From: a virus
Taxonomy: Duplodnaviria > Caudoviricetes
IMG/VR virus record: IMGVR_UViG_3300044535_000374
Span: 3,212 to 67,211 of that record
Length of the DNA: 64,000 bases
Direction: 5' to 3' (one strand)
Shown: positions 1 to 64,000 of the stretch, one piece after another
How positions within the stretch are numbered: position 1 is the stretch's first letter
Layout of the letters: each line of letters opens with the position of its first letter
Position numbers and translations under genes: made by a program
The notes under the pieces: generated by a model
Databases searched by the model: none
Seen by the model: only the letters and a program-made list of their open reading frames with translations
Told to the model about the DNA's origin: nothing

Positions 1-3000
1 TCCAACCTCTCCTGTAGGGGGTACTATTCCAACCTCTGTAGATGGTTGTACTGGTTCAGCTTTTACTATTCCTGTTTCTTGCTGCGCTTCTTGAATTGGT
101 GCTGTTTCTTTTGGTCTAGCATCTATTATCTTATCAAAATACTTTACAAGCTCCTTATTATAGCTAGCCTTTCTAAATAAATCAAGTATCTTGTCTAATA
201 CTAATGATATCTTCTTAAATAATGTGTCAAACTGAGCATCAGTTATTTTATTTTCAATATAGTACTGACGGAATTGTTCTGCAAAGTATTCCATAAAGTC
301 TTCTGAAGCATTTGATTGAACAGTTGCTTCTGATACACCTCCTCCTTGTTTTTCTCTTGTAACCTTAAATGGTTTACCTAAAGCTTGCTCCTCTTCTAAT
401 GTAGTAGTTCCTTTTGCAAATCTTTCTGCTGAATATTTGAAGAACTCTACTCTTTCTTCTGGCGTTAGTATGTTAAAAAATCCCCAATGCCCAACCTCAT
501 GTATAAATGCAGATGGTTGTTTTGATTTTAATAAGTTTGTTGCAAATTGGTAGTAGTTTTGACTCTTTTCTTTTCCAGTAGAAATAAAATTAAAAACATT
601 CTCTGGTATGATATCATCAATCATACCGAATATTATTTCCTTTTCCTTATCCGTGTATTCACTATTAACTTCTACACTACGCTTAAGTTCTTCTTTAGTT
701 GATTGATTTGCTCTATCTGTAAATAGACCATACATCCTTTCTACCGCATTAAGACTTGCTATAGTTTTTGATATATTAGCTTTACTTTTTGGAGTAGCTT
801 TATACATGTTAACTATAAAGTTCCTTACCTGTTGTGCATCAATTTTACTCTTGTTCTGATTTATTAAATCATCAATACCTTTTCTTAAAGCACTAGCAGA
901 CCCCTTGAACTTGTTTTTATTTATTGAAAACAAATAATCTTTATATACATTAACAAGGTCTGGATTCTCTCTTATAAAATCTTGATTTATTGTTATCATT
1001 TGAGAGCCTGGCGTATCGTCAAACCAAGATGGTTTTTCACCCATTTGGAACTGAGACTGAGTAGATGTATATTCAGCCCTCTGTGTTGATATTGGTTTAC
1101 CTGAAAGTATATCCTGCAATGCACCACCTAAAAAGTCCTGTAAAGACAAGTTTTGAACTTGCTCTGGAGTTAGTTTTCTTAAGTTAGGGAATATCTCTTG
1201 TAGGTATTTCCATACACCAACAAGCCATTCTTTAAACTGTGATTGCATAGCAGCATCAGCTATAGTTTCTCCCTTGTTCCCTATAAGCATTGCTAATGCC
1301 TCTTTTCTAGCAAACACATTATCCCCTAGTCTAGCCTTAGCTGATTCAAATTCAGGCGTTCCTTCTACTAGCTTTAACCCCTGTGCAAATAATGTAGGAT
1401 TTGTATTCTCTATAAAATCTACCCATATGTGACCCATTTCGTGGATAGCTGTATTGTATGTTGCTTTCTCTGGATTTAAATATATATTACCATCTTTTGT
1501 AACACCATAAATAACATCTCCATCTTTTAAATACTCCTTAACTCCTTCTGATGACAACACATCTTCAAATGATTGTTTATCTGTAAAGAATGTTACATCA
1601 GGGAAAGATAAATTCAAGAATCCTATTAGCTTTGATAGGTTATCATTTGTAGCTAATGTTTTATTCTTAAATATAGCATTTGCTAATCCAGAAGGCAATG
1701 CTCTACTTACAGCCTCACTAGGTGTAATAGAACCCTCTTTAGCCACTACATCAGTTATTTTAGATACTACATTACCATAAGCTGTTGGCATTACAGATGC
1801 GATATGTGCTGTATTTTCTACAACACCTAATCCTTGACCAGATAATGCGTATGGATAATTTTTATGCGTAGATGTTTGTACTGGCGCATCTTTAGATACA
1901 TCAATACCTACAAACCCAATAACATGTCTTGCAGGCACATTTTTGATTGATTCATCTCTTAATGGTTCTGTTATGTAACCTAGATGAAGCTTCTTTGCGC
2001 TTTCTTGAGGCAATGTATTTAATAAAGCCTTTACAACAGGGACAGTAGATTTTGTAACCTTTGGTTTTGCTGGCAATAAACCAACTTCGCCCATTGTTAT
2101 TCTATCTGTAATAAGTGGTCTAGTATTAATATTAAGAGAACCTATGTTGTTAATAACGCTTTCAATATCTTTATTAGACTTTAAATACTCATTATATATA
2201 GTTTTATAACCATTTAATTTGTTGTTTAAAGAGGCAGATATATCCTTGCCTGCTTTTGTATTCTCATTTACAGTTTTCTGTGTTATATCTAACCTACTCT
2301 TTATATCTTGTACAAGCGCTTTGTATGCCGCTTTTTGGTTTGCCTTTGGAATAGATGCAACATTATCAGCAAGAACTCTAAATACAGCCTCATTGGATGT
2401 AATAGCGTCTACTCCCATTTTTACAACAGCAACAGGTATGTGATTCTGAGGTAACTTACCTTCAGCCCACAACTTATCAAACAGTTCTTTATTAGCTTGA
2501 TAAATATTCTTTGCAGAATTAAGTGTATCAACAGCTGTTTTTTCATCTGTGTACGCCCATGCAAATTCAGTATTCCCTTCGCTATAATTAAATCCAATAC
2601 CACCATTTAAATTATCTATTGTATTACCTGTTTCTGGGTTAACAATAGAACCAGTAGTCAATTCATCTGATATTGTAAGCATCATTGGAATGCCGTTAAA
2701 ATCAGTAATAGACAATACGTTTGGACTTTTAACAACACCCTCCCTTTGAGAAAGTGTACCAACATTTGCTTTAGATGTAGCATTAACGCTTGCATCTGCA
2801 GTAAATTCTACAGCTGCACCTCCAATGTCATTCATCTTATTTGTAATAGCTGATGTTTCTTTTTTATAAACACCTACATCCTGTTGACCTACTTGGAATT
2901 GCGCCTGGCCGCTGATAGGGCGATTGCTATCTTTTGCTTCATTGGTCGCTTGTTCTTGGACTGGTTGAGTTCCCTGATATTGGCTGATACCGCCTTGTTC

Positions 3001-5055
3001 AGTGCTGATTTGCTCTTTCCTTGTGCTTTCTTTAATGGCATTTTCTTCTGAATTAAATATGTTTAAAATTTGTTCGTCTATTTGTTTTGCTTCTGCATTT
3101 GCTTTTTTCTTAAATGCATCATCTAATGTTTCTGCATTTGATATAATTTGGTTTCTTTGACCTATTAAATCAATAATATTAGCTGAACCATCTATACTCA
3201 TGCCAGTAGGAAGCTTATTCATCATACCTTTTGCGTAAGCAACCTGAGACTTCATTGCATTTGCTTGCTCTTCTGTTAGAATTCCAGCACCTAAGTGCAC
3301 GTCAATATTATTATTGATAAATCCTATATCATTCCTAGATACTATATCAACTAAATCTTTTGTTTTTAAAGGCTCATTTCTTTTAGCAATTTCAAATGCA
3401 CGACCAGTAACAATTTCTCCTGCGCTACCAAATGTTTCGCCAAGCATCTCCATTACTATGGCATTTGTGTCGTATATTTTACCTTTTTCTACCAATTGTC
3501 CTGCAGCTTCACCTGCACCTCCTAATGTAGATTGAACTCCTAATTCCGCAAATCCTCCTGCAACCTTTCTTCCAATAGATGGAGCTCCTGTTGTCATTAT
3601 AGCTTTAGCGCTCTTTGAAACAAACTTACCAGCTATACCAGCAGATAGCATATCAAATAAAGCTACAGGCACCCCTTTTTCCCATCCAGCTTTTCTAGCC
3701 CTATCCATTAACTCTTCGTTAGCGAATGCATCTTTTAAGCTGTTAGCATTTGTAATATCAACACCTTCTTCTGAAAGTGTTTCCATTATTTTTGATGAGT
3801 GTTCTAGATTTAATGATGTTAAACCAGAGCCAGCAATAAATCCTGTACTAGCTCCTGTTATTGTTCCAAATCCTGGGATTACAGAGCCTAATGCTGCACC
3901 TTCTGCTGCACCAGCTACCATTCTTGATGCTCCATGTTTATACATCGCAACTAAGCTTTCTAATGTAAGCTCAGCCATGATACCTATTGGATTCTTCATA
4001 AAGGTTTCAAAAGACATATTCTTTTGGAATTCCTCGTATGCTTTTGATTGCCTAGCCTCCTGTTGTAATCTGTTTACCTCTGCTAGTCTCTCTACTGGGA
4101 TACCTGTGTTTTCTGATGTAACAGTAAGTATATCAGCACCTTCTGCGCTATATAAACCTCTTTCTGTAGCTCTTCCTACTATATCTTTAAAAGACTGAAT
4201 AGTAAATGGATTGTCATACTCTATTTGAATCATTTTATTTGTAGCTTCTTTAGCTCCAAATGTTCCACTATTAAATAATTCAATACCATTAGTATTACCT
4301 TCTTTACCCATTGCAGCACCAGCAGCAATATCAATATTAGAAGCTACTTTATCAAGTTTAGCTAATACTAAATCTTTTTCTGCCTGACTAGAATCTGGGT
4401 CTTGTAATGTGTTTATGTAATCGTTAAAGTCAGCTTTTTTACCATACGATAAAGAACGTAAGCCAGAAAATTGTTTTTGAGATAATTTATCCTTTAAAGA
4501 AGACGCTTCATACTCTTCTTTTACAACGTTTGATTTAGAATAATACGCACCAGCATACTGGCTATTAATCCATGCATCTCTAGTTCTATCATTCTCATTA
4601 ATATCTGTGAAATTGCTAAGGAAATCATAGCTTTTTTCTACTCTTTGACTTAGTTGTTCTGGCTTATTTAATGAAGCTTGCTCACGTAAAAAATCTGATA
4701 CAATAGGTTGTATCTCTGGCTTTTCTTGCTTTATCTTTTCTATAAAGCCATTTAAATAGCTAGTACCGCCTTTTACGGCATTGTTATACGTCTCCTCTAT
4801 AGCTAATTGTGATTGCTTAGCATCTGCAATAAGCTGCTCTTCAATCTTAGATGCATCTAAACCTTTTAAGGTTATTTCTTTTGGGGCTTTTGGAGATTTG
4901 TACTGACCTAGTTCTTTAAGTGTTATCGGCTTTTCTTCCTTTCTTTTCTCACCTTCTCCGCTAACGCCTGGTGCCATTTGTAGATACTCGTCACCGATTG
5001 ATTGGTATTCTTCACTACTTGGGTCTAATGGACTAAAATTTTGTTCAAAATTCAT
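1..5055 (-). CDS. Giant virion cargo / large polyvalent protein with two zincin metallopeptidase motifs (3' end outside the window)
   Basis: ATG at 5055 (MNFEQNFSPL...); frame open to base 1 (at least 1685 codons); missing from the ORF track because there is no stop; HEMGH at 1429-1443 and HEVGH at 487-501; Gly/Ala-rich hydrophobic segment; last gene of the cargo block. Confidence 0.8.
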   Translation of the reverse strand, partial: MNFEQNFSPLDPSSEEYQSIGDEYLQMAPGVSGEGEKRKEEKPITLKELGQYKSPKAPKEITLKGLDASKIEEQLIADAKQSQLAIEETYNNAVKGGTSYLNGFIEKIKQEKPEIQPIVSDFLREQASLNKPEQLSQRVEKSYDFLSNFTDINENDRTRDAWINSQYAGAYYSKSNVVKEEYEASSLKDKLSQKQFSGLRSLSYGKKADFNDYINTLQDPDSSQAEKDLVLAKLDKVASNIDIAAGAAMGKEGNTNGIELFNSGTFGAKEATNKMIQIEYDNPFTIQSFKDIVGRATERGLYSAEGADILTVTSENTGIPVERLAEVNRLQQEARQSKAYEEFQKNMSFETFMKNPIGIMAELTLESLVAMYKHGASRMVAGAAEGAALGSVIPGFGTITGASTGFIAGSGLTSLNLEHSSKIMETLSEEGVDITNANSLKDAFANEELMDRARKAGWEKGVPVALFDMLSAGIAGKFVSKSAKAIMTTGAPSIGRKVAGGFAELGVQSTLGGAGEAAGQLVEKGKIYDTNAIVMEMLGETFGSAGEIVTGRAFEIAKRNEPLKTKDLVDIVSRNDIGFINNNIDVHLGAGILTEEQANAMKSQVAYAKGMMNKLPTGMSIDGSANIIDLIGQRNQIISNAETLDDAFKKKANAEAKQIDEQILNIFNSEENAIKESTRKEQISTEQGGISQYQGTQPVQEQATNEAKDSNRPISGQAQFQVGQQDVGVYKKETSAITNKMNDIGGAAVEFTADASVNATSKANVGTLSQREGVVKSPNVLSITDFNGIPMMLTISDELTTGSIVNPETGNTIDNLNGGIGFNYSEGNTEFAWAYTDEKTAVDTLNSAKNIYQANKELFDKLWAEGKLPQNHIPVAVVKMGVDAITSNEAVFRVLADNVASIPKANQKAAYKALVQDIKSRLDITQKTVNENTKAGKDISASLNNKLNGYKTIYNEYLKSNKDIESVINNIGSLNINTRPLITDRITMGEVGLLPAKPKVTKSTVPVVKALLNTLPQESAKKLHLGYITEPLRDESIKNVPARHVIGFVGIDVSKDAPVQTSTHKNYPYALSGQGLGVVENTAHIASVMPTAYGNVVSKITDVVAKEGSITPSEAVSRALPSGLANAIFKNKTLATNDNLSKLIGFLNLSFPDVTFFTDKQSFEDVLSSEGVKEYLKDGDVIYGVTKDGNIYLNPEKATYNTAIHEMGHIWVDFIENTNPTLFAQGLKLVEGTPEFESAKARLGDNVFARKEALAMLIGNKGETIADAAMQSQFKEWLVGVWKYLQEIFPNLRKLTPEQVQNLSLQDFLGGALQDILSGKPISTQRAEYTSTQSQFQMGEKPSWFDDTPGSQMITINQDFIRENPDLVNVYKDYLFSINKNKFKGSASALRKGIDDLINQNKSKIDAQQVRNFIVNMYKATPKSKANISKTIASLNAVERMYGLFTDRANQSTKEELKRSVEVNSEYTDKEKEIIFGMIDDIIPENVFNFISTGKEKSQNYYQFATNLLKSKQPSAFIHEVGHWGFFNILTPEERVEFFKYSAERFAKGTTTLEEEQALGKPFKVTREKQGGGVSEATVQSNASEDFMEYFAEQFRQYYIENKITDAQFDTLFKKISLVLDKILDLFRKASYNKELVKYFDKIIDARPKETAPIQEAQQETGIVKAEPVQPSTEVGIVPPTGEVG

Positions 5056-5071
5056 AACCTTGATATATGGA

Positions 5072-5079
5072 CAAAGTTA
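5072..5079 (-). promoter_or_regulatory. Bacteroidota -7 promoter element TAACTTTG
   Basis: Intergenic TAnnTTTG 16 nt upstream of ATG 5055. Confidence 0.65.
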
Positions 5080-5090
5080 TGGTATTATTT

Positions 5091-6380
5091 TTATTTCTTG
5101 TTCATTATAGACCTTCCACCTTTACCAATTGCACTCACATATTTATTTAAAAAATCCATTGCATTAGCTCTTGACTTATCATCTCCAGATAGGTCAAATT
5201 CACCAATTATACCATCAGAATACTCATCCTTTGCTTTTTGATATACAATCTTATTACCAGACCTTGAAACATTCCATCCTTTTGTTTTTAAAGCTCCACT
5301 AATGTTATCAACTACTTTATTAATCTCTTTGTCTTTACCACCAAAAAGCATATTCATAAAGTTATTAGTAATATTCTCTGTATCGTAATTCTTAGATTGA
5401 GTAGATGTAGCGAATGATTCAATTTCTTTAGCATTAGGCTTAAACTTAGCTGGCAATGATTCCATTAATGCGTAATCAGTCTCTGTAAATTCTTCTGGTT
5501 GTTTTATTCCACCATACTGAGGGTCTTTTTTAACAGCATCCGTATTCATGTATGCAACATAGTACTTGTAATTAGAAGACTCTGCTGCATTTTCCCCTGC
5601 CTTCCAAGTAGCTAGTTTATTTGTAATATCAATCGTTTCTCTAGGACTAGAATTAGTAAAGAAATTATCAATAGCAGCTATAGAACCACTAAGTGACGGT
5701 ACATATCTTGTTGTCTTAACAATTGATTTGCCATCTTTTCCAGCTTGATAATCAGCATCTACACTAGTTGTAAATGGTATTGCTGTAGATATAGCTTTTA
5801 TTGTAGATGATGCTGGCTTATATGAATTCATTACAACTTGCTGAGGAGTAACTAATCCCATTGATGGTTTATATGTTCCACTTAAAACAGCGGCTCTAGT
5901 ATCTTTAACAGACTTCTCAATTGCAGGGTCTGTAATTAATCCAGCAGCATAGTTTTTAGCTATCTGGTCTGTTGTTTCATTAAGTTGTTTTACTAAACCT
6001 ATCTCATCCAATACTGATTTCTTCTTAGCATTAACTTGATTATATAACTCATAGTAAGCAGGAGTACCTACTTTAACACCTTTGCTTATAGCTTCTTGTA
6101 AACCTCTATAGCCATTTTTGACTTCATTGAATTTTTCTACAAACTTAACTCTAGCTTCTTGGTCTAAGCCATTTTCCATTTTGTTGACTTCATCCATCCA
6201 TCCTGCATACAACTGTGCGCCACCAGCCATTCTAGCGTCTTCTTCTTGCTGGATACGTCTTTGTCTATCTTCTTCTGCGAATTGTATTCTTTTACCTTGT
6301 TCAAAAGCTTGATTAAAGCTTTCGCCTACTTTAGAGTAATCAACAAATCCAGTTTGTATATTTTCAAGTCTTCTACTCAT
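5091..6380 (-). CDS. Putative virion cargo (ejection) protein
   Basis: 429 aa, helical and charged; lies between the pilot-like gene and the giant cargo gene. Confidence 0.55.
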   Translation of the reverse strand: MSRRLENIQTGFVDYSKVGESFNQAFEQGKRIQFAEEDRQRRIQQEEDARMAGGAQLYAGWMDEVNKMENGLDQEARVKFVEKFNEVKNGYRGLQEAISKGVKVGTPAYYELYNQVNAKKKSVLDEIGLVKQLNETTDQIAKNYAAGLITDPAIEKSVKDTRAAVLSGTYKPSMGLVTPQQVVMNSYKPASSTIKAISTAIPFTTSVDADYQAGKDGKSIVKTTRYVPSLSGSIAAIDNFFTNSSPRETIDITNKLATWKAGENAAESSNYKYYVAYMNTDAVKKDPQYGGIKQPEEFTETDYALMESLPAKFKPNAKEIESFATSTQSKNYDTENITNNFMNMLFGGKDKEINKVVDNISGALKTKGWNVSRSGNKIVYQKAKDEYSDGIIGEFDLSGDDKSRANAMDFLNKYVSAIGKGGRSIMNKK

Positions 6381-7282
6381 TATGCTGATTTAAACAATTT
6401 ACTTAAAAATCCAGTCCCACCATTTCCTTTTACGCTAGCAAAAGAACCAGCTGCTGAGCCTAAAGCTCCTAAAGCTGAACTTTGCTGTGCTCTTGCGGCA
6501 GCTAAATCACCTCTTGCTGCTTGGTATTTATTAGCCCATGAATCCCATTGAGCTTGTGCTGTTCTTTCGTTTGCTCCTGCCATTTGCAATCCAGCTTGAG
6601 AACCTAATTGGAACCCAGTAAGACCAGCTTGTTGTTGACCTTGAACTCCAGCAGCTTCTGCACCGAACCCTAATTGTCTAGCTTGAAGTCCTGTTTGATA
6701 AACTGTTCCAAGTGCATTAAGTCTAGCATTAGCTGCCTGTTGCTGTGCACCCATTAAAGCTCCCAACCCCTGAGTCTGAGCCTGATATCCTTGGCCAACT
6801 AATTGATTTATTCCTTGCATTTGATTTCTTGCTAATGCTCCTGCCATACCAGCTCCCATTCTTCTATCAGAAGCTCCTCTCATTGCTGTAGCTCCTGTTT
6901 GAGCAAGCGCATCCATTCCCATTACACCAGCTGCCCCTAATCCTCTTTGGAATGCCATCTGACCCAATCTTTCTGTTTGCCTAGCACCTTTTTCTGCAGT
7001 AGATTGAAAAGATTGACCAAATTGAGCTTGTTGAGCTGCTATGTCTTTAGAAAACGCAGTACCCATTCCAGCCAATTGGTTTGCATATTTCATTTGCTCT
7101 TGCCCAGCAGCTCCTGCTGCAGCTATATTTTGAGCATAAAATGGGTCTGTTTCAGCTTTTGGCTCCATAGAACCAAGCCTATCCATTTCAGCTTGCGCTT
7201 TCTTTTTAGCTTTACCGCCTCCTATTACTCCAGCTATACCACCTATTGCGCTTAAGCCAGCACCTATTAATTGACCAATCAT
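6380..7282 (-). CDS. Putative ejection/pilot protein
   Basis: N-terminal Gly-rich hydrophobic helix (MIGQLIGAGLSAIGGIAG), Ala/Gln/Gly-rich body; directly follows the muzzle gene. Confidence 0.65.
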   Translation of the reverse strand: MIGQLIGAGLSAIGGIAGVIGGGKAKKKAQAEMDRLGSMEPKAETDPFYAQNIAAAGAAGQEQMKYANQLAGMGTAFSKDIAAQQAQFGQSFQSTAEKGARQTERLGQMAFQRGLGAAGVMGMDALAQTGATAMRGASDRRMGAGMAGALARNQMQGINQLVGQGYQAQTQGLGALMGAQQQAANARLNALGTVYQTGLQARQLGFGAEAAGVQGQQQAGLTGFQLGSQAGLQMAGANERTAQAQWDSWANKYQAARGDLAAARAQQSSALGALGSAAGSFASVKGNGGTGFLSKLFKSA

Positions 7283-7283
7283 G

Positions 7284-10200
7284 TTAGTTTATTTTAGATT
7301 CGTTATATGTGTATTTTAACATAAGCAAAGTTACGTAATTACTAGGTGTCGGAGAAGTTAATTCTACTACACATGAATTACCACGTATTGGTCTGCCTAC
7401 TGTTGGTGTTGCAATTCCTCCATCTCTTAAGAAAGGAGCGTTATAAAATCCTTCCTGCTTTCTAAAGAAAGACGCTGGGATAGATGAGTCAACTGTGTTT
7501 GCAGAGCCTCTTACTAAACTAGCGTTCCAATGATAGTTACCTATCTGAGTCATAGTCATAAATATCTTTTTGGTCATAGGACTCTCATTCAACACAATTC
7601 TTATGCTTGTGTTTTGCTGTGTACCATAAAAATTACATCTTGGAACAGCACTAGAATGAATCCAGAATCCACCTCTATCATTTGTTGTAATCAACTTATT
7701 ATTTAGAGATATGATTGACTTTGGATAGTATGTATAGAATGATTCAAATCTGTCTTTTCTTTCTGAGAAAGCTATTGTAAATGTATCAGAACCTTTTACA
7801 GAAGAGAAGATGGCTAATCTATTTTCAGCATCATAACCAGCAGTATAAGTTGCATCATCTTTAATATTTGATGTAGCCCACTTATTCATATTGTTTGTAA
7901 CCGTAATAGGAGTGATTCCTTCCTGTCCAAGTCTACAAATAGCCTTTCGTATGTCATCTACGAAATAGTCCGCATATGAGTCTGAAATAAGGCTTCCTGT
8001 GGCATTACCTATTGAGTAGTTGCCAGAGTAGTATTGAACATTGTTGAATAGCTCGGTAGATAGTGTTAAGTCTGTGCCACCACTAGCATTAGTTATGATT
8101 GACTGATACACAGGTAACATACCTACTTTATCTTCTTGGTATACTCTCAACATCCTGTCTCTTACAGACAGCCTCTTGATAGCACCAAAAGAAGCATCTA
8201 AGTCTTTAAAGTCTAAGTATAAGAATCTATTAAGACCATTAATGTTGCTATTAAATTCTAAGTTCTGAGACCATCTAATGGTACCAGGGAATGTTCTTTG
8301 TCTAGCTTGTCTATCTTCTATAGATGGTCTTCCATGTTTATTAATCTTAGCCAAGAATAAAGGAGACCCCTCATCCTGTGATATTAAATAACTTTTAGTA
8401 GGAACAGAGCTATAGAAAACTCTTTGAACAGTATCATTCTTACCTCCAATTTCAGTAGCAGAGCCTGCTGCACCCTCTCCTTCTAATATAACATAATCAG
8501 ACTTGTACACACAATCCCCTGCAGTATCCATTTGTATAACTGTATTCAATGTGTATGCAGTTGTCGCATAAGTTAATGGTATTTCATAAAAAACATCTCC
8601 TCCTGCGCCTATTGAAGCTGTTTTCTTTTGTCTTAATATTCTAGCCTTTAACCCTATAATCTGAGGAGTGGCAGATGTGTCTCCGCTTGTGTCTAAAAAT
8701 GATTTAGCTGTTTCTTCTAATTGTATCCAAGAGCCTTCTAGAGTAGAAGTCGTACCATTAGATTCAATAAAATCTGGGTCTAGTAATTGGTCTATAATTC
8801 TAAACACGCTGTTGTTTACACCTCTGCCTAAGTATTGACCACTTGTTTGTTTATCCTTATAGTAATCGTATACAAAAGATACATAATCACCATTTTCAAA
8901 AGTATAACCCATATTTGACACCCTAGCTATTAATTGCTTTGGTATAATTGCACCAGAACCAGGAAGTATTCCTGAGTCAGAAACAGATACTGTAATGTCT
9001 GCATTAGTAGCAGAACCAGTTACTGTATTATATCTAAATGCGCTTACAGTATAACCTGAAGGCACATCAGTTGTTAGTGTTCCGCTTCCAGCGATAACGT
9101 ACTTTGTACTATTTACATAAGCAAATAAATCAGATGTTGTACTATTTGTTATTGTAATATTTGGTTGTGTTGCGCCATAAGATGAAGTAAAGAAAAATGC
9201 TCCAGTTACAGTTGCAGTAGATGCAAACATTGTCACTGTAAAAGTATCATTTTGTGATAATGGGCCTGCTATTGTATATGTAAAATTTCCAGTTGATGGA
9301 ACTCTTCCGAATGATGTATTAAATGCTATATTAAAACTAATATTAGAAACAACTGTAGTCCCTACATATCTAATTGTTGCAGTTTGTCCAGAAGCACTTA
9401 CATACTGAAAATCTGTTGCTGGTATTGTTCCTCCCCCGCTCCCAGCTGAATTAACTGTTACTGTGTAATGAGTTCCTAAAACAGCAGCAGTTATTTTTCT
9501 ATATTCAAATAAGAATCTAGTAGGGTCTGTGATTAATTTATTCCTATATCTTGCTATAAATGATACACTACTATTTGGATAATACAATGTAGCAGCAGCA
9601 TTTGTATCGCAATTGTTGTAAGTTAACTTTAATGTATTACTTCCGCTATAAGGCAAGTAGGTTATCAAAGAACTATCTGGGCCGCTATTTGCAACTGCAG
9701 GGAATGTTATACTTGAAAGAGAGCAAGTCTCTCCAGCTGTAGAAGATACAGAGGCGTACTTAAAATCAATAATATCTGTTACAATTTCAGACTCATAGTT
9801 ATTATCTTCTGTAATAGCAAGTCTAAAAAACTTAGCCCAAGATGGTGGTGCAGTTGAAATTGCAAGAGATGGAAGATGTGTTTTTCTAACATTATTACCA
9901 GCTCCTAAATTCCAATGCTCATGTGGGACATCTACTACAAATTCTGGTTTTGTAAATACACCAGCATTTCTACCATACTCATCCATGTAAACAACTCCAA
10001 TTTTATATTTGCCACCTGGGCTTAAAAACATATTTGAAGCCTTGTTTAATACAACCCCAGTTGAAAACATTGAGTTTGTACCAAAGTAAGTATCCGAATA
10101 CAATGCAGTTGTGCCATTAATAGCAGTCTTATCATATCCTTCTGTAAAGTTTCCATAAGCAATAACATTACCATTTACAATTTCTTGAGCTCTTGCAGTA

Positions 10201-11177
10201 TTTGGGACATAGTCAAACTGAAGCACATCTGGGGCCTCTGAGTTGTCTAATGGAATTTTTTGACCAGTTCCAGTAAACACATATGTAATATCCCCTGTAG
10301 TAGAAGCTATAGTATCTATGCTATAGAAGTTACTCCATATCCCATCAGAAAATTCTCTGTATATAATCTCAATATTTTTAACATTACCAGCTCCAGATTT
10401 TAATACCATAGATACAGAATTGTATGCCGTTGCATTGTCTGTAGGTATAATATTTGTCTCATTAAAAACATAGTAAGGAACTAACGCATTTGATATAGGA
10501 GAAAATACAGACTTTTCATAGTCATCGTAAATGTATCTATAAGCAAATTGGTATACCTTACTTTGAACATTCAAGCTACCAGTAGTAGACTTTATTAAAT
10601 TTACACTCAAAGGAGCGTATAAAGGTGCTTTTTTAATAACGGTTGTATATTCCGCAGGTATAGTTGCACCATATCCTCCATTAGAAGCCTTTCTAAGGTT
10701 TATCTTTCTTGGAATGTAATCTTTATCCAACCAGAATAATAAGTCCCCCTCTTCGGCTGTATCTGCTCTATTTATAATTCTAACATTATGGCTTTGAACT
10801 GATGCGTCTAAATTAAGTGCACCAGACTCAGCATTGCCACCAGTCCCACATTTTACTAATATCTTAGCTGTATTGGTCTGTTGCTTGTACTCAACCAATA
10901 AATGATTACCTGTAGAATGTGCAATAAGGTATAGTACAGAATCTCTTAAAGAGTTAAGAACAGAACCTACAATTGTGTGAGATGTAGTTAAGGTAAAGTT
11001 TGTAGTACCATCTGTATCCTTTAATTGGATTTGGCTATTACCTGTGATATTATTTACTCCACCATGTGTGGTAACGTTTTTAGCATCAATAAAATCACCT
11101 GACGGTAAAAATTCTACCTTATCTAAATCGGAGTTCAAGCCTCCTTCTATAACCTTAGTCTGTTGAAATTGAGCCAT
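7284..11177 (-). CDS. Tail stabilization / muzzle protein (P22 gp10-like, crAss-like)
   Basis: 1297 aa; N-terminal GGLNSDLD...DAKN, YQFAYRYIYDD, GNVIAYGNF, YKIGVVYMDEYGR; C-terminal KQEG.Y; syntenic position. Confidence 0.75.
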   Translation of the reverse strand: MAQFQQTKVIEGGLNSDLDKVEFLPSGDFIDAKNVTTHGGVNNITGNSQIQLKDTDGTTNFTLTTSHTIVGSVLNSLRDSVLYLIAHSTGNHLLVEYKQQTNTAKILVKCGTGGNAESGALNLDASVQSHNVRIINRADTAEEGDLLFWLDKDYIPRKINLRKASNGGYGATIPAEYTTVIKKAPLYAPLSVNLIKSTTGSLNVQSKVYQFAYRYIYDDYEKSVFSPISNALVPYYVFNETNIIPTDNATAYNSVSMVLKSGAGNVKNIEIIYREFSDGIWSNFYSIDTIASTTGDITYVFTGTGQKIPLDNSEAPDVLQFDYVPNTARAQEIVNGNVIAYGNFTEGYDKTAINGTTALYSDTYFGTNSMFSTGVVLNKASNMFLSPGGKYKIGVVYMDEYGRNAGVFTKPEFVVDVPHEHWNLGAGNNVRKTHLPSLAISTAPPSWAKFFRLAITEDNNYESEIVTDIIDFKYASVSSTAGETCSLSSITFPAVANSGPDSSLITYLPYSGSNTLKLTYNNCDTNAAATLYYPNSSVSFIARYRNKLITDPTRFLFEYRKITAAVLGTHYTVTVNSAGSGGGTIPATDFQYVSASGQTATIRYVGTTVVSNISFNIAFNTSFGRVPSTGNFTYTIAGPLSQNDTFTVTMFASTATVTGAFFFTSSYGATQPNITITNSTTSDLFAYVNSTKYVIAGSGTLTTDVPSGYTVSAFRYNTVTGSATNADITVSVSDSGILPGSGAIIPKQLIARVSNMGYTFENGDYVSFVYDYYKDKQTSGQYLGRGVNNSVFRIIDQLLDPDFIESNGTTSTLEGSWIQLEETAKSFLDTSGDTSATPQIIGLKARILRQKKTASIGAGGDVFYEIPLTYATTAYTLNTVIQMDTAGDCVYKSDYVILEGEGAAGSATEIGGKNDTVQRVFYSSVPTKSYLISQDEGSPLFLAKINKHGRPSIEDRQARQRTFPGTIRWSQNLEFNSNINGLNRFLYLDFKDLDASFGAIKRLSVRDRMLRVYQEDKVGMLPVYQSIITNASGGTDLTLSTELFNNVQYYSGNYSIGNATGSLISDSYADYFVDDIRKAICRLGQEGITPITVTNNMNKWATSNIKDDATYTAGYDAENRLAIFSSVKGSDTFTIAFSERKDRFESFYTYYPKSIISLNNKLITTNDRGGFWIHSSAVPRCNFYGTQQNTSIRIVLNESPMTKKIFMTMTQIGNYHWNASLVRGSANTVDSSIPASFFRKQEGFYNAPFLRDGGIATPTVGRPIRGNSCVVELTSPTPSNYVTLLMLKYTYNESKIN

Positions 11178-11178
11178 A

Positions 11179-11913
11179 TTATTTTACTATAAGCTTTTCG
11201 CTGTCAAATGTAACGCTTCTCGCATCAGATGGCAATACTTTCATAACTCTAGCTTTTAATAATCTCTTTTGATTATAAAACTCAGTTTTTCTCATAGCCT
11301 TCTCTGATAAATTCATCTTCCTTCCTGTAGGCATATATTGCGCATCCTTCCATGCAAGATAAGCAATAATAGTCTCTTCTGCAATCGCTTCTACATCTAC
11401 ATCTGTTTCGTCAACAGACATAATACCTTCTACTAATAAGTAGTCATATCCAAACTCTGGATTTAATATAATAAATCCGTCTTCTATTTTATAAGAACCA
11501 ACAAAGCTAGTTTTTTCATAAGCGCCAAAAGCCTTATAAGATGCAGAACCTTCCATTGCATTGATATATGCAAAGTCTCTGATTCTAGTCGTATCAACCG
11601 CTACTTTGCCAAAGTCTTGTTCTAATCTTAAATCACTTTCTTTTCTATACCCAGTCATAGTTGGGTCTTTCTTTAGAACGGCTAATTGGCCAAGCCCATT
11701 CTCTACGCCTATATTAAGCACATTAAGGCAGTCATCTGGTAACTTAGCTGTTTTATTAGGCAATACAGATACTCTTGTAACTTTAGCATCGCCAAGTACA
11801 TCAAGTTCAGCTTCTTTAACTCCACGAACACCAATACTATAAAGCCTTCTATAGTGAGCATTTGTATGTCCAGCTTGGTTTATGTATTCGTATATTATTT
11901 TAGATAATTTCAT
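11179..11913 (-). CDS. Tail ring / connector protein
   Basis: 244 aa, LPDD motif, AEETIIAYL; lies between capsid and muzzle genes. Confidence 0.6.
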   Translation of the reverse strand: MKLSKIIYEYINQAGHTNAHYRRLYSIGVRGVKEAELDVLGDAKVTRVSVLPNKTAKLPDDCLNVLNIGVENGLGQLAVLKKDPTMTGYRKESDLRLEQDFGKVAVDTTRIRDFAYINAMEGSASYKAFGAYEKTSFVGSYKIEDGFIILNPEFGYDYLLVEGIMSVDETDVDVEAIAEETIIAYLAWKDAQYMPTGRKMNLSEKAMRKTEFYNQKRLLKARVMKVLPSDARSVTFDSEKLIVK

Positions 11914-11919
11914 TTTCTA

Positions 11920-12510
11920 TTATTTTGCTGTTCTTGATGCAATATCTTCTTGTCTTCTCTTATCTAGTAAGTTAATCACATACTCCATTGCAATTGATAA
12001 TTGGTCTGAAGGCACATTCAACTCACTATTTAAATCATTTGTATCTGGCACACCAGCCATTCTTACGCTAACAGTTTTTGATGTTAGTGGTATTTTTGAC
12101 AAGAACTTAATCTTACTTCCGTTAATGTGATACCCCGCTCTACCTTTCTCCATAGGAAGTTCATTCCATAAAAAAACATCTTTAGTTTCAATTGGTATAG
12201 GCTGTTTTTCTAAACCAGATACAGATAAACCAGAGATAACCATACCAACGCTTAATCCAATTGGAGTATAGTTTGTTTCAACTTCGTTATTAGAATCAAT
12301 AGCTAAATTGTTTAATGTAACATAAAATGCATCTCCAATAAACTCTTCATTGCTTACATTTACGCTTTCTCTGTAGTTACGAATAGCAGCCACAGAAATA
12401 CCAATGTTTAACATAAGATTAACTTCTCTGTCTGAGTGAGATGCGTCAACAGGAACAAGCCCACCGTAGTGCGTTCTTTTAATTAACTCTATCGCCTGAT
12501 TCCTTGTCAT
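11920..12510 (-). CDS. Tail ring / connector protein
   Basis: 196 aa; synteny with crAss-like ring genes. Confidence 0.5.
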   Translation of the reverse strand: MTRNQAIELIKRTHYGGLVPVDASHSDREVNLMLNIGISVAAIRNYRESVNVSNEEFIGDAFYVTLNNLAIDSNNEVETNYTPIGLSVGMVISGLSVSGLEKQPIPIETKDVFLWNELPMEKGRAGYHINGSKIKFLSKIPLTSKTVSVRMAGVPDTNDLNSELNVPSDQLSIAMEYVINLLDKRRQEDIASRTAK

Positions 12511-13145
12511 TAATCATTCTTTTTAATGTTTCCGAATTGTATGATACTAGGGTCTTTTAAGTTGATTCCTAAGTATCCTATAGTTCTAAATAATACTTGA
12601 TTTATCTCTGTATCGTTCCACTCTACTGCTGTAGAGTCAACCGTAGTATAAACAGCTGGCCTTTTGTAGTAACTTAACCAAACACCAGTTTGCCCTGCTG
12701 GGTATATCTTAAAGTTATTAGTTGTCTCAATGAAGATAGGTTCTTCCACAATAGGAGTATCTATAGATGAGTTTAACTTGCTATCAAGCTCAGTTAAATC
12801 AACTCTTTGTGCAAATACTGAATTTCCTTGAGACGCAGAATTGTAAGCAACTCTTAAATATATCATTCTCCCAAAATTTGCTGGTCTATTATAAGGAGAA
12901 GCTAAAGATAATTCATCAATCACAAATGGAGATAATGCTTCAGTTATGTAGTAGTCAGAGTTTGTAGCGGTATTGTAAATACCCATCTGACTCATTTGAG
13001 CATAAGCCTTATCTGTTAGGAAATTGTAGTAGTCTAAAGCAGCCATATTGTATGCCTGTAAGAACTCCTGATTGTCCATGAATGACCCATCGTACTTGTT
13101 AATCAAGAACTGGGCGTTGTCGTATAATTGTTGAGTTGTAGCCAT
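12510..13145 (-). CDS. Tail ring / head-tail adaptor protein
   Basis: 211 aa; KIYP...YYKRP...EW...IGYLGINLKD pattern. Confidence 0.6.
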   Translation of the reverse strand: MATTQQLYDNAQFLINKYDGSFMDNQEFLQAYNMAALDYYNFLTDKAYAQMSQMGIYNTATNSDYYITEALSPFVIDELSLASPYNRPANFGRMIYLRVAYNSASQGNSVFAQRVDLTELDSKLNSSIDTPIVEEPIFIETTNNFKIYPAGQTGVWLSYYKRPAVYTTVDSTAVEWNDTEINQVLFRTIGYLGINLKDPSIIQFGNIKKND

Positions 13146-13151
13146 TTGTTA

Positions 13152-13159
13152 CAAAATTA
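13152..13159 (-). promoter_or_regulatory. -7 promoter element TAATTTTG
   Basis: TAnnTTTG 6 nt before ATG 13145, just after a terminator. Confidence 0.6.
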
Positions 13160-13171
13160 CGCATTTTAAAT

Positions 13172-13197
13172 AAAAGAGGTGCTAATTACAGCACCTC
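13172..13197 (-). terminator. Rho-independent terminator
   Basis: Stem GAGGTGCT/AGCACCTC followed by a T-run on the minus strand. Confidence 0.75.
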
Positions 13198-13227
13198 CTT
13201 AATATTTACCAAAAAAAACCTAAGAAA

Positions 13228-14154
13228 CTATTTTTCAGACTTAAGTCTATCGTAGAATCTTTGTCCATCTCCTTCCTTGAAACAGAACTTAACCAAATGG
13301 TCAATTGTGCTAATTCCAGAAGGGATTGTAGCTATTAGAGAACGAGTCTCAGACCAATGAACCTGGCCTAAAACAATAGACTCAGTGATTTTACCACTAG
13401 CAAAAGCTCTCTTAATCAATGCAAACGCTTTTGTTGTAGGATTATTATATGATTTCAAGAATACATCTGGCTTATTTTCAGCTACAGCTACATATTCTAC
13501 ACGAATCTCATCTTCATCCTTTTCAATACCCTGAGCGTTAACACTTGTAATACCTAAGTATTCAGCATGCTCCATCATTGTTTCATCAGATGCAGAAAGC
13601 GCTACTTTCATAGCCTCATGCTTGGTTTTAACTGATTCTATTTTCTTCTTGCTCATAGCCTCAAAGTTCATCAACTCGTAAGTTGGTTGAACATTCTCGT
13701 CTCTGTTCTCGTTATTAATGCATCTATTACTAATAGTCAAGAACTTAACAAGCATAGTATCAGAAGATGGTACATACATGTATCCATCCATAAATCCGAT
13801 ATTAGGCCTTTTGTTTACAACATTCTCAGGCAAAGAATCTTGCTCGTCAGCCCATAATGTGTTTACGCCAGGCAAGTATCTTACAGCTCTTTTCATTCCT
13901 GTTTTTTCGTCATACACAATATCTGTGTTTGCTACCATGAAACGAGGAGGGAATTGACGCTTATCACTTGGAGAGGCGTTTGTAATTAACCTAAAAACAT
14001 AAGTCTTAGGTTCTTCCTTTTTTACTTCTTTTTTCTTTACGATTGTGGCTTCTTCTACTGCGACTGCAGACAAAGCCTGTTCGGTTGTTGGTTCAGATTG
14101 GTCAATAATATCGCCATTCTCATCCAAAACCTTTTTGGTTTTTGATAGTGCCAT
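13228..14154 (-). CDS. Conserved protein downstream of the major capsid gene
   Basis: 308 aa; RAVRY...WADEQ...IGFMDG motifs; crAss-like synteny. Confidence 0.6.
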   Translation of the reverse strand: MALSKTKKVLDENGDIIDQSEPTTEQALSAVAVEEATIVKKKEVKKEEPKTYVFRLITNASPSDKRQFPPRFMVANTDIVYDEKTGMKRAVRYLPGVNTLWADEQDSLPENVVNKRPNIGFMDGYMYVPSSDTMLVKFLTISNRCINNENRDENVQPTYELMNFEAMSKKKIESVKTKHEAMKVALSASDETMMEHAEYLGITSVNAQGIEKDEDEIRVEYVAVAENKPDVFLKSYNNPTTKAFALIKRAFASGKITESIVLGQVHWSETRSLIATIPSGISTIDHLVKFCFKEGDGQRFYDRLKSEK

Positions 14155-14170
14155 GTTTTATCCTTTTAGG

Positions 14171-14178
14171 CAAAGATA
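14171..14178 (-). promoter_or_regulatory. -7 promoter element TATCTTTG
   Basis: Upstream of ATG 14154, immediately after a terminator. Confidence 0.65.
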
Positions 14179-14190
14179 GGTATTTTAATT

Positions 14191-14217
14191 AAAAAAGCCC
14201 TGTAGAAACAGGGCTCG
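14191..14217 (-). terminator. Rho-independent terminator (identical copy at 49118-49144)
   Basis: AGCCCTGT-TTCT-ACAGGGCT followed by T-run. Confidence 0.8.
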
Positions 14218-14286
14218 TGGACAATTTAAATGAAAGTGAAAACCTAAGCACAACAAAAATAACCCCCAGTAATCAATTTACCAAAT

Positions 14287-14315
14287 AAAAAAAGCCCCCC
14301 AGAGAACTGGAGGGC
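14287..14315 (-). terminator. Rho-independent terminator after the major capsid gene
   Basis: GCCCTCCAG-TTCT-CTGGGGGGC followed by T-run. Confidence 0.8.
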
Positions 14316-14345
14316 CTTACATTGGGATTTAAAACTATAACACTA

Positions 14346-15695
14346 CTACTTCTTAACTACTAAGAATTGGTTAGCTGCGAACATTTGTAATCCGCAATAA
14401 CCCATGTGGTGTACATTTAATTCCATTTTGCTAGATGTAGGAACCTTAGCTAAAGCACCAGTTTCCCAAACCTTGATTTCTTTACCAGCTTCAACTTCAT
14501 TGCTTACTACACGTAAAGCAGGGATTTTGTCACCAGTTTGAGCATCACGACCATCTTTCATTGGAATTAACGCACCGAAGAAGTCATACTTGTTAGCATT
14601 GTTAGCTAAAGCTTGTCCGTAAACAGCTTCTGCGTTGAATGGTAAGTATTTCTTCAAGTGGAAAGTAACACCATCAATCTTGATTGAATCAAAACCGTAT
14701 TTGATAGCTACATCTTGAGAACCACCAACAGAAGCCCATTGGATAGCACCATTAGTGTACTTAGCAAATAAAGAATCATCAACTGCAGTTCTCAAGTAAG
14801 AATCCATTAAGAAATGGTACTCTTGAGCTCCACCATTGAAATCAATCTGACGAACTAAGTTATGGAAATCTTCAATACCGAAACCTGCAGTGTTACCAAC
14901 TGTATCATATTGATAAGTTTGGCCATCAGCTTCAATTTGAGGAATTAAACCTTTAGAACCTACAGTACCTGCGATGTTATTAGCATCAGAACCGAAGATT
15001 AACTTGAACTCCTTGTTGTTCATGAAACGTCTTACAGCCTCATCTAAACCTTTGTAAGTGTAGAAAGAACCACCTGGGAAATCCAAGTAAATTTCTTCAA
15101 TCTTAGCACGGTCTGTGATTTTGTAGTCTTCACGAATTTCAGTTGTTGTGAAAAGCTTCTTCTCAGTTAAGTTTGCAATTGTATCTGCAGCATCAGATGC
15201 TTCACCAGCTTCTGTAACACCACGGAACAATAAAACTTCACCTGCAGCCAAAGTAGAACTTGCATTCTTTAAAGGAACGATAGTTGCAGTGTGTGCACCT
15301 GAAGTACCTTTGTTTACTGCTGTAATTTTGTACTGAACTCCAGAGCTAGCAGCTTCAACAACCTCACCTACACGAATAGGAGATTGAGCACCACTGTTGT
15401 AGTGAGAACCTGCAGTTAAAGTTACAGTTACTCCTGTATTAGTAACAGAAGTAGTGGTAGATGCAGTAATCTTTGCAGAAGAATGCAATTTACCGTAAGA
15501 CTCAAAGTGGAAAAATTCACGAGAAGGAACTACTGCTTTCAAACCTACCATCTCTAATAATTGAGTGTAGTTTTGGTTGCCATACTTCTCAACAAATTTT
15601 TCAAAATATTGAGGCTTCAAAAGTGACAAGTCACTTACAAACTGGCGACCTACGCCATTTGTTAGCTGTACACCAGCTGGTTGATTAATAGCCAT
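14346..15695 (-). CDS. Major capsid protein (crAss-like)
   Basis: Likely start MAINQPAG at 15695 after an A-rich leader; 449 aa; EKYGNQ, F...ES.GKLH, GSKGL, GFDS motifs; strong codon bias; follows portal and scaffold. Confidence 0.85.
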   Translation of the reverse strand: MAINQPAGVQLTNGVGRQFVSDLSLLKPQYFEKFVEKYGNQNYTQLLEMVGLKAVVPSREFFHFESYGKLHSSAKITASTTTSVTNTGVTVTLTAGSHYNSGAQSPIRVGEVVEAASSGVQYKITAVNKGTSGAHTATIVPLKNASSTLAAGEVLLFRGVTEAGEASDAADTIANLTEKKLFTTTEIREDYKITDRAKIEEIYLDFPGGSFYTYKGLDEAVRRFMNNKEFKLIFGSDANNIAGTVGSKGLIPQIEADGQTYQYDTVGNTAGFGIEDFHNLVRQIDFNGGAQEYHFLMDSYLRTAVDDSLFAKYTNGAIQWASVGGSQDVAIKYGFDSIKIDGVTFHLKKYLPFNAEAVYGQALANNANKYDFFGALIPMKDGRDAQTGDKIPALRVVSNEVEAGKEIKVWETGALAKVPTSSKMELNVHHMGYCGLQMFAANQFLVVKK

Positions 15696-15849
15696 TTTTA
15701 TTTGACATTTTTGTTTTAAAAAAATAGAACATTCCTGAGAATTGAACTCATGGTGTGCCAAAGCACAAATACCAATAATGTTGTGATGATGTTGTTGACC
15801 GCACTTGGCCTGTAAGAACTTAGCGCACTGCTAAATAAAAAATCTAACA

Positions 15850-15857
15850 CAAAGATA
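15850..15857 (-). promoter_or_regulatory. -7 promoter of the major capsid gene (about 150 nt leader)
   Basis: TATCTTTG between a terminator and the capsid gene. Confidence 0.65.
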
Positions 15858-15887
15858 TATATATTTTTTTAATTGTTTACAATAAAC

Positions 15888-15915
15888 AAGAAACCCCTAC
15901 TTTTTAGGTAGGGGT
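15888..15915 (-). terminator. Rho-independent terminator
   Basis: Stem ACCCCTAC/GTAGGGGT followed by TTCTTGTTT. Confidence 0.7.
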
Positions 15916-15947
15916 CAAACCAAAGATACTATCTAAGGTGGGGTGCA

Positions 15948-17096
15948 TTACATGCTATATAGCTTATCTACAAAGCTATCCAATTCACTTCTACTAGATG
16001 TATTTGAAGATGATGAAGATGATGGGGCGTCACCAATGCTTACGCCTTTAATCTTTTTTAGCATGTCTGCTTTAGCCGAAGCTACTGCCTGAGATACGAT
16101 TGACTTAACAATCTTCTCCCTGTTTTCTCTCCAGTATATATCTTCAGCTAATTTAGCTGTGTTATACTCTCCTTTTTCTTGATTATAATACTCTGGGCCA
16201 AAATAGTCTTCTAAGGTAAATGCTTTTAGCTTATCCTTCATTCCTTCCAAGTCTTCCTTGTTAGGCACAAAGTTCACTTTAAAGTTAACCTCGTCATCCT
16301 TAAACTCTAGCTCAAATGGAGTAATTTTTTCTAAAGAAGGCTCAATAGAGTCTTCATACTTCTTTCTTTCAGTCTCCATATAAGCATTGTACTCCTCTAT
16401 TTCTTTAGAATTGTCTGGGGCTTGTGGAGCTTTTGAGTTAATGTACTCGTTGATGTTAGGAATATCAATATCTTCTCTTTTTTCAGATAGAAACCTTACA
16501 GCATCTCTAGCGTCACGCTTTAACTCTTTTTCAAAAGACTTTCTTTCTTTCTCAACTCTTTTCTGATGGGCTTTAATTTCCTCTTCAGTCATGAATTCTG
16601 TGTCTACCTTCTCTTCTTCAAACTCGTATCTATCCTTAAACTCCTTCTCAATGTCTTCGCTAGTCATGTCAGGATTCTCATACTGCATTTGTAACTTAAC
16701 GGCATCTTGAGGGCTTAGTTTATCTAAGTTTGATAACACAGACTGCTCATAGATAATAGGAGCAACATCTGCATAATTGCCAGATAAGATAGCATCAAAT
16801 ACTCTTTTAGAAAGCTCATTCTTGAATGTTAGTTCAGGTTCAGCTTGCGTAGAAGTATCTCCAGATTCGCTCTCATCAGTCGTCTTATCAACTGCTTCGT
16901 TGTTAACGCCATCATCCTTCTTGGTGTCATCCACTGTGGTTGTGTCTGGTTTTGCTTCGCCATCTTCTGTGGGTTTGTCTTGTGTGTCTACTTTTGTTTC
17001 GTCAGTAGTAGCTTGTTCACCATTATTCTCTGGGATGGTAGACTCATCGTCTTTCCATGCACCAGTATCAAATGGATTTACTTCATTTGTAGTCAT
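15948..17096 (-). CDS. Acidic scaffolding-like protein
   Basis: 382 aa, very acidic disordered N-terminus and coiled coil; lies between portal and capsid genes. Confidence 0.65.
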   Translation of the reverse strand: MTTNEVNPFDTGAWKDDESTIPENNGEQATTDETKVDTQDKPTEDGEAKPDTTTVDDTKKDDGVNNEAVDKTTDESESGDTSTQAEPELTFKNELSKRVFDAILSGNYADVAPIIYEQSVLSNLDKLSPQDAVKLQMQYENPDMTSEDIEKEFKDRYEFEEEKVDTEFMTEEEIKAHQKRVEKERKSFEKELKRDARDAVRFLSEKREDIDIPNINEYINSKAPQAPDNSKEIEEYNAYMETERKKYEDSIEPSLEKITPFELEFKDDEVNFKVNFVPNKEDLEGMKDKLKAFTLEDYFGPEYYNQEKGEYNTAKLAEDIYWRENREKIVKSIVSQAVASAKADMLKKIKGVSIGDAPSSSSSSNTSSRSELDSFVDKLYSM

Positions 17097-17114
17097 AGTT
17101 TTTTGTTTTTATGT

Positions 17115-19412
17115 TTATCCCTGTTGTTGTGCCTGTTGTTGAGCCATAGCCTCTTGTTGGGCTTGCTGTTCAGCCTGCTGTTGCAAAGCTAGTTGTTTTT
17201 GTTGTTCTTTCTGAAAATACATGTTAACTATATTCTGAAGCTCTGGAGTCAATGGTTTATCCATTTCAAATGATTTCTGTAAGATACCCATAACAAATGT
17301 CTGCATATCATTGTCACCTCTCATTTCTTGCTCAACCTTAACAGCACCTACCTTGTACTCACCCTGCATTTGCTCTAATTGCATATCAGCTTGTGCCTTT
17401 AATTGCAATGACTCTTGCTGTGACTGAGCATTCATTTGTGCGTTTTGCTGAGCTTGCTGTTGAGATTCTTTTTGCTTCTTCTTAGTAGCTCTAGCTAAAT
17501 AAAGTTCTCCTAGCTTAACATTCTTAATATTCCTAATATTAAACGCTGTCTCAAAGTCAATAGCTCCACCAGATAAGGCAGATTGTACCATTTGCTCTAA
17601 GAATTGTCTGTAATCATCATCAGGCATCATCTCAACCTTGATGTCAAAGTATCTATTATCAACAGGAACCTTAATTAAATTAGAGTATTCTTTAACCTTA
17701 TACTTAACAGCATCAGTCAATAAAATACCACATTTCATCATTGTGTTTTCAATGATATTGATATAAGAATCATAGATGAAGTCAGTAGCGTTGTTAGACG
17801 CTGCTATACCAGCCTGCATTTGTTTGTTTCCAAGTCTTGGGTTAACGCCTGCACCATCTCTTAATTCATTGATACCAGTTTCTTCTCTTAATCTACTTAA
17901 GTAGTAGTTGAATATATTAATAAGTTCTTGTAACTGAGCTACAGAACCACTATTTGTAAGCTCTTGTATTGGAGGCCCTTGTCTGTTACCCTCTTCATCT
18001 TGACCACTATAGTACATGTTACCAGTCTGGTCGTAAATCTTTTGTAACTCTAATGGCTCAACTGTCTTTCCTTCACCTAAAGATATATTTCTAAGGTTGT
18101 TGATGTCAATCATTAAACCAGAAGGTCTCATCTTAGCAACTAATTGTTGAATCTTAAGATGTGTCAATGTCATTTGACGTATAGATGTTTCCATACGCTG
18201 AATCATTGGTAAGTTCTTTAACTCGTAGTTGTCTGGCATATAAAGAGAATAACTGAAATAAGCCTCAGCCATTCTTTCTGGCATAGAAGGTTTAATCATG
18301 TTCTTCTGCTTCTTCCATTCAATCATGATATTGCTATCAATAACATAAGCACCTTGATAGATTACGAAGATTGATTTGTCAATCATTTCTTTATTCTCTC
18401 CAAGTCTTTCAGGCATTCTTTCCTTCTTATCAACAGCTACAGAGCCGTTGGCAGTCTTTTTAACCTGATATAATAAATTATCAATTGTCTTTAATTCAAA
18501 CATCAAGATGTCTACCGCTAACTCGTCATATGGTCTAGTCTCAGCGCTTCTCCATCTTTCATCCCATCTGCTAATAGATTGTCTATTCTTAGCCTTCTGA
18601 GATATTTGGAATAGCTTCTCCTCATCTAAATCTGGGTATAGTACACGAATCTCGCTAATCTTCATTGGCTGTACTTCACCTATAAATGACGCATCTCTAA
18701 AGTCATCGTACTCAGAGAATGAGTAGATTAGATTTTGAGGAATACATCTCTTAAGTTTAATCTTTCCTTGCTCATCCATTATAGTTCTAGTTCCAGCATA
18801 ACCAGCTGTAACTACATCAAATATTACTCTTCTTTTAATTACATTAGTTGAGTTGCTGTCCCATACGTACTGAATACCTTGTTCAAAGAATATTTCTTCT
18901 GGTATTCTATGCTCTAGCTCGTAGTAAAGATTTAAGTCATCATTATCTTCTGGGATAAACTGATTCTCATCTACAAGCTTAGTATTTAGCTGTCCTTCTA
19001 ATTCCTTTACAAAATCCATGTTCTCCATTAAGAACTTAGAGTCAGACTTGTCGTTAAACTTTTGTTGTAATGATACTGGGTCTACAGCTGATACTCTAGG
19101 CTTCTCCTCTCTTTTCATCAAGCTGCCTATGATTACCTCTACAAACTTAGGAGCGATAGGAGGTGGGGTTGTATCTATGTTAATATATACATCCTTACCA
19201 TCCAAGCTCATTTGAGATAGGTATTCTTGCATTGGTTGTTTTCCTGTAGCAAACTTGATATTTTTTTCAATTCTCTTGTTTCTATCAGTGTAGTACTCAC
19301 TTTTCCAATGTTTTTCAATATGTTGGGCTATTTTCAACCCAAATTCCATAGTCCTCTTCTTTTCAGGAGAAGCGGAATGGAAATTCAATAATGCATTACT
19401 GTTATTAGACAT
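17115..19412 (-). CDS. Portal protein (crAss-like)
   Basis: 765 aa; PIAPKFVEVI, YDQTG, TGINELRDG motifs; Gln-rich C-terminal barrel helix; follows terminase. Confidence 0.85.
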   Translation of the reverse strand: MSNNSNALLNFHSASPEKKRTMEFGLKIAQHIEKHWKSEYYTDRNKRIEKNIKFATGKQPMQEYLSQMSLDGKDVYINIDTTPPPIAPKFVEVIIGSLMKREEKPRVSAVDPVSLQQKFNDKSDSKFLMENMDFVKELEGQLNTKLVDENQFIPEDNDDLNLYYELEHRIPEEIFFEQGIQYVWDSNSTNVIKRRVIFDVVTAGYAGTRTIMDEQGKIKLKRCIPQNLIYSFSEYDDFRDASFIGEVQPMKISEIRVLYPDLDEEKLFQISQKAKNRQSISRWDERWRSAETRPYDELAVDILMFELKTIDNLLYQVKKTANGSVAVDKKERMPERLGENKEMIDKSIFVIYQGAYVIDSNIMIEWKKQKNMIKPSMPERMAEAYFSYSLYMPDNYELKNLPMIQRMETSIRQMTLTHLKIQQLVAKMRPSGLMIDINNLRNISLGEGKTVEPLELQKIYDQTGNMYYSGQDEEGNRQGPPIQELTNSGSVAQLQELINIFNYYLSRLREETGINELRDGAGVNPRLGNKQMQAGIAASNNATDFIYDSYINIIENTMMKCGILLTDAVKYKVKEYSNLIKVPVDNRYFDIKVEMMPDDDYRQFLEQMVQSALSGGAIDFETAFNIRNIKNVKLGELYLARATKKKQKESQQQAQQNAQMNAQSQQESLQLKAQADMQLEQMQGEYKVGAVKVEQEMRGDNDMQTFVMGILQKSFEMDKPLTPELQNIVNMYFQKEQQKQLALQQQAEQQAQQEAMAQQQAQQQG

Positions 19413-19429
19413 TACAACTCTTTATTTTA

Positions 19430-19437
19430 CAAAGATA
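19430..19437 (-). promoter_or_regulatory. -7 promoter element TATCTTTG
   Basis: Directly abuts the terL stop codon, upstream of the portal gene. Confidence 0.6.
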
Positions 19438-21462
19438 TTACAATTTAAGCTTAAAGGTTTGAATTGGCAATGTTTTAACCATAGACTCCTGTTTTGTCCT
19501 ATGACCCATCATTCCGAGGAGTGATATCATAAAACTAACTGTACGGTCATATTCCGTACGATTCATGTGGTCGTAAACAAGCATTTCCTCTAAAAGCTCT
19601 TCATAATATAATTTGTGTATGTGACTATTTGTGTACTGGATTGCTAATTCAAGCTGCTGCCCCATTGCGTATGGGTCAGAACTCTTAACTCCCCACTCTT
19701 TATTTTTCTGTCCTTCCTTGCCAGGCTTGATAGCAGAATCTGGAGTTTTGCTTAAGTAGTTTAATAACTTAAGTTCCATCGCAGTCCTTACAATATCGTC
19801 ACTGGCATCCATCTCATATACTATCTTGCAACCATAGTAGATAGCCGCCTTTAACATTTCCTCATCAAACAATGTCTTTAGTCTTGGTCTTCCATAGTAA
19901 TGGGCAACTGGCAATCCTGTGTTTTCTGGGTCTGCGGCATTGAATTTTTTCATCATCCATGCTGAACCCATAGAGCCATACTTTGAGTTTACGATAGAGT
20001 TTCTGAATGGGTCAACTCCCATCACATAGACAGGTGTGTTTCCTGGTACTCTACCCCTATCTCCGTGCTGTGATAAATTGGAAACATCTGGTAGTTCTAT
20101 TACGCTCCACTCTCCGTCTGTAGCATCGCTGAATACAACATCTCCACCTTTTACCCCATCCTTCCATAAGAATCTACCTCTTCTTTTTCTGACAGGCTCT
20201 ACTGCAAGTATATTCAACTGCTCGTATATCATCTCGCTATCAAAATAACATTTCTTGGCATCAATCTTAAATGCCTCCTCTACTGAGAATGGGTTCATTC
20301 TAACCTCTTCAGATAAGGCAGTAGGGTCTTTGATAAGTGTTCTTTGTTGCATCAAAAAGTCCTTTGCTCCAACCTCTATATCAATACCAAACTTTTCTTT
20401 AATGTATTGCTGTTGTTCTTTCGTGGGCTTATCAATAATAGACATCCCATACTCATCTATAAAACCTTCATACCCATCGTATGCTGGGCAGAAGTATTGG
20501 TACAATCCTGTAGCCGTAAACTTGCTTGTTTCGCTAGCATAGCTACCATCAAATAATTCTTTAAACTCATTACCTCCATTATCAGAGTCATTCACAGTAG
20601 ATGGTATAACAGCAAAACCTACTTTAATCATACCCTTCGTTAGGGTCTTTCTTACAATAGGCCAGTACTTGTTAATAGGCACATCCTTTGGCCACTTGCC
20701 ACCCTCGTCAATAAGTATTGCTGTAACACGACCAGAGTCATATGAGTTTAGTGCAGTGCTTCTGTAATCAATCACAGACTCTAATCCCATGTCATCATCA
20801 AATACTTGACCCTTAGTTCTTGTATTACTTTTTGTTTTTCTTTTTGGAGGAGAGAATACTAAACTTGTTTTAGATGTCTCATCTTCCACAGATGGCTTTA
20901 AGAATACTGGTAGGTTCTTGTATCCCCACACAACCATTTTCTGGAACACATCTCTAGCATCTGGATTACCTGTCTTACTTACTATTCCGCAGTTAGACTT
21001 AGGCTTCATAATCGCTTTGTAAACAAGCGCACATGCCTCTTGTGATGTGGCTCCCTCACGACGCTTCTTAATACGTATTACTCCAAAGCAGTATGGTAAT
21101 GACTCGCAATGTTCTCTGTAAATAAACCATCTTCTATCCGCATCTCTATAATCTGGCCTAGAGCCATCCTCTAGTGTCCAATAGTTTAAATAGAAGTAGT
21201 GGATACCTGTGATATAGGTTGGAACCCCATTGTTATAAAACCAATATCCATGCTTCATCTTTTCATACTCATCTGTGATGTATTGCACTTGCTCTTCGCT
21301 ATACAGCGCAACTCCGTCTTCAGCAAATTCAATTGAGTAAAAGCTGTCTGGGAATTCAATCCTTTCAAACTTTTGGTCTCGTTTGTATTCTGAGCGCTTG
21401 TGAACTTTAAATCGTTCAGGTAGCTTAATCTTGATTCCGTATATTTCTACTGTCTCAACCAT
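19438..21462 (-). CDS. terL: Terminase large subunit
   Basis: YITGIHYFYL, KKRREGAT (Walker A-like), ILIDEGGKW (Walker B), GVDP nuclease motif. Confidence 0.92.
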   Translation of the reverse strand: MVETVEIYGIKIKLPERFKVHKRSEYKRDQKFERIEFPDSFYSIEFAEDGVALYSEEQVQYITDEYEKMKHGYWFYNNGVPTYITGIHYFYLNYWTLEDGSRPDYRDADRRWFIYREHCESLPYCFGVIRIKKRREGATSQEACALVYKAIMKPKSNCGIVSKTGNPDARDVFQKMVVWGYKNLPVFLKPSVEDETSKTSLVFSPPKRKTKSNTRTKGQVFDDDMGLESVIDYRSTALNSYDSGRVTAILIDEGGKWPKDVPINKYWPIVRKTLTKGMIKVGFAVIPSTVNDSDNGGNEFKELFDGSYASETSKFTATGLYQYFCPAYDGYEGFIDEYGMSIIDKPTKEQQQYIKEKFGIDIEVGAKDFLMQQRTLIKDPTALSEEVRMNPFSVEEAFKIDAKKCYFDSEMIYEQLNILAVEPVRKRRGRFLWKDGVKGGDVVFSDATDGEWSVIELPDVSNLSQHGDRGRVPGNTPVYVMGVDPFRNSIVNSKYGSMGSAWMMKKFNAADPENTGLPVAHYYGRPRLKTLFDEEMLKAAIYYGCKIVYEMDASDDIVRTAMELKLLNYLSKTPDSAIKPGKEGQKNKEWGVKSSDPYAMGQQLELAIQYTNSHIHKLYYEELLEEMLVYDHMNRTEYDRTVSFMISLLGMMGHRTKQESMVKTLPIQTFKLKL

Positions 21463-22054
21463 TCATTCGTTTTTCTATGTACTTGTTAATTCTTGCAATC
21501 ATATCCTTGCCAGATGCTGATATGTAATAGTAGTACCTTTTATTATCCCACTTATTACATAGCCCTCTTTTATTCAGTGTAGTATTATACTTAACAAAGT
21601 TTATTGGAGAGTCTGGGAAGTTGATGTTAAACTCTTTCTTAGAATAGTATTCATATCTCCCTGCCCATAAAAGTACTACAATTGTAGCTGGTGACTCGCC
21701 AAACACTTCTGACAGCTCAAGTATAGACATGTGGTACTTGCTAATATCAATCAGAGACTTTTCTTTGTTTACAATATTATTTGTAGCCTCTTCATACGCC
21801 TCATTCTTAGCTTGTGTCTTTATCTTGCTTGTTTTTAGCTTTTGCCCATAAAGTCTTTTCTCTAGTATAAATATGATTCCACTTTGCTTTCTTATCTTAT
21901 CGTTCTTCCTAACAACTCTTCTCTCTAATACATCTATATTTCTTTTACGCTTTGCCTCAAGTGCATATAGCTGTTTCTTTAAATCTCTTACAATCTCTAT
22001 TAATTCAGTTCTAGTTAGTTGTATAAGACTAAGCATTCCTTGTAAGTGTTTCAA
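21455..22054 (-). CDS. Hypothetical protein (coiled coil plus possible winged helix)
   Basis: 199 aa ORF overlapping its neighbours; C-terminal YYISASGK resembles a wing. Confidence 0.5.
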   Translation of the reverse strand: MKHLQGMLSLIQLTRTELIEIVRDLKKQLYALEAKRKRNIDVLERRVVRKNDKIRKQSGIIFILEKRLYGQKLKTSKIKTQAKNEAYEEATNNIVNKEKSLIDISKYHMSILELSEVFGESPATIVVLLWAGRYEYYSKKEFNINFPDSPINFVKYNTTLNKRGLCNKWDNKRYYYYISASGKDMIARINKYIEKRMNG

Positions 22055-22334
22055 TTAATGGTTTTCTAGAAGCATGTGACTTATCCTTAGCTTCATCTCC
22101 AGTAAGTGCAAACTCTGTGCGAAGCCATTTCATATTCTCAGCAATGTACTTACACTCTACCATGGCTTTCATAAGCCTGTCAAATGACTTGTCTTCTTTA
22201 TCTGAGAAGTTGATGTCAGCTCCGTCAATAGCTTTAGTAAGCTCATTGAGTTTCTTGTTTAATGCGTAGTACATGCCTACGATACCATCTTGTCTGTAGA
22301 GACTAAGCTCTTCTTCTAAATTATATTTGCTCAT
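22029..22334 (-). CDS. Hypothetical helical protein, terminase small subunit candidate
   Basis: 101 aa, close upstream of terL; call is positional only. Confidence 0.4.
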   Translation of the reverse strand: MSKYNLEEELSLYRQDGIVGMYYALNKKLNELTKAIDGADINFSDKEDKSFDRLMKAMVECKYIAENMKWLRTEFALTGDEAKDKSHASRKPLIETLTRNA

Positions 22335-22893
22335 TGTGTAATGCTAATATGTCTTCTTCTTTTAATCTAATTGCGGTTCCGTGTACTCCATCAACAGCAT
22401 AAGGTATTGCGTAGTCGCTGTATCTATATGCAACTACCCTTTGCCCAGCTTTGAACTTATCACAACCCTTGGGGGTCTTGACAATCTCAAAGATGTTGTC
22501 ATAAACCTCTGTGGGCACGTTATCTGGTATATGCATAAACTTTGACTCAATTCTTGGCTTGTTGATTCTTTTGATGAGATAGTGATTATCAAAGGGTATC
22601 GGTTCTCCATTGTCCATGTAGAAGTATATGAAAGGCCCATCTATTAAAAATATTTTATCGTCTATCTCATTGTCTTGAGTAGTAGCACGATGGTTAAAAA
22701 TAACTTCGGTACCTTTTGGTACGCCCTGAAAGCTTTCTAATAAAATTCCATTTGTAGACTCTTTGACTTTACTATCCCAAGAAAAGTCAGTAGCTAGGTG
22801 TAATTCAATATCCCCAAAAGGTGTGCTTATTTTTTTCTTAGCCTTTGCTTCTGGGTCTACCAACACCAATGCCTTGCCGTGTAGTATGTTCAT
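22321..22893 (-). CDS. GroES-like fold protein
   Basis: Likely start MNILHG at 22893; duplicated KGTEVIF / KAGQRVV strands; similar genes occur near terL in crAss-like phages. Confidence 0.5.
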   Translation of the reverse strand: MNILHGKALVLVDPEAKAKKKISTPFGDIELHLATDFSWDSKVKESTNGILLESFQGVPKGTEVIFNHRATTQDNEIDDKIFLIDGPFIYFYMDNGEPIPFDNHYLIKRINKPRIESKFMHIPDNVPTEVYDNIFEIVKTPKGCDKFKAGQRVVAYRYSDYAIPYAVDGVHGTAIRLKEEDILALHNEQI

Positions 22894-22911
22894 TATCCCT
22901 TTGTTTAAAAG

Positions 22912-22919
22912 CAAAGTTA
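22912..22919 (-). promoter_or_regulatory. -7 promoter element TAACTTTG
   Basis: 18 nt upstream of ATG 22893. Confidence 0.6.
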
Positions 22920-22926
22920 GCGAACT

Positions 22927-23361
22927 TTATCCTAAGTTGTGCATGAAGTATAACATTTGTCTGCCACCATATGCGTACTCTGGGCCGTATAACTTAAACC
23001 CACATGATATTAGATTGTTTACACTATTGTAGTTATCTGGTGTAGTATATGTGATTACAATTCTAGATATCTCTCTAGCTCTCTTAAGTCTTAGTCGTAT
23101 CATCCTCTTCTGCATACCCCTGCCTCTTAACTTAGGTGATACCCATGCTCTGTTGAATATACAGATGCCTTCTGTATATATAGAACCACAGTATGCAATA
23201 ATCTCATTTTTATTGTTTACAGACACCCACCATTCCCTATTTTCATGGAATTCATTACCACATCCTTTAAAGCTAGGCGTAGTCTTATCTAGCACCTGCA
23301 AGGAGTCGTAGAGGCCTTTGTAAATTACTTTACCGAAACTAAAAATCTTAAATAGGTGCAT
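22927..23361 (-). CDS. GNAT family acetyltransferase
   Basis: Acetyl-CoA motif A (RAWVSPKLRGRGM) and N..S...L...GF motif B. Confidence 0.85.
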   Translation of the reverse strand: MHLFKIFSFGKVIYKGLYDSLQVLDKTTPSFKGCGNEFHENREWWVSVNNKNEIIAYCGSIYTEGICIFNRAWVSPKLRGRGMQKRMIRLRLKRAREISRIVITYTTPDNYNSVNNLISCGFKLYGPEYAYGGRQMLYFMHNLG

Positions 23362-23365
23362 GGCG

Positions 23366-23373
23366 CAAAGCTA
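23366..23373 (-). promoter_or_regulatory. -7 promoter element TAGCTTTG (probably leaderless transcript)
   Basis: Only 4 nt before ATG 23361. Confidence 0.55.
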
Positions 23374-23421
23374 CAAAATTGCATGAATTTCATTTCACTA
23401 GGAAATTGCAAGAATGCAATT

Positions 23422-23450
23422 AAAAAACCCCTCCTTTGCGGTGGAGGGGC
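23422..23450 (-). terminator. Rho-independent terminator
   Basis: GCCCCTCC...GGAGGGGT followed by T-run. Confidence 0.75.
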
Positions 23451-23483
23451 CTAACCAAAAATCAATATGAAAACCAGAAAAAT

Positions 23484-23792
23484 CTACCATAGAACTCTCC
23501 TAGCCCAATAGTTGGCGGAGAATATATCATTTCTTGTCAAGGCACCTGACTTGTTTCTAATACCACCAGAACGAGCTAAGTAGTTTCTTCTTCTTTTTTC
23601 GTTCTTGTGCTTAGTAAAATCGCTCATGCCTCTATATCCAAATCCAATCTTTTTAACCTTGTTGCCTTTTCTAGCAAGTACCACCTTTTTCTTTGGGCTA
23701 CCAGCAGGCGCATTCTTTGGCTTATTAAAGCCAGGGAATCTCTCCCCTCTATACATGATTCCTCCATTAACTCTTGTTACGCCTGGTATCAT
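23484..23792 (-). CDS. Basic protein, DUF5754-like
   Basis: KKIGFG..GMSDFTKHK.EKRR.NY..R and SANYWARRVLW motifs. Confidence 0.6.
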   Translation of the reverse strand: MIPGVTRVNGGIMYRGERFPGFNKPKNAPAGSPKKKVVLARKGNKVKKIGFGYRGMSDFTKHKNEKRRRNYLARSGGIRNKSGALTRNDIFSANYWARRVLW

Positions 23793-23793
23793 G

Positions 23794-23937
23794 CTATTTC
23801 CATTTACCTGTTTTCAACTTACTATAATCAGCCTTACTAACAGTAGACTTGGACTTAGGCTTTGATGTACCTGCCTTTTTCTTAGCGTTAATGTTATTAA
23901 CCAAACTATTTTTTACTCCTAGCTTGTTTACTTTCAT
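23794..23937 (-). CDS. Small basic protein (47 aa, not in the ORF track)
   Basis: MKVNKLGVKNSLVNNINAKKKAGTSKPKSKSTVSKADYSKLKTGKWK; fills the gap exactly. Confidence 0.6.
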   Translation of the reverse strand: MKVNKLGVKNSLVNNINAKKKAGTSKPKSKSTVSKADYSKLKTGKWK

Positions 23938-24121
23938 TCTTTTGTTTTTTAATATTAGGCTTAACCTTTTCTACCTTTTTAGCTTTAGGCTTCTTTACTG
24001 GTTTGAATTCAGTCCATTCACCTTTCTCCTCAATAGGAGCTGGTTCTTCAATCTTAACCTCTTCCTTGGCCTTTATAATCTTTAGGCTTAGGAGAATGTT
24101 TGTTATAAGTTTTTTTAGCAT
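23906..24121 (-). CDS. Small K/E/P-rich protein
   Basis: ATG 24121 (MLKKLITNILLSLKII...); overlaps both neighbours. Confidence 0.45.
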   Translation of the reverse strand: MLKKLITNILLSLKIIKAKEEVKIEEPAPIEEKGEWTEFKPVKKPKAKKVEKVKPNIKKQKNESKQARSKK

Positions 24122-24182
24122 AACCTGTTTTTCGTTTACCAAATGTTATTTTCTGAGATGTTGTTCCTTTTACCTTTGCCAT
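24054..24182 (-). CDS. Small basic peptide ending YKGQGRG (42 aa, not in the ORF track)
   Basis: MAKVKGTTSQKITFGKRKTGYAKKTYNKHSPKPKDYKGQGRG; Y(R/K)GQG termini are common in small phage proteins. Confidence 0.6.
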   Translation of the reverse strand: MAKVKGTTSQKITFGKRKTGYAKKTYNKHSPKPKDYKGQGRG

Positions 24183-24184
24183 TT

Positions 24185-24547
24185 CTATTTATTCATAAAT
24201 TTTTTCATTTCAGCCATCTTTCTCTCACCTCTTCTTGGAGATATTTCCTTGTCTACCTCTTTATACTTTACACCAAGTAATGGCTTGAAGTTCTTTTTCA
24301 TTGAGTACTCTGGCCCATCTTCAGTTTCAATCTTAGTAAATGTTTTAACCTTTTGCTCACCATTCTTTTCTTTTGTTTTAGAATAGTAAGATGCATCTAA
24401 ATCTTCATCCTCTACAGCTTCTGTTAGTGTGCTAGTTGTTTTCTTGCCATCAACAGTTTTTTCATCCATCTCAGTTTTTGACTTACTCATTCCAGCAGAC
24501 TTCTTTGAATCTATTGCCTCTTTGATTTTTTTTAAATTTACTGCCAT
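24185..24547 (-). CDS. Hypothetical charged protein
   Basis: 120 aa ORF with an upstream promoter at 24576. Confidence 0.55.
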   Translation of the reverse strand: MAVNLKKIKEAIDSKKSAGMSKSKTEMDEKTVDGKKTTSTLTEAVEDEDLDASYYSKTKEKNGEQKVKTFTKIETEDGPEYSMKKNFKPLLGVKYKEVDKEISPRRGERKMAEMKKFMNK

Positions 24548-24575
24548 GCTAATACTTATTTATGATTGTATTATA

Positions 24576-24583
24576 CAAAAATA
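24576..24583 (-). promoter_or_regulatory. -7 promoter element TATTTTTG
   Basis: Intergenic, upstream of ATG 24547. Confidence 0.45.
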
Positions 24584-24589
24584 ATGAAT

Positions 24590-25048
24590 TTATAATAGCC
24601 TCAGTCTATTCCCATTAAAATAAACATTTGGGTTCACCCAAAACTCTATAGTAGAGCCTAGCTTACGTGCTAATATCTTCTCAGCTACCAGCTCTGTGAT
24701 TGCTGTTTTTATCGTAGACTCAGACTTGATTCCGCAGTGTTCCATTAAGTCAGGTGGGTTAAGTATAGTCACCTTAGCTAATGGCCTTATGTGACACATA
24801 GAGTAAAGTACAATCTTTAGAGATGCTGGGCTAAGGTTCATGAATGCCTTAAAGCTGTCTTGGAATAACTTAGTGTAAGTCATTGAGTCGTGTAGCTGCA
24901 TCTTATTCTTAGGTATCCTCCTGACTGCGTACAGGTCATCCCCATCTGTTAGTTGTAATATCTCCTCACTTTCTTTTGTTACGAAATGGCGTTCTTCTAG
25001 ACCTAGCACCTTAAATGGTGAGTCTAGGTAGGCTTCATGGTTTCTCAT
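24590..25048 (-). CDS. RepL-like winged-HTH protein
   Basis: YTKLF, HTH segment STIKTAITELV, C-terminal FWVNPNVYFNGNR typical of RepL-like proteins. Confidence 0.65.
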   Translation of the reverse strand: MRNHEAYLDSPFKVLGLEERHFVTKESEEILQLTDGDDLYAVRRIPKNKMQLHDSMTYTKLFQDSFKAFMNLSPASLKIVLYSMCHIRPLAKVTILNPPDLMEHCGIKSESTIKTAITELVAEKILARKLGSTIEFWVNPNVYFNGNRLRLL

Positions 25049-25050
25049 AC

Positions 25051-25509
25051 TTATATTTTAAAAAAATTAATATACTTCTTGTCTACGTAATAGAATAGTA
25101 AATCTTTTTGCTTTACCCTATCAAAGGTTCTCCTAAGCTCCCATTTGTCAAATGTTTCATTTCTTATTGATATGTAGTGTGTCTTATCTTTATTTAGTAT
25201 TATATGCACATCTGGTTTAACTATTTTTGATTGATAGCCAGGGTATGAGTTTACTATTACATCCTTATAAGGCCATGTTGTAGTAAATGGTGTATTTATA
25301 TTCTTTATTTCTAGTTTAATCTCTTCCCCATCCTTTCTTAAGAACATATCTCCTTGGTCTGCATATTCTGAAAATGCCCCCACATTATATGGAGCTATAA
25401 CTAGTTCAGGTATATCTACCTCATACCCTTTGCTTTTAAAAAAATCCCCCATAAAAACCACTGCTTCCTGAGACTTTAATAAAGCTTTTTTGAAATTATA
25501 TTCTTCCAT
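25051..25509 (-). CDS. Putative PD-(D/E)XK nuclease-fold protein
   Basis: Likely start MEEYNF at 25509; E...DQGD...LEIK motif; promoter TAGATTTG at 25533-25540. Confidence 0.5.
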   Translation of the reverse strand: MEEYNFKKALLKSQEAVVFMGDFFKSKGYEVDIPELVIAPYNVGAFSEYADQGDMFLRKDGEEIKLEIKNINTPFTTTWPYKDVIVNSYPGYQSKIVKPDVHIILNKDKTHYISIRNETFDKWELRRTFDRVKQKDLLFYYVDKKYINFFKI

Positions 25510-25563
25510 ATATTTGTGCTTAGATTGAGTAACAAATCTAGTTATTATACCCTCATAAAACAA

Positions 25564-26570
25564 ATTTTCCTTTTTATTTTTAAAAAAATTGAGAAACAGT
25601 TATTGATTGTCAAAGAGTTATGAGGTTTCCTTCTTATATATATTACATAGTATTTCTCATAGTATAGCAATAGCTTTACTTAAGTCCAGTTTAGTAAAGT
25701 AATAACTGGACATTCGTATATCAATTCGTATAATTACGAATATATACGTATCGTAGTATTACGATTTACACGTGCAAAAGTGCAGTGTTGGGCGGCCCGC
25801 CCTATTAGGGGGCGGCCGACCCTGGCCCAGCAACTTGCAGTTCTGCAGACTGGGTGGGTCAATCTATGCCTTTGCAATCTGCACACACATTTGCCCATTC
25901 TAGCCTATTAAGAATAACCCCATCAATCTGATAGCGTAGGGTTCCAGTATTAATGACAGGCCATGCCTAACCTGTGGGAAACTGCTTTGCCTGAGTGGGT
26001 AGGTCAATCCTAATGTAGGTTAGTAACCTAATTCATTATCAATCAATGTGTTATAGTGTTATCAGATGCCTATGTAAGCCTGTATGCGTAACATTACCCT
26101 TTCCCCATGTGTATCTGTGTGCTATGATTCTGTCATGCTTACCTATCTCCTGTGTATTTTGTCCCTGTGTAATAATCCGAAATGACCTTTGCCTGTCTTC
26201 CTGTGTCTCACCTGTATGTGACTAAGTTCTTAGTTATAACTATTCTCTCCTGTGTTTTCTCCTGTATGCATTGTGTCCTGTTTCTTTCTATTGTCTGTTA
26301 ACAATCACATACTATATATGTCCCTGATTTTGTCCTGTGTTTTTCTTCCGCAAATATTTCCGCAATCGTTTGCAATTATCCCTGTTTGCTGTCCTGATAA
26401 CTTTTTTTTAAATTTTTTTTCTGTTGCATCTGATTGATTCCCATTGTGTTATCTGTGTCTAAAAAAATATCCTGAAAATATTTGGGTGCAATTGATGTTT
26501 GTATACATACATATCATATCATTGTGGTGCCATAGTGCAACAAATCAATCAAAAACTAACAATCATTAGT
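25564..26570. other. Non-coding divergence region between late (-) and early (+) arms; candidate genome terminus or packaging region
   Basis: About 1 kb without a convincing ORF; contains palindromes, a GC-rich hairpin at 25790-25822 and a CCTGT array. Confidence 0.6.
26079..26396 (+). repeat. Array of CCTGT/CCTGA pentamers
   Basis: CCTGT at 26079, 26149, 26164, 26192, 26200, 26211, 26249, 26261, 26277, 26334, 26381; CCTGA at 26323 and 26393. Confidence 0.8.
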
Positions 26571-26978
26571 ATGAAAAACAAATCAAAATTAATCGCAGGT
26601 TTATCATTCACAAAGATATCAGGTAGTGTACCTGCATACGAAAGTGAGCAAACAGATTATTCTATTTGGCAACAGGCATCACATTCCACACATGGATACA
26701 CATTGTGGATGGTATCAGCTAATCAAGATGCTAGTGCAGAATTTTGGGGAACATTCAATGAATGTGTCAAGTATCTAGATAGCAAATTATCAGCAGATGC
26801 GCCTAGCTTTAATGTCAATGATTCTGTATCATTCACAGATGATTACACACATGAATTTGATGTATTCACTATCCAATCTATACAGGAGAATGGCACAATA
26901 AAATTGCAGGAGATTCTAGGTACATTTTTTCCTAAGCAATTCACATTAGTACACAATTTTATCAATCATAAATCTTAA
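26571..26978 (+). CDS. First early gene, hypothetical
   Basis: Likely start MKNKSK at 26571 after an A-rich leader. Confidence 0.6.
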   Translation: MKNKSKLIAGLSFTKISGSVPAYESEQTDYSIWQQASHSTHGYTLWMVSANQDASAEFWGTFNECVKYLDSKLSADAPSFNVNDSVSFTDDYTHEFDVFTIQSIQENGTIKLQEILGTFFPKQFTLVHNFINHKS

Positions 26979-26982
26979 TCAA

Positions 26983-27174
26983 ATGAGAAATTATTACACA
27001 ATCAACATGGTATTATCAGTTCTATTGTCAATCGTGACAATGTTTATTCCTGTATTAGGTTTCATGACAATGGAACCAACAGCTGTCAATCTAGCAATCA
27101 TATGCTTTGTGTTTACGACAGGTGCATTAGGAAGTTACATGTACTATGACAATGCTCAAAAATCAATCAAATAA
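26983..27174 (+). CDS. Small membrane protein (two TM helices)
   Basis: 63 aa with two hydrophobic stretches. Confidence 0.6.
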   Translation: MRNYYTINMVLSVLLSIVTMFIPVLGFMTMEPTAVNLAIICFVFTTGALGSYMYYDNAQKSIK

Positions 27175-27202
27175 TTTAACCAATAACCAAAAATTCACAG
27201 CC

Positions 27203-29359
27203 ATGAATCAAGTTAAAAAACAACCTAGAAAATTCTCTGTATTGACACCTGTAAATGAGAGAAGCAGAAACAAATTTTTATTACCATTGGATGCATTCTC
27301 TAACAAGTACATCCAAAAGTTTGTAGTCATGACATCAAGTTCAATGACAAGTGATGCAGTCTATGATTACGAGAGCGTTTACTCATCAGGAACGAATAGT
27401 GAAAGCAGATATGCTAACATGTTCAGACTAGCTAAAATGAACAGCGGAAGAATAATTGTGCCACAATTGTATTCAACACATTCAGGTGGAAGCAGAATAA
27501 GATTAAAGCTAAATGATACAGAAATTCATATCAGCAGTTCACTATTTGATTTGCTAGTAAATGAATTCGGTATGAAGTATTACATTGATGAAAACAGAGA
27601 GCATAACGGATACAAGATTAAAGTTATTGTTATCAGTGATGACATGATTGCACCTGATTTAACAGAGTCATTGGTGGAAGTGGGAAGACTTGTAAAGGTT
27701 ACAGATGACAGCCAAATTTGGGGAACAGATACATTGCTAGGTTATCATTATTCAGCATGGCATCCAAAGATTGCATCTAATTTCACAAAGTACATGGACA
27801 AGACTTTAGGTGCAGTTAACTTTGGATTTGAAGCAGAGAAGCAAGACTACACATTCAGGGACAGAGAGAATGCTATTAAATTAGCTTTTGAGACAGGATT
27901 TAAGAAAGAGAGAGATGGCAGTTTAGGTGATGGAGGATTTGAATTGATTTCACCTGTATTACCATTGAACAATGATGCAGTCATCAATGAAGTACTTGCA
28001 CCTGTTAGGGATATATTGGATGCGGAAACTAGCGACAGATGTGGTGGTCACATCAATGTATCAATCAATGGTGAAAATTCTAGAGACATCCTTAAGAAAG
28101 TGAAAGGAAGTTTACCAATATTCTATTCAATCTATGAGAAGCGTTTAAACAACAGCTATTGCCAAGCACAGCAGTTTGGCACATACCTTCGCTCACCTAG
28201 AAAGTACCAATCATTCTATGTGAAGAACAATGAGATTCTTGAATTCAGAATATTCCCTGCAATCAAGAGCAACACCATCCTTAAGAACAGAATTGATTTG
28301 ATGCGCATAGTATTGAATGACCTGTATGGTAAGACACATAACAAGGTTATCCTTGAGATGGCTAAAAAGAATTCTAAGTTATACAATTTCATGTTGAATG
28401 TAGTGTGCAATGGCGACATGGATAAGTTCAAAAACAAGTTCAAGACATTCATCACATTATCAGCTAAGTACAAATGTGGTATCGTTACAATTAACACGAT
28501 TAAGAAAGTTGAGCAGATGATGAGCATGAGTATCATTACTCCTACAGAAACTACACAGGAACCTACAGAGACTACACAAGCACCTAGAGAAAGAGTATTC
28601 CATGTAGACTTACCTGATACGACATCCACATGGGTAACAGATGCAGTGACTGAATTATCAAACGATGATTCATACAGACAGGAGCGTTCTAACGATGTGA
28701 GAGATGGCAGTATTGATGGTGTGAACGAGGATGTTATTGTTACATCATTCGCTCAGAATGTAGAAAGCTACAGAGGACTATCATCAAGCGCTAGAACAGA
28801 ATTGAATACAGCATTCCTTTCAGATGAAATTTATGTAAACAATATGAGAGCGACAAATGAACAGCTATGTCAATTCTTTGCGCCAAACAGCATGGTATCA
28901 TTAGGCACACCATGTGAATACAGCAGTAACTTTAGTATCATGGTGAAGAAAGCATTAAATACTATTGGTGGTGTGATTAGCTCTGTATTAAACTATGAGA
29001 CATTGCCTGTATCGGTTATTAATTCACAGACAGAAAGATTGTTTGATTCATGCAGAGACAATGATATGCAAGTATGTCAAACATATTCTCAGAGCGAGAT
29101 GTCATTTTTCAACAGAATATTTGCAATGCTAATTACCACATCTAGATTCACAGATACAACAAACATGTGTTTCAGGGCTGAATTTAAGCTATCTACTTTG
29201 TCATCTGAAAGGTACTACATGAACTTTATCAGACACGAGGATGGCACATATATATGCGCTCTAGCTAAGAGACTAGATGGTAATAGATTCGTGTATATAT
29301 TCAATGAACATGAATTGAGTCTAAACTTATTAACTGATTCATCTCAAAATCCTTTTTAA
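27203..29359 (+). CDS. Putative amidoligase (COOH-NH2 ligase, Amidoligase_2-like) with extra N- and C-terminal regions
   Basis: FGFEAEK, ERDGSL...GFELISP, CGGHINVS, LEFRIF motifs; likely start MNQVKK at 27203. Confidence 0.82.
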   Translation: MNQVKKQPRKFSVLTPVNERSRNKFLLPLDAFSNKYIQKFVVMTSSSMTSDAVYDYESVYSSGTNSESRYANMFRLAKMNSGRIIVPQLYSTHSGGSRIRLKLNDTEIHISSSLFDLLVNEFGMKYYIDENREHNGYKIKVIVISDDMIAPDLTESLVEVGRLVKVTDDSQIWGTDTLLGYHYSAWHPKIASNFTKYMDKTLGAVNFGFEAEKQDYTFRDRENAIKLAFETGFKKERDGSLGDGGFELISPVLPLNNDAVINEVLAPVRDILDAETSDRCGGHINVSINGENSRDILKKVKGSLPIFYSIYEKRLNNSYCQAQQFGTYLRSPRKYQSFYVKNNEILEFRIFPAIKSNTILKNRIDLMRIVLNDLYGKTHNKVILEMAKKNSKLYNFMLNVVCNGDMDKFKNKFKTFITLSAKYKCGIVTINTIKKVEQMMSMSIITPTETTQEPTETTQAPRERVFHVDLPDTTSTWVTDAVTELSNDDSYRQERSNDVRDGSIDGVNEDVIVTSFAQNVESYRGLSSSARTELNTAFLSDEIYVNNMRATNEQLCQFFAPNSMVSLGTPCEYSSNFSIMVKKALNTIGGVISSVLNYETLPVSVINSQTERLFDSCRDNDMQVCQTYSQSEMSFFNRIFAMLITTSRFTDTTNMCFRAEFKLSTLSSERYYMNFIRHEDGTYICALAKRLDGNRFVYIFNEHELSLNLLTDSSQNPF

Positions 29360-29370
29360 TTTTTCATGGC

Positions 29371-29418
29371 TGTAGGGGAAGCGACATATCTATTCCTAGA
29401 TTAATTTAATCCCCTACA
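29371..29418 (+). promoter_or_regulatory. Long-loop inverted repeat after the amidoligase gene (terminator or processing stem)
   Basis: TGTAGGGGA (29371-29379) / TCCCCTACA (29410-29418). Confidence 0.55.
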
Positions 29419-29421
29419 AAT

Positions 29422-29452
29422 TTTGTCAAACAAAATATTATAACTAACTTTG
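29422..29452 (+). promoter_or_regulatory. Full Bacteroidota promoter TTTG-N19-TAACTTTG
   Basis: -33 and -7 elements at canonical spacing, upstream of ATG 29476. Confidence 0.75.
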
Positions 29453-29475
29453 TAAACAATCAAATAATCAAAACT

Positions 29476-30483
29476 ATGTGTACATTCTTTGTAAAAAAAC
29501 CTAAGCAAGTCTTAAAGCAAGACCATTTCAACACCATCATAGAAAACAATCCTCAAGGATTCGGATTCGTATACACCACAGGTGACAGGCTAGTCATCGT
29601 TAAGTCAGCAAAGCCTGATGCAAAGCAATTATGGAATAAGTATCAGGATGCTGTTGCTAAATATCCTCAGTCACATTTCATCGGTCATGGCAGGATTGCC
29701 ACAGGCAGTAATGTAGACTATGAGAATACACACCCATTTCTTATCAACAAAGGTTTGGTATTCGTTCACAATGGTATCATCAGACAATTCCCATCAACAG
29801 CCAAGCGCAGTGACACATACCAATACATGGAGCAGGTATTACGCAAGTTACCTAGAGACTTTTACAAACAGAAGGCTATCATGGATTTGATAGGCAGAGA
29901 CATTGTAGGTAGCAAGTTTGCATTCCTGACTATTGATAATAAGGTATACATCGTAAACGAACATGCATGTGTTACAGATACAGAGACAGGCGTATTATTC
30001 AGCAACAGCAACTACAAGCCTAGCGAATGGTTAGATTATGGTGGTACTAAGATTCACAAGTACGATACCAAAAAGACTAACAAGTACAGCTATGATTGGG
30101 ACAAGGGAGCTACACAAAGCAAGTTAGACTTTCATATTGACAGAGACTCAGCAGAAATTAAACATCAGGCAGGTGACTACATCCATTGCCTAGATTGTGA
30201 TGATTGGGTATACAAGACATCATACGAGAAGAAGTTTGATTGTTGCACATCATGTGCTAAGGATTACGGATACCTTACATTGATGGGTACAGAGACAGGA
30301 CAATTTGAAAAAGAAGTTGAAGGATTGTACCATTGCGATGAATGTAATGTAAATGTGGCATCACACAGATACGATGGATTCCATCTATGTAGTGAATGCG
30401 AGAAGATGTACATAGGTGCTAAGCCTATATACTCAGAGATAGAGGAGTATAACAATTCATTTGATAACTATGAAAACATATAA
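29476..30483 (+). CDS. Class II glutamine amidotransferase with C-terminal Cys-rich (Zn-binding) repeats
   Basis: Cys2 nucleophile (MC), NPQGFG, HGRIAT, NTHPF, HNGII, SDT; four CxxC motifs in the tail. Confidence 0.88.
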   Translation: MCTFFVKKPKQVLKQDHFNTIIENNPQGFGFVYTTGDRLVIVKSAKPDAKQLWNKYQDAVAKYPQSHFIGHGRIATGSNVDYENTHPFLINKGLVFVHNGIIRQFPSTAKRSDTYQYMEQVLRKLPRDFYKQKAIMDLIGRDIVGSKFAFLTIDNKVYIVNEHACVTDTETGVLFSNSNYKPSEWLDYGGTKIHKYDTKKTNKYSYDWDKGATQSKLDFHIDRDSAEIKHQAGDYIHCLDCDDWVYKTSYEKKFDCCTSCAKDYGYLTLMGTETGQFEKEVEGLYHCDECNVNVASHRYDGFHLCSECEKMYIGAKPIYSEIEEYNNSFDNYENI

Positions 30484-30485
30484 AC

Positions 30486-30689
30486 ATGGAAAAATTTTTA
30501 ACAGAGCAACAGCAGAAAGTATTAACTATTGGTAAGTGGGACATAGCTCCCACACCAAAGTATCTTACACTATATCCTGAAGATTTTGTACAAGACATTG
30601 AGTCATGGAACCAAGTATGTGACCAATTGAATGTACCTTATGATTCACCTTATGTACATATTTTATTCATCGCAACAAAAACCAATTAA
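30486..30689 (+). CDS. Hypothetical early protein
   Basis: 67 aa, tightly packed with neighbours. Confidence 0.55.
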   Translation: MEKFLTEQQQKVLTIGKWDIAPTPKYLTLYPEDFVQDIESWNQVCDQLNVPYDSPYVHILFIATKTN

Positions 30690-30690
30690 C

Positions 30691-30906
30691 ATGGACAAAG
30701 TAAATTTAATTAAGATTGATACCAAAGAACATTTTGAAGTATCAATGGATGAGAACAAGTATTATGCTACACATGAATACAATAATCATGGACATGATAA
30801 GTGGTGGGTGTTTAGTGACATGGGAGTTCATGAGAATGATGTGGTGTATTTTTCTGTAGTGAATTTATGTAACAACAAGTATAAAAAAATAAATCATATC
30901 GTATGA
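30691..30906 (+). CDS. Hypothetical early protein
   Basis: Likely start MDKVNL at 30691. Confidence 0.55.
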   Translation: MDKVNLIKIDTKEHFEVSMDENKYYATHEYNNHGHDKWWVFSDMGVHENDVVYFSVVNLCNNKYKKINHIV

Positions 30907-31205
30907 GCATGAGCATGACAGGTCAGGAAGTCCTGATGAATATACTAACTAAGATTGTAGTAGATGTAGCTATACAGAATGATGATGACTACAATGATTT
31001 CATGGATGCTGTAATAACATCCATCCTGTATGTGGCTAAGACAGAACAACTATGGGATGATGCAGAGATACAGACAGCCATAACTATCATCAATCATCGT
31101 GCTAAAGAGTTAATCAATACAATTGATTTTGATGAGGATGAGCATAAGCCTAACATCCAAGCAATAAACGATATAATCAACAGAGCATTTGACAATTTAA
31201 ATTAA
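30903..31205 (+). CDS. Hypothetical acidic protein
   Basis: 100 aa, ATGA overlap with the previous gene. Confidence 0.55.
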   Translation: MSMSMTGQEVLMNILTKIVVDVAIQNDDDYNDFMDAVITSILYVAKTEQLWDDAEIQTAITIINHRAKELINTIDFDEDEHKPNIQAINDIINRAFDNLN

Positions 31206-31211
31206 AAAACA

Positions 31212-31409
31212 ATGAGCATATTAAAACAACAGGTATCAACATTCACAGATTTGACACCTAGAGAAAGACAGATATTTATTGCAGAATTATATCACAATGC
31301 GTGGTATTCAGAAGATAGATATAAACAACTAGAGGAGTTATATAACCTATGGGTGAGTGACCCTATCAAAGAAAAAGCATTCTTAAACGAAATAAACGAA
31401 ACATCATGA
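31212..31409 (+). CDS. Hypothetical protein
   Basis: 65 aa, A-rich leader. Confidence 0.55.
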   Translation: MSILKQQVSTFTDLTPRERQIFIAELYHNAWYSEDRYKQLEELYNLWVSDPIKEKAFLNEINETS

Positions 31410-31594
31410 AACAAGCGCATGTACAAATCACAATCACATGTCCCACATGCAGTGGTGATGGATTCTATTTAGACTATGCAGGAAGTGAGGAGCAAGGTTT
31501 GGATTATGAGAAAGCATACGAATGTAAAGATTGCAAAGGAACAGGATTAATTAATAACACAACATACAACAATGGAGAATTTGAAAGGCGTTGA
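31406..31594 (+). CDS. DnaJ-type CxxCxGxG zinc-finger protein
   Basis: CPTCSGDG and CKDCKGTG. Confidence 0.7.
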   Translation: MKQAHVQITITCPTCSGDGFYLDYAGSEEQGLDYEKAYECKDCKGTGLINNTTYNNGEFERR

Positions 31595-31862
31595 ACTAAT
31601 TGTCAGCATAGCATCACAGCTAACACTAGAAGCAGTTATGTCAAAAGACGAGCAGTTTAAAAAGGTAAGATGTTTACAAGCATCACATCTAATCAAAGGA
31701 TGTAGTGATTTATCAGGTAAGAGCGTAATTGATTTGCTAGTATTAAGCAAAGCAATGACACTATCTATGAACGATGGCTATAGACAATTTGAAAGAGAGA
31801 TGGAAGGTGAGGAAATTTTAAAAAACATATTTAAGGATGAAGAAAATAAAAAAGGTGATTGA
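31572..31862 (+). CDS. Hypothetical protein
   Basis: 96 aa ORF. Confidence 0.5.
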   Translation: MENLKGVELIVSIASQLTLEAVMSKDEQFKKVRCLQASHLIKGCSDLSGKSVIDLLVLSKAMTLSMNDGYRQFEREMEGEEILKNIFKDEENKKGD

Positions 31863-31989
31863 GGTTACAATAGCATTGGGTATTGGTGCGTTTCTATGGG
31901 ACAAAGACATAAGCGCATCTGATAATATATGGATGATGATACCCATGTATTTCATATTCGGATTGATGTACTATTTCTTAAAACAATAA
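31837..31989 (+). CDS. Small membrane protein (50 aa, not in the ORF track)
   Basis: MKKIKKVIEVTIALGIGAFLW...MMIPMYFIFGLMYYFLKQ; two hydrophobic stretches; fills a gap. Confidence 0.5.
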   Translation: MKKIKKVIEVTIALGIGAFLWDKDISASDNIWMMIPMYFIFGLMYYFLKQ

Positions 31990-32016
31990 TTTTCATTAAC
32001 CAAAAAATAAAAACAA

Positions 32017-32310
32017 ATGAAAAATCTGAGAACAAAAAATGGTTTACAAGTTAACCAAATCGGAGAGACAAAAGACCTAATTTTAGGTTTAGTAGCAGGA
32101 CAAAAATCATTCCTAGCATGGAATAAGTCTGATGGCAAACAGCACCACAACAAGCATAGGAGCAAGTTTGACCTGATGTTTGAGGAACCTGTGAGCAATG
32201 AAAGGTTTGTGGTGGTTAAAAAATGGGGTAACAGGCTATCAGCTAATATCCTAGAAAGAGAGCCAAAGAAAACCAAGTCTGTAGTTAAATGTATCAAAAT
32301 TACAATCTAA
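32017..32310 (+). CDS. Hypothetical protein
   Basis: 97 aa, AACCAAAA leader. Confidence 0.55.
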   Translation: MKNLRTKNGLQVNQIGETKDLILGLVAGQKSFLAWNKSDGKQHHNKHRSKFDLMFEEPVSNERFVVVKKWGNRLSANILEREPKKTKSVVKCIKITI

Positions 32311-32717
32311 TGTCAGACAAAATCCAAAGGCTAATTGATGAGCTAAAGCAAGAATGCCTAAAGGATAATAAAAGATGTGTTGTCATCCTCAAGAAAATTG
32401 GGGATGATGACATTCATCAAAAAATTATTCACTATGTTGTCAATCGTATTACTCAAATTTATAATGTATCTGTGGAAGAAATCATTTCATGGAGAAAATC
32501 ATCAGATGCTAAGCAAGCAAAAAAGATGATAGTTTTTATCCTTATAAATAGGTACGCCATAAAAGTTTCCCATTTGGCTAACTATTTAGGAGTGAGCTGT
32601 CAATCAATTAGTTACATGGCATCTAACCCTAATTCAGTGTATGCGATTAATAATTATAAATTATTTGTGTCTAAAATAGAAGATGAATTAAGCAATGCAT
32701 TAGATTTGCAATCTTAA
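32310..32717 (+). CDS. DnaA C-terminal (domain IV)-like HTH protein
   Basis: YNVSVEEIIS.RK....QAKKMIVFIL...LANYLG....SISY pattern. Confidence 0.55.
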   Translation: MSDKIQRLIDELKQECLKDNKRCVVILKKIGDDDIHQKIIHYVVNRITQIYNVSVEEIISWRKSSDAKQAKKMIVFILINRYAIKVSHLANYLGVSCQSISYMASNPNSVYAINNYKLFVSKIEDELSNALDLQS

Positions 32718-32833
32718 TTTTTTGATATGAATATAGACATGAACGACATTGAGCAGGTAAAAAAGGCATTGGCAATCCTAGAAGCACAAAGAGAGATTCT
32801 AATTAAACAACTAAGGAAACTAATTTATCAATC

Positions 32834-33187
32834 ATGAAATCATTTACCGAAAGAGAGGTATTGCTACAGGTAAAACGAGTATACTCAAAGGATGAGGTCA
32901 TTGCAGAGTTACATAGGCAGATAAAGGATTATGGTTTTCAGGTAGGCATTCTAGAATCAGAGATAGCAGAACTAAAGGATGAGAACGAAAAACTTCGTAA
33001 ACTAGGCACCTTAAACAGACAGGAGGAGTACACTAAAAATATTCTAAATCAGTTAAAAGGGGAAAGAGAAAGGAAGAATAAGTTCAAAAGAAATTCCGAA
33101 CTATGGATGACAAAGTACCATCAATTGCTTAATTTTCAAACCACATCACCACATCTACAACCATTGGACATAGATGATGATGAATAA
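32834..33187 (+). CDS. Coiled-coil hypothetical protein
   Basis: 117 aa, heptad-rich. Confidence 0.55.
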   Translation: MKSFTEREVLLQVKRVYSKDEVIAELHRQIKDYGFQVGILESEIAELKDENEKLRKLGTLNRQEEYTKNILNQLKGERERKNKFKRNSELWMTKYHQLLNFQTTSPHLQPLDIDDDE

Positions 33188-33198
33188 AAAAACAAACA

Positions 33199-33819
33199 AT
33201 GGTTTTAAATTCAAACATACCAAGTTTTAAAGGTGTAGTAAGGAAATCTTACTTTACGAAAGAAGATGCGGACATGAACGAGTATTACAATGTGTATGTA
33301 TTTGGCATCCAATCATGTGGAGGTAAGATACTTACATTCCATGTGTTAACTGATTCAGGCATGTTAAGGAGTAGAGTTCCAATATCAGAGATATACACTA
33401 GAGTTCCCACAAACGACATCCCATTCAACTACAAACAGCTATGGGATTGCTTTAGCGAGAATGTATCTGTTATTGAGTATGATTTCTTAGCTTATCACAG
33501 GTGTCAAGTAGTTTTAAGGGATGGCAGTAAGGTATGGGCTACATACATATTGACTATTGATTGGTATAACAATCCTTACAGCGATGAACCTTCTGACTAC
33601 AAATGCGGTCACTTACTTGAGTCTGATGATGGGTATCTCATGTGCATGCCTAACAACAGAATATTTTGGAAGGATAGCAATTGGGTTACAAAGCAGTTAC
33701 CTGAAGATTTAAAACAATTTAAGGTTGACACTAACCTAGATTCCGTTGAGAATCAATCAGATAAATGGATAGTAGAGGATACGAATTCCTTTTACTACGA
33801 TATAATAGAAAACAAATAA
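33199..33819 (+). CDS. Conserved phage protein of unknown function
   Basis: LNSNIP, QLWDCFS, YILTIDW, PNNRI motifs resembling a widespread aquatic phage family. Confidence 0.6.
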   Translation: MVLNSNIPSFKGVVRKSYFTKEDADMNEYYNVYVFGIQSCGGKILTFHVLTDSGMLRSRVPISEIYTRVPTNDIPFNYKQLWDCFSENVSVIEYDFLAYHRCQVVLRDGSKVWATYILTIDWYNNPYSDEPSDYKCGHLLESDDGYLMCMPNNRIFWKDSNWVTKQLPEDLKQFKVDTNLDSVENQSDKWIVEDTNSFYYDIIENK

Positions 33820-33822
33820 CCT

Positions 33823-34023
33823 ATGACACCAAAAGAAAAAGCAAAAGAATTATTTGATAAATATTTTGAGGTAACAAATAATTATTATCAAGCTAAAGAA
33901 TGTGCATTAATAGCAGTAGATGAAATATTAGATTTAAAGCATATAGTAACATTAAGAAGGAATATGCACGAAATGGAATTAGAATATTGGATGGAAGTTA
34001 AACAAGAAATAGAAAACCTATAA
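33823..34023 (+). CDS. Small MTPKEKAKEL-type hypothetical protein
   Basis: MTPKEKAKEL...AKECALIAVDEI...YW.EVKQEIE.L. Confidence 0.65.
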   Translation: MTPKEKAKELFDKYFEVTNNYYQAKECALIAVDEILDLKHIVTLRRNMHEMELEYWMEVKQEIENL

Positions 34024-34039
34024 CCAAAACAAATAACCT

Positions 34040-34267
34040 ATGGATTGCGAAAATGGATGGAAAGGAAATTGCTGTTGTAATTGCACAAGACAAATACCAT
34101 TATTTAAACACCCAATGAATAAAGGAGAAGGTAAAGGAAGTATTTCAGAAAGTATGGGGTTTGCTTGTACTGCATTTTGGGATATGGATAAGACAGAAGG
34201 AATGATATTTTTTGATAACCCACATGGAATATGCGAAATGCATAATAGAAAAAACCAAAATAAATAA
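34040..34267 (+). CDS. Small Cys-rich hypothetical protein
   Basis: CCCNC, HP.N, HGICE. Confidence 0.6.
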   Translation: MDCENGWKGNCCCNCTRQIPLFKHPMNKGEGKGSISESMGFACTAFWDMDKTEGMIFFDNPHGICEMHNRKNQNK

Positions 34268-34270
34268 CAT

Positions 34271-34600
34271 ATGGAAAAGTCGTACTATGCTATTATACCT
34301 GCATCTGTCAGGTATGATAAGAAGCTAACGCCCAATTCTAAGCTATTGTATGGGGAAATCACAGCCCTATGCAATGAGAAAGGCTATTGTTGGGCAAATA
34401 ACACATACTTTAGCACATTATACAAGGTATCTAACAGAACCATCACAAATTGGATTAACGAACTAAAAGGAGCAGGTCATATCATTGTAAACTATGAGAG
34501 GGCAGATGTAGAAGGATACTCAAAAAGGTATATTATGTTGGCTGATACAAGCATCCATGCTAAGCCAATGGGTAGGAAAAAATCTTCTAGTACCCCCTGA
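34271..34600 (+). CDS. HTH replication initiator / replisome organizer (N-terminal domain only)
   Basis: YYAIIPA.VRYD..L....KLLYGEITAL....GYCWA.N.YF..LY....TI..W HTH_36-type motif; followed by iterons. Confidence 0.8.
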   Translation: MEKSYYAIIPASVRYDKKLTPNSKLLYGEITALCNEKGYCWANNTYFSTLYKVSNRTITNWINELKGAGHIIVNYERADVEGYSKRYIMLADTSIHAKPMGRKKSSSTP

Positions 34601-34731
34601 AAATAATTTCTATACCCCCATGAAGAAATTTTCTATACCCCCCTGAAAAAAACTTCATACCCCCATGAAAAAATTTTCTACCATAATAATACAATGAATA
34701 ATACAAGGAATAATACATTAATAATAATACA
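34585..34731 (+). repeat. Putative replication origin: about 23 bp iterons plus AT-rich AATAATACA repeats
   Basis: TTCTATACCCCC(A/C)TGAA-like units at 34585, 34608, 34631, 34654 and a partial one at 34676; four AATAATACA copies at 34685-34731. Confidence 0.75.
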
Positions 34732-34740
34732 TACTATACT

Positions 34741-36543
34741 ATGAGTAATACTATAACAGAGAACAATATTTTAGAGAGTTTAATAAGCATTTATCCTAGT
34801 ATGTTGAAGACTAATGATGTGAAATATATATCAGTAGCCAATGCCTTGACATGGATTAAGATAGGTAGATGGGCTGATAAGGTTTCTCAGGTTAAGAATG
34901 GTGTACTCAATAAGAAAGAACTTCCTGCAATTATATGGGGAGGTCAGTTCAAGGCAGGAGATAGAACTAACGAAGGTATCAGTCACTACTCAGGGTTAGC
35001 TCCATTAGACTTTGACATGAAGGATTCTACAGATGAAGAGATACAGGATAAGATAGATATGCTAAAGGCAGACCCATTTATCTTAGCTATCTGGCGTTCA
35101 TCTTCTGGGAAAGGTATCCATTGCTTAATGAGAATACAATCACAGGAGGATTACTCAGCACATTACAGAGCTATTATCAGTAAGTATGATGGCATTGACC
35201 CTGCATGTAGTAACATATCTAGATTATTATTTGTGAGCCATGACCCTGATATCCATGTGAATGAGGAGAGCTTAATATTCACAGATATAATCAGAGAGGA
35301 GAGATTGATATTACCATCAGAGCCAACACTAGCTACTAAAACAGACTTTAGAAAGCTAGAGATGGTATGTAATCTATTCCTGAATGCTAAGGAAGGAGAG
35401 CGAAATCATAAGATGTTGAAGGCAGGAAGGTTACTTGGTGGATTCATAGCAGGTGGTTTAGTTCAGGAGGATATAGGCGTACAAGCCCTTTTAGGCGCAT
35501 TAGAGACACGCAGGCAGGAATTAGGTGAAGATGACTACAGAGCCGCTAAAATCACTTTAAATAACGGATTAGAGCATGGCTTACTATCTCCTTTGGTAGA
35601 GATACAAGATGAGTTTATAAAGATGTCCCTTCAAGAGTCTATGAGAGAGGAGGATTTATATAAGTTCATACAGACAGAACAGGAAGGCTTAGACTTTCTT
35701 CTAAAGTACAAGAGAGGTGAGTTTGATAAAGGATTAGATTGTGGTTATCAAGAGTTAGACCCACACTTTAAGTTTATAAAGAAGGCGTTGACGGTAGTTT
35801 TAGGTCATGGGCATAGCGGTAAGACTTCTTTTGCGTTATGGTTTTTGAACTTGGCCGCTAGACTACACAATTGGAAATGGGCTGTTTATTGTGGTGAGAA
35901 TTCTGTTGAGAGCGTTAGATTGATTCTTAATCAATACTATCTAGGAAAGAGAATTGAAGATAGTAAAGAGGAGGAGATTATAAAATCTAATAAGTGGGTA
36001 AGTAATAGATTCATCATCCTAAAGAATGAGGATTTACTTGAGCCGTATCAAGTGCTTGATTTAATTGATAAGGTTAGACAGGTGCATTCAATTGATGGTG
36101 CATTGATTGACCCATTCAATTATCTTAAGCTAGCAGGTAAGGAAAGATATAACGCTGTGATTGATGCGTATACTCAGTTCAGGAACTACTCATTGAAGAC
36201 AGGTATAAACCTTTGGTTAACAGCACATACGAATACCGAGTCTCAGAGAGAGGACAGGATGCCTACACCTGCACATGCAGAGATGGGTTCAATGCTATAC
36301 AACAAGGCAGACCAATTCATATGCGTACACAGACACAGCTATGATGATGTGGATGGAGGTATAAAGAATAATGGATGTTCTGTTTATGTAGCTAAGACTG
36401 ATAGAGACCAATTGTATGGATTAGTAAAAGGTAAATACAAAGAGCCTATTGAGTTCAGATACACACGTGTTGGATTCATTGACCAATATGGACTATTCCC
36501 ATTAGCATCGCATAACAATATACAATCTGAAATAAATTTCTAG
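34741..36543 (+). CDS. Primase-helicase fusion (VirE_N/BT4734-like primase domain plus DnaB/SF4 helicase)
   Basis: SGLAPLDFD, SSSGKGIH, RLLFVSHD; GERN (PriCT-like); Walker A GHGHSGKT; ALIDPFN. Confidence 0.82.
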   Translation: MSNTITENNILESLISIYPSMLKTNDVKYISVANALTWIKIGRWADKVSQVKNGVLNKKELPAIIWGGQFKAGDRTNEGISHYSGLAPLDFDMKDSTDEEIQDKIDMLKADPFILAIWRSSSGKGIHCLMRIQSQEDYSAHYRAIISKYDGIDPACSNISRLLFVSHDPDIHVNEESLIFTDIIREERLILPSEPTLATKTDFRKLEMVCNLFLNAKEGERNHKMLKAGRLLGGFIAGGLVQEDIGVQALLGALETRRQELGEDDYRAAKITLNNGLEHGLLSPLVEIQDEFIKMSLQESMREEDLYKFIQTEQEGLDFLLKYKRGEFDKGLDCGYQELDPHFKFIKKALTVVLGHGHSGKTSFALWFLNLAARLHNWKWAVYCGENSVESVRLILNQYYLGKRIEDSKEEEIIKSNKWVSNRFIILKNEDLLEPYQVLDLIDKVRQVHSIDGALIDPFNYLKLAGKERYNAVIDAYTQFRNYSLKTGINLWLTAHTNTESQREDRMPTPAHAEMGSMLYNKADQFICVHRHSYDDVDGGIKNNGCSVYVAKTDRDQLYGLVKGKYKEPIEFRYTRVGFIDQYGLFPLASHNNIQSEINF

Positions 36544-36549
36544 ATATAT

Positions 36550-36580
36550 TTTGTTTGTATACAACATTTACTTAATTTTG
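36550..36580 (+). promoter_or_regulatory. Full promoter TTTG-N19-TAATTTTG
   Basis: -33/-7 elements upstream of ATG 36592. Confidence 0.7.
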
Positions 36581-36591
36581 AAAAAAAAGCG

Positions 36592-37185
36592 ATGATTAGT
36601 GAAAATGAGTACTTAGAAGAAGTTACTAAGCTGTACAAAAAAACACTAGAAGACAGGTTAATTAGCAGGTTTAAAAAAGAGTTCCATGAAAAGATAGGAT
36701 ACACGCCCCATGTTATTACTCTGTATGATGACAGGAGTTATTTGCCTAGAATAAAATTATATGAATTGGTAAATGTAATCAATGATATAATGGAGCGTGA
36801 GTTTGGTAATAGAAAAATAAACAGGAAGCTAATTAGAATAACATCTATATTAAGAAGTAGAGATGCTACTGAGTATAGATTTATCTACTTTAAAATAGGT
36901 AGATTAATGGGCTATAACCTTAAGGAAATAGGTTCAGAGTTGCAATCAAAATTCTATAAAGGATATGACCATACAACTGTTATTCATGGGATAAAAACTT
37001 TTGATGACCTATTGTCAACTAGTCAATCATTTGCACTTAGGTATCAGCACGTAATTGATAACATTAGAAAAATATACGAAAAAGAAAATGAAAATGATGG
37101 AAGTAAAGGGATTGGAGAACAGTATACCTGTGAGGAAAATATACTTGGACACGAAGCAGGAAGTGAGCTACAAGTCAATATGTGA
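36592..37185 (+). CDS. DnaA C-terminal (domain IV)-like DNA-binding protein
   Basis: LKEIG......DHTTVIHG matches the DnaA signature helix. Confidence 0.72.
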   Translation: MISENEYLEEVTKLYKKTLEDRLISRFKKEFHEKIGYTPHVITLYDDRSYLPRIKLYELVNVINDIMEREFGNRKINRKLIRITSILRSRDATEYRFIYFKIGRLMGYNLKEIGSELQSKFYKGYDHTTVIHGIKTFDDLLSTSQSFALRYQHVIDNIRKIYEKENENDGSKGIGEQYTCEENILGHEAGSELQVNM

Positions 37186-37300
37186 TGCTAGTAGAAGAAC
37201 AGGCATAAACCATGAGACTATTAAGAATTCATTAAACCCAATAAAACGAAAGAGGTTCATTGAAGAAAACAGAGAGTTCATATTCAGAATAATAAAATAA
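37055..37300 (+). CDS. NUMOD1-like HTH protein
   Basis: YKSICDASRRTGIN...I; true start probably near 37090. Confidence 0.55.
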   Translation: MITLEKYTKKKMKMMEVKGLENSIPVRKIYLDTKQEVSYKSICDASRRTGINHETIKNSLNPIKRKRFIEENREFIFRIIK

Positions 37301-37561
37301 ACACAAATGAAAAACCTATTAAACACAAAGAAAGTAGCCATTGACATCGTAAAAGGATTTGGATTCCATGTAGTATATTGGGATTCTTGGCATATTATGA
37401 TTGGGTGTTTTGTATTCACAATTGAAATCTAAGACTATGAAACATCTTATAAAGAAAGCAGGACAACTATCATTTTTCCTTCTAGTATCTGTGCCATTGG
37501 CTTGTACCTTGTATTTGACAGCACATGTTATCTTTGAAGTTAAACGGATAATCAAGTCTAT

Positions 37562-37837
37562 ATGAAAATAAATTCAAAATATTTTTGGCTAATTATATGC
37601 ATTGTGTTTTTGATAAGCTGTTACTCAGAAATGACTAGCAAAAAGCTAGAAGCTAAAATAGCTGAGCTAGAGGCTGAAAATAACAGGCTTATATCTGTAA
37701 ACGATTCACTATTCAATGAGAATTTTGTTAACAGACAGATAATTAGCAGATATGAGATTGGCATTGACATGTACAAGGAACAGCACCCAAGAGAGGCTCT
37801 TGAAATATTAGAAATCATTTTAAATAAAACAGAATAA
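37562..37837 (+). CDS. Membrane-anchored coiled-coil protein
   Basis: N-terminal hydrophobic helix followed by a coiled coil. Confidence 0.5.
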   Translation: MKINSKYFWLIICIVFLISCYSEMTSKKLEAKIAELEAENNRLISVNDSLFNENFVNRQIISRYEIGIDMYKEQHPREALEILEIILNKTE

Positions 37838-37933
37838 TTATGGAATGGCTTAAGTATCTACAAATAACACTAGCAGTAATATGTTGGATTTTTATGGGAA
37901 TCTATGTTTATCTAAGAGTAAAAGAAATTCGCA

Positions 37934-38248
37934 ATGAACGTAAATAAAATAGGAGCAGAAATAGCGTCTCTAATGAGACTGATGAAAGCATCAGCTTTAT
38001 ATGCAGAAAGCGTAAGGCAGTATCCGATATCTACAGAGTACAAGAATATATGTTACTCAATTATAAAGGATTATAACAAGTTATCTAACGCAATTAGGTT
38101 TATGAATCCTGGGGCTAAGGCGTTAATAGAGTCAGATATGGAAGATGATAGAGTTCATTACATATCGGAGGTGGTTTTATTGATGAGTCTAGTCACAGAA
38201 GAAGATTGTAAGGATATATTAGAATCTTTGAAAAAATACATAGATTAA
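37934..38248 (+). CDS. Hypothetical protein
   Basis: 104 aa ORF. Confidence 0.55.
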   Translation: MNVNKIGAEIASLMRLMKASALYAESVRQYPISTEYKNICYSIIKDYNKLSNAIRFMNPGAKALIESDMEDDRVHYISEVVLLMSLVTEEDCKDILESLKKYID

Positions 38249-38280
38249 TTTGGATGTTTACAATCAAGTAACTATATTTG
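38249..38280 (+). promoter_or_regulatory. Full promoter TTTG-N20-TATATTTG
   Basis: -33/-7 elements upstream of ATG 38300. Confidence 0.7.
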
Positions 38281-38299
38281 TATACCTAAACCAAAAGCT

Positions 38300-38539
38300 A
38301 TGATGTTTTTTGATGAAAATGAACAAATAACACCAACAAAGGTACAAGTAGGAGGAACGCATTACAATAAAATGAAGATTCAGCCTATTGAGTTTATATA
38401 CGAGAACAATATACCATACATGGAGGCAAATGTTATCAAGTATGTATGCAGACACAAGTCTAAGAATGGGTTGCAGGATTTAGAGAAGGCAAAGCACTAT
38501 ATTGATTTATTAATTGAGAAAGAATATAAAACCAAGTAA
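38300..38539 (+). CDS. DUF3310 protein (T7 gp1.7-like nucleotide kinase family)
   Basis: QVGGTHY, IQPIEFI, NVIKYVCR...KNG.QDLEKA..Y. Confidence 0.85.
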   Translation: MMFFDENEQITPTKVQVGGTHYNKMKIQPIEFIYENNIPYMEANVIKYVCRHKSKNGLQDLEKAKHYIDLLIEKEYKTK

Positions 38540-38953
38540 ATGAAAAACCTAATGAAAGCGTTGGGAGATTTCCAACAAGAATGCCCTGTTATCCATAAAG
38601 ATACTATAGGACACAAGTACACATATGCAGATTTACCTAAAATCTACAGCGTTATCAACCCATTACTAAAAAAGCATGGATTAGTTGTATCTCAGCCATT
38701 ACAGGATAATACGATTAAGACAATTCTATACCATGTACCATCAGAAGAATTCTTAGAGTCATCTACGCCAATACCATATGTACAATTATTAGGAGGCATG
38801 AATGAATACCAAGCATATGGCTCAGGTGTAACTTACTTTAGAAGATACGCCCTATCTAGTATGTTAGGCTTAGTTACTGATAAAGACACAGACGCATCAG
38901 GAGAGCAGGCATCTTCTAGTAAGACTATACCTACACCACAAAACTTTTTCTAA
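38540..38953 (+). CDS. ERF-family single-strand annealing protein
   Basis: YTYADL, Q.YGSGVTYFRRYAL...GL..D.DTD. Confidence 0.85.
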   Translation: MKNLMKALGDFQQECPVIHKDTIGHKYTYADLPKIYSVINPLLKKHGLVVSQPLQDNTIKTILYHVPSEEFLESSTPIPYVQLLGGMNEYQAYGSGVTYFRRYALSSMLGLVTDKDTDASGEQASSSKTIPTPQNFF

Positions 38954-39744
38954 TGATTGATATTAATGAAAGACCATTGTCGTTTAGCTCGTTATCTAAC
39001 TTTGCTATATCGCCACTACACTACATAAAGTATATTACCCAACCTAAAACAACATCCCCTCAGATGCAGTTAGGTAGCCTTGTCCATACCCTCATATTGG
39101 AACCACAAGAGGCTTCTAAATACATCGTGTCTCCTAAGTTTGACCTTCGTAAGAAGGCAGACAAGGAGGCAAAGGAGGAGTTTGAATTAGCTAACAAAGG
39201 ATTAGAGGTTATTGACCCTGATGTTTGGCAACAAGCAAAGGATATGCAAGAGTCAGTGTATTCTTATAAGAAAGCTAAGTCTGTGCTTGATAACATGAAA
39301 GAAACAGAGAAGCAGTTCGTTATTAATATAATGACTATGCCAATGAGAGGATTCATTGATGGTATTGGGTACATGCTAGATAATCCATACATAGTAGAGT
39401 TGAAGACATCTAAGACAGCAGACCCTAATGAGGTGCCTAAAGATTTCTTTAATAAGAAGTATTATATCCAAGCGGCTGTGTATACATTAGCTCTTAGAGA
39501 GCTTAAGATGATAGGGATAGATGAATATCCTCCATTCATGTACATCGTAGTTGAAAGTGCTTACCCATATATTACAACAGTTTTTCAAGCAGACAGAGCT
39601 TATGTTGATTATGGAATTCAAGAACTAACTAGATTGCTCGGTGAATTTAAGATGTGGATGGATGCAGGATATCCTGTAAGTGGATACTCAAAGACAGGTG
39701 TTGAAGAGATTCATACACTTGGCTTACCAATGTGGATAAAATAG
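38953..39744 (+). CDS. RecE/DUF3799-like PD-(D/E)XK exonuclease
   Basis: LSFSSL, GSLVH..ILEP, GFIDG, ELKT, QAAVY; adjacent to the ERF gene. Confidence 0.8.
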   Translation: MIDINERPLSFSSLSNFAISPLHYIKYITQPKTTSPQMQLGSLVHTLILEPQEASKYIVSPKFDLRKKADKEAKEEFELANKGLEVIDPDVWQQAKDMQESVYSYKKAKSVLDNMKETEKQFVINIMTMPMRGFIDGIGYMLDNPYIVELKTSKTADPNEVPKDFFNKKYYIQAAVYTLALRELKMIGIDEYPPFMYIVVESAYPYITTVFQADRAYVDYGIQELTRLLGEFKMWMDAGYPVSGYSKTGVEEIHTLGLPMWIK

Positions 39745-39768
39745 GTAGAAAATGTTAATGTTTGTGGG

Positions 39769-39776
39769 TAGTTTTG
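39769..39776 (+). promoter_or_regulatory. -7 promoter element TAGTTTTG
   Basis: Intergenic, upstream of ATG 39802. Confidence 0.5.
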
Positions 39777-39801
39777 TAAACGAACAAATACAGCAAACAA
39801 G

Positions 39802-40179
39802 ATGTCTAGATATGACACAATTAGCATACCTACAGAATGGCTACCTGAAATAATTAAGAAGGATGAATTTTGGGATAGCATTTCTGAATGGCAGACCAAG
39901 GATTTGAATAACGAGTATGATATATACATATTCAATCCTAAGTCAAAGCAAATGTTCATGCAGGATTATGAATTAGAATTGGTAGATAAGCCACATTCTA
40001 TATTTGGTAAGACCATGGAGATGCGTTTAACTAGCAAGATAAAGCAGTTGTTTGATGATACTATATCTTGTTCGTCTATGCCAGGCACACATTTTTACCA
40101 AATAAAGTTGAGTATCGTAAAGGGAGTATTGACAGATATTAAGATAATAAAAATATTCAATTTTAAAAGAGAATTATAA
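39802..40179 (+). CDS. Hypothetical protein
   Basis: 125 aa, YD...WQTKDL motif. Confidence 0.55.
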   Translation: MSRYDTISIPTEWLPEIIKKDEFWDSISEWQTKDLNNEYDIYIFNPKSKQMFMQDYELELVDKPHSIFGKTMEMRLTSKIKQLFDDTISCSSMPGTHFYQIKLSIVKGVLTDIKIIKIFNFKREL

Positions 40180-40409
40180 TGGCAAAAGAAGGATTTACAC
40201 AAGGCTCATTAAAGAAAGCTTACCCTAGCTTGTATGATTCAATGATGGAAACAAAGGGTGAAAGGGCTCCTGAAGGATGTTACAATACTTATGTAAACTT
40301 TTTCAGAGAGTATACAACAGCTAGTGGGGAAAGAAGAAAGGTCTCACTACAATCTATAATAGACTATCTAGAAAAATCAGGATACTCTATTAAGATAACA
40401 GCAAAGTAA
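40179..40409 (+). CDS. Hypothetical protein
   Basis: 76 aa ORF. Confidence 0.55.
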   Translation: MAKEGFTQGSLKKAYPSLYDSMMETKGERAPEGCYNTYVNFFREYTTASGERRKVSLQSIIDYLEKSGYSIKITAK

Positions 40410-40433
40410 TTTTAAACCAAAAATAAAATCAAC

Positions 40434-40685
40434 ATGGCAGAAGTAAAAAACCAAAACACGATTGCGATTTTCAAAAACGCAGACAAGAAATCAGAAAAGA
40501 GTCCTGACTACAGCGGAAGCTTAGAAATCAATGGAGTAAAGTACAGAACAGCTTTATGGCTAAAGCAATCTAAGACAGGTACAGCCTTCTTAGGTGGATT
40601 AGTTGAGTTAGCTGAAGAGAAGCAAGCACCTGCTGCAGCTAAGCCTGCTTATCAGCCTGTAGTTAACGATGACTTGGGGTTCTAA
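40434..40685 (+). CDS. Small SSB-like protein (DUF736-like)
   Basis: FKN..K.....PDY.G...I.G......W; acidic tail DDLGF. Confidence 0.7.
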   Translation: MAEVKNQNTIAIFKNADKKSEKSPDYSGSLEINGVKYRTALWLKQSKTGTAFLGGLVELAEEKQAPAAAKPAYQPVVNDDLGF

Positions 40686-40749
40686 TTAAAAGCTATCCAT
40701 TGATACAACAATTAATAGATAGACTACAGTTAACTAAAATTTAAGTAAT

Positions 40750-40777
40750 GGGGGTGCTTTGGCATCCCCTTCTTTTT
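40750..40777 (+). terminator. Rho-independent terminator
   Basis: GGGGGTGC-TTTG-GCATCCCC followed by TTCTTTTT. Confidence 0.65.
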
Positions 40778-41227
40778 ATGAGAAAATTTAATGTCACTAT
40801 AAGCAATATACCTAGCTACTTTATCGTTAGCAGGAAGAAGAGATACACATCTATGAATCTTTTCTATTCTAATACTCATTGGAGTGTAAGGAAAGGTGTT
40901 GTTGACAAGGCAAAGAAAGCTCTATCATTATTTATAGACAGGAAATTATTTAATAAGAAGACAAAGAACAAGTTACTAATCAAGTATACGTATTCATCAA
41001 ATAAGACTACATTTGATATAGAGAATAGATTAGGTTTTTGGAGTAAGGTGTTTTTAGATTATGCAAAAGGCTCTAGCCTTGTAAAGGATGATAATGTAAA
41101 GCACATAAGCTCTATTGTTTATGAATCGTACTACCATAAAGAAAAGGAAGACATACTTCAAATAGAAATATATGATATACCTAGCAAAGGTGACATTGGG
41201 GATACCATCGGAGAAGATAGTATCTGA
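40778..41227 (+). CDS. RusA-like Holliday junction resolvase
   Basis: SMN..Y..HW..R, DIEN, K.FLD, DDN; likely start MRKF at 40778. Confidence 0.65.
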   Translation: MRKFNVTISNIPSYFIVSRKKRYTSMNLFYSNTHWSVRKGVVDKAKKALSLFIDRKLFNKKTKNKLLIKYTYSSNKTTFDIENRLGFWSKVFLDYAKGSSLVKDDNVKHISSIVYESYYHKEKEDILQIEIYDIPSKGDIGDTIGEDSI

Positions 41228-41402
41228 GATAGTTTTGACAGAAAAGTCTTTAATAGACTACGAACTGACGGAATACCAAAGGAACAGGGCTTTATCCTGT
41301 GCAGGAATAGAGAGAAAGACAAAGACAAAATATGATAAGTGGAAGGATGCTAGGCTCTTAAAAATAGATATAATCAAAGAGATAAAAGGCATAAAAACAT
41401 GA
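41172..41402 (+). CDS. Hypothetical protein
   Basis: 76 aa ORF. Confidence 0.5.
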   Translation: MIYLAKVTLGIPSEKIVSEIVLTEKSLIDYELTEYQRNRALSCAGIERKTKTKYDKWKDARLLKIDIIKEIKGIKT

Positions 41403-41818
41403 TTCAACAAGAACCAGATGTGAAGTTCAGCGGATATGACATAAAGAATACCGCTCCAAAGAAAAAGTATGGCAACTTCAGGACTGACCTTAAAAGAGGC
41501 AGAGAACAAGAGCAGATGGTAGCTGATGTATTTAATGGTAGCAAGTTTGAGGTTAAGTCAGACTACATGGCACACAGGACAGGCAACATAGCTATTGAGC
41601 TAATGAGCAGAGGTAAAGACTCTGGCATCAATACTACAGAGGCTTGTCATTGGGTGTATAAGATTGTGTCGGCAGACTTGATACTAGTTATTACAACAGA
41701 AAAGTTGAAACGTTTTATAGAAGAAAATATGGATAAGTATAAGATTGTGATGGGTGGAGATAACAACACATCTAAGATGATTCTTATACCTATAAAAGAT
41801 TTGATACTAATTAAGTAA
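41399..41818 (+). CDS. PD-(D/E)XK-type nuclease-like protein
   Basis: DL..G...E, FEVKSD, TGNIAIE, SGI.TTEA..W, GGD...S. Confidence 0.65.
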   Translation: MIQQEPDVKFSGYDIKNTAPKKKYGNFRTDLKRGREQEQMVADVFNGSKFEVKSDYMAHRTGNIAIELMSRGKDSGINTTEACHWVYKIVSADLILVITTEKLKRFIEENMDKYKIVMGGDNNTSKMILIPIKDLILIK

Positions 41819-41819
41819 T

Positions 41820-42101
41820 TTACTTACGAGAGCTAAGTCCATTCCTACCATTCCTTGCTCTATTCTTAGATTGACTTTCTCTAGTCAATGCGCCTCCTTT
41901 AGTGTGAGACATATCTTTCCCATCCCCATTACCATAGGTTCCTGCCTTTCTATTAGCTCTGTTAAGCTCAGCTCTATACTTCTTTCTTTCTTTGGTTGCA
42001 TGGTATTTCTTGTCGTATTTTTTCTTACGTTCAATAGATTCCTTTGACCAATTAAGAGCGTTATAGCTTGGATGCTTACCTGCTAACTTATTTTTAGACA
42101 T
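41820..42101 (-). CDS. Small basic HNH-like protein
   Basis: GDGKDMSH...S.NRARN. Confidence 0.55.
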   Translation of the reverse strand: MSKNKLAGKHPSYNALNWSKESIERKKKYDKKYHATKERKKYRAELNRANRKAGTYGNGDGKDMSHTKGGALTRESQSKNRARNGRNGLSSRK

Positions 42102-42286
42102 TACTTATTTTTAAGTTTTTTACTAACCCATCCTCCTATCTGTATGACTAGCCACACAAAGGATAACAATGTTACTAAGAATTGTAACACAGGGGTCATA
42201 GTCATTATGTTCATGTAATTAAGCCATGTTAATATGGTTGCTGGCACACCTACCATTCCTGATGCTTCTGATACTCCTTGACTCAT
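42101..42286 (-). CDS. Putative holin
   Basis: 61 aa hydrophobic protein with a basic C-terminus, next to the endolysin. Confidence 0.5.
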   Translation of the reverse strand: MSQGVSEASGMVGVPATILTWLNYMNIMTMTPVLQFLVTLLSFVWLVIQIGGWVSKKLKNK

Positions 42287-42288
42287 TG

Positions 42289-42888
42289 TTAAGCTTTTAA
42301 TAGATTATAATATTCTTTAAAATGAGCTATTCTATCAGCAAGACCGATAGTGCCTCCGTTAACCCTTTTTGTAATTTTAGTTACCACATCTTCTCCTGCA
42401 CCTGTATCAGCTATTGCATTTAATCCGTTCTTACTCCAAAACCATGCAGCTGATAATAAAGGATATTTTGTAGCAACCAAATCAGGATTTGCTTCAATGT
42501 TATCTTCTACTGTTTTATCAAATGCTTGGTAGTTATTTTTACCTGTTAATTGGATATAACCTCTACCACGAAACTTAAACCCATCTCCACTAGCCTGATT
42601 ACCATTACCCATTCTGTTTGCGTACACAATATTAGCAATCTTTTCTGGCTTACGTTGATATTCTTGTGCGCTTTCTGGTGTAAAATACTTTTTGAAAATA
42701 TTTGTTAATCCTTTTGCGCTGTAGTTTAAATTCTCTGTTGTTACTCTGAATCCACCACTTTCATGCCCTGTCTGAGCTAAGAAATGAGCTAGTCTTTGTG
42801 GCGTGTTTACGCCAAATTTACTTGATACTTCTGGTATCTGATTTATAACTGTATCTGGGATGTGACCCTTTAATTTCTCTAAATTCAT
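42289..42888 (-). CDS. Endolysin, glycoside hydrolase family 19
   Basis: AHFLAQ..HESGGF, ENLNYS, GDG..FRGRGYIQLTG, SAAWFW, TKRVNGG. Confidence 0.92.
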   Translation of the reverse strand: MNLEKLKGHIPDTVINQIPEVSSKFGVNTPQRLAHFLAQTGHESGGFRVTTENLNYSAKGLTNIFKKYFTPESAQEYQRKPEKIANIVYANRMGNGNQASGDGFKFRGRGYIQLTGKNNYQAFDKTVEDNIEANPDLVATKYPLLSAAWFWSKNGLNAIADTGAGEDVVTKITKRVNGGTIGLADRIAHFKEYYNLLKA

Positions 42889-43133
42889 TACTTATCTTTT
42901 ATATTCTTGTTACCAAATACAGCCTCTACTCCTGTAATACCACACATAGTTAATGCTGTATACATAAGGCCATTAAATACTATAGGTTCTATTACAAATG
43001 CAACACCAACAGCTCCTGTCACTATATCGGTAAGTGCGTATAAAGCCATCAATACAAATGATACGAATCCTAATACTGCCTTTTGATTTACGTCAGACTT
43101 ATCGCTGAACATTCTAAGTAAAAACTCTTTCAT
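42888..43133 (-). CDS. Putative holin / lysis membrane protein
   Basis: 81 aa, two TM helices, immediately upstream of the endolysin. Confidence 0.6.
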   Translation of the reverse strand: MKEFLLRMFSDKSDVNQKAVLGFVSFVLMALYALTDIVTGAVGVAFVIEPIVFNGLMYTALTMCGITGVEAVFGNKNIKDK

Positions 43134-43135
43134 AA

Positions 43136-43738
43136 TTATTTAATTTTCCAATATATGGATGCGTTAACAAATGGTGTTTTATTGATATCAATTCCTGCTC
43201 CTACATTATATAGCTTGTCACACTTTGTGTTTAAAAGTAGATTTACTTGTACATTGTTTACAAAGTTTACCTTGTCAAACGAAGCTCCTACACCCCAAAA
43301 TAATTTGGTCTTAGGTAGTTCTTTAACAATAGTAGTCTCTTTAATAGTTCTTTGCTTCACATTAGCTGTGAACATTCTAGCTTCAATAGTATTCTTACTA
43401 ATGGTATCCAATAGTACAACATATCCTAAGCTGTCAGGTAAACGTAAAGTATCCTTATATACGTTCTTAGCAAAATACATTTTAATAATTTCTAATGTGT
43501 CCACGTTCATTGGAACCTGCACGAATATTGTTGTATCATGGTAGATATCTTTACCCTCTTTTGTGATTACCTTAGTCTTTATGATATCAATTGTATCTAT
43601 ATCATGCTTGATAACCTCGTAGGGTTTCCCAGCAACATATTTGATATTGGGTTTCAATGGGTTATAAAGCCCATTCTTTAAAAAGCTGTAGGCAAAGGCA
43701 ACTATCACCAAGACAGCTATGATTTTAATTATTTTCAT
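43136..43738 (-). CDS. Membrane-anchored lysis-associated protein (spanin-like)
   Basis: N-terminal TM, DT-rich repeats, beta-rich C-terminus ending YWKIK; first gene of the lysis cassette. Confidence 0.5.
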   Translation of the reverse strand: MKIIKIIAVLVIVAFAYSFLKNGLYNPLKPNIKYVAGKPYEVIKHDIDTIDIIKTKVITKEGKDIYHDTTIFVQVPMNVDTLEIIKMYFAKNVYKDTLRLPDSLGYVVLLDTISKNTIEARMFTANVKQRTIKETTIVKELPKTKLFWGVGASFDKVNFVNNVQVNLLLNTKCDKLYNVGAGIDINKTPFVNASIYWKIK

Positions 43739-43742
43739 ACTG

Positions 43743-43750
43743 CAAATTTA
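43743..43750 (-). promoter_or_regulatory. -7 promoter of the lysis cassette (TAAATTTG, probably leaderless)
   Basis: 4 nt before ATG 43738; overlaps the upstream stop codon. Confidence 0.55.
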
Positions 43751-44971
43751 CAAATTAAATTTTGACCCTATCTGTATTCCGATGGTATGAAGCGGCCCCA
43801 TATATTTGACATTAGTTGCAAGTCTAAATCTTTTAGACAATGCTATGTCAAATGATGAGCCTAATATGTAGCTTAATTGACTCATAGATGTCAAATCCTT
43901 TGATTTACTTGTATAACTCAGTGGGTTAGACATTAAAAAAACCTCTGGTGTTATAGTCAATCTTTTGCTGTAAACGTATGGCTTCATCCCAAATAACACT
44001 ATAGAAGAAGTCCAGAATTGTTGTTTTACAGCCTCAAATGGGATAGATGTATTAATAATAGTCAAGGCATAGCCATAAATGTATGACTTATGAGACATCA
44101 CATATGATTTACCTAGTATATGTATGATGCCTCCATCATTATATGCCATTGTGTAAGAAGTTGTCCCTACGCCACATAAAGTCCCATTCTGAATATCCAT
44201 CTTAGAATACCTTGTAGATAGGGCAAATTGTCTTAAATTTGAGAAGATTGTCAATGTAGAGCCGTAAGACACGTCTCCTGCCATAGATGCTCTAGAAACG
44301 CCTAAATTTGCCATTAAATTAAAGTCACCTTGAAACTGCTGAACCGCACTCAAATCAGACGAAAAAATCAATGGGGTTTGGCCTGCCTTTGCGGAAGACT
44401 TTTTCTTTTCCTCTTTCTTCTCTTCTTTCTTTTCTTCTTTTTTATCCTCGGATTTACTCTCAGATTTACTTTCAGAGGACTCAGAACTGCTTTCGCTAGA
44501 ACTACCCTCACTCTGAGACGAACTGGAGCTAGAATTACCCTCACTTTGAGACGAAGCTGGTTGGCTAGAAGGTGCAGAAGATGGCGCAGGCGCAGGAGTA
44601 GGAGTTGGAACACTTACACTGCTAGCAGCACTCGCAGCGGCACTTGATGCTGCTGAACTTACTGCTGCTGAAACTGAATTTGTTACCGTTTGCTGTGTTA
44701 ATTGTTGAGTCAGTTGTGTTACTGGACATGGCGCTGAATACTCTGCGTATACTTGACTTACCCAAGTCATTAAAGCTCCTGACCTTACATCTTGAGCTGT
44801 TATATATCTAGACTTACCCATAAACACAATTGTAGTGCCTTGGATTGGCACCACAAATACTGTAACCTTCTTGCTACATGGGTCTATAAATGTACTTGTA
44901 AGTATCTGAGCGTTCACGTTTACGTGAAACAAGAATAAAAGTGAACAGAGTAAGCTAGTTTTTAAATACAT
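43748..44971 (-). CDS. Secreted protein with Ser-rich linker and predicted outer-membrane beta-barrel
   Basis: Sec signal ending VNA-Q; DPC...C domain; S/E/K low-complexity linker; amphipathic beta strands ending IGSKFNL. Confidence 0.6.
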   Translation of the reverse strand: MYLKTSLLCSLLFLFHVNVNAQILTSTFIDPCSKKVTVFVVPIQGTTIVFMGKSRYITAQDVRSGALMTWVSQVYAEYSAPCPVTQLTQQLTQQTVTNSVSAAVSSAASSAAASAASSVSVPTPTPAPAPSSAPSSQPASSQSEGNSSSSSSQSEGSSSESSSESSESKSESKSEDKKEEKKEEKKEEKKKSSAKAGQTPLIFSSDLSAVQQFQGDFNLMANLGVSRASMAGDVSYGSTLTIFSNLRQFALSTRYSKMDIQNGTLCGVGTTSYTMAYNDGGIIHILGKSYVMSHKSYIYGYALTIINTSIPFEAVKQQFWTSSIVLFGMKPYVYSKRLTITPEVFLMSNPLSYTSKSKDLTSMSQLSYILGSSFDIALSKRFRLATNVKYMGPLHTIGIQIGSKFNL

Positions 44972-45671
44972 TCTTTTTAATCATTCTTGATAGGATGCGA
45001 GCACACGCAATATCTAGTGCTTTCTTTGTTGCAGTTCCTATCGTTGACTGATTAAATTTAACTTCACTAAGGTTATCGTCATTCAATAGGCTTGCCTCTC
45101 GTGTAGTTTTAGCTTCCCCCAATCCAGATGCAGCTATAATTTCTCCTGTCTGCGCATCTGTAAATCTTACTTGTAATCCTATTCTTGTGACAACAGTCTC
45201 TTTAATGCCATCTTTTACTCTAATCTCTTCATCTTCTGAAACAGAATAATCATAGCACTCAATCTCAACAAAGTAATGAGCTAGTCTAATCTTCCCTCTT
45301 CCGTCTAGCTTGTCTTGAGAAATTCCAGCTTGAGAGGCCTGAAATTGTTTGACCATTCTGTTCTTAATCTCCGTTTTATCTTCGGTGAAAGTGAAACGAT
45401 TAAGATTTTCAAGGTATTCCATTGAGATGTTCGCAACTCCAAGACCAACCCTCTTTTCTTTAAGTTCAGGATACATCTCGTACATTTCGTCATTGATTCC
45501 GCATTTAAGTATTTGAATTGGTATAGTCGGCCCATCATAGTCCATGTATTGACTGATGTCAATCTTAGTCTCAAAGCTAGCCTTGTAATTCTCTGTCTTA
45601 GTTGTCGCTACTTGAGAGATACCACTAACAGATAGCAACAACAATACAATAATATGAGTCAGTTTTTGCAT
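44955..45671 (-). CDS. CsgG/HfaB-like secretion-channel protein
   Basis: Signal peptide from MQKL (45671); GLGVANI...L...NRF...E, LQVRFTDAQTGEII.ASG.G pattern. Confidence 0.65.
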   Translation of the reverse strand: MQKLTHIIVLLLLSVSGISQVATTKTENYKASFETKIDISQYMDYDGPTIPIQILKCGINDEMYEMYPELKEKRVGLGVANISMEYLENLNRFTFTEDKTEIKNRMVKQFQASQAGISQDKLDGRGKIRLAHYFVEIECYDYSVSEDEEIRVKDGIKETVVTRIGLQVRFTDAQTGEIIAASGLGEAKTTREASLLNDDNLSEVKFNQSTIGTATKKALDIACARILSRMIKKNVFKN

Positions 45672-45688
45672 TTTTTGACTTATGTTTT

Positions 45689-46252
45689 TTACTTGTCTTT
45701 CAATAATCCACATTTCTGACACTCAAGTTCTCCGTCTCCGTCAGAATCTCCCCACTCATGCTCACATTGTCTGTGTGCCTGGTATTCAAACTCTAACTTC
45801 TCCATCTCTTGTTCGTGTTCTTGTTGGTCTCTCTTAAGTTCAAAGTTTTGTCTGTTTTCTGTAACAGCTAAATCTCTAGCTGCAGCAGCTCCTTGAACAA
45901 ATGCATCAGGGATGGTAGGGCCAAATGGCTTGTTAGTTTCTTTCATGTCATTTGTGTGAGACATAGAAACACCATCTTCTTCATCCATCTTCTGTACTAA
46001 CATCTTGTCTTTGTCTGTGTCTGAGAACCAATAGTCTATAATCTTACCATAGCTACCAATAAAGGCACCCAATAATAACATTAATAACTCTTTCCATTCC
46101 CCTGCCATAGAGGCATTGTTAGATACTGCTACAAATATCCCTGCGATAATTAAAATAAACCCACCAAGAACAGCAGCGGTAATGTACCATCTGCGTTCCA
46201 TCATTGCGTTTAATAACTCTTTAAAGCCTGTTGGCTGTTTAGCGTTGTCCAT
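45689..46252 (-). CDS. Inner-membrane protein with two TM helices and a C-terminal Zn ribbon
   Basis: Two hydrophobic helices, KIIDYWFS, CEHEW...CQKC. Confidence 0.65.
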   Translation of the reverse strand: MDNAKQPTGFKELLNAMMERRWYITAAVLGGFILIIAGIFVAVSNNASMAGEWKELLMLLLGAFIGSYGKIIDYWFSDTDKDKMLVQKMDEEDGVSMSHTNDMKETNKPFGPTIPDAFVQGAAAARDLAVTENRQNFELKRDQQEHEQEMEKLEFEYQAHRQCEHEWGDSDGDGELECQKCGLLKDK

Positions 46253-46353
46253 ACGTTATATATTACTTCTTGATTTTGTTTTACTAATTTACTCTTTTTA
46301 ACACCTGAGCGAATACTTCGTTTCGCTTTAGGCTTTGACGTCTTCTTTGCCAT
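46210..46353 (-). CDS. Small basic peptide (47 aa, not in the ORF track)
   Basis: MAKKTSKPKAKRSIRSGVKKSKLVKQNQEV...; ATG 3 nt after the upstream stop. Confidence 0.45.
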   Translation of the reverse strand: MAKKTSKPKAKRSIRSGVKKSKLVKQNQEVIYNVWTTLNSQQALKSY

Positions 46354-46356
46354 ATA

Positions 46357-46656
46357 TTACCATTTAGGAGCCTCTTCCTTAAAATCATCGCCCTCTTTTT
46401 TCTTAGGAGTTGCAGCTGGCTTTGCAGGTTCTGACGCCTTTTCTTTAATGATAACAGTCTTACCACCTCCTGCAGCTTGTTGTTGCGTTTGATTGATATT
46501 AATGACTGGAGCCGCTGTTTGTGTTGGGGTTTCTTTCTCATCTCCTCCTGTTAATTTTGTTGTAATCCAACCACCCACTCCTAGAGTGATTGTGCTAATG
46601 AATCCTATGATAACATTTTTCATAGAACTACCTGTGCTTTCTTGTTCTTCTGCCAT
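46357..46656 (-). CDS. Single-pass membrane protein with a Pro/Gln-rich tail
   Basis: TM segment VIIGFISTITLGVGGWI; APVININ.TQQQ. Confidence 0.65.
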   Translation of the reverse strand: MAEEQESTGSSMKNVIIGFISTITLGVGGWITTKLTGGDEKETPTQTAAPVININQTQQQAAGGGKTVIIKEKASEPAKPAATPKKKEGDDFKEEAPKW

Positions 46657-46662
46657 TGTATT

Positions 46663-47016
46663 TTATTTTATAATTATTGGGGTTCTAGTTTCTGAGCCAT
46701 TTATATTCATCAAAATTAAGTCATATGTTCCACTTGATAATCCAGTTAGGTTATCCTGCTTTATTAATAAGCCATCTATTGAGCTTACCCCATAAGATTT
46801 GTATACTTTTCCACTCATATCCTTGATTGTAACATTATACTTGATAGATGGTTGTAGGTTAAAACTCATTGTAATTTGACCTAATGTAGGTACAGGAGAC
46901 ACATTAACATACCCCTGTTTTTCAGGTGTTTTAGCTTGTTGCTCTGGATAATATTGTATTTTTTTGCACGATACTACAACCAAAGCCAAGCACATGATGA
47001 TACTGATTCTTTTCAT
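46663..47016 (-). CDS. Lipoprotein consisting of a T9SS type A C-terminal sorting-like domain
   Basis: Lipobox VVVSC; VSPVP (YPNP-like), IKDMSGK, LTGLSSGTY.L, terminal IIIK. Confidence 0.7.
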   Translation of the reverse strand: MKRISIIMCLALVVVSCKKIQYYPEQQAKTPEKQGYVNVSPVPTLGQITMSFNLQPSIKYNVTIKDMSGKVYKSYGVSSIDGLLIKQDNLTGLSSGTYDLILMNINGSETRTPIIIK

Positions 47017-48662
47017 TATTTAAAATTATTTATACCGATTAAACGAATCTGTGCAGTGTTTAACTTAATCCCAACTTGATTACCTCTGTTATCAGACGCA
47101 TCCATGTTATCTGTTACCCATATATGTGTATTTAGGTCAGTTCCAGGAGCCAATGATTTAAATCTAATCGTGAAAGGAGTGATATTACCAGTAATACCCT
47201 CTTTCAATGTTTTATCTATTCCACCAAACTTAACATAGCCATTATCGTTTGTATAGAAGTTTAACCATGATGGGTTTGTATTAGACTTTATCTCTTGCAA
47301 CTGAATTTTAGTTGCATCATAAGAAAACTCAAACTGAAGCCCACATATGCTTAACCCATCTGTGTTTATACTTACAGGGATAGATATATTGTCAGATTCA
47401 ACTACAGCATTTTCTAAACTAACAGATACTGCCTTTTTTGCAATTGGAGTATTTACCAATGAGAATGATTGTATTGTCCCATCTGTGGCAACCACCTGTG
47501 AGCTATGGCTTCTATTAATATCACCTGCAATTAGGTAGTTTAAATCTAATACTTGATTGGTAGTAGTAGTACGGAAATAGATAAAATTCTGAACTGGTAA
47601 AGTATCTTTACTAAAGTCAGCTCTTTTATACGTGTATACATTAGGAACCATTGTCAGTGTGTTAGCCACATGAGCTAATATCAAGTATGGGTCGGCAGCA
47701 TCAAAAGACCCATTATAGTTAGCATCAGCAGCTAGCCAAGCAGCACCTGTTTTTAGGTTAGTTTTATTAAAAGTACCATTTAGGTTAACAGAACCAAACT
47801 CATTTAAGGCGGCTGTAGCATCTGATACCGTAATAGCATTTTTAGCTATACTAGCGATACTATCTATACCAACTGATACTTTGTATGTTCTATTTGATGC
47901 AAGCTCCGTAGAAGCTTTAAAAACACCGTTTACATCAGGGTATAATAAAGTAGATATTCCTGAAGCGGAGTCGGTAAACTTGATATTAGTCTGAACAGAA
48001 GGACTTTTATATATATTACCAGTAACCAAAGTATTAGCATTAGCGTCTAGTGTTATGAACGTGCTTTTAGGTAGAGGCATATACGTATTAATATAAGCAC
48101 CATCTGATTTCCAGCCAGATACAAAGTTCATATACAAACTATCATAAGCTGTTCCAGCTGTAGTTGCATTTACTCTAATACGTATCCTGATATATTTCCC
48201 ATTACGTAGATTGCTATTTGAAGTAACTGTAGTATAGATTCTCTGGATAGCATTATTGCTAGTTGCTGAATACGTATAGTTAGCATAGTTATAGTTCTGT
48301 GAACCATTTGTTGTTGTGTTTTGAGCTGTTCTTTGATAGGTAAAGCCTGGATGGAAGTTATTCTGAATACTCATTGTAGCACCTGTAGGCATAGCACTGC
48401 TGTCTCCACTAAAACTAGTTACACCTAATATTGTAAATGTTCTATAGTTATACTGAAAGTCAAAGTATAGCGTTCTGGTAGAAGATAGTTCCTCTTTATA
48501 CATAACCACCATATCAACAGTGTCCCCCTTTAATATAGACGTGTCCTTTATATTCTTGGTTATATTAGACTTTTCTAAATATATTGTAGGAATCTGCGCA
48601 TTTGTCACAAATATTCCAAAAATAGTGACAAGACTAAGGATTAATTTTCTCAATGAGTTCAT
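47016..48662 (-). CDS. Secreted cohesin-like / dockerin-like multidomain protein
   Basis: Signal ending TNA-Q; ITVSDA, ADANYNGSFDAAD and GDINRSHS EF-hand-like loops; C-terminal IPVSI...GLQFEFSYD..K cohesin-like domain. Confidence 0.65.
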   Translation of the reverse strand: MNSLRKLILSLVTIFGIFVTNAQIPTIYLEKSNITKNIKDTSILKGDTVDMVVMYKEELSSTRTLYFDFQYNYRTFTILGVTSFSGDSSAMPTGATMSIQNNFHPGFTYQRTAQNTTTNGSQNYNYANYTYSATSNNAIQRIYTTVTSNSNLRNGKYIRIRIRVNATTAGTAYDSLYMNFVSGWKSDGAYINTYMPLPKSTFITLDANANTLVTGNIYKSPSVQTNIKFTDSASGISTLLYPDVNGVFKASTELASNRTYKVSVGIDSIASIAKNAITVSDATAALNEFGSVNLNGTFNKTNLKTGAAWLAADANYNGSFDAADPYLILAHVANTLTMVPNVYTYKRADFSKDTLPVQNFIYFRTTTTNQVLDLNYLIAGDINRSHSSQVVATDGTIQSFSLVNTPIAKKAVSVSLENAVVESDNISIPVSINTDGLSICGLQFEFSYDATKIQLQEIKSNTNPSWLNFYTNDNGYVKFGGIDKTLKEGITGNITPFTIRFKSLAPGTDLNTHIWVTDNMDASDNRGNQVGIKLNTAQIRLIGINNFK

Positions 48663-49098
48663 AGCAAGCCTTTTTGATTGCAGTTGTTAAATTTTGTTGA
48701 TTGAACTTGCCGTCTGTTCCGACAAGTATTGTTGATGTTGACACCTCAGATGCGCTACCTTCTACCAAGATTGGCTTGCTTTTACTTCCGTCTTTGGAAA
48801 TATAACCCTTGATTCTTATCACGACATCTGTATTGTCTTTATGGAATACTGATAGATTGCTTTTAGTCTTCACTACATCCATATAAATCAACTCGGCAAA
48901 GATAATATTTTTAGATTTTGGGTTAATTGAGTATCCTTTCTCTTGGATTATCTCTTCAATGATATTAGCTACACCAAATTCTATCTTTCTATTACCTACC
49001 AAATCACCTAATTTAATGCTGTTTTGGACAGATATAGTCACATCTTGAGCCATACTAGATGTGCTCAATATTAACAATAAATATAATAAGTACTTCAT
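48634..49098 (-). CDS. Secreted CsgG-like paralogue (short)
   Basis: Signal ending SMA-Q; shares GVANI and FNQ....A.KKA motifs with 44955-45671. Confidence 0.55.
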   Translation of the reverse strand: MKYLLYLLLILSTSSMAQDVTISVQNSIKLGDLVGNRKIEFGVANIIEEIIQEKGYSINPKSKNIIFAELIYMDVVKTKSNLSVFHKDNTDVVIRIKGYISKDGSKSKPILVEGSASEVSTSTILVGTDGKFNQQNLTTAIKKACYELIEKINP

Positions 49099-49102
49099 GA
49101 TG

Positions 49103-49110
49103 CAAAGGTA
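49103..49110 (-). promoter_or_regulatory. -7 promoter TACCTTTG of the envelope operon (probably leaderless)
   Basis: 4 nt before ATG 49098, directly after a terminator. Confidence 0.6.
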
Positions 49111-49117
49111 CTAAAAT

Positions 49118-49144
49118 AAAAAAGCCCTGTAGAAACAGGGCTCG
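49118..49144 (-). terminator. Rho-independent terminator identical to 14191-14217
   Basis: AGCCCTGT-TTCT-ACAGGGCT followed by T-run. Confidence 0.8.
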
Positions 49145-49171
49145 GAAATAACCATATGTATGTCAGTCGTA

Positions 49172-49630
49172 CTAGCTCATAGGTACAACAGTTGCTTCTT
49201 CAACTGCTGCAGTAGGTTCAGCTTTAGCCTCTTCCTTTTTCCCTAATAATACCTCAAGTAAGATTGGGAAATAGTCATCAGTCTCAATACTAAACAATTC
49301 TTCTACCTTTAATTTAGGTACATTAATCGTCTTTTCAATAGACTCAAGTTCTTGGATTCTCTTAATAAGTTCTTCCTGATTTTCAGGAGCCACTACATAA
49401 GAATCACCTTCTTGTTTACCTAAATCCTTAAAGATTTCAAGACGTGCTTCTTCATAAGACTTAACTTCTTCAGCTACAGCCTTGTTTAACTCAGTGTTTA
49501 ACAAGTACTTAGCTCTGATGCTTAGCTTGTGAGATAATACACCTTTGCTTCTTTCGCCAGTCTCTCTGTTAAGTAGACGGCCATTTAATTCTTCAAATAG
49601 TGTTACAATTTGACCTAACGTTAGTTTCAT
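49172..49630 (-). CDS. Helical phage protein (DUF1617-like)
   Basis: 152 aa; LS...KY.L, E.R..I....G pattern common after tail fibre genes. Confidence 0.5.
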   Translation of the reverse strand: MKLTLGQIVTLFEELNGRLLNRETGERSKGVLSHKLSIRAKYLLNTELNKAVAEEVKSYEEARLEIFKDLGKQEGDSYVVAPENQEELIKRIQELESIEKTINVPKLKVEELFSIETDDYFPILLEVLLGKKEEAKAEPTAAVEEATVVPMS

Positions 49631-49649
49631 AGAAATATATATTTGTTTA

Positions 49650-49681
49650 CAAAGTTATAGTACTACAAAGATTGTACCAAA
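49650..49681 (-). promoter_or_regulatory. Promoter TTTG-N20-TAACTTTG
   Basis: -7 at 49650-49657, -33 at 49678-49681. Confidence 0.65.
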
Positions 49682-49758
49682 TTTTTACCACTTTTTATAT
49701 TTTCACATTCAAATACTGCTACAATATGAATGTCAAAAACATATTAACATAGCGTGGA

Positions 49759-50715
49759 TTACACAGGCTCTTCACCACCGCCTCCTCCAAAGTTTCCACC
49801 TGAACAGGTGCTAGCATTAAACAATTCTCCAGATAAATAATTAAAAGGAGTTGGTGTATAAGCAGCTGAACCCACTATATTTAAGGAACCATTTTGGGCA
49901 TTAAGCCAAACGTTTGGAGGTATAGAAGTTAAAGCATATACTCCCGTAGATTCATACTGGCAATTTCTATTATACCTATCAACAGTATAGTAGTAATACC
50001 GTTCTCCAAGAATTATAACTTTTTTAGCAGGGAATCCTCGGTAACCTACTTTGTAAAGAAAGTTTCCAGCATTATCATATATAGAGTAACGAGCAAAATA
50101 TGTTCCTACAAGTATAGAACTAGTTATATAAAACGTATTACTATAAGTACCATTTTGAGCAAATACTTGCCCTCCACCATTGGTGTACAAAGCAAAACCT
50201 TCTACATGCATTGTAGGAGAAGTCGTAAACGTAAAGTAACTATTCTGATACTGAGGACTTTCAGGTAAAGGATAACCTAAGCCCGCATTTTCTGGAAAAC
50301 AAACACCTACCTGACTAATACTATAAAGATTCCATTGGTTATTTCTAAATGAATCTTCTTCCATACAAAACCTACCTACGTATCCATAACTATTTTGTAA
50401 AATAGTTTCGGTAGTTCCTGTAGCAGATGTATAAGTAAAATAACCACCATCAGCTCCAGGTATACTATTTCTAGTTACATCATATTCATAAAATCCAGGT
50501 AAAGGGCCTATAGCACTAGTTAGTGCATCTTGATATTTTATACACCTATTATCTGTGTATATACTCATTGGAAAAGCACTTACATCAATGTAATAATTTG
50601 ACTTTAACCAACCTTTAGTAACTAACCTATTGCTATCAGCAGGAGTTGCACTTAAAGGATATAGTCCCATAAGACGAGCATCAGTCCTAGTAATTATACC
50701 ATTGGTCTCTCTCAT
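49759..50715 (-). CDS. Tail fibre-associated / adhesin-like protein
   Basis: 318 aa, Tyr/Gly/Asn-rich beta composition; follows an S74 fibre gene. Confidence 0.5.
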   Translation of the reverse strand: MRETNGIITRTDARLMGLYPLSATPADSNRLVTKGWLKSNYYIDVSAFPMSIYTDNRCIKYQDALTSAIGPLPGFYEYDVTRNSIPGADGGYFTYTSATGTTETILQNSYGYVGRFCMEEDSFRNNQWNLYSISQVGVCFPENAGLGYPLPESPQYQNSYFTFTTSPTMHVEGFALYTNGGGQVFAQNGTYSNTFYITSSILVGTYFARYSIYDNAGNFLYKVGYRGFPAKKVIILGERYYYYTVDRYNRNCQYESTGVYALTSIPPNVWLNAQNGSLNIVGSAAYTPTPFNYLSGELFNASTCSGGNFGGGGGEEPV

Positions 50716-50718
50716 TAA

Positions 50719-53433
50719 TTATTTTAATTTAGCTTCAAGTTCTGCAATACGTTTTTCTAAAGATGCAATCTTTAAAGTATGGACATCCATATAATTTACC
50801 GTTAGTACATCTTTGCCTTCTACAGCATCTGGTATAACTGATTGTACTTGCTGTGCAGAATAACCATATCTTACTATATCACTTCCGTGTCTAGTAAATT
50901 TAATCACATCAATGCCAAGCGCACTTATTTCTGGATTAGTTTCAATTACATTTTTGTATCTAATATCTGATGCTTCAAAGAATGCGTTAGCAGTAAGATG
51001 TCCTGATGTATTTAATGACATTAATATATTAACAGCATTAGCACTATACCATCTATATGAATTTGCCTGTGTTGCCATTCCAACCTCAGCCATATCAACA
51101 ATTTCAACCAATCCATTACCAGATAATGTTCCATTACCATTAAATCTATATTTATTTACACGTATACTATTACTGTTAATAAAAACAGCCTCGCTGTTTG
51201 CGGCAACAAGACATAATTCACCTGTAGCGTAATTACCTATTGAAGCAGTAAAGCCACCTGTAGGATACATTCTAAAAGATGTAGAATTCGTTGCTCCTGT
51301 TGCCTGAAGTTGTATGTAAGGCTCTACAGAAAGAACATGCAATGGCAAGTTATTTCCACCACTATTAATAGTAAGTCTACCTGTTAAAGAACCTCCAGCT
51401 AATGGTAGCTTACTAGAATCTGTAGCACTACCAGCAGTAGTAGCATAATTTACAGAAAAGTTTGCTGGATTCCATACATATATGTCTGTACCATTATTAC
51501 TACCCCATAACCATGTAGGTTGACCTGATTGTCCAGACCAATAAAACGTCATCTCTGCGTTTCTTGCACCAAGAGCAGTATAGTTTCTTACATAAAATCC
51601 AATCTCAGCAAATGTAGTCCTAAGCGAATCAGTTGCATACTTTACATGTAAAGCAGATGGTTCCTTATATCCAACGCTTCCGCCATTTAATCCAGAATCA
51701 TAAGCATATCTTCCATATGTTGCAGTGTCTGCAGTGTCTGCATAACCTACTCTAACTGGAGAAGGATGATTTACAGTCAAATACCAATGACTACCAGTCC
51801 AACTATGAGTCATGAAATAATCATTTGGATGCGTTACAGCCCACAGCCTCATAGCTCCATCTGCTTTACCACTAATATTTACTTGGTCTCCTGTATTTGT
51901 TCCTGAAGAAGTACCACTATGTGAACCACTAAAATTGGCTGCAGATATATTTCCACTTGTCCATATTCCAGAACCCATTGCTGCAGTAGTAACACCTGCT
52001 TGCATTAATAGAAGCTGATGATTTAACCCTGCTTTTGATTGCGGATTATTACCTGCGCCTCCGTAGTCTGGATTATATGACCAAGCTAGTCCGTAAAGAT
52101 TGCCTATATTATTTGAAGCACCTCCATCAGTTAAAACATATGCAGCACCCATAGCAAATATTGCTTGAGTCTGTGATGCATCATAAACACCTACAAGGCC
52201 TTTTCTTCCATTACTAAAAACAATATTTTGTGCTGTAGAATTTCCTCTATTTGTAACAGTAGATAATGTGTCAGTGTAAGCTGTTAAAAATGAACCATAG
52301 TTTCCTAAGTCATTTGTAAACTGAGATAATGCAGTTGGTCTCCCAGTAATACTAGTCCAAGCTAATGATGTTACAATTGTATCTGGTGGTATTACCCATG
52401 TCCCATCCTCTCTTAAATAACGAGTAGTTGAAGAGCCTCCTGGGTTTGGTACTAAGCCTGCAACCGTTCTGGTAAAATTGCTATAAGTTGTATTTACTGA
52501 ACTAATTATACCATTCGCATCTATTGACACATTTGTTCCTGCGCTAAAAGATGCCCTAGCTCTAGCTGTAGTAAAATATAAGTTACCTGATTCGGTAACT
52601 TGAGATGTATTATAATCTCCAGTATTAGCTACTACAACACCCTGCCTTCCGTATACAGAAACAACAGATGAACTGTTATCAATTTTAATCCAACCAGCTG
52701 CTGTTTTAACAGCTAAGTCATTAACATTCCAAGTAGTAATCCCGCCTAAATTAGTTGAACCAGCTACTGAAACCCTCCATGTAAATCCAGTAGTAGTAGT
52801 GCCTGATATATTAGGAGTATTGGTATTTGCATTCCAATCACCTTGTATGTTTACTCCACCAGTCACAGCAGAATCAACATAAGATTTTACTGCGGCTTGC
52901 GTTGGATATAATGTACTAGAATTACCTAAAGCAGCATTATTTGATTTGTTGGATGCAATTTCATAACCTGCAGATGCATGGTTCCCCCATCCAAATGCAG
53001 CATCCCAGTCGCTTATCTTAGTAGTAGTAATAGCTTTTACATGAGATGGGACTGTTGGGTCTGTCTCTGTAAATGATGTAAGGTATCCAGCTAACGCATG
53101 ATTACCCCATCCAAACGCAGTATTCCAATTTGCTGAATTGTTTGTAATAGAAGTTCCCCAGCCAGTACCGCTTGATAAAGCGATTCCAGCTGACGGATAT
53201 ACCATAGAATCTATAGTCCAACTTCTATTTGCTGATAAGTCAAATGTAACTCCATTAATAGTCAATGTTCTAGATTGTAGAATCTGACCACTATTCTGAG
53301 CGTCTACGTATTCTTTTGTAGCTACTTCCTTGTTGACAAAAATAGACAAACTAGCAGGTAACGAAATGTTACCGATGTTATCGTATGAAACTAAATTCCT
53401 GAGAAACCCAGTATCTATTGCTTTTAAACTCAT
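50719..53433 (-). CDS. Tail fibre with C-terminal S74 intramolecular chaperone
   Basis: SDIRYK...GYSAQQV...P.AV...VNY and terminal coiled coil; TINGVTFDLSANRSW and ETDP repeats. Confidence 0.85.
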   Translation of the reverse strand: MSLKAIDTGFLRNLVSYDNIGNISLPASLSIFVNKEVATKEYVDAQNSGQILQSRTLTINGVTFDLSANRSWTIDSMVYPSAGIALSSGTGWGTSITNNSANWNTAFGWGNHALAGYLTSFTETDPTVPSHVKAITTTKISDWDAAFGWGNHASAGYEIASNKSNNAALGNSSTLYPTQAAVKSYVDSAVTGGVNIQGDWNANTNTPNISGTTTTGFTWRVSVAGSTNLGGITTWNVNDLAVKTAAGWIKIDNSSSVVSVYGRQGVVVANTGDYNTSQVTESGNLYFTTARARASFSAGTNVSIDANGIISSVNTTYSNFTRTVAGLVPNPGGSSTTRYLREDGTWVIPPDTIVTSLAWTSITGRPTALSQFTNDLGNYGSFLTAYTDTLSTVTNRGNSTAQNIVFSNGRKGLVGVYDASQTQAIFAMGAAYVLTDGGASNNIGNLYGLAWSYNPDYGGAGNNPQSKAGLNHQLLLMQAGVTTAAMGSGIWTSGNISAANFSGSHSGTSSGTNTGDQVNISGKADGAMRLWAVTHPNDYFMTHSWTGSHWYLTVNHPSPVRVGYADTADTATYGRYAYDSGLNGGSVGYKEPSALHVKYATDSLRTTFAEIGFYVRNYTALGARNAEMTFYWSGQSGQPTWLWGSNNGTDIYVWNPANFSVNYATTAGSATDSSKLPLAGGSLTGRLTINSGGNNLPLHVLSVEPYIQLQATGATNSTSFRMYPTGGFTASIGNYATGELCLVAANSEAVFINSNSIRVNKYRFNGNGTLSGNGLVEIVDMAEVGMATQANSYRWYSANAVNILMSLNTSGHLTANAFFEASDIRYKNVIETNPEISALGIDVIKFTRHGSDIVRYGYSAQQVQSVIPDAVEGKDVLTVNYMDVHTLKIASLEKRIAELEAKLK

Positions 53434-53448
53434 TGCTTACTATTTAAG

Positions 53449-53456
53449 CAAAGATA
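53449..53456 (-). promoter_or_regulatory. -7 promoter element TATCTTTG
   Basis: 15 nt upstream of ATG 53433. Confidence 0.6.
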
Positions 53457-53845
53457 CTAACAATCTACTACGTTCTCACCCTTGAATAAATGAGATAATA
53501 TCATCTTAATATTATTGCCTTATTTTTAAAAATTTATCATCTACTTCAGCCCATTTGCCTGCTGGGCAAGCCCCATTTACAGGAGAAAATACTTTTGCTT
53601 TTAAAGCACACCCACACATTCCACAATGTATAACAGGTTCATTACGCTTATTTTCACACATGTTACAAATCTGTATTCTTTCTGTTGCTAGTTCTGCCTG
53701 AGCATCGTTAGGGTTAAACATTATACCCCATGCTGAGAATATTTCCTTTACTTTAGCCATCGTCTTAAAGGCCTCATTTAAATTCATATAGGCATGCCTT
53801 TTGGTTAAAAAATATAAGAAATACTAACAATCTACTACGTTCTCA
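53454..53845. repeat. 25 bp direct repeat flanking a small gene
   Basis: ATACTAACAATCTACTACGTTCTCA at 53454-53478 and 53821-53845. Confidence 0.9.
53512..53787 (-). CDS. Small Cys-rich zinc-binding protein
   Basis: ER.QIC..C, CGMCGC.L.AK, CPAGKW. Confidence 0.7.
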   Translation of the reverse strand: MNLNEAFKTMAKVKEIFSAWGIMFNPNDAQAELATERIQICNMCENKRNEPVIHCGMCGCALKAKVFSPVNGACPAGKWAEVDDKFLKIRQ

Positions 53846-54306
53846 GCCCCAAATAAGCCTACTAATTTATCTTTAAGTTTAGCATAACCGAATTCAAAGA
53901 TAGTCTCGTCTTCTAAAGGAGTCAAGTCAGGAACTGTAGCTGTGTATGTTTCTTCCACATCTTGCATCTCCCAAGTAGAACTTGCAGGAGTTATAACCTC
54001 TCCCTCTGAATCTAAAACAGCTTCTGTTACTACTTCTACATTTCTTTGTACTGTTCTTGTAGCTTCTACTTCTTTAGTCATAGCAACCCATAGGTTATCA
54101 CCTACTTGTTGGTTACGAGCTTGTCCTGCACCTAGCGGCATAGGGTAATTACCGTTATTAGCTAATGATTCAGCTTGAGTTTGAAATAATTCAATTCTAA
54201 AGCTAGCATTACCGTATTTAGATACTTGGTAATCAGCGATTCTTACGTAAGCCTCAGATGTGATACCTTTATCTGTACCAATCTGTGTTGTGATTTTTAG
54301 TGCCAT
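53824..54306 (-). CDS. Tail fibre-associated hypothetical protein
   Basis: 160 aa, AYVRI, F.FGY..LK; own promoter. Confidence 0.55.
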   Translation of the reverse strand: MALKITTQIGTDKGITSEAYVRIADYQVSKYGNASFRIELFQTQAESLANNGNYPMPLGAGQARNQQVGDNLWVAMTKEVEATRTVQRNVEVVTEAVLDSEGEVITPASSTWEMQDVEETYTATVPDLTPLEDETIFEFGYAKLKDKLVGLFGAENVVDC

Positions 54307-54325
54307 TTTATTTTATTTTAATTTA

Positions 54326-54333
54326 CAAAGATA
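54326..54333 (-). promoter_or_regulatory. -7 promoter element TATCTTTG
   Basis: Intergenic, upstream of ATG 54306. Confidence 0.6.
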
Positions 54334-54348
54334 ACTATTAAATAGTAT

Positions 54349-54570
54349 TTATAATAAAGATTTTACATTATTTAAAAAACTAGTAAAACTAGGCTCATCA
54401 GCTGATTCAAGATTAGCACCCTGAACTCTAGTTAAAGCGTCGTTATAAAGCTTTTCATCTCTAATTTCTGTAATACGCTTCTGCGTATTAGAAATAAACG
54501 CTTCACGATAAGTAAGCGTAACAGGGTCAAATTGGTAATAAATACTGTCGTTTTTTTTGTAGTAAATCAT
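54349..54570 (-). CDS. Hypothetical protein
   Basis: 73 aa, A-rich leader. Confidence 0.55.
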   Translation of the reverse strand: MIYYKKNDSIYYQFDPVTLTYREAFISNTQKRITEIRDEKLYNDALTRVQGANLESADEPSFTSFLNNVKSLL

Positions 54571-54595
54571 ATTTTTATTTTTTTATATATATTAA

Positions 54596-55045
54596 TTAGC
54601 AATAAGTACAGTCTACAAATGGCGGGTCTTGATAATATCCACAGTTTCCATCGTGGTATGAAAATGTTGTGATACATCCAGAGCACATAACAAAAGCAAG
54701 TTGACCATATGGAGGACAAGAGCCACAACCACAAGCAGGTGAATCAGAGCTCGCTTGACCAAATGAACCACAATACCCATTTGCAAAAAATTCGTATAAT
54801 GTACAACCTGAGCAATAAGAATAAAGAAATGTTCCATATGGGTCGCAACTAGCAGTATGATTATAATTATACCACTCACTCATCCTAGCTGGCTTGCTAG
54901 AAGAAGGCCTACTAGCAGAGTTTGTATTAATAGCTCCATATCCTCCATCTTCGGCACTACCCAAGCTTATAGTAGAAGTAGCAGACCTTTGAAGTTCTGT
55001 ATTAATTTGACCCATTGAGATAGTTCCGCTACTTTGTAATGCCAT
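54596..55045 (-). CDS. Fibre-tip / adhesin-like protein with Cys-rich repeats
   Basis: MALQSSGTIS...INTEL N-terminus typical of fibre-capping proteins; two C.PYG......CSGC.......G.CG repeats. Confidence 0.6.
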   Translation of the reverse strand: MALQSSGTISMGQINTELQRSATSTISLGSAEDGGYGAINTNSASRPSSSKPARMSEWYNYNHTASCDPYGTFLYSYCSGCTLYEFFANGYCGSFGQASSDSPACGCGSCPPYGQLAFVMCSGCITTFSYHDGNCGYYQDPPFVDCTYC

Positions 55046-58000
55046 TGATTATAGATTTAAGTTCACTAATCTGTTCGGCTTGTTCTTTTATTTGTTTTTG
55101 CTGTTCTTTGAATGCCTCAATGAATAAACCACCAAGGTTACCGTATTTAACACCATACTCGTCTATGTCTTTTGCGTATGAAACAGCTTCTGGCAATACT
55201 TCATCTACTTCTTGGGCAATTACACCAAGCTGTCTACCGCTTTCTTCTTCACCTATTTTATTATAAAATACCCCACGCATTTTAGTAACAGTTTCAAGTG
55301 CTTTGTCTATAGTTACTACATTAATCTTTTTACGAGCATCAGAATAAGCAACAACATCTCCAGTTGCATAAATTGCACCACCTACATACATTTGATAAGA
55401 ACCTGATGTAGTTGAAGTACCAATACCCATACAGTTATTACCTATATGGTAATAGAAATACCACAATCCATTAGCTTCTCTGTAAACACCTCCATTACCA
55501 GCACCGTCATACATTATGCCAGAAACTGCACTATAATTATCATATATACCACCATAACCATTCTTATTACCAATTATTTCCATTTGGGTGTATGAAGAAG
55601 TAATATTTGGTCTTATGTGAAAGCTATAATAACTAGGCCAAAAAATACCATGAGCCCCATTCATTTGCATCCAATTATTTACATTATAATACCCATTAGG
55701 GTTACCTACTGCATTAGGTGCATTAACAAAAGATGTAAAATTACCAGAATGCATCATTTCTACCCAACTTTGTATACCAGGCCATGCATTTCTCCAAAAA
55801 TATCTATTTGATGCTTCCCCAGCACATGCCATCTGAAAACCATATGCATTTGCACTATTTTCAAAATTATAATGTAATGATTGAAATCCTACATAGTGAC
55901 TTGAGCCACCTGGTGCATTACCTGGATTACTCCACGTATCAATAAAACCAGAACCCCAATTAGAAAATATAGTATTAAAATCAACAGTTCCCCATCCCAT
56001 TGTTCCATTTTGATAGTTTCTTGCTTGAGCTGCTCTAGTTCCATATGGAGAATTAATACTAAGATAATTCATAGCATTTCTAGTCATAGTAGCAGATGTA
56101 AATCTATTCAGATTAGATTCACTATTTGGGTCTAGATAGAATCCTGTATCATTAGAATCGTAGAATATAGGAGAACGCATTGACCCAATTGCAAACATAC
56201 TACCGCCTGGGTCTATACCACCAACAGTAGCTCCTGCTTCTTCTGAATAAAAATGGAATGATTGTGTACCAACTAATTGTGCACTGGTTCTTTTTCCAAC
56301 ATACCAACTACTACCAGAACCTCCTATATAGCGAACCATTGCCTCGTATCCATTACCAGGATTAATAGTAAGGTATTTATGAGCAGCTCCTGTAATTGAT
56401 AAATCTGAAAAATTAGTTTGTGACGTTGTTCCAGAATTATCTGCATATCCTACTCTTACAGGAGATGGATGATTTACAGTTAGATACCAGTGTGAACCTG
56501 TCCAGTTGTGAACCATATAGTAATCACTTGGATGCGTTACAGCCCATAGTTTCATTGACCCATCTACTTTTTGAGAACCTATATTACCAGAAGTAATAAA
56601 TTCCCTCCAAGGATTAAATGTTCCAGCATCTCCATTTCTAGTTCTAAATGCAATTAAGTTACCTCCTCCTCCATATGCTGCATTTAATTGTAAAGAATAT
56701 CCTGTTTCACTAAATCTAGCGATAGGGCCTGTATATGGTGCATTTACAGAATAAGTAAATCCAGTAGAGTTGCCATCCATTGTATTAGCATCAAGTGTAA
56801 ATCCTTGATAATACATTATTAAAGATGGTTTACTAGATACATTACCCCATGCTACAGCATTTGCAGTAGATGCTGTAGTTGCTGTTGCTGCATTTCCATT
56901 ATATTGTGAACCATTAGCGCTAATAAAATATGTAGCACCATTTAAATAAATTATACCATTACGATAAAAATTTAAATACATGCTTTTCCCAGTACCACTA
57001 TCCATATGTAAATTACCATCTGTAGCTTGAACCACAGCAATGTTAGCAATAGCTCCTGGGTCGCCATTACCACCTATTTGTAATCTAGCTCCCCATGTAG
57101 CATTAGCTTGTGTTAAAAAAGTTGCACCTGCAGCTGCGGTAGCTGTAGTGGCATTACCAGATAAAGCTCCACTGAATGTAGGTGCAGTAACTGTACCTGA
57201 CATAGTAAGATTACCAGATTGGTCAAGTATAAAAACTTGAGTACCACCAACGTTTCTTATTTGAAAGTTAGTTTGAGAAACTATATTATAAGAACCTGCA
57301 CCTGTGGCTCCACTTGTATTAAATGATATTACTGCAGTTGAACCTGGAAGTCTAACATTTTCATTATAGTTTCCTCCAGGGCCTTGAGCTATTAATAATC
57401 CTGTTGTTATTGCTGCAGTAGTTGTTGCTCCTCTTGCAGTAACAGTAGCTAATGTATCTGTTTCTGATGCAGTAACAGTAAAACTTCTATTAGCTGATAA
57501 ATCTAAAGTAGTACCATTAATTGTAATAGTTCTAGCGTTTGTTACAGGAGTGTATCCTAAAGCTGTAGTAACCAATGTGCTAGATATACCACTTGCAACA
57601 ATTGCGCTTGGTAAAACAAGAAGAGATACTCCACTACCAATAATTGCACCAGTACCACCAGTAACAGTAATTAAGTTTGTATCATTGCTTACGATATTTC
57701 CAATCGTTAAAGCGTTCTGTTTTCCATTAAATGTATTCCAATCTGTTGAGCTTAAAAATCCATTAGTAGACGTATTAGCTTGAGATATAGAAACTGTTGC
57801 AGCTCCTGATGTAGTTGATACATTTATTGGAGAAGTTCCTGAAACAGAAACAATACCAGCAGCTATTGTCCAAGACCTATTAGCGCTTAAATCAAATGTT
57901 GTACCATTGATTGTTATAGTCCTAGATGTAGGCACATAAGAACTCAGAGCAGATGACAATGCATAAGAACCCAAAGCTGTAGTTACCCATGCTTGGGATG

Positions 58001-58109
58001 CTACTAGCTGATTTGTATGCATAGTAATTCCAGCAGGAACTGTTATATGGTTTTCTGCATCGTATGCTACTATGTGTGCTAAGTGCCCTAAATCTTTTGT
58101 CTTACCCAT
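55029..58109 (-). CDS. Tail fibre with C-terminal S74 intramolecular chaperone
   Basis: SDARKK.N...G.IAQEV..V.PEAV...V.Y; two TINGTT.DLSANRS repeats. Confidence 0.88.
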   Translation of the reverse strand: MGKTKDLGHLAHIVAYDAENHITVPAGITMHTNQLVASQAWVTTALGSYALSSALSSYVPTSRTITINGTTFDLSANRSWTIAAGIVSVSGTSPINVSTTSGAATVSISQANTSTNGFLSSTDWNTFNGKQNALTIGNIVSNDTNLITVTGGTGAIIGSGVSLLVLPSAIVASGISSTLVTTALGYTPVTNARTITINGTTLDLSANRSFTVTASETDTLATVTARGATTTAAITTGLLIAQGPGGNYNENVRLPGSTAVISFNTSGATGAGSYNIVSQTNFQIRNVGGTQVFILDQSGNLTMSGTVTAPTFSGALSGNATTATAAAGATFLTQANATWGARLQIGGNGDPGAIANIAVVQATDGNLHMDSGTGKSMYLNFYRNGIIYLNGATYFISANGSQYNGNAATATTASTANAVAWGNVSSKPSLIMYYQGFTLDANTMDGNSTGFTYSVNAPYTGPIARFSETGYSLQLNAAYGGGGNLIAFRTRNGDAGTFNPWREFITSGNIGSQKVDGSMKLWAVTHPSDYYMVHNWTGSHWYLTVNHPSPVRVGYADNSGTTSQTNFSDLSITGAAHKYLTINPGNGYEAMVRYIGGSGSSWYVGKRTSAQLVGTQSFHFYSEEAGATVGGIDPGGSMFAIGSMRSPIFYDSNDTGFYLDPNSESNLNRFTSATMTRNAMNYLSINSPYGTRAAQARNYQNGTMGWGTVDFNTIFSNWGSGFIDTWSNPGNAPGGSSHYVGFQSLHYNFENSANAYGFQMACAGEASNRYFWRNAWPGIQSWVEMMHSGNFTSFVNAPNAVGNPNGYYNVNNWMQMNGAHGIFWPSYYSFHIRPNITSSYTQMEIIGNKNGYGGIYDNYSAVSGIMYDGAGNGGVYREANGLWYFYYHIGNNCMGIGTSTTSGSYQMYVGGAIYATGDVVAYSDARKKINVVTIDKALETVTKMRGVFYNKIGEEESGRQLGVIAQEVDEVLPEAVSYAKDIDEYGVKYGNLGGLFIEAFKEQQKQIKEQAEQISELKSIINGITK

Positions 58110-58113
58110 TATA

Positions 58114-58121
58114 CAAAGTTA
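58114..58121 (-). promoter_or_regulatory. -7 promoter TAACTTTG (probably leaderless)
   Basis: 4 nt before ATG 58109. Confidence 0.6.
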
Positions 58122-58124
58122 TTA

Positions 58125-60656
58125 TTATTTATTCTCTAATGCGTCTATTTCTGCTTTAAGTTCTTGTATTGCGTTTACTAATGTAACTATAATTACGTTG
58201 TAGTTAATACCAATAAAATCTTCGTTTTGTTCAAATGCTTGTGGGATATGTTCTTTTACTTCTTGTGCAATTAAACCTATTTGCTTTTCATCCCCATCTT
58301 CTTGAAAGTCCATATTATATCTTTTAGGCTTTAATCCTAAAATTGCATCAAGACCTAAACTATATGTTTCAAAGTTTCTTTTTCTTTTAGCATCAGAAGC
58401 AGCTACCCAAACAGATGAAGCATTTAAAAGAACATAACCACCATTATTAGAATAAGCATATAAAGCTGAAGATGCAGCACCCATATATCCATGAATTGTG
58501 CCTCCAAAAGCAAATGCTAATGGAAGAGAATTGTCAGGAGAGTTAACTACTACAGTATTCCCGTTTTGTTGTATTTTAAGAGCAGTATGCGTAGTGCCAC
58601 CTGAATTAAACATATCAAAATTAATCCCATTTGAAGTATCCATCCTCATTTGTGCATTACCTCCAGAAAAAACTAAAATTCCATTACCACTTCCTGGCGA
58701 AACTGTATTTGTATTTGCTCTTGTAAATTGTATTGCAGATGAGGCATAACTATAAGCACTCATAGTTAATGTACTTGCGAATGTAGCAGCACCAGTAGTA
58801 GTCATGTTAAATAAAGTAGATAAGCTGCCGTTTTTAATGTTAAAATCTCCAGTTATTAAAAGCCTTGTATTATCTGTGCCACTTTCAATTCCAAGCAAAT
58901 CTATAAGTAAATTACCGCTACTTCTTCTTGCTTTATAAAATTGACCATTACCAACTTCAAAACTTGTTGCCGTTACACTACTTGAGAATGTAGCAGCACC
59001 AGTTGTTCTATTAAATACTAAATTATTAACCCCAGTTGTTGTATTTCTTATTACAAAATCCCCATTATTTTGTCCAGTTCTACCAGATGTTATGTTATAT
59101 GCCGTTCCTTCGGTAGCATCTGTATTTATAATTCTTAAACCTCTATTATCTCCAGTTGATATATCTGCATAAACTATCGTTAATAAATTACTTGTTGATA
59201 TACTTGTACTAAACGTAGCACTTGTACCACTTAAAGCACCAGTAAGTGTACCGCCTGTTAAGGGCAAATAAGCTGATAAGTTTGATGTTAGTGCAATAGT
59301 ACCACTCGCATCAGGTAATTGTATTGTTCTATTTTGTGTTGCAAGAGAGCCAAACAATTCAACATAGTTTGAAGTTTCATTTGTTGCTCCATACAATCTT
59401 AAAAGAGGCGCTAATAGTCTATTAATGCCTGAATTAAAAACCATTGTAATTGATGGAGTAGTTCCCCCACTCCCATCCATCCTTGTAGTTCCTGTAAAAA
59501 TACCACCAGATAAAGGCATGTAAGTACTAAGTGCAGAACTTGTTGTTAAGTATGTACTATTGTCATAAGAAACAGTTGTTCCTGATACTTTTACAAAACC
59601 AGTACCATTTAGCTGAGGCTGTGCTCCTAAACTTGTATTATCAATTGTCCAGCTTCTATTAGCAGATAAATCATAAGCAGTACCATTTATTGTAAGTGTT
59701 CTGCTATTAGCAACGCCACCCCCAGTCTCCCAAGCTACTACTTCAACAACCTGTCCACTTGGAGGAGTAAATGCTAAAGTAACGCTAGTTCCATTTGTAG
59801 CTGTAAATTCTGCAGATGATAATTTAGAACCATTATAAAACACATCAACTTGCCCAACAGTATATGTTGCGCTATAAGTTGCTGTACTACCATTTGTAGT
59901 GAACTCGTATTCTGTTCTTGCGTTTTGATTTGCAGATACAGTCCAAGACCTATCTGCACTTAAATCATAAGTAGTTCCGTTAATTGTAATTGTTCTAGAA
60001 TTTGGAACAGGAGTGTATCCTAATGCTGCAGGTATAGCTGTAGATAATGGAGTAGCTATAGGGTAAGAATTTGAATTACCTATCCATACATTACCCTCTG
60101 GTACATTAGGTAGGTCTTGATATTGACCTGCTCCAAAAGCTCCACCAGACCCATTATTTTGTTGTATCCTGCCTACTTTAAAAACAGCTTGTATTAAATT
60201 ATTACCAGTTGGTCTTGTTGTTGCCCATCCGCCTGTTGGGGCTACATATAAAGTATCACCTGTTGCGTAAGGCGTTGTATTAACTCCTTCTAGTTTCCCA
60301 TATAGTAATACATCTGTTCTGTTGTTATTTCCTACAGAAGATTGTGTTATACCAATTGCAGGCATAAACAAAGGGTTGTCCGCTCTAGCTAATGCTATTT
60401 CAGGAGTTCCGTCTGAATGTATGCCTACGCAACAAACTGGTCTAAATGCACTTATAGAAGAACCTGACGCATTAATCATTTCACATACAAGTCTCTGAGC
60501 ATCCTCTGCAGTAGAAGCAATAGCAGAACCGAATGAAAGATTTCCATTTCCGTCTGTTACGATTGCTTGATTTGCAGAGCCATCAGCTATTGGAAATGTA
60601 TATTCACCCCCAACAGCGGTAGCTATAGTTATACCTGTAAGAAATTTTTTAGCCAT
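58125..60656 (-). CDS. Tail fibre with C-terminal S74 intramolecular chaperone
   Basis: SDAKRK.N...GLIAQEV...IP.A; VDVFYNG module; two TING...DLSA.RSW repeats. Confidence 0.85.
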   Translation of the reverse strand: MAKKFLTGITIATAVGGEYTFPIADGSANQAIVTDGNGNLSFGSAIASTAEDAQRLVCEMINASGSSISAFRPVCCVGIHSDGTPEIALARADNPLFMPAIGITQSSVGNNNRTDVLLYGKLEGVNTTPYATGDTLYVAPTGGWATTRPTGNNLIQAVFKVGRIQQNNGSGGAFGAGQYQDLPNVPEGNVWIGNSNSYPIATPLSTAIPAALGYTPVPNSRTITINGTTYDLSADRSWTVSANQNARTEYEFTTNGSTATYSATYTVGQVDVFYNGSKLSSAEFTATNGTSVTLAFTPPSGQVVEVVAWETGGGVANSRTLTINGTAYDLSANRSWTIDNTSLGAQPQLNGTGFVKVSGTTVSYDNSTYLTTSSALSTYMPLSGGIFTGTTRMDGSGGTTPSITMVFNSGINRLLAPLLRLYGATNETSNYVELFGSLATQNRTIQLPDASGTIALTSNLSAYLPLTGGTLTGALSGTSATFSTSISTSNLLTIVYADISTGDNRGLRIINTDATEGTAYNITSGRTGQNNGDFVIRNTTTGVNNLVFNRTTGAATFSSSVTATSFEVGNGQFYKARRSSGNLLIDLLGIESGTDNTRLLITGDFNIKNGSLSTLFNMTTTGAATFASTLTMSAYSYASSAIQFTRANTNTVSPGSGNGILVFSGGNAQMRMDTSNGINFDMFNSGGTTHTALKIQQNGNTVVVNSPDNSLPLAFAFGGTIHGYMGAASSALYAYSNNGGYVLLNASSVWVAASDAKRKRNFETYSLGLDAILGLKPKRYNMDFQEDGDEKQIGLIAQEVKEHIPQAFEQNEDFIGINYNVIIVTLVNAIQELKAEIDALENK

Positions 60657-60659
60657 TTA

Positions 60660-61634
60660 TTATTTTTTAATTACTACACGATAAGCATTTGTTGAAGGAG
60701 CTACTGCGAAAGATACTATAACTTGAATTGAGTCAACATTAACAATATCTACCATTACTTCTTCGCCTGTCGCATTATCGTATACAGCAATAATTAAAGC
60801 TGCAGTATTAAGACCATGAATTACATTAAAAGAAGTATTAGTCCCATTGCCTATTAATGTAGTATATCCTCCTACATTTGCATCTAGGTAAGTCTTTAGT
60901 TTAAGAGGAGTAATTGCTTCTGTATCATCAGTACCTGCGTTAACAGCTGTTTGGTCTGCAATTCTTACAAGACCTAAAGTAGTTTCTGTAGCTTGGTCTC
61001 TGTTTACTTCTAATTGAATCCAATCAGCAGCACTTGAAGTAGATGCGCTATTAATTTTTGCGATAATAACATCACCCACATTAAACGCTACACCACCTGT
61101 AGTACCTGCTACAGATACGTACCAATAATCTCCAGACTTAGTTCCTGCTGTTGGAGCAGAACCAACTGGGAAAGAGCCACTAGAAGCATCCCATGCACCT
61201 TCTAGATTTCCTAATCCACCTATATTTGCGTCTACATAAGACTTAACAGCTGCTGCTGTAGGTACTGCTGTAGAACCACTATTTGTAGTCAAATCGGTAG
61301 ATACATTCGCAAGTTTTGCAGTTGTAATTCCACCATCCTTTACTCTAATTGTATCTGTTGCAATCTCTACTGTAGAATTATCTACATTCACATCTAAGGT
61401 AATAATACCATTAGAAGTAGCTGCAGCTAACCCAGCACCTCCGATTACGTCACGAATATCTCCTGACATGTCTATCCAAGCTGTGCCATCCCAGAAGTAA
61501 ATTCTGTTATCTCCAGTATTGTAATACACCTGACCCTGAACTGGAGAGCTAGGTGCTGATGATAAGTTCTGAATCGCTGCGTTCAGAATCTGGTTTTTCG
61601 CTAGGTCTAAATTGACCAAAAACTTCTTTGCCAT
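60660..61634 (-). CDS. Tail / structural fibre protein
   Basis: DL.KNQI.NA..Q, GQVYYNT, ATET..G...IA, H.LNT motifs. Confidence 0.65.
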   Translation of the reverse strand: MAKKFLVNLDLAKNQILNAAIQNLSSAPSSPVQGQVYYNTGDNRIYFWDGTAWIDMSGDIRDVIGGAGLAAATSNGIITLDVNVDNSTVEIATDTIRVKDGGITTAKLANVSTDLTTNSGSTAVPTAAAVKSYVDANIGGLGNLEGAWDASSGSFPVGSAPTAGTKSGDYWYVSVAGTTGGVAFNVGDVIIAKINSASTSSAADWIQLEVNRDQATETTLGLVRIADQTAVNAGTDDTEAITPLKLKTYLDANVGGYTTLIGNGTNTSFNVIHGLNTAALIIAVYDNATGEEVMVDIVNVDSIQVIVSFAVAPSTNAYRVVIKK

Positions 61635-61641
61635 TTTGTTT

Positions 61642-62847
61642 TTAATTTAAGTAAGCCTTTCCACTAAACGCAGCAGTAAAGGTTATTGTTATTTGATTTA
61701 ATGAATTATATTTTACATCTCCTATCACCTCGTCATTCGCAGTATCTACTATGTTTACAGCTGGATACTTATTCATATTATGTGTTATAACCCAAGACAC
61801 CGAAGCAGTCTGCTGGTCATGCACATAATTCTCTCTAGGAATGTTCAATACATTGCCAACAAAGGTAGCATTTCCTCCGCTTCCGTTAGTTGTTAATGTG
61901 ATTGGTTGTTGATAATCTGTCCCAGGTACAGCGTTAGTTAATTCACTTGTAGCACTCCATTTTGCAATAGAGCCAGCAGTACCTCCACCAGCCAAAGCTG
62001 TAGTAACACTCACATATGCATTGAATGTTAACAAATCACCAGCGATAGGACTAAATAACAATGTAACACTTGCACCACTTGTTGCAGTAAAATTAGCTGC
62101 TGGTAGCCTAGAACCGTTATAGAATACATCTACCTGATTTGGTATGTATGGGAATGTGTAGGTAGTCTGTCCAGCGGTTGCTGTAAAAGAGTACACATTT
62201 CTAGCAAAGATTCCTGTTCCAATACCAGAAGATACCTTATCCCAAACACTTCCGTCATACATCACTAAGTCCCCAGCATTGAACACAATAGGTACACCAC
62301 CGAAGTTAGCCGTGCCTGCGAAATTACACTTGTAAATATCTCCTCTGTTACCAATACCATTAGTCAAAGTAGGTGTGTTAGTAGATGCGTTCCATTGGCC
62401 TAATAAGTCCATTACAGACACATTAATCTCAACATCGTCTTCTACGTAACTATCATCTAAGAAGGTTATTCTGATTGTGTAAATCCTTCCGTTATTAGTA
62501 AGAGACACAGCTTTTACGCTCTTATTATAAGCATATTCCCACTGCTGAATCTTATTTGAGTTGTAGATATTATCTATCACAACCTTTGGTACAATACCTC
62601 CTGGGCCTCCTAAATCTATCCCACTAAGGTCAATTCTTTCTGGCACAAGCCCACTGCTGTTAGAGTGCCCTGTAATTGAGCTAGCCTCTTCCTCAGTGCT
62701 TAATGCATTAATAGCAAAACCAGTTGATAGAACAGGCTGGTCTTCTGTGCTGAATAAGGTAGGAGTTATTACCCCTACATTACCCTCACCAGAGACTGAG
62801 TTGCCTTCCTCTGTTATGTTTAAGCTATTTATATTTAATGATGGCAT
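61642..62847 (-). CDS. Tail / structural fibre protein
   Basis: Likely start MPSLN at 62847; WNASTNTPTL, ATAGQT.....VDVFYNG, W.ITHN..KYP.V, FSGKAYLN. Confidence 0.65.
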   Translation of the reverse strand: MPSLNINSLNITEEGNSVSGEGNVGVITPTLFSTEDQPVLSTGFAINALSTEEEASSITGHSNSSGLVPERIDLSGIDLGGPGGIVPKVVIDNIYNSNKIQQWEYAYNKSVKAVSLTNNGRIYTIRITFLDDSYVEDDVEINVSVMDLLGQWNASTNTPTLTNGIGNRGDIYKCNFAGTANFGGVPIVFNAGDLVMYDGSVWDKVSSGIGTGIFARNVYSFTATAGQTTYTFPYIPNQVDVFYNGSRLPAANFTATSGASVTLLFSPIAGDLLTFNAYVSVTTALAGGGTAGSIAKWSATSELTNAVPGTDYQQPITLTTNGSGGNATFVGNVLNIPRENYVHDQQTASVSWVITHNMNKYPAVNIVDTANDEVIGDVKYNSLNQITITFTAAFSGKAYLN

Positions 62848-62848
62848 A

Positions 62849-63112
62849 CTATATGATTGGGAACGCAAGTTTAGTTCCATCAGCAAATGAATCCATTGCA
62901 ACAAGTAGATTTACTAGTTGAACAGCCTCGTCTGTCTGGTCTGTGTCTATTGCGAACTTTAAAGCTACATTTACTAAATAAAACATTACCTGACGGTCAT
63001 ATGTGTCAGGGTTAAGAGTATTAGTCATTTGAGAATAACCCTCTTTAGCCCATGCTGACCATAATCTAATGCCAGAATTTCTTATGTTGTTTAACTCTGT
63101 ACTTGTATACAT
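62849..63112 (-). CDS. Hypothetical structural-region protein
   Basis: 87 aa, tightly packed with neighbours. Confidence 0.55.
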   Translation of the reverse strand: MYTSTELNNIRNSGIRLWSAWAKEGYSQMTNTLNPDTYDRQVMFYLVNVALKFAIDTDQTDEAVQLVNLLVAMDSFADGTKLAFPII

Positions 63113-63657
63113 TAGAATAATTTTACTACATAGTTATTAATTCTGTCTATTGCATCTTGGCTAGACTGGATGTCTCCTAGCTCAGCCATGTAATCAGACA
63201 GGTCTAACTCAGCCGCAAATAGCGTCAAGTTCTTCATGTACACCTTATCATCTCTTAAAGTCTGACTATTCTTCATATTTAACACAGCCTTTAGGTACTT
63301 TGACTTCTCAGTCACATTGATTGGGTATACACCATAATCCTGCTTTTGGGCAGCCGTAAGTGTTACACCATTCGTTGTAAGCTCAAACTCAAATCTATAA
63401 GCTCCGCTAGGTAAATTGTTATTCCCACTAGCTACGAAAGTCATAGTTGCACTATTGGTAAATGTGAATGTCTTGAATGGAGTCACCGTGTCTGTTGTAC
63501 GGTAAACTCTTACCACTTTAGCTGTCACATTAGATGTGTTTATAGCAGCCCCTCCTCCAGAGGTTTCTGTGCCACCATAGTTGCTATTATCGGTAAAGGT
63601 GACGCTAGTAGCATCGTATGCTACGTCTACCTTTAAATCTGCTTGAAATATTGCCAT
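63112..63657 (-). CDS. Hypothetical structural protein
   Basis: 181 aa; FTD...YG, LP.G.Y.F pattern. Confidence 0.55.
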   Translation of the reverse strand: MAIFQADLKVDVAYDATSVTFTDNSNYGGTETSGGGAAINTSNVTAKVVRVYRTTDTVTPFKTFTFTNSATMTFVASGNNNLPSGAYRFEFELTTNGVTLTAAQKQDYGVYPINVTEKSKYLKAVLNMKNSQTLRDDKVYMKNLTLFAAELDLSDYMAELGDIQSSQDAIDRINNYVVKLF

Positions 63658-63671
63658 TTTCTATATTTTTA

Positions 63672-63679
63672 CAAAGATA
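63672..63679 (-). promoter_or_regulatory. -7 promoter element TATCTTTG
   Basis: Intergenic, upstream of ATG 63657. Confidence 0.6.
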
Positions 63680-63688
63680 CTTAATACT

Positions 63689-63976
63689 TTACTTTAATTT
63701 AGCTGCTCTTTTCTCGGCCACATACTTGATGATTTCGTCTCTAATAAACCCTACATTCGGTTCATAATAACTATTTATCTCTCCATTGTTTTTAACCTTT
63801 CTTCCTCTTACATTTAACGATTTTTGTAAGTCAGGAGAAGATACTAGGCCTCCATCTACCAAGTCTCTAATAAACTCAATCTTTGATGCTTCTGTTACCT
63901 TTATAGTGTTTAATGTTTGAATGATTCCATCAATCTTGGCATCACTTCCGTTCATTTTAACAATCTGACTAATCAT
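63689..63976 (-). CDS. Hypothetical protein
   Basis: 95 aa ORF. Confidence 0.5.
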   Translation of the reverse strand: MISQIVKMNGSDAKIDGIIQTLNTIKVTEASKIEFIRDLVDGGLVSSPDLQKSLNVRGRKVKNNGEINSYYEPNVGFIRDEIIKYVAEKRAAKLK

Positions 63977-64000
63977 CTCATCCTTAGCTACATTTTTAAC

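Follow-up and report, generated by a model that had tools for sequence, protein, structure and literature searches.

Resemblance between late 3' spacers and early start regions in a Flavobacteriia-type phage, and an antisense copy of a start region in sister phages

Several late genes of the phage analyzed here are followed by short gaps that, read on the opposite strand, resemble the leaders of early genes, which raises the question of whether such gaps are antisense copies of early start regions with a regulatory role. The window, a 64,000-nucleotide stretch of DNA, is most of a 67-kb phage with a Flavobacteriia-type host. An earlier note on this DNA proposed that the terminator-protected 3' ends of abundant late mRNAs act as trans-antisense RNAs that switch off early translation. 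If true, late 3' ends that copy early start regions would provide Bacteroidota phages with a cheap and evolvable timing switch. We know of no Hfq and of no identified RNA chaperone in Bacteroidota hosts, where starts function without Shine-Dalgarno (SD) pairing and where, to our knowledge, the timing of phage gene expression is almost unstudied.

The observation behind the proposal stands in part: all of the cited strings were found at their coordinates and the gaps exist, but shuffle tests did not bear out an excess over chance. The intervals concerned are the following.

13198..13227, minus strand: spacer U13, after the gene at 13228-14154; contains CTTAGGTTTT and TTTGGTAAAT
14217..14290, minus strand: inserted unit U14b, not a 3' UTR; promoter TTTG-N20-TATTTTTG at 14285-14254, a transcript of ~40 nt, terminator at 14216-14195
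14319..14345, minus strand: spacer U14a, after the major-capsid-like gene; conservation control with no start-region resemblance
15917..15947, minus strand: spacer U15, with TATCTTTGG, a late-type -7 box, directly before the hairpin at 15916-15892
23453..23483, minus strand: spacer U23, from the stop of the DUF5754 gene to its terminator; conserved core ~23453-23474
49144..49171, minus strand: spacer U49, whose plus-strand reading contains AAATAACCATATG

Each gap has a minus-strand stop codon on one side and a strong intrinsic terminator on the other (13197-13176, 14318-14291, 15916-15892, 23452-23425, and 49143-49122), with the exception of 14217-14290, which sits between two terminators. Five of the spacers are 3' UTRs sharing the intrinsic terminator of the parental mRNA; U14b, having its own promoter, is excluded. 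Stop-to-terminator gaps that mirror start regions do occur, as had been claimed, but the 14239 site falls in the insertion and U14a has no mirror. The plus-strand counterparts named for these sites are listed next.

27185..27205, plus strand: AACCAAAA leader; the ATG at 27203 is probably where a large "amidoligase" ORF really begins
29491..29508, plus strand: codons 6-11 of a class-II glutamine amidotransferase-like gene (Pfam GATase_4 score slightly below threshold), matched by 13212-13224 and 14239-14250
33814..34273, plus strand: three tandem early starts of the form AAATAAC(C)(T/A)ATG

TAACCAAAAAT is present at both 23452-23462 and 27184-27194; AAATAACCATATG at 49146 is to be compared with AAATAACCTATG at 33814 and 34031 and with AAATAACATATG at 34262; and AAACCTAAG occurs only at 13216, 14240, and 29497. 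SD sites are absent from the phage genes, whose starts are preceded by A/C-rich, unstructured leaders, and phage promoters are of the TAnnTTTG type. Two leader words recur, AAATAAC(C)NATG and AACCAAAA at 11-19 nt upstream of the start. The latter is found on the plus strand at 23453, 27185, 31998, 34022, 34253, 38289, 40415, and 40449, with four more copies on the minus strand; at the stated distance from an ATG it heads 6/29 early starts (27185, 31998, 34022, 34253, 38289, and 40415) vs 1/39 late starts. The words are not, however, the mark of early leaders that they had been taken for, as they are also found in front of host-type genes and, in 9 of ~30 related lineages, in front of the late gene that follows the capsid gene. 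When the pattern AACCAAAAA..TCAA..ATGAA was surveyed among the first 80 of at least 120 genome matches, classed by hand from their titles, it stood at a real gene start in 19/40 matches from Bacteroidota and in 1/40 from other phyla. On this sequence evidence, AACCAAAA...ATG is a generic Bacteroidota start region. Passages of a published study describe Bacteroidetes start regions as lacking SD sites and as A-rich, with A at -3, -6, and -11 to -14 (PMC6847099).

Since the late spacers are U/G-rich, their other strand is A/C-rich, and their 8-13 nt matches to leaders are as frequent as those of shuffled spacers. The longest exact match of each of six spacers to 31 early start windows gave P = 0.61, 0.52, 0.48, 0.32, 0.16, and 0.54 (3000 dinucleotide shuffles per spacer), and best sites by RNAduplex in 32 start windows gave P = 0.79, 0.12, 0.03, 0.43, 0.23, and 0.04 (300 shuffles). 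Cofolding with the hairpin retained returned ddG values with P = 0.40, 0.025, 0/40, 0.43, 0.35, and 0.35 (40 shuffles), while a whole-genome scan of all opposite-strand RNA, which picked up five window spacers, returned 0.61, 0.17, 0.17, 0.78, and 0.51 (40 shuffles). Exact matches (P ≥ 0.16 in 6/6) and scan (P = 0.17-0.78 in 5/5) are therefore at the level of shuffled spacers, and the caveat that A-rich composition inflates chance matches proved apt, composition alone accounting for nearly all of those cited. Rfam covariance models, including that of GibS, yielded no match at gathering score on either strand of the 64 kb.

Mean complementarity to early starts was slightly above that of shuffles, with per-spacer P of 0.02-0.15 in one run and 0.025-0.45 in another and a Fisher combination of ~0.001-0.004, a statistic that, like its combination, was picked post hoc. 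The excess was absent against late starts and against windows inside early genes. It sits in the six leaders with ACCAAA (Fisher p=0.0045 vs 0.077 for the remaining 23), so the weak pooled signal derives from one word pair, spacer TTTGGT against ACCAAA in 6/29 early leaders. TTCAT, the mirror of ATGAA, occurs in 10/31 family spacers, counted by eye and with several of the spacers homologous to one another.

The model in which 23452, 49146, 13212, and 14239 together form a trans-antisense network shutting off early translation can draw on this pooled excess for early but not late starts, as well as on two particular sites. The best partner of U49 is the replication-initiator start at 34271 (ddG -14.9 kcal/mol, P=0.025, 40 shuffles), and U13 and U14b have in common two 10-mers, one of them present again within the amidotransferase gene, and nine 8-mers vs 2.5 in shuffles (P=0.01). 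We nevertheless consider it very improbable: the excess reduces to a single word pair, the leader words are not early-specific in the family, the best-site tests fail correction for six spacers, and three of the four sites are unconserved or lineage-specific insertions. U49 has the same sequence in a 97%-identity relative and unrelated sequence in two 80%-identity relatives, leaving the 49146 match unconserved; its best-site P was 0.12 by RNAduplex and 0.61 in the scan. U13, with the 13212-13224 match, could not be aligned with relative G003, and in G002 an additional gene takes its place. It pairs best not with the amidotransferase site that had been named but with the start region of 32289 (-18.2 kcal/mol, P=0.03; scan P=0.51). 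U15 is poorly conserved. Only 23453-23474 among the cited sites is kept, in seven lineages.

The 14239-14250 match lies within a lineage-specific promoter-plus-terminator insertion rather than a 3' UTR, the insertion at 14217-14290 not being found in G002, G003, or the other capsid-gene relatives examined (~30 related lineages). From its sequence it is a candidate small RNA of ~55-60 nt with a 5' end, GCTTAGGTTTT, complementary to 29496-29507; this 12-nt match has P=0.16 in the exact-match shuffle test. A related unit adjoins U49.

49114..49144, minus strand: terminator-plus-promoter cassette of repeat family D14 (97%)

Alignment shows its hairpin and U run to be identical to 14187-14217, and a 26-mer of the same cassette occupies the U23 site in the G001/G002 lineage. 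T4-type phages carry mobile promoter/stem-loop cassettes (PeSL), which these units resemble in that an identical hairpin and promoter unit recurs, at 14187-14217 and 49114-49144 in the window and at one further site in a related phage. They differ from PeSL in the type of host promoter, and mobility is here inferred solely from distribution.

The conserved spacer U23 lies between the following two features.

23419..23452, minus strand: intrinsic terminator (hairpin 23452-23425, then a U run); 5/8 stem pairs changed on both sides across seven lineages
23484..23792, minus strand: DUF5754 gene, 102 aa (Pfam PF19058, E 1.5e-11)

The DUF5754 gene ends a leftward operon (25563 to 23484) and has 237 relatives in viral contigs. 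As RNA the U23 core reads TTCATATTGATTTTTGGTT; its plus strand, AACCAAAAATCAATATGAA, is the start-region mirror. The core is kept in seven distinct lineages in which post-stop bases, hairpin, and third codon positions (52% identity) vary; its ATG mirror is invariant in 7/7 and ranks 78-141 of ~2610 non-annotated ATGs by start-likeness, and the core is single-stranded in the predicted fold of the 3' fragment. Sequence comparison places the block 23453-23474 under selection, as is the non-mirroring U14a (85-89% identity to G002/G003 vs 61-62% at third codon positions). As U14a is equally conserved without a mirror, the conservation of U23 is most simply taken as a constraint on the terminator-proximal 3' end and not as proof of antisense action. 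A small plus-strand gene at U23 was considered and rejected, the ORFs being of 13-16 aa, in differing frames relative to the late gene, and with no shared sequence. The nearest upstream plus-strand TAnnTTTG is at 22322.

These properties permit a reading in which 23453-23474 is an "anti-start" RNA, its terminator-protected 3' end pairing with AACCAAAA-type starts of phage or host and covering the 30S landing window, a sister copy doing the same for one early gene, and the other cited sites being due to chance. We regard this as possible but doubtful. The core was expected to pair as antisense, yet no extended-pairing target is present in the window: the best start-region site reaches -15.3 kcal/mol (RNAduplex P=0.79), the best site anywhere has P=0.17, and the core attains -12.0 kcal/mol vs -11.96 in shuffles. 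In G001/G002 the mean energy of the core against 32 early starts surpasses all 300 shuffles and the top-3 energy has P=0.047; the best site there, however, is at -16.7 kcal/mol (P=0.15), and the predicted targets are different orthologues in the two lineages. The 10-11 bp A-U-rich pairings are weak compared with those of known Bacteroides sRNAs, and in G005 a 19/20 look-alike of the block stands downstream of an early gene, on the early strand, with no target there (P=0.68). Neither a second copy of U23 within three mismatches nor a second copy of the 40179 start region was found in the window.

The firmest precedent comes from sister phages. In G005, G012, and G020 the gene that follows the major capsid gene has, between its stop codon and its terminator, a 20-29 nt antisense copy of the start region of a small early gene, located on the opposite strand ~41 kb away. 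The predicted pairing covers -16..+13 (-36.4 kcal/mol) and -11..+16 (-31.1 kcal/mol) of one orthologous early gene, and in the whole-genome scan only 2/31 spacers, both from sister phages (G005 and G012), had P ≤ 0.05. The copy is invariant in seven loci and within subclades, co-variation with the start region is seen at two positions across G005/G006, G012/G017, and G020, and in G005/G012 its TGGTTA block-to-hairpin junction is identical to that of U23. The trans-antisense interpretation therefore gains partial support, including covariation at two positions, from the sister-phage copy, but it fared badly in most of its tests in the window. Within this phage family the mechanism is plausible and likely to be real; for the window it is unproven. 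In a tentative extension, the family would place start-region mirrors before terminators so that protected 3' ends of abundant messages silence genes in trans, the 29-nt copy of G005/G012/G020 against a small, regulator-like early gene being the clear case and 23453-23474 a second, more generic member directed at AACCAAAA-type starts of phage or host.

The same words could instead act on DNA, with TTTGG(T) as -33-type promoter words or remnants and the sister repeat as an operator for its own early protein. TTTGGT is the -33 box in 2/5 full-consensus minus-strand promoters (14285 and 49681), and plus-strand ACCAAA occurs 6 times in 1509 nt of late intergenic DNA as against 19 times in ~46 kb of late coding DNA, a ~10-fold difference in density; U23, U13, and U15, however, lack a -7 box at promoter distance and run at once into a hairpin. 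In the sister phages, a weak match to a "transcriptional regulator" (phrog_10808, E 0.004) was obtained for the early gene that is copied in G005, G012 has a third copy in the opposite orientation in a late-gene leader, and three early-copy variants in the G005 subclade are without compensation in the late copy. Against an operator, the repeat at -16..+13 enters the coding region, which is the footprint of a ribosome, it is not palindromic, and in every case its orientation in the spacer is opposite to that at the start regions. Action on DNA is accordingly judged improbable.

The best explanation, to which we give an even chance, is that the cited matches reflect composition and word usage and have no regulatory role; the absence of a pairing function is inferred. 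The late stop-to-hairpin gaps would then be ordinary short U/G-rich 3' spacers that end transcripts, with the hairpin protecting the 3' end, and 14217-14290 would be a separate inserted promoter-terminator cassette. The 49146, 13212, and 14239 pairs and the AACCAAAA matches would be by-products of composition and word usage, and conservation of 23453-23474 could stem from termination efficiency, 3'-end stability, or protein contact. Start regions and sRNA seed lengths as given in passages of PMC6847099 and PMC7366714 fit this explanation. The lesson of the window is that in SD-less, AT-rich genomes U-rich spacers mirror A-rich leaders by composition, so that matches of 8-13 nt count for nothing unless backed by conservation and shuffle controls. 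The sister pair, whose target is defined and whose 29-nt copy is invariant, with co-variation at two positions, is a directly testable case.

Among known systems, CpxQ, SroC, and DapZ are examples of regulatory small RNAs that bacteria derive from 3' UTRs. U23 (23453-23483) and the sister element resemble these in having a conserved single-stranded block upstream of the terminator and variable post-stop bases. As a candidate seed, the U23 block is conserved and unpaired in the predicted fold, U49, U13, and U15 are not conserved, and the control U14a is as conserved as U23; complementarity to a target beyond chance was found in G005 and G012 only, and not in the window. Unlike such RNAs, the sister phages, as candidates, pair through a long 20-29 nt copy and not a short seed. 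In icaR of Staphylococcus aureus, the 3' UTR mirrors the ribosome-binding region and pairs with the 5' UTR within one mRNA. The mirror here, by contrast, mismatches the start of its own gene and operon: the start regions at 23792, 24142, 24547, 25048, and 25563 lack the AACCAAAA word, 23792 is outside the five best late targets of U23, and the sister target is far off on the opposite strand. Another parallel is GibS of Bacteroides thetaiotaomicron. According to passages of PMC7366714, this sRNA uses an extended single-stranded seed, AU-rich and without structure, to pair over the start codon of mRNAs that lack SD sites, long seeds being required by known Bacteroides sRNAs. The sister-phage copy, and U23 on its anti-start reading, would share with GibS such pairing across an SD-less start codon. 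They differ in position, since GibS is described there as transcribed between genes from a promoter of its own, with the seed at the 5' end (PMC7366714), whereas the phage elements lie in 3' spacers.

The window spans bases 3212-67211 of a single 67,211-nt contig, whose final 127 nt repeat its first 127 nt; this terminal repeat indicates a circular assembly. Megablast returned no DNA-level match to cultured phages. The terminase has relatives in 88 records at 28-33% identity, from phages of Flavobacterium (68), Cellulophaga (15), Tenacibaculum (2), and Maribacter (1); these four genera account for every record with a named host, the other two having none. The gene content is arranged as follows:

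1-25563 and 41820-64000, minus strand: structural genes (portal, large terminase, capsid-like protein, tail fibres)
~26.2-41.8 kb, plus strand: replication and other early-type genes (HTH replication initiator, primase/helicase, SSB)

In the intergenic regions of both strands, many start codons have a TAnnTTTG box 10-25 nt upstream, and Shine-Dalgarno sites are absent, a combination that two papers (PMC7366714, PMC6847099) describe for Bacteroidetes promoters and start regions. Rfam and tRNA scans of the window gave no matches. The leftward and rightward gene blocks are separated by a 688-nt divergent control region (25564-26251) with locally GC-rich stretches (GGGCGGCCCGCCC...GGGGGCGGCCG), unusual in a genome of 35% GC. 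Immediately 3' of the HTH replication-initiator gene and 5' of the primase/helicase, 34591-34740 contains three direct repeats of ~22 nt (TATACCCCC(A/C)TGAA(G/A)AAA...) followed by a series of AT-rich repeats resembling AATAATAC; together these look like putative origin iterons. A 36-nt direct repeat (53454-53489 and 53821-53856, 89% identity) upstream of two adjacent late -7 boxes looks like a possible duplicated late promoter.

An earlier note proposed that late 3' UTRs carry antisense copies of early-gene start regions and thereby switch off early translation. Every string it cited is present where it was placed, and five of the six gaps examined do run from a minus-strand stop codon to a strong intrinsic terminator, the exception (U14b) lying between two terminators:

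23453-23483, minus strand: U23, stop codon to intrinsic terminator
49144-49171, minus strand: U49, stop codon to intrinsic terminator
13198-13227, minus strand: U13, stop codon to intrinsic terminator
14319-14345, minus strand: U14a, stop codon to intrinsic terminator
15917-15947, minus strand: U15, stop codon to intrinsic terminator
14217-14290, minus strand: U14b, between two terminators, containing the cited 14239-14250

The longest exact matches between the plus-strand readings of these six spacers and 31 early start windows are ordinary when compared with 3000 dinucleotide shuffles (P=0.61, 0.52, 0.48, 0.32, 0.16, and 0.54). Best-site duplex energies against 32 start windows gave P=0.79 for U23 and 0.12, 0.03, 0.43, 0.23, and 0.04 for the other five; with the hairpin kept and self-structure allowed, the values for the six spacers, from only 40 shuffles, were 0.40, 0.025, 0/40, 0.43, 0.35, and 0.35. 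A scan of five window spacers against all opposite-strand RNA (40 shuffles) gave P=0.61, 0.17, 0.17, 0.78, and 0.51. No spacer pairs significantly better than its shuffles after correction for six, and U13 and U15 pair best with sites other than those that had been named. Mean energy against early starts was slightly better than in shuffles for most spacers (hand-made Fisher combination ~0.001-0.004), a statistic not chosen beforehand; neither late starts nor windows internal to early genes gave such an excess. The excess is concentrated in six ACCAAA leaders (Fisher p=0.0045), the remaining 23 giving p=0.077. Late intergenic sequence (1509 nt, RNA sense) holds six copies of TTTGGT, the partner word of ACCAAA, versus 19 in ~46 kb of late coding sequence. 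Two of these six intergenic copies form the -33 box of full promoters, which favors an explanation at the level of DNA, a reading that we nevertheless regard as improbable. A start-site weight matrix places ATG 23467 in the top 3-5% of non-annotated ATGs and ATG 49156 only in the top 21-34%. The resemblance of late spacers to early leaders is real as text; within the window it does not rise above composition and word usage.

The leader words themselves have a wider distribution. In the window, 6 of 29 early starts have AACCAAAA 11-19 nt 5' of the ATG, versus 1 of 39 late starts. This word is not early-specific in the family: TAnnTTTG-N4-5-AACCAAAA(A)...ATG opens the late gene after the capsid gene in 9 of ~30 related lineages, and in others that gene is opened by AAAATAACCATTATG, the second word singled out as an early leader. 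Within the window, the long ‘amidoligase’ ORF is annotated from ATG 27146, overlapping the preceding ORF; a AACCAAAA leader 18 nt 5' of ATG 27203 suggests that the latter may be the true start. The mirrored U23 motif, AACCAAAAA(N)TCAA(N1-3)ATGAA, was searched in one genome per prokaryote species and gave at least 120 hits; the first 80 were classed, 40 of them as Bacteroidota by title. Among these 80, 19 of the 40 Bacteroidota hits have a real gene starting at the motif ATG (≥60 aa and preceded by a nearby in-frame stop), versus 1 of 40 in all other phyla; the genes are mutually unrelated, with no common target family. In viral contigs, 23 of 80 motif hits open ORFs of ≥50 aa. Because the motif opens real genes mainly in Bacteroidota, U23 read on the plus strand mirrors a generic host-type start region. 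This agrees with the start determinants reported for Flavobacterium johnsoniae, A-rich at -3, -6, and -11 to -14 (PMC6847099). In an unrelated 96-kb viral contig (L197:6484-6540), a GC-rich hairpin directly adjoins AACCAAAAAATCAAAATG on the coding strand, opening a 45-aa ORF, the same arrangement as on the window plus strand at 23425-23469.

Conservation differs among the spacers. U13 and U15 are not conserved in relatives, and a search for relatives with the protein encoded at 13228-14154 gave no match. U49 is identical in a 97% relative and replaced by unrelated sequence in two 80% relatives. U14b is missing in G002, G003, and all other capsid-gene relatives examined (~30 distinct sequences, 42 loci). 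Because it lies between two terminators and carries its own full promoter, one of only five TTTG-N17-22-TAnnTTTG promoters on the window minus strand, U14b is an independent promoter-plus-terminator unit and no 3' UTR. The lineage-specific insertion (14189-14290, minus strand) comprises this promoter, ~40 nt of transcript, and a terminator, and is a candidate for encoding a small RNA of ~55-60 nt. Over 12 nt, the 5' end of this candidate is perfectly complementary to codons 7-10 of the gene resembling an amidotransferase (29496-29507), a match that by itself is not significant (P=0.16). An identical 26-nt terminator hairpin with U run occurs at 14187-14217, at 49114-49144, and, in the G001/G002 lineage, at a non-homologous place (L100:2845-2870); a TAnnTTTG box comes no more than about 10-20 nt after each copy, and the unit looks like a portable terminator-promoter cassette.

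For U23, the DUF5754 gene and its tail were compared across seven distinct lineages, drawn from relatives at 65-80% DNA identity (G001-G004) and metagenome contigs. The core at 23453-23474, TTCAT(A/G)TT(T)(T)GATT(T)TTT(T)GGTT, persists across all of them, while the bases right after the stop codon vary and third codon positions are only 52% identical. The adjoining hairpin is variable in sequence, with double changes in five of eight stem pairs, and the core is unpaired in the predicted fold of the 3' fragment. A functional element would show such a pattern. Of the four late sites originally cited, one is therefore a conserved block and three are lineage-specific; together with the chance-level matches, this leaves an antisense network that switches off early translation unsupported in the window genome, and a full network of late 3' UTRs there is highly improbable.

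That the 23453 block works as an anti-start element is a narrower proposal, which we hold to be unlikely, if less so than a network. Persistence of an unpaired core in seven lineages speaks for it; U14a, however, has no start-region likeness and is conserved equally well (85-89% vs 61-62% at third positions), and the U23 core pairs with early starts at no better than -12 kcal/mol, a value that its own shuffles match. The G001/G002 core has a best site of -16.7 kcal/mol (P=0.15), and its mean over 32 starts beats all 300 shuffles. The window and G001/G002 share no best target, the predicted ones differing in orthologue, and no second copy of the U23 mirror with ≤3 mismatches exists in the window.

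Other roles considered for the block were rejected. A plus-strand micro-ORF behind the mirrored ATG differs in frame and peptide among lineages, and a plus-strand promoter for an antisense transcript would lack a TAnnTTTG box, none occurring between 22323 and 24170. A long-range helix of the core with codons ~70 nt upstream (RNAalifold, 87% pairing) has only two double-change pairs and appears in the single-sequence best fold of only one of four lineages. Outside the block, three inverted TGCAAT/ATTGCA words occur at 23362-23420 (minus strand), past the hairpin at 23452-23425 and ahead of the GNAT acetyltransferase -7 box; their arrangement resembles an operator and is shared by the closest contigs (L095-L098). 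Metatranscriptome contigs from two runs cover small parts of 22900-25600, including 23313-23463 and 23449-23719 in run X1; such contigs give no RNA ends, strand, or level, and DNA carry-over is possible.

Extension of the spacer test to seven further family genomes (31 spacers in total; all opposite-strand RNA, own locus excluded, 40 shuffles) gave P≤0.05 in only two, which are the orthologous spacer after the gene following the capsid gene. In the sister phage G005 this spacer pairs with -16..+13 of a 78-aa early gene at -36.4 kcal/mol, whereas the next-best site reaches -24.6 kcal/mol and none of 9636 same-sense control windows goes below -25.5 kcal/mol; in G012 it pairs with -11..+16 of the homologous 90-aa gene (-31.1 kcal/mol).

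L437:14325-14356 (G005 54325-54356), minus strand: antisense-copy spacer, 20-29 nt, paired with L435:13245-13273

Read on the plus strand, this spacer is TAACCAATGAAACCATATAACACAAAGCG, 29 nt that do not vary among seven contigs despite differing hairpins and flanking gene ends. The G005 pair recurs in G012 and G020. The copy covers leader sequence and the first codons; ATG has become ATA in it, and this position forms a G-U pair in the duplex. Two positions differ across subclades and match within genomes (G and A in G005/G006, A and G in G012/G017, at both loci); in G020 the first is A at both loci and the second A in the late copy, the early slice stopping short of it. Three early-copy variants in the G005 subclade lack compensation in the late copy, which counts against co-variation. 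G012 has a third copy, in sense orientation, in the leader of a late gene. Since the copied early gene weakly matches ‘transcriptional regulator’, a DNA operator is also possible. An antisense start-copy mechanism is very likely real in kind in the sister phages, to judge from the copies themselves.

The window orthologue of the copied gene is 40179-40409, and no copy of its start region occurs elsewhere in the window; U13, the orthologue of the sister-phage spacer, is unrelated in sequence. The copy locus is lost from, or was never present in, the window phage. U23, U49, U15, and the G005/G012 element all carry TGGTT(A) right next to the hairpin. TTCAT, the mirror of ATGAA, occurs in 10 of the 31 spacers by eye, several of them homologous, against a roughly estimated expectation of ~2, and on early strands as well as late ones. 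Over its first 20 nt, U23 agrees at 19 positions with the spacer that follows the SSB-like early gene in G005 (TTTTTTCTGTTTTCATATTTTAGATTTT, L435:13911-13938, plus strand). Because this look-alike follows a different, early gene on the opposite transcription strand, the U23-like module is not tied to late genes. For the window itself, we give even weight to there being no antisense role at all.

Small RNAs derived from 3' UTRs are already known (PMC9438474), as are the AU-rich small RNAs of Bacteroides, which target start regions (PMC7366714), and non-coding and antisense RNAs of phages (PMC10914365). Literature searches listed no paper on Bacteroidota phages in which a late 3' UTR carries an antisense copy of the start region of an early gene.

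What the first reader, a model, noticed from the sequence alone, without database searches (positions are those of the whole stretch)
25948..35090. 9 kb early region with no CCAG/CTGG
Seen by manual scan: no CCAG or CTGG between 25944 and 35091, against roughly 27 expected from base composition. Only a handful occur from 35.1 to 41.8 kb, while the late arms contain many. Early genes use GCA-GGT and CCT-G in place of GCT-GGT and CCA-G. Known: T7 and T5 deplete restriction sites in their first-entering DNA. Inference: this end enters first and avoids a host defence recognising a CCAG-containing asymmetric motif until an early product neutralises it, so an unknown anti-defence gene may lie here.
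Basis: partly seen in the sequence, partly recalled or inferred. Interest (0 to 1): 0.7.

Follow-up and report, generated by a model that had tools for sequence, protein, structure and literature searches.

The report
Phage early region purged of CCAG
The first 9 kb of early DNA of an uncultured 67-kb freshwater phage has been cleared by selection of the four-letter word CCAG/CTGG, most likely because this stretch is exposed to a host restriction enzyme before the phage can disarm it; this rule is already known from T5- and T7-like phages and is seen here in a very clean form.

Summary
No CCAG or CTGG lies between window 25944 and 35091, and only 6 lie in the whole plus-strand early/replication block (25945-41818). 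Synonymous codon shuffles give 38, and late-gene codon usage gives 51. The late genes match their own null exactly (276 vs 275). Both orientations, all three reading frames and the non-coding leader are purged, through context-specific synonymous choices. Selection therefore acts on double-stranded DNA.

Depletion fades with distance from the divergent early/late junction: observed/expected 0, 0.28, 0.59, then about 1. GATC, TCGA, GGWCC and CGTCC are absent genome-wide.

In relatives, G004 has no CCAG in 47.5 kb. G006 and G012 show the same local CCAG depletion at the same promoter-proximal place. G012 also shows local GATC depletion there; G007 does only in a test with post hoc limits.

Best reading (about 0.6): this is leading-region avoidance of a CCAG-specific host restriction system, with staged DNA exposure and an unidentified early countermeasure, as shown experimentally for T5/BF23 and T7-like murciaviruses. 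Genome ends, entry order, host and anti-restriction gene all remain inferred.

It is a new member of a known kind. This scan has noted similar site-free early islands in other phage genomes (e.g. e1-6100757).

The parts
25945..35090 (.). Stretch with no CCAG or CTGG: the non-coding leader plus the promoter-proximal early genes ('E1')
   Evidence: Coding part: 0 observed vs 17.1 +/- 3.1 in within-gene synonymous shuffles (minimum 11 of 200). Sense CCAG 0 vs 9.8 and sense CTGG 0 vs 8.3.
25945..26570 (+). Non-coding leader ahead of the first early gene. It carries a plus-strand CCTGT array and an element shared with the start of the G002 contig. It is also free of CCAG/CTGG.
   Evidence: Sequence read, repeats. 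0 sites vs 2.3-3.3 expected. The homologous 1.7-kb leader of G006 holds 0 vs 8.6-9.1. The shared box TTTGCCTGA(G/C)TGGGTAGGTCA is. The two 'ORFs' listed here (26046-26225 and 26252-26437) look spurious.
26571..26978 (+). First early gene, 135 aa, an orphan. It is a positional candidate for an early countermeasure, with no functional evidence.
   Evidence: No PHROG or Pfam match. Only 4 clusters of close relatives (64-99% identity) among 5.8 billion proteins. AlphaFold2 mean pLDDT 63.6, and no PDB fold match at E <= 0.001.
27146..30483 (+). Two large early enzymes: a 737-aa amidoligase-like protein and a 335-aa class-II glutamine-amidotransferase-like protein with a zinc finger. They are candidates for modifying a host or phage target.
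   Evidence: Amidoligase_2 is only a weak lead: 14.8 bits, below the cut-off, and atlas neighbours carry PF12224 in 12-15% of members. GATase_4 scores 22.7 bits against a cut-off of 23; PHROG hits are. Orthologues exist in G002 at 42% and 57% identity.
34576..34740 (.). Iteron array (23 bp x 4.5) plus an AT-rich stretch, between the replication-initiator gene and the primase-helicase gene: a probable replication origin. The site-free stretch ends 350 bp downstream of it.
   Evidence: Flanking genes: HTH_36/replication initiator at 34271-34600 and primase-helicase at 34741-36543.
34741..41818 (+). Replication and recombination genes ('E2'): primase-helicase, Erf, PD-(D/E)XK exonuclease, SSB-like protein and RusA. 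Strongly but not fully depleted.
   Evidence: 6 sites vs 21.0 +/- 3.8. All six are CCAGR. CCAGY is 0 vs 10.0. Annotation.
41820..46353 (-). Convergent minus-strand genes next to the block, including the endolysin. Mild depletion; this is the tail of the gradient.
   Evidence: 14 observed (10 sense CCAG plus 4 sense CTGG) vs 23.8 summed null means. Outside CCWGG: 13 vs 22.0, with a minimum of 14 in 200 shuffles. Endolysin at 42289-42888.
25684..25712 (.). Inverted repeat GTCCAGTT...AACTGGAC just outside the boundary. It is conserved in G006, where it holds the last CCAG before that genome's gap.
   Evidence: (I1, I13): G000 w25684-25712 aligns with G006 37290-37318. The last G006 sites are at 37292 and 37319.
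5091..25898 (-). Late arm (terminase, portal, virion proteins) with CCAG/CTGG at the expected level
   Evidence: 139 observed vs 124.8. Annotation.
46357..63976 (-). Late arm (tail fibres and other virion genes) with CCAG/CTGG at the expected level
   Evidence: 48 vs 49.6 and 75 vs 76.7. Annotation.

Best explanation
The block is the leading region of a virulent Flavobacteriia-type podophage. This DNA has to be read in the cell while the host's restriction enzymes are still active.

A host restriction-modification system that recognises the asymmetric word CCAG (most strictly CCAGY) cuts any incoming genome that carries the word in DNA exposed at that time. Selection has therefore removed every copy from the first 9.1 kb by synonymous changes: CCA-G to CCT-G, NCT-GG to NCA-GG, and NNC-CAG/NNC-TGG to NNT or NNA.

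The more than 300 copies in the late arms are harmless. Either they become accessible only later (stepwise or transcription-coupled DNA entry from an end near window 25.9 kb), or by then an early product has neutralised the enzyme. Selection therefore weakens with distance from that end.

Shown: the purge, its DNA-level nature, its polarity, its recurrence in relatives, and the absence of a phage methyltransferase. Inferred: the host enzyme, the order of entry, the fixed genome end and the countermeasure.
For: (1) Size and specificity. 0 vs 17.1 in E1, 6 vs 21.0 in E2, 273 vs 272.3 in late genes. CCAG is the only 4-mer whose gap beats all 30 codon-shuffled genomes.

(2) Action on DNA. Sense CCAG and sense CTGG are both absent (0 vs 9.8 and 0 vs 8.3). 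All three frames are affected. Codon choice is context-specific. The non-coding leaders are purged too (G006: 0 vs about 9). The escape products CCTG/CAGG are enriched (120 vs 75.8, z +8).

(3) Gradient from the divergent junction. Observed/expected is 0/18.1, 6/21.6, 14/23.8, 48/49.6 and 75/76.7, and 139/124.8 on the far arm.

(4) The genome is under heavy restriction pressure in general. GATC is 0 vs 129 and TCGA 0 vs 71 (early plus late). CGTCC is 0 vs 21.6 and GGACC 0 vs 13.7 in late genes.

(5) CCAG is a real target in this phage family. G004 holds 0 vs 243 over 47.5 kb. 2 of 80 terminase-family loci hold 0 vs 85 and 0 vs 67.

(6) Same polarity in relatives. In an 8-kb scan blind to location, 4 of 15 family genomes beat all 25 shuffled genomes, and each time the window lies at the promoter-proximal end of the early block: G000 CCAG, G006 CCAG (3 vs 48.8), G012 CCAG and GATC, G008 GCAG.

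(7) In-situ purge. The colinear orthologous block of G002 (42-67% identity, like the late genes) still carries 12 sites in its E1.

(8) No DNA methyltransferase (PF01555, PF00145, PF02086) in G000 or in 5 relatives.

(9) Experimental precedent. R-M sites matter only in the first-injected DNA of T5-like phages (PMC10644984 section 10) and of T7-like murciaviruses (PMC12455610 sections 18-19). A CCAG-specific methyltransferase exists (PMC10689673, passages).
Against: The genome ends are unknown. G000, G006 and G007 close on themselves by 127-, 37- and 141-nt overlaps typical of assemblers, which fits headful packaging as well as terminal repeats. With headful packaging no fixed leading region would exist.

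All 20 sequencing runs found are kept as contigs, so no molecule ends could be read.

No early protein resembles a known anti-restriction protein (fold).

If a countermeasure exists it is not general, because GATC and TCGA are avoided genome-wide.

G002, the only close relative (66-67% primase identity) with a full early block on hand, shows only a weak effect: 12 vs 22.2.

The support from relatives depends on the test. With limits set after seeing the gaps, hits fall in 4 of 8 early chunks vs 0 of 44 others. With a fixed a-priori 7-kb chunk the result is 2 of 9 vs 1 of 38. In the strict single-gap test only 2 of 15 genomes pass.

The host is unknown, and no CCAG enzyme is known to me from Bacteroidota.
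Confidence: 0.6

Rival explanations
1. Mosaic origin. The early block was imported by recombination from a lineage that avoids CCAG over its whole genome (like G004). Its lack of sites would then be inherited history and not selection on a leading region.
For: Whole-genome avoiders exist in the family (G004; L068 and L094). Early regions of these phages are highly variable: few G000 early genes have homologues in G006. Lake variants swap the cassette at 32842-34269.
Against: The block is colinear and orthologous with that of G002, at divergence like that of the late genes, yet G002 keeps its sites. The depletion is graded and runs across the operon border into convergent late genes. The non-coding leader is purged too. 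The same local depletion sits at the same place in G006 and G012. The block does not share G004's other avoided words (CATG occurs 91 times in the block).
Confidence: 0.1
2. The phage's own nuclease. An early phage enzyme cuts host DNA at CCAG to shut the host down, as Davison proposed for T5 A1. The DNA present in the cell at that time must therefore lack the word.
For: The idea has been put forward for T5 (bioRxiv 10.1101/866236, passages). It predicts the same local purge, and it would also explain a whole-genome purge in a relative that lacks an inhibitor.
Against: No nuclease of unknown specificity was found in the early block. The only nucleases are a RecE-like PD-(D/E)XK exonuclease and RusA. 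Progeny DNA with more than 300 sites would need a second protective function. G004 lacks seven different 4-mers, which looks like pressure from many host enzymes. This rival also needs staged exposure of late DNA.
Confidence: 0.1
3. An effect at the RNA or translation level. Early transcripts would avoid a motif cut by a host ribonuclease or disfavoured as a codon pair.
For: The depleted block largely coincides with the plus-strand early transcription unit.
Against: Both CCAG and its complement are removed from the sense strand. All three frames are affected. Non-coding leaders are purged. Depletion continues into genes transcribed from the other strand.
Confidence: 0.03
4. Chance or composition. 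Early proteins simply use fewer Ala, Gly and Pro residues and different codons.
For: Early proteins do have less Ala and Gly (4.5% and 4.8% vs 7.8% and 7.9%). This explains much of the raw contrast with the arms (106 expected from the flank rate vs 38-51 from the codon nulls).
Against: 6 observed vs a minimum of 24 in 300 shuffles. 0 vs a minimum of 11 in 200 for E1. Gap score 55.3 vs a null maximum of 22.1.
Confidence: 0.01

Closest known systems
First-step-transfer (pre-early) DNA of T5, BF23 and other Tequintavirus phages
   Same: A terminal segment of about 8-10 kb holds the first-expressed genes. Restriction sites count there and nowhere else, and the protecting early function is still unidentified (PMC10644984 section 10; bioRxiv 10.1101/866236 passages). 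The size here (9.1 kb) and the unknown countermeasure are alike.
   Different: T5 is a siphovirus with about 10-kb terminal repeats, a defined injection stop and a two-step transfer shown by experiment. Here there is no homology, the ends and entry mode are unknown, the depletion fades gradually with no step, and some sites (GATC, TCGA) are avoided genome-wide, unlike the broad insensitivity of T5.
Leading region of T7-like murciaviruses versus the Mme2I Type I system (Martinez-Cazorla et al. 2025, PMC12455610)
   Same: Only recognition motifs in the first-injected early region decide sensitivity, and motifs elsewhere are tolerated. The authors propose an early inhibitor acting before full entry, and say headful packagers should not show the effect (sections 18-19 read). 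A gradual, transcription-coupled entry would fit the gradient seen here.
   Different: That case involves one to two copies of a 13-bp bipartite Type I motif, shown by escape mutants. Here a 4-bp asymmetric word with dozens of expected copies was removed, the evidence comes from sequence alone, and the phage family is unrelated and uncultured.
Genome-wide restriction-site avoidance in phages
   Same: The same selective agent and the same synonymous-change signature. This genome shows it for GATC, TCGA, GGWCC and CGTCC, and G004 shows it for CCAG and six palindromes.
   Different: For CCAG in this genome the avoidance is confined to about 14-24% of the genome, and the rest sits exactly at expectation (273 vs 272).
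Strand-bias evasion of Type III enzymes (T7 and EcoP15I; recalled, also mentioned in PMC10644984 section 10)
   Same: An asymmetric short word and a possible Type III-like enzyme.
   Different: Tested and not met. Late genes carry both orientations (109 CCAG and 167 CTGG on the coding strand).
Leading region of conjugative plasmids, depleted in restriction targets and rich in anti-defence genes (as cited in the discussion of PMC12455610; the original papers were not read)
   Same: The same logic: first-entering DNA is purged of targets and carries early countermeasures.
   Different: A different kind of element and a different entry mechanism (single-stranded transfer).

Membership tests
Leading-region (first-injected DNA) restriction-site avoidance, T5/T7 type | A recognition word is absent from one contiguous segment holding the first-expressed genes, but present at normal density elsewhere | tested here: met
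   0 vs 17.1 (E1), 6 vs 21.0 (E2) and 273 vs 272.3 (late). Gap score 55.3 vs a null maximum of 22.1.
Leading-region (first-injected DNA) restriction-site avoidance, T5/T7 type | The depletion acts on duplex DNA: both orientations, all frames, and non-coding DNA included | tested here: met
Leading-region (first-injected DNA) restriction-site avoidance, T5/T7 type | Fixed, non-permuted genome ends, with the segment at the entering end | tested here: inconclusive
   The contig closes on itself by a 127-nt overlap. The runs hold contigs only, and no starts or ends were reported (table 6). 1 of 3 related linear contigs (G002) begins about 40 bp from the homologous boundary; G001 and G004 begin inside genes.
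Leading-region (first-injected DNA) restriction-site avoidance, T5/T7 type | Stepwise or transcription-coupled DNA entry | not testable with these tools
   Needs infection experiments. Only the graded depletion hints at it.
Leading-region (first-injected DNA) restriction-site avoidance, T5/T7 type | An early product protects later DNA from the same enzyme | tested here: inconclusive
   No early ORF searched (about 30, those of roughly 60 aa or more) matches an anti-restriction family. The first gene product gave no fold match. No methyltransferase was found.
Leading-region (first-injected DNA) restriction-site avoidance, T5/T7 type | The host carries a restriction system for the avoided word | not testable with these tools
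   The host is unknown (lake-water metagenomes). Only indirect support: CCAG is absent from all of G004, and a CCAG methyltransferase is documented in H. pylori A45 (PMC10689673).
Type III strand-bias evasion | All copies of the asymmetric word lie in one orientation | tested here: not met
   Late coding strand: 109 CCAG and 167 CTGG. Window plus strand: 192 and 138.
Genome-wide restriction-site avoidance | The word is depleted over the whole genome | tested here: not met
   Not met for CCAG (late 273 vs 272). Met for GATC, TCGA, CGTCC and GGACC.

The most novel reading that the evidence does not exclude
A whole, so far unstudied family of freshwater and marine Bacteroidota podophages (at least 596 terminase relatives in IMG/VR) may deliver its genome in stages from a fixed end at the divergent early/late junction. 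It would then carry unknown, lineage-specific anti-restriction functions in a hypervariable leading region. If so, the purge boundary would mark the physical genome end. The decay of depletion would record how long the countermeasure takes to act. The purged word (CCAG, strictest for CCAGY, here and in G006 and G012; GATC in G012 and perhaps G007; GCAG in G008) would reveal the specificity of each host's dominant restriction system from phage sequence alone.
Probability: 0.45. Interest if true: 0.6.

Novelty: new member of a known kind. Interest (0 to 1): 0.45.

Why it matters
It gives a clean, statistically strong, sequence-only example of sub-genomic selection by restriction systems, in an uncultured phage family far from the T5 and T7 models.

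It yields concrete predictions: a genome end near window 25.9 kb, entry in the direction 26 to 42 kb, and a host enzyme specific for CCAG(Y).

It marks about 8 kb of orphan early genes as a place to look for new anti-restriction proteins.

It also shows that surveys of restriction-site avoidance which average over whole genomes would miss this. CCAG is close to its expected count over the genome as a whole (it is not among the most depleted 4-mers) but absent where it matters.

Tried and rejected
Closest DNA relatives: megablast of 3.9 kb of the block against 50,697 phage records found nothing.

Relatives at 75-86% primase identity were seen in the protein search, but their contigs could not be fetched.

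Genome ends:
- The end overlaps are assembler-like.
- The 20 runs found are all lake-water or metagenome contig sets. Laying four of them showed variants 1-5% apart and many contig breaks, but no molecule starts or ends. This says nothing for or against fixed ends.
- A literature search for termini of the named relatives led nowhere.

GCWGC looked locally absent in the gap scan, but its codon-null expectation in E1 is only 3.8, so I rejected it as evidence.

ACGT and CGTC/GACG are absent from E1 of G000 (0 vs 11.7 and 1 vs 17.2). They are also partly depleted in late genes, and they show the opposite pattern in G006. I left them unexplained; CpG effects that the null does not model are a possible cause.

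The local GATC depletion in G007 (1 vs 17.5) rests on limits chosen after seeing the gap. It is the top word of that genome in the blind 8-kb scan, but it does not beat the shuffled genomes (11.4 vs a null maximum of 16.3).

The a-priori 7-kb chunk test was weak: 2 of 9 vs 1 of 38.

The 'small plus-strand ORFs' I first noted at window <5000, and their 'conservation' in relatives, were artefacts. They lie antisense to a giant minus-strand ORF that my linear ORF caller had dropped.

Rfam found nothing in the window or in the relatives' leaders.

The fold of the first early protein had low confidence and gave no match.

The supplements of PMC10689673, which may say what type of system the CCAG methyltransferase belongs to, were not opened.

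Full report
WHAT THE DNA IS. The window is bases 3212-67211 of a 67,211-bp viral contig that closes on itself by a 127-nt overlap. It occurs in lake-water metagenomes of several years.

The minus-strand arms encode the large terminase, portal, virion proteins, tail fibres and an endolysin. The plus-strand block 26.0-41.8 kb holds:
- small orphan genes;
- an amidoligase-like and a glutamine-amidotransferase-like enzyme;
- a replication initiator, an iteron origin and a primase-helicase;
- Erf, a PD-(D/E)XK exonuclease, an SSB-like protein and RusA.

The nearest named phages are podophages of Cellulophaga, Flavobacterium and Maribacter, at 28-33% terminase identity. Early and late units diverge at about 25.9 kb and converge at 41.8 kb.

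THE OBSERVATION. It holds exactly as written. There is no CCAG or CTGG from 25945 to 35090, and there are six from there to 41818. The arms carry about 6.7 per kb. Expected counts for the block are 59 (Markov), 106 (flank rate), 38.4 +/- 5.0 (synonymous shuffles within each gene; minimum 24 of 300) and 50.9 (late codon usage). Late genes give 276 against 275. In a test blind to word and place, the CCAG gap scores 55.3, against at most 22.1 for any 4-mer in 30 codon-shuffled genomes.

WHAT KIND OF SELECTION. Both orientations vanish from the sense strand (0 vs 9.8 and 0 vs 8.3 in the first 9 kb), and all three frames are affected.

Codon choice depends on context:
- CCA is avoided only before G (2 CCA vs 26 CCT; elsewhere 48 vs 41).
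- NCT is avoided only before GG (3 NCT vs 33 NCA).
- C-ending codons are avoided before CAG (0 of 60) but not before CAA (20 of 105).

The products of these swaps, CCTG/CAGG, are the most enriched words. The non-coding leaders are free of sites as well (G000 0 vs about 3; G006 0 vs about 9). The constraint is therefore on duplex DNA and not on RNA or protein.

POLARITY. The left edge is sharp: six sites lie within 260 bp to the left of 25945. To the right, observed/expected rises through 0/18.1, 6/21.6, 14/23.8, 48/49.6 and 75/76.7. It crosses the operon border into genes read from the other strand. The six residual sites are all CCAGR. CCAGY stays at 0 vs 10.0 through 41.8 kb.

CONTEXT IN THE SAME GENOME. 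GATC, TCGA, CGTCC/GGACG and GGACC/GGTCC are absent from the whole genome, so the phage is plainly shaped by restriction. No DNA methyltransferase of three Pfam families is encoded.

RELATIVES. I fetched 15 related IMG/VR records.
- G004 (terminase about 31-34% identical by tblastn or alignment) has no CCAG/CTGG in 47.5 kb (243 expected). It also lacks GATC, CATG, AGCT, CTAG, GGCC and CGCG.
- 2 of 80 terminase-family loci likewise have none.
- G001 and G002 (primase 66-67% identical) avoid CCWGG genome-wide. G002 shows only a weak early CCAG deficit (12 vs 22.2).
- G006 (terminase 54% identical) has a 5.2-kb CCAG gap that starts at the same conserved hairpin beside its early leader. Its early genes hold 5 vs 20.7, and it passes the strict gap test (30.3 vs 26.6).

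In an 8-kb scan blind to location, 4 of 15 genomes exceed all 25 shuffled genomes: G000 (CCAG), G006 (CCAG), G012 (CCAG and GATC) and G008 (GCAG). In all four the window is the promoter-proximal part of the early block.

Weaker results are these. G007's GATC (1 vs 17.5 with post hoc limits) does not pass that scan. A fixed a-priori chunk test gives 2 of 9 vs 1 of 38. The 4 of 8 vs 0 of 44 result used limits partly set after seeing the gaps.

INTERPRETATION. More than 300 tolerated sites sit next to a 9-kb stretch where not one is tolerated. This means the late DNA is not at risk when the early DNA is. The published cases with this signature are T5-like phages and T7-like murciaviruses. In T5-like phages, Type I and II systems act only on sites in the first-step-transfer DNA (PMC10644984 section 10; Davison's account in bioRxiv 10.1101/866236). 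In murciaviruses, only Type I motifs in the first-injected region matter (PMC12455610 sections 18-19). Both are explained by staged entry plus an early inhibitor.

I therefore read the block as a leading region facing a CCAG-specific host system. A methyltransferase of that specificity has been shown in H. pylori A45, and the motif has been seen in T. phaeum (PMC10689673, passages).

The in-situ nature of the purge argues against simple import of the block. The arguments are the orthologous block with sites in G002, the gradient, and the same place in other lineages.

What is missing is any direct evidence for fixed ends, entry order, the host or the countermeasure. The genome-wide avoidance of GATC and TCGA shows that any countermeasure is selective.

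NOVELTY. The kind is known, and in 2025 it was demonstrated experimentally. This scan has also reported site-free early islands in other phage genomes (e.g. e1-6100757).

What is new here:
- a very clean case for an asymmetric 4-bp word;
- a measurable gradient;
- recurrence at the same genomic landmark in an unstudied Bacteroidota-phage family;
- a set of orphan early genes as candidates for new anti-restriction functions.

Noticed in passing
window 1-5055 (minus strand), continuing left of the window and across the contig junction: A giant open frame of 8,469 nt (about 2,820 codons, stop to stop) crosses the contig junction. It has no PHROG or Pfam match in either half, and only weak similarity to 'structural proteins' of Tenacibaculum and spring-water phages. 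It may be an ejected internal virion protein. The small plus-strand ORFs listed here are antisense artefacts.
   Followed up: partly
window 34576-34740: A 23-bp iteron array (4.5 copies) plus AT-rich repeats, between the replication-initiator and primase-helicase genes: a probable origin of replication.
   Followed up: partly
window 32842-34269: A cassette of four small genes (including the 206-aa phrog_3704 protein) is skipped in one lake variant and replaced by 369 other letters in another. The part 33340-34006 has much higher contig depth in one run (65 vs about 3), as if it were shared with other phages.
   Followed up: no
window 26079-26396: A plus-strand array of CCTGT pentamers in the non-coding leader. 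Similar CCTGT-rich leaders precede the first early gene in G002 (L011 1-1000), and a short one does in G004 (L014 350-380). Function unknown.
   Followed up: partly
window 25770-25900: A GC-rich element with the direct repeat GGGCGGCC(C/G)(G/A)CCCT, in an otherwise AT-rich intergenic region just outside the site-free stretch. No Rfam match.
   Followed up: partly
L011 977-1000; G006 38420-38443 (L100 18420-18443); L014 about 375-402: A conserved box CTGA(C/T)GAG...CGAAA lies directly upstream of the first early gene in three relatives. It recalls (from memory) the hammerhead ribozyme core, but Rfam gave no match at gathering score, and no such box is evident in the leader of this window as read (no pattern search was run).
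   Followed up: partly
G004 (L014-L016), whole 47.5-kb record: This relative has no copy of seven 4-mers: CCAG/CTGG, GATC, CATG, AGCT, CTAG, GGCC and CGCG (38-243 of each expected). ACAGC occurs once against 54 expected.
   Followed up: partly
window 26046-34700 and G006 39027-47800: ACAGT/ACTGT is absent from the promoter-proximal early genes of both G000 (0 vs 8.5) and G006 (0 vs 6.2), and only mildly low in late genes. It may be a second locally avoided word.
   Followed up: partly
G001 and G002, whole records: CCWGG is absent genome-wide in both (0 vs 56 and 0 vs 48). G001 also lacks CACTG/CAGTG (0 vs 50).
   Followed up: no
G020 (L137) 29385-32642: The last 3.3 kb of this record lacks AAGA, ATGA and CATA, which are common elsewhere in it (gap scores 30-50). 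This compositional island was not examined.
   Followed up: no
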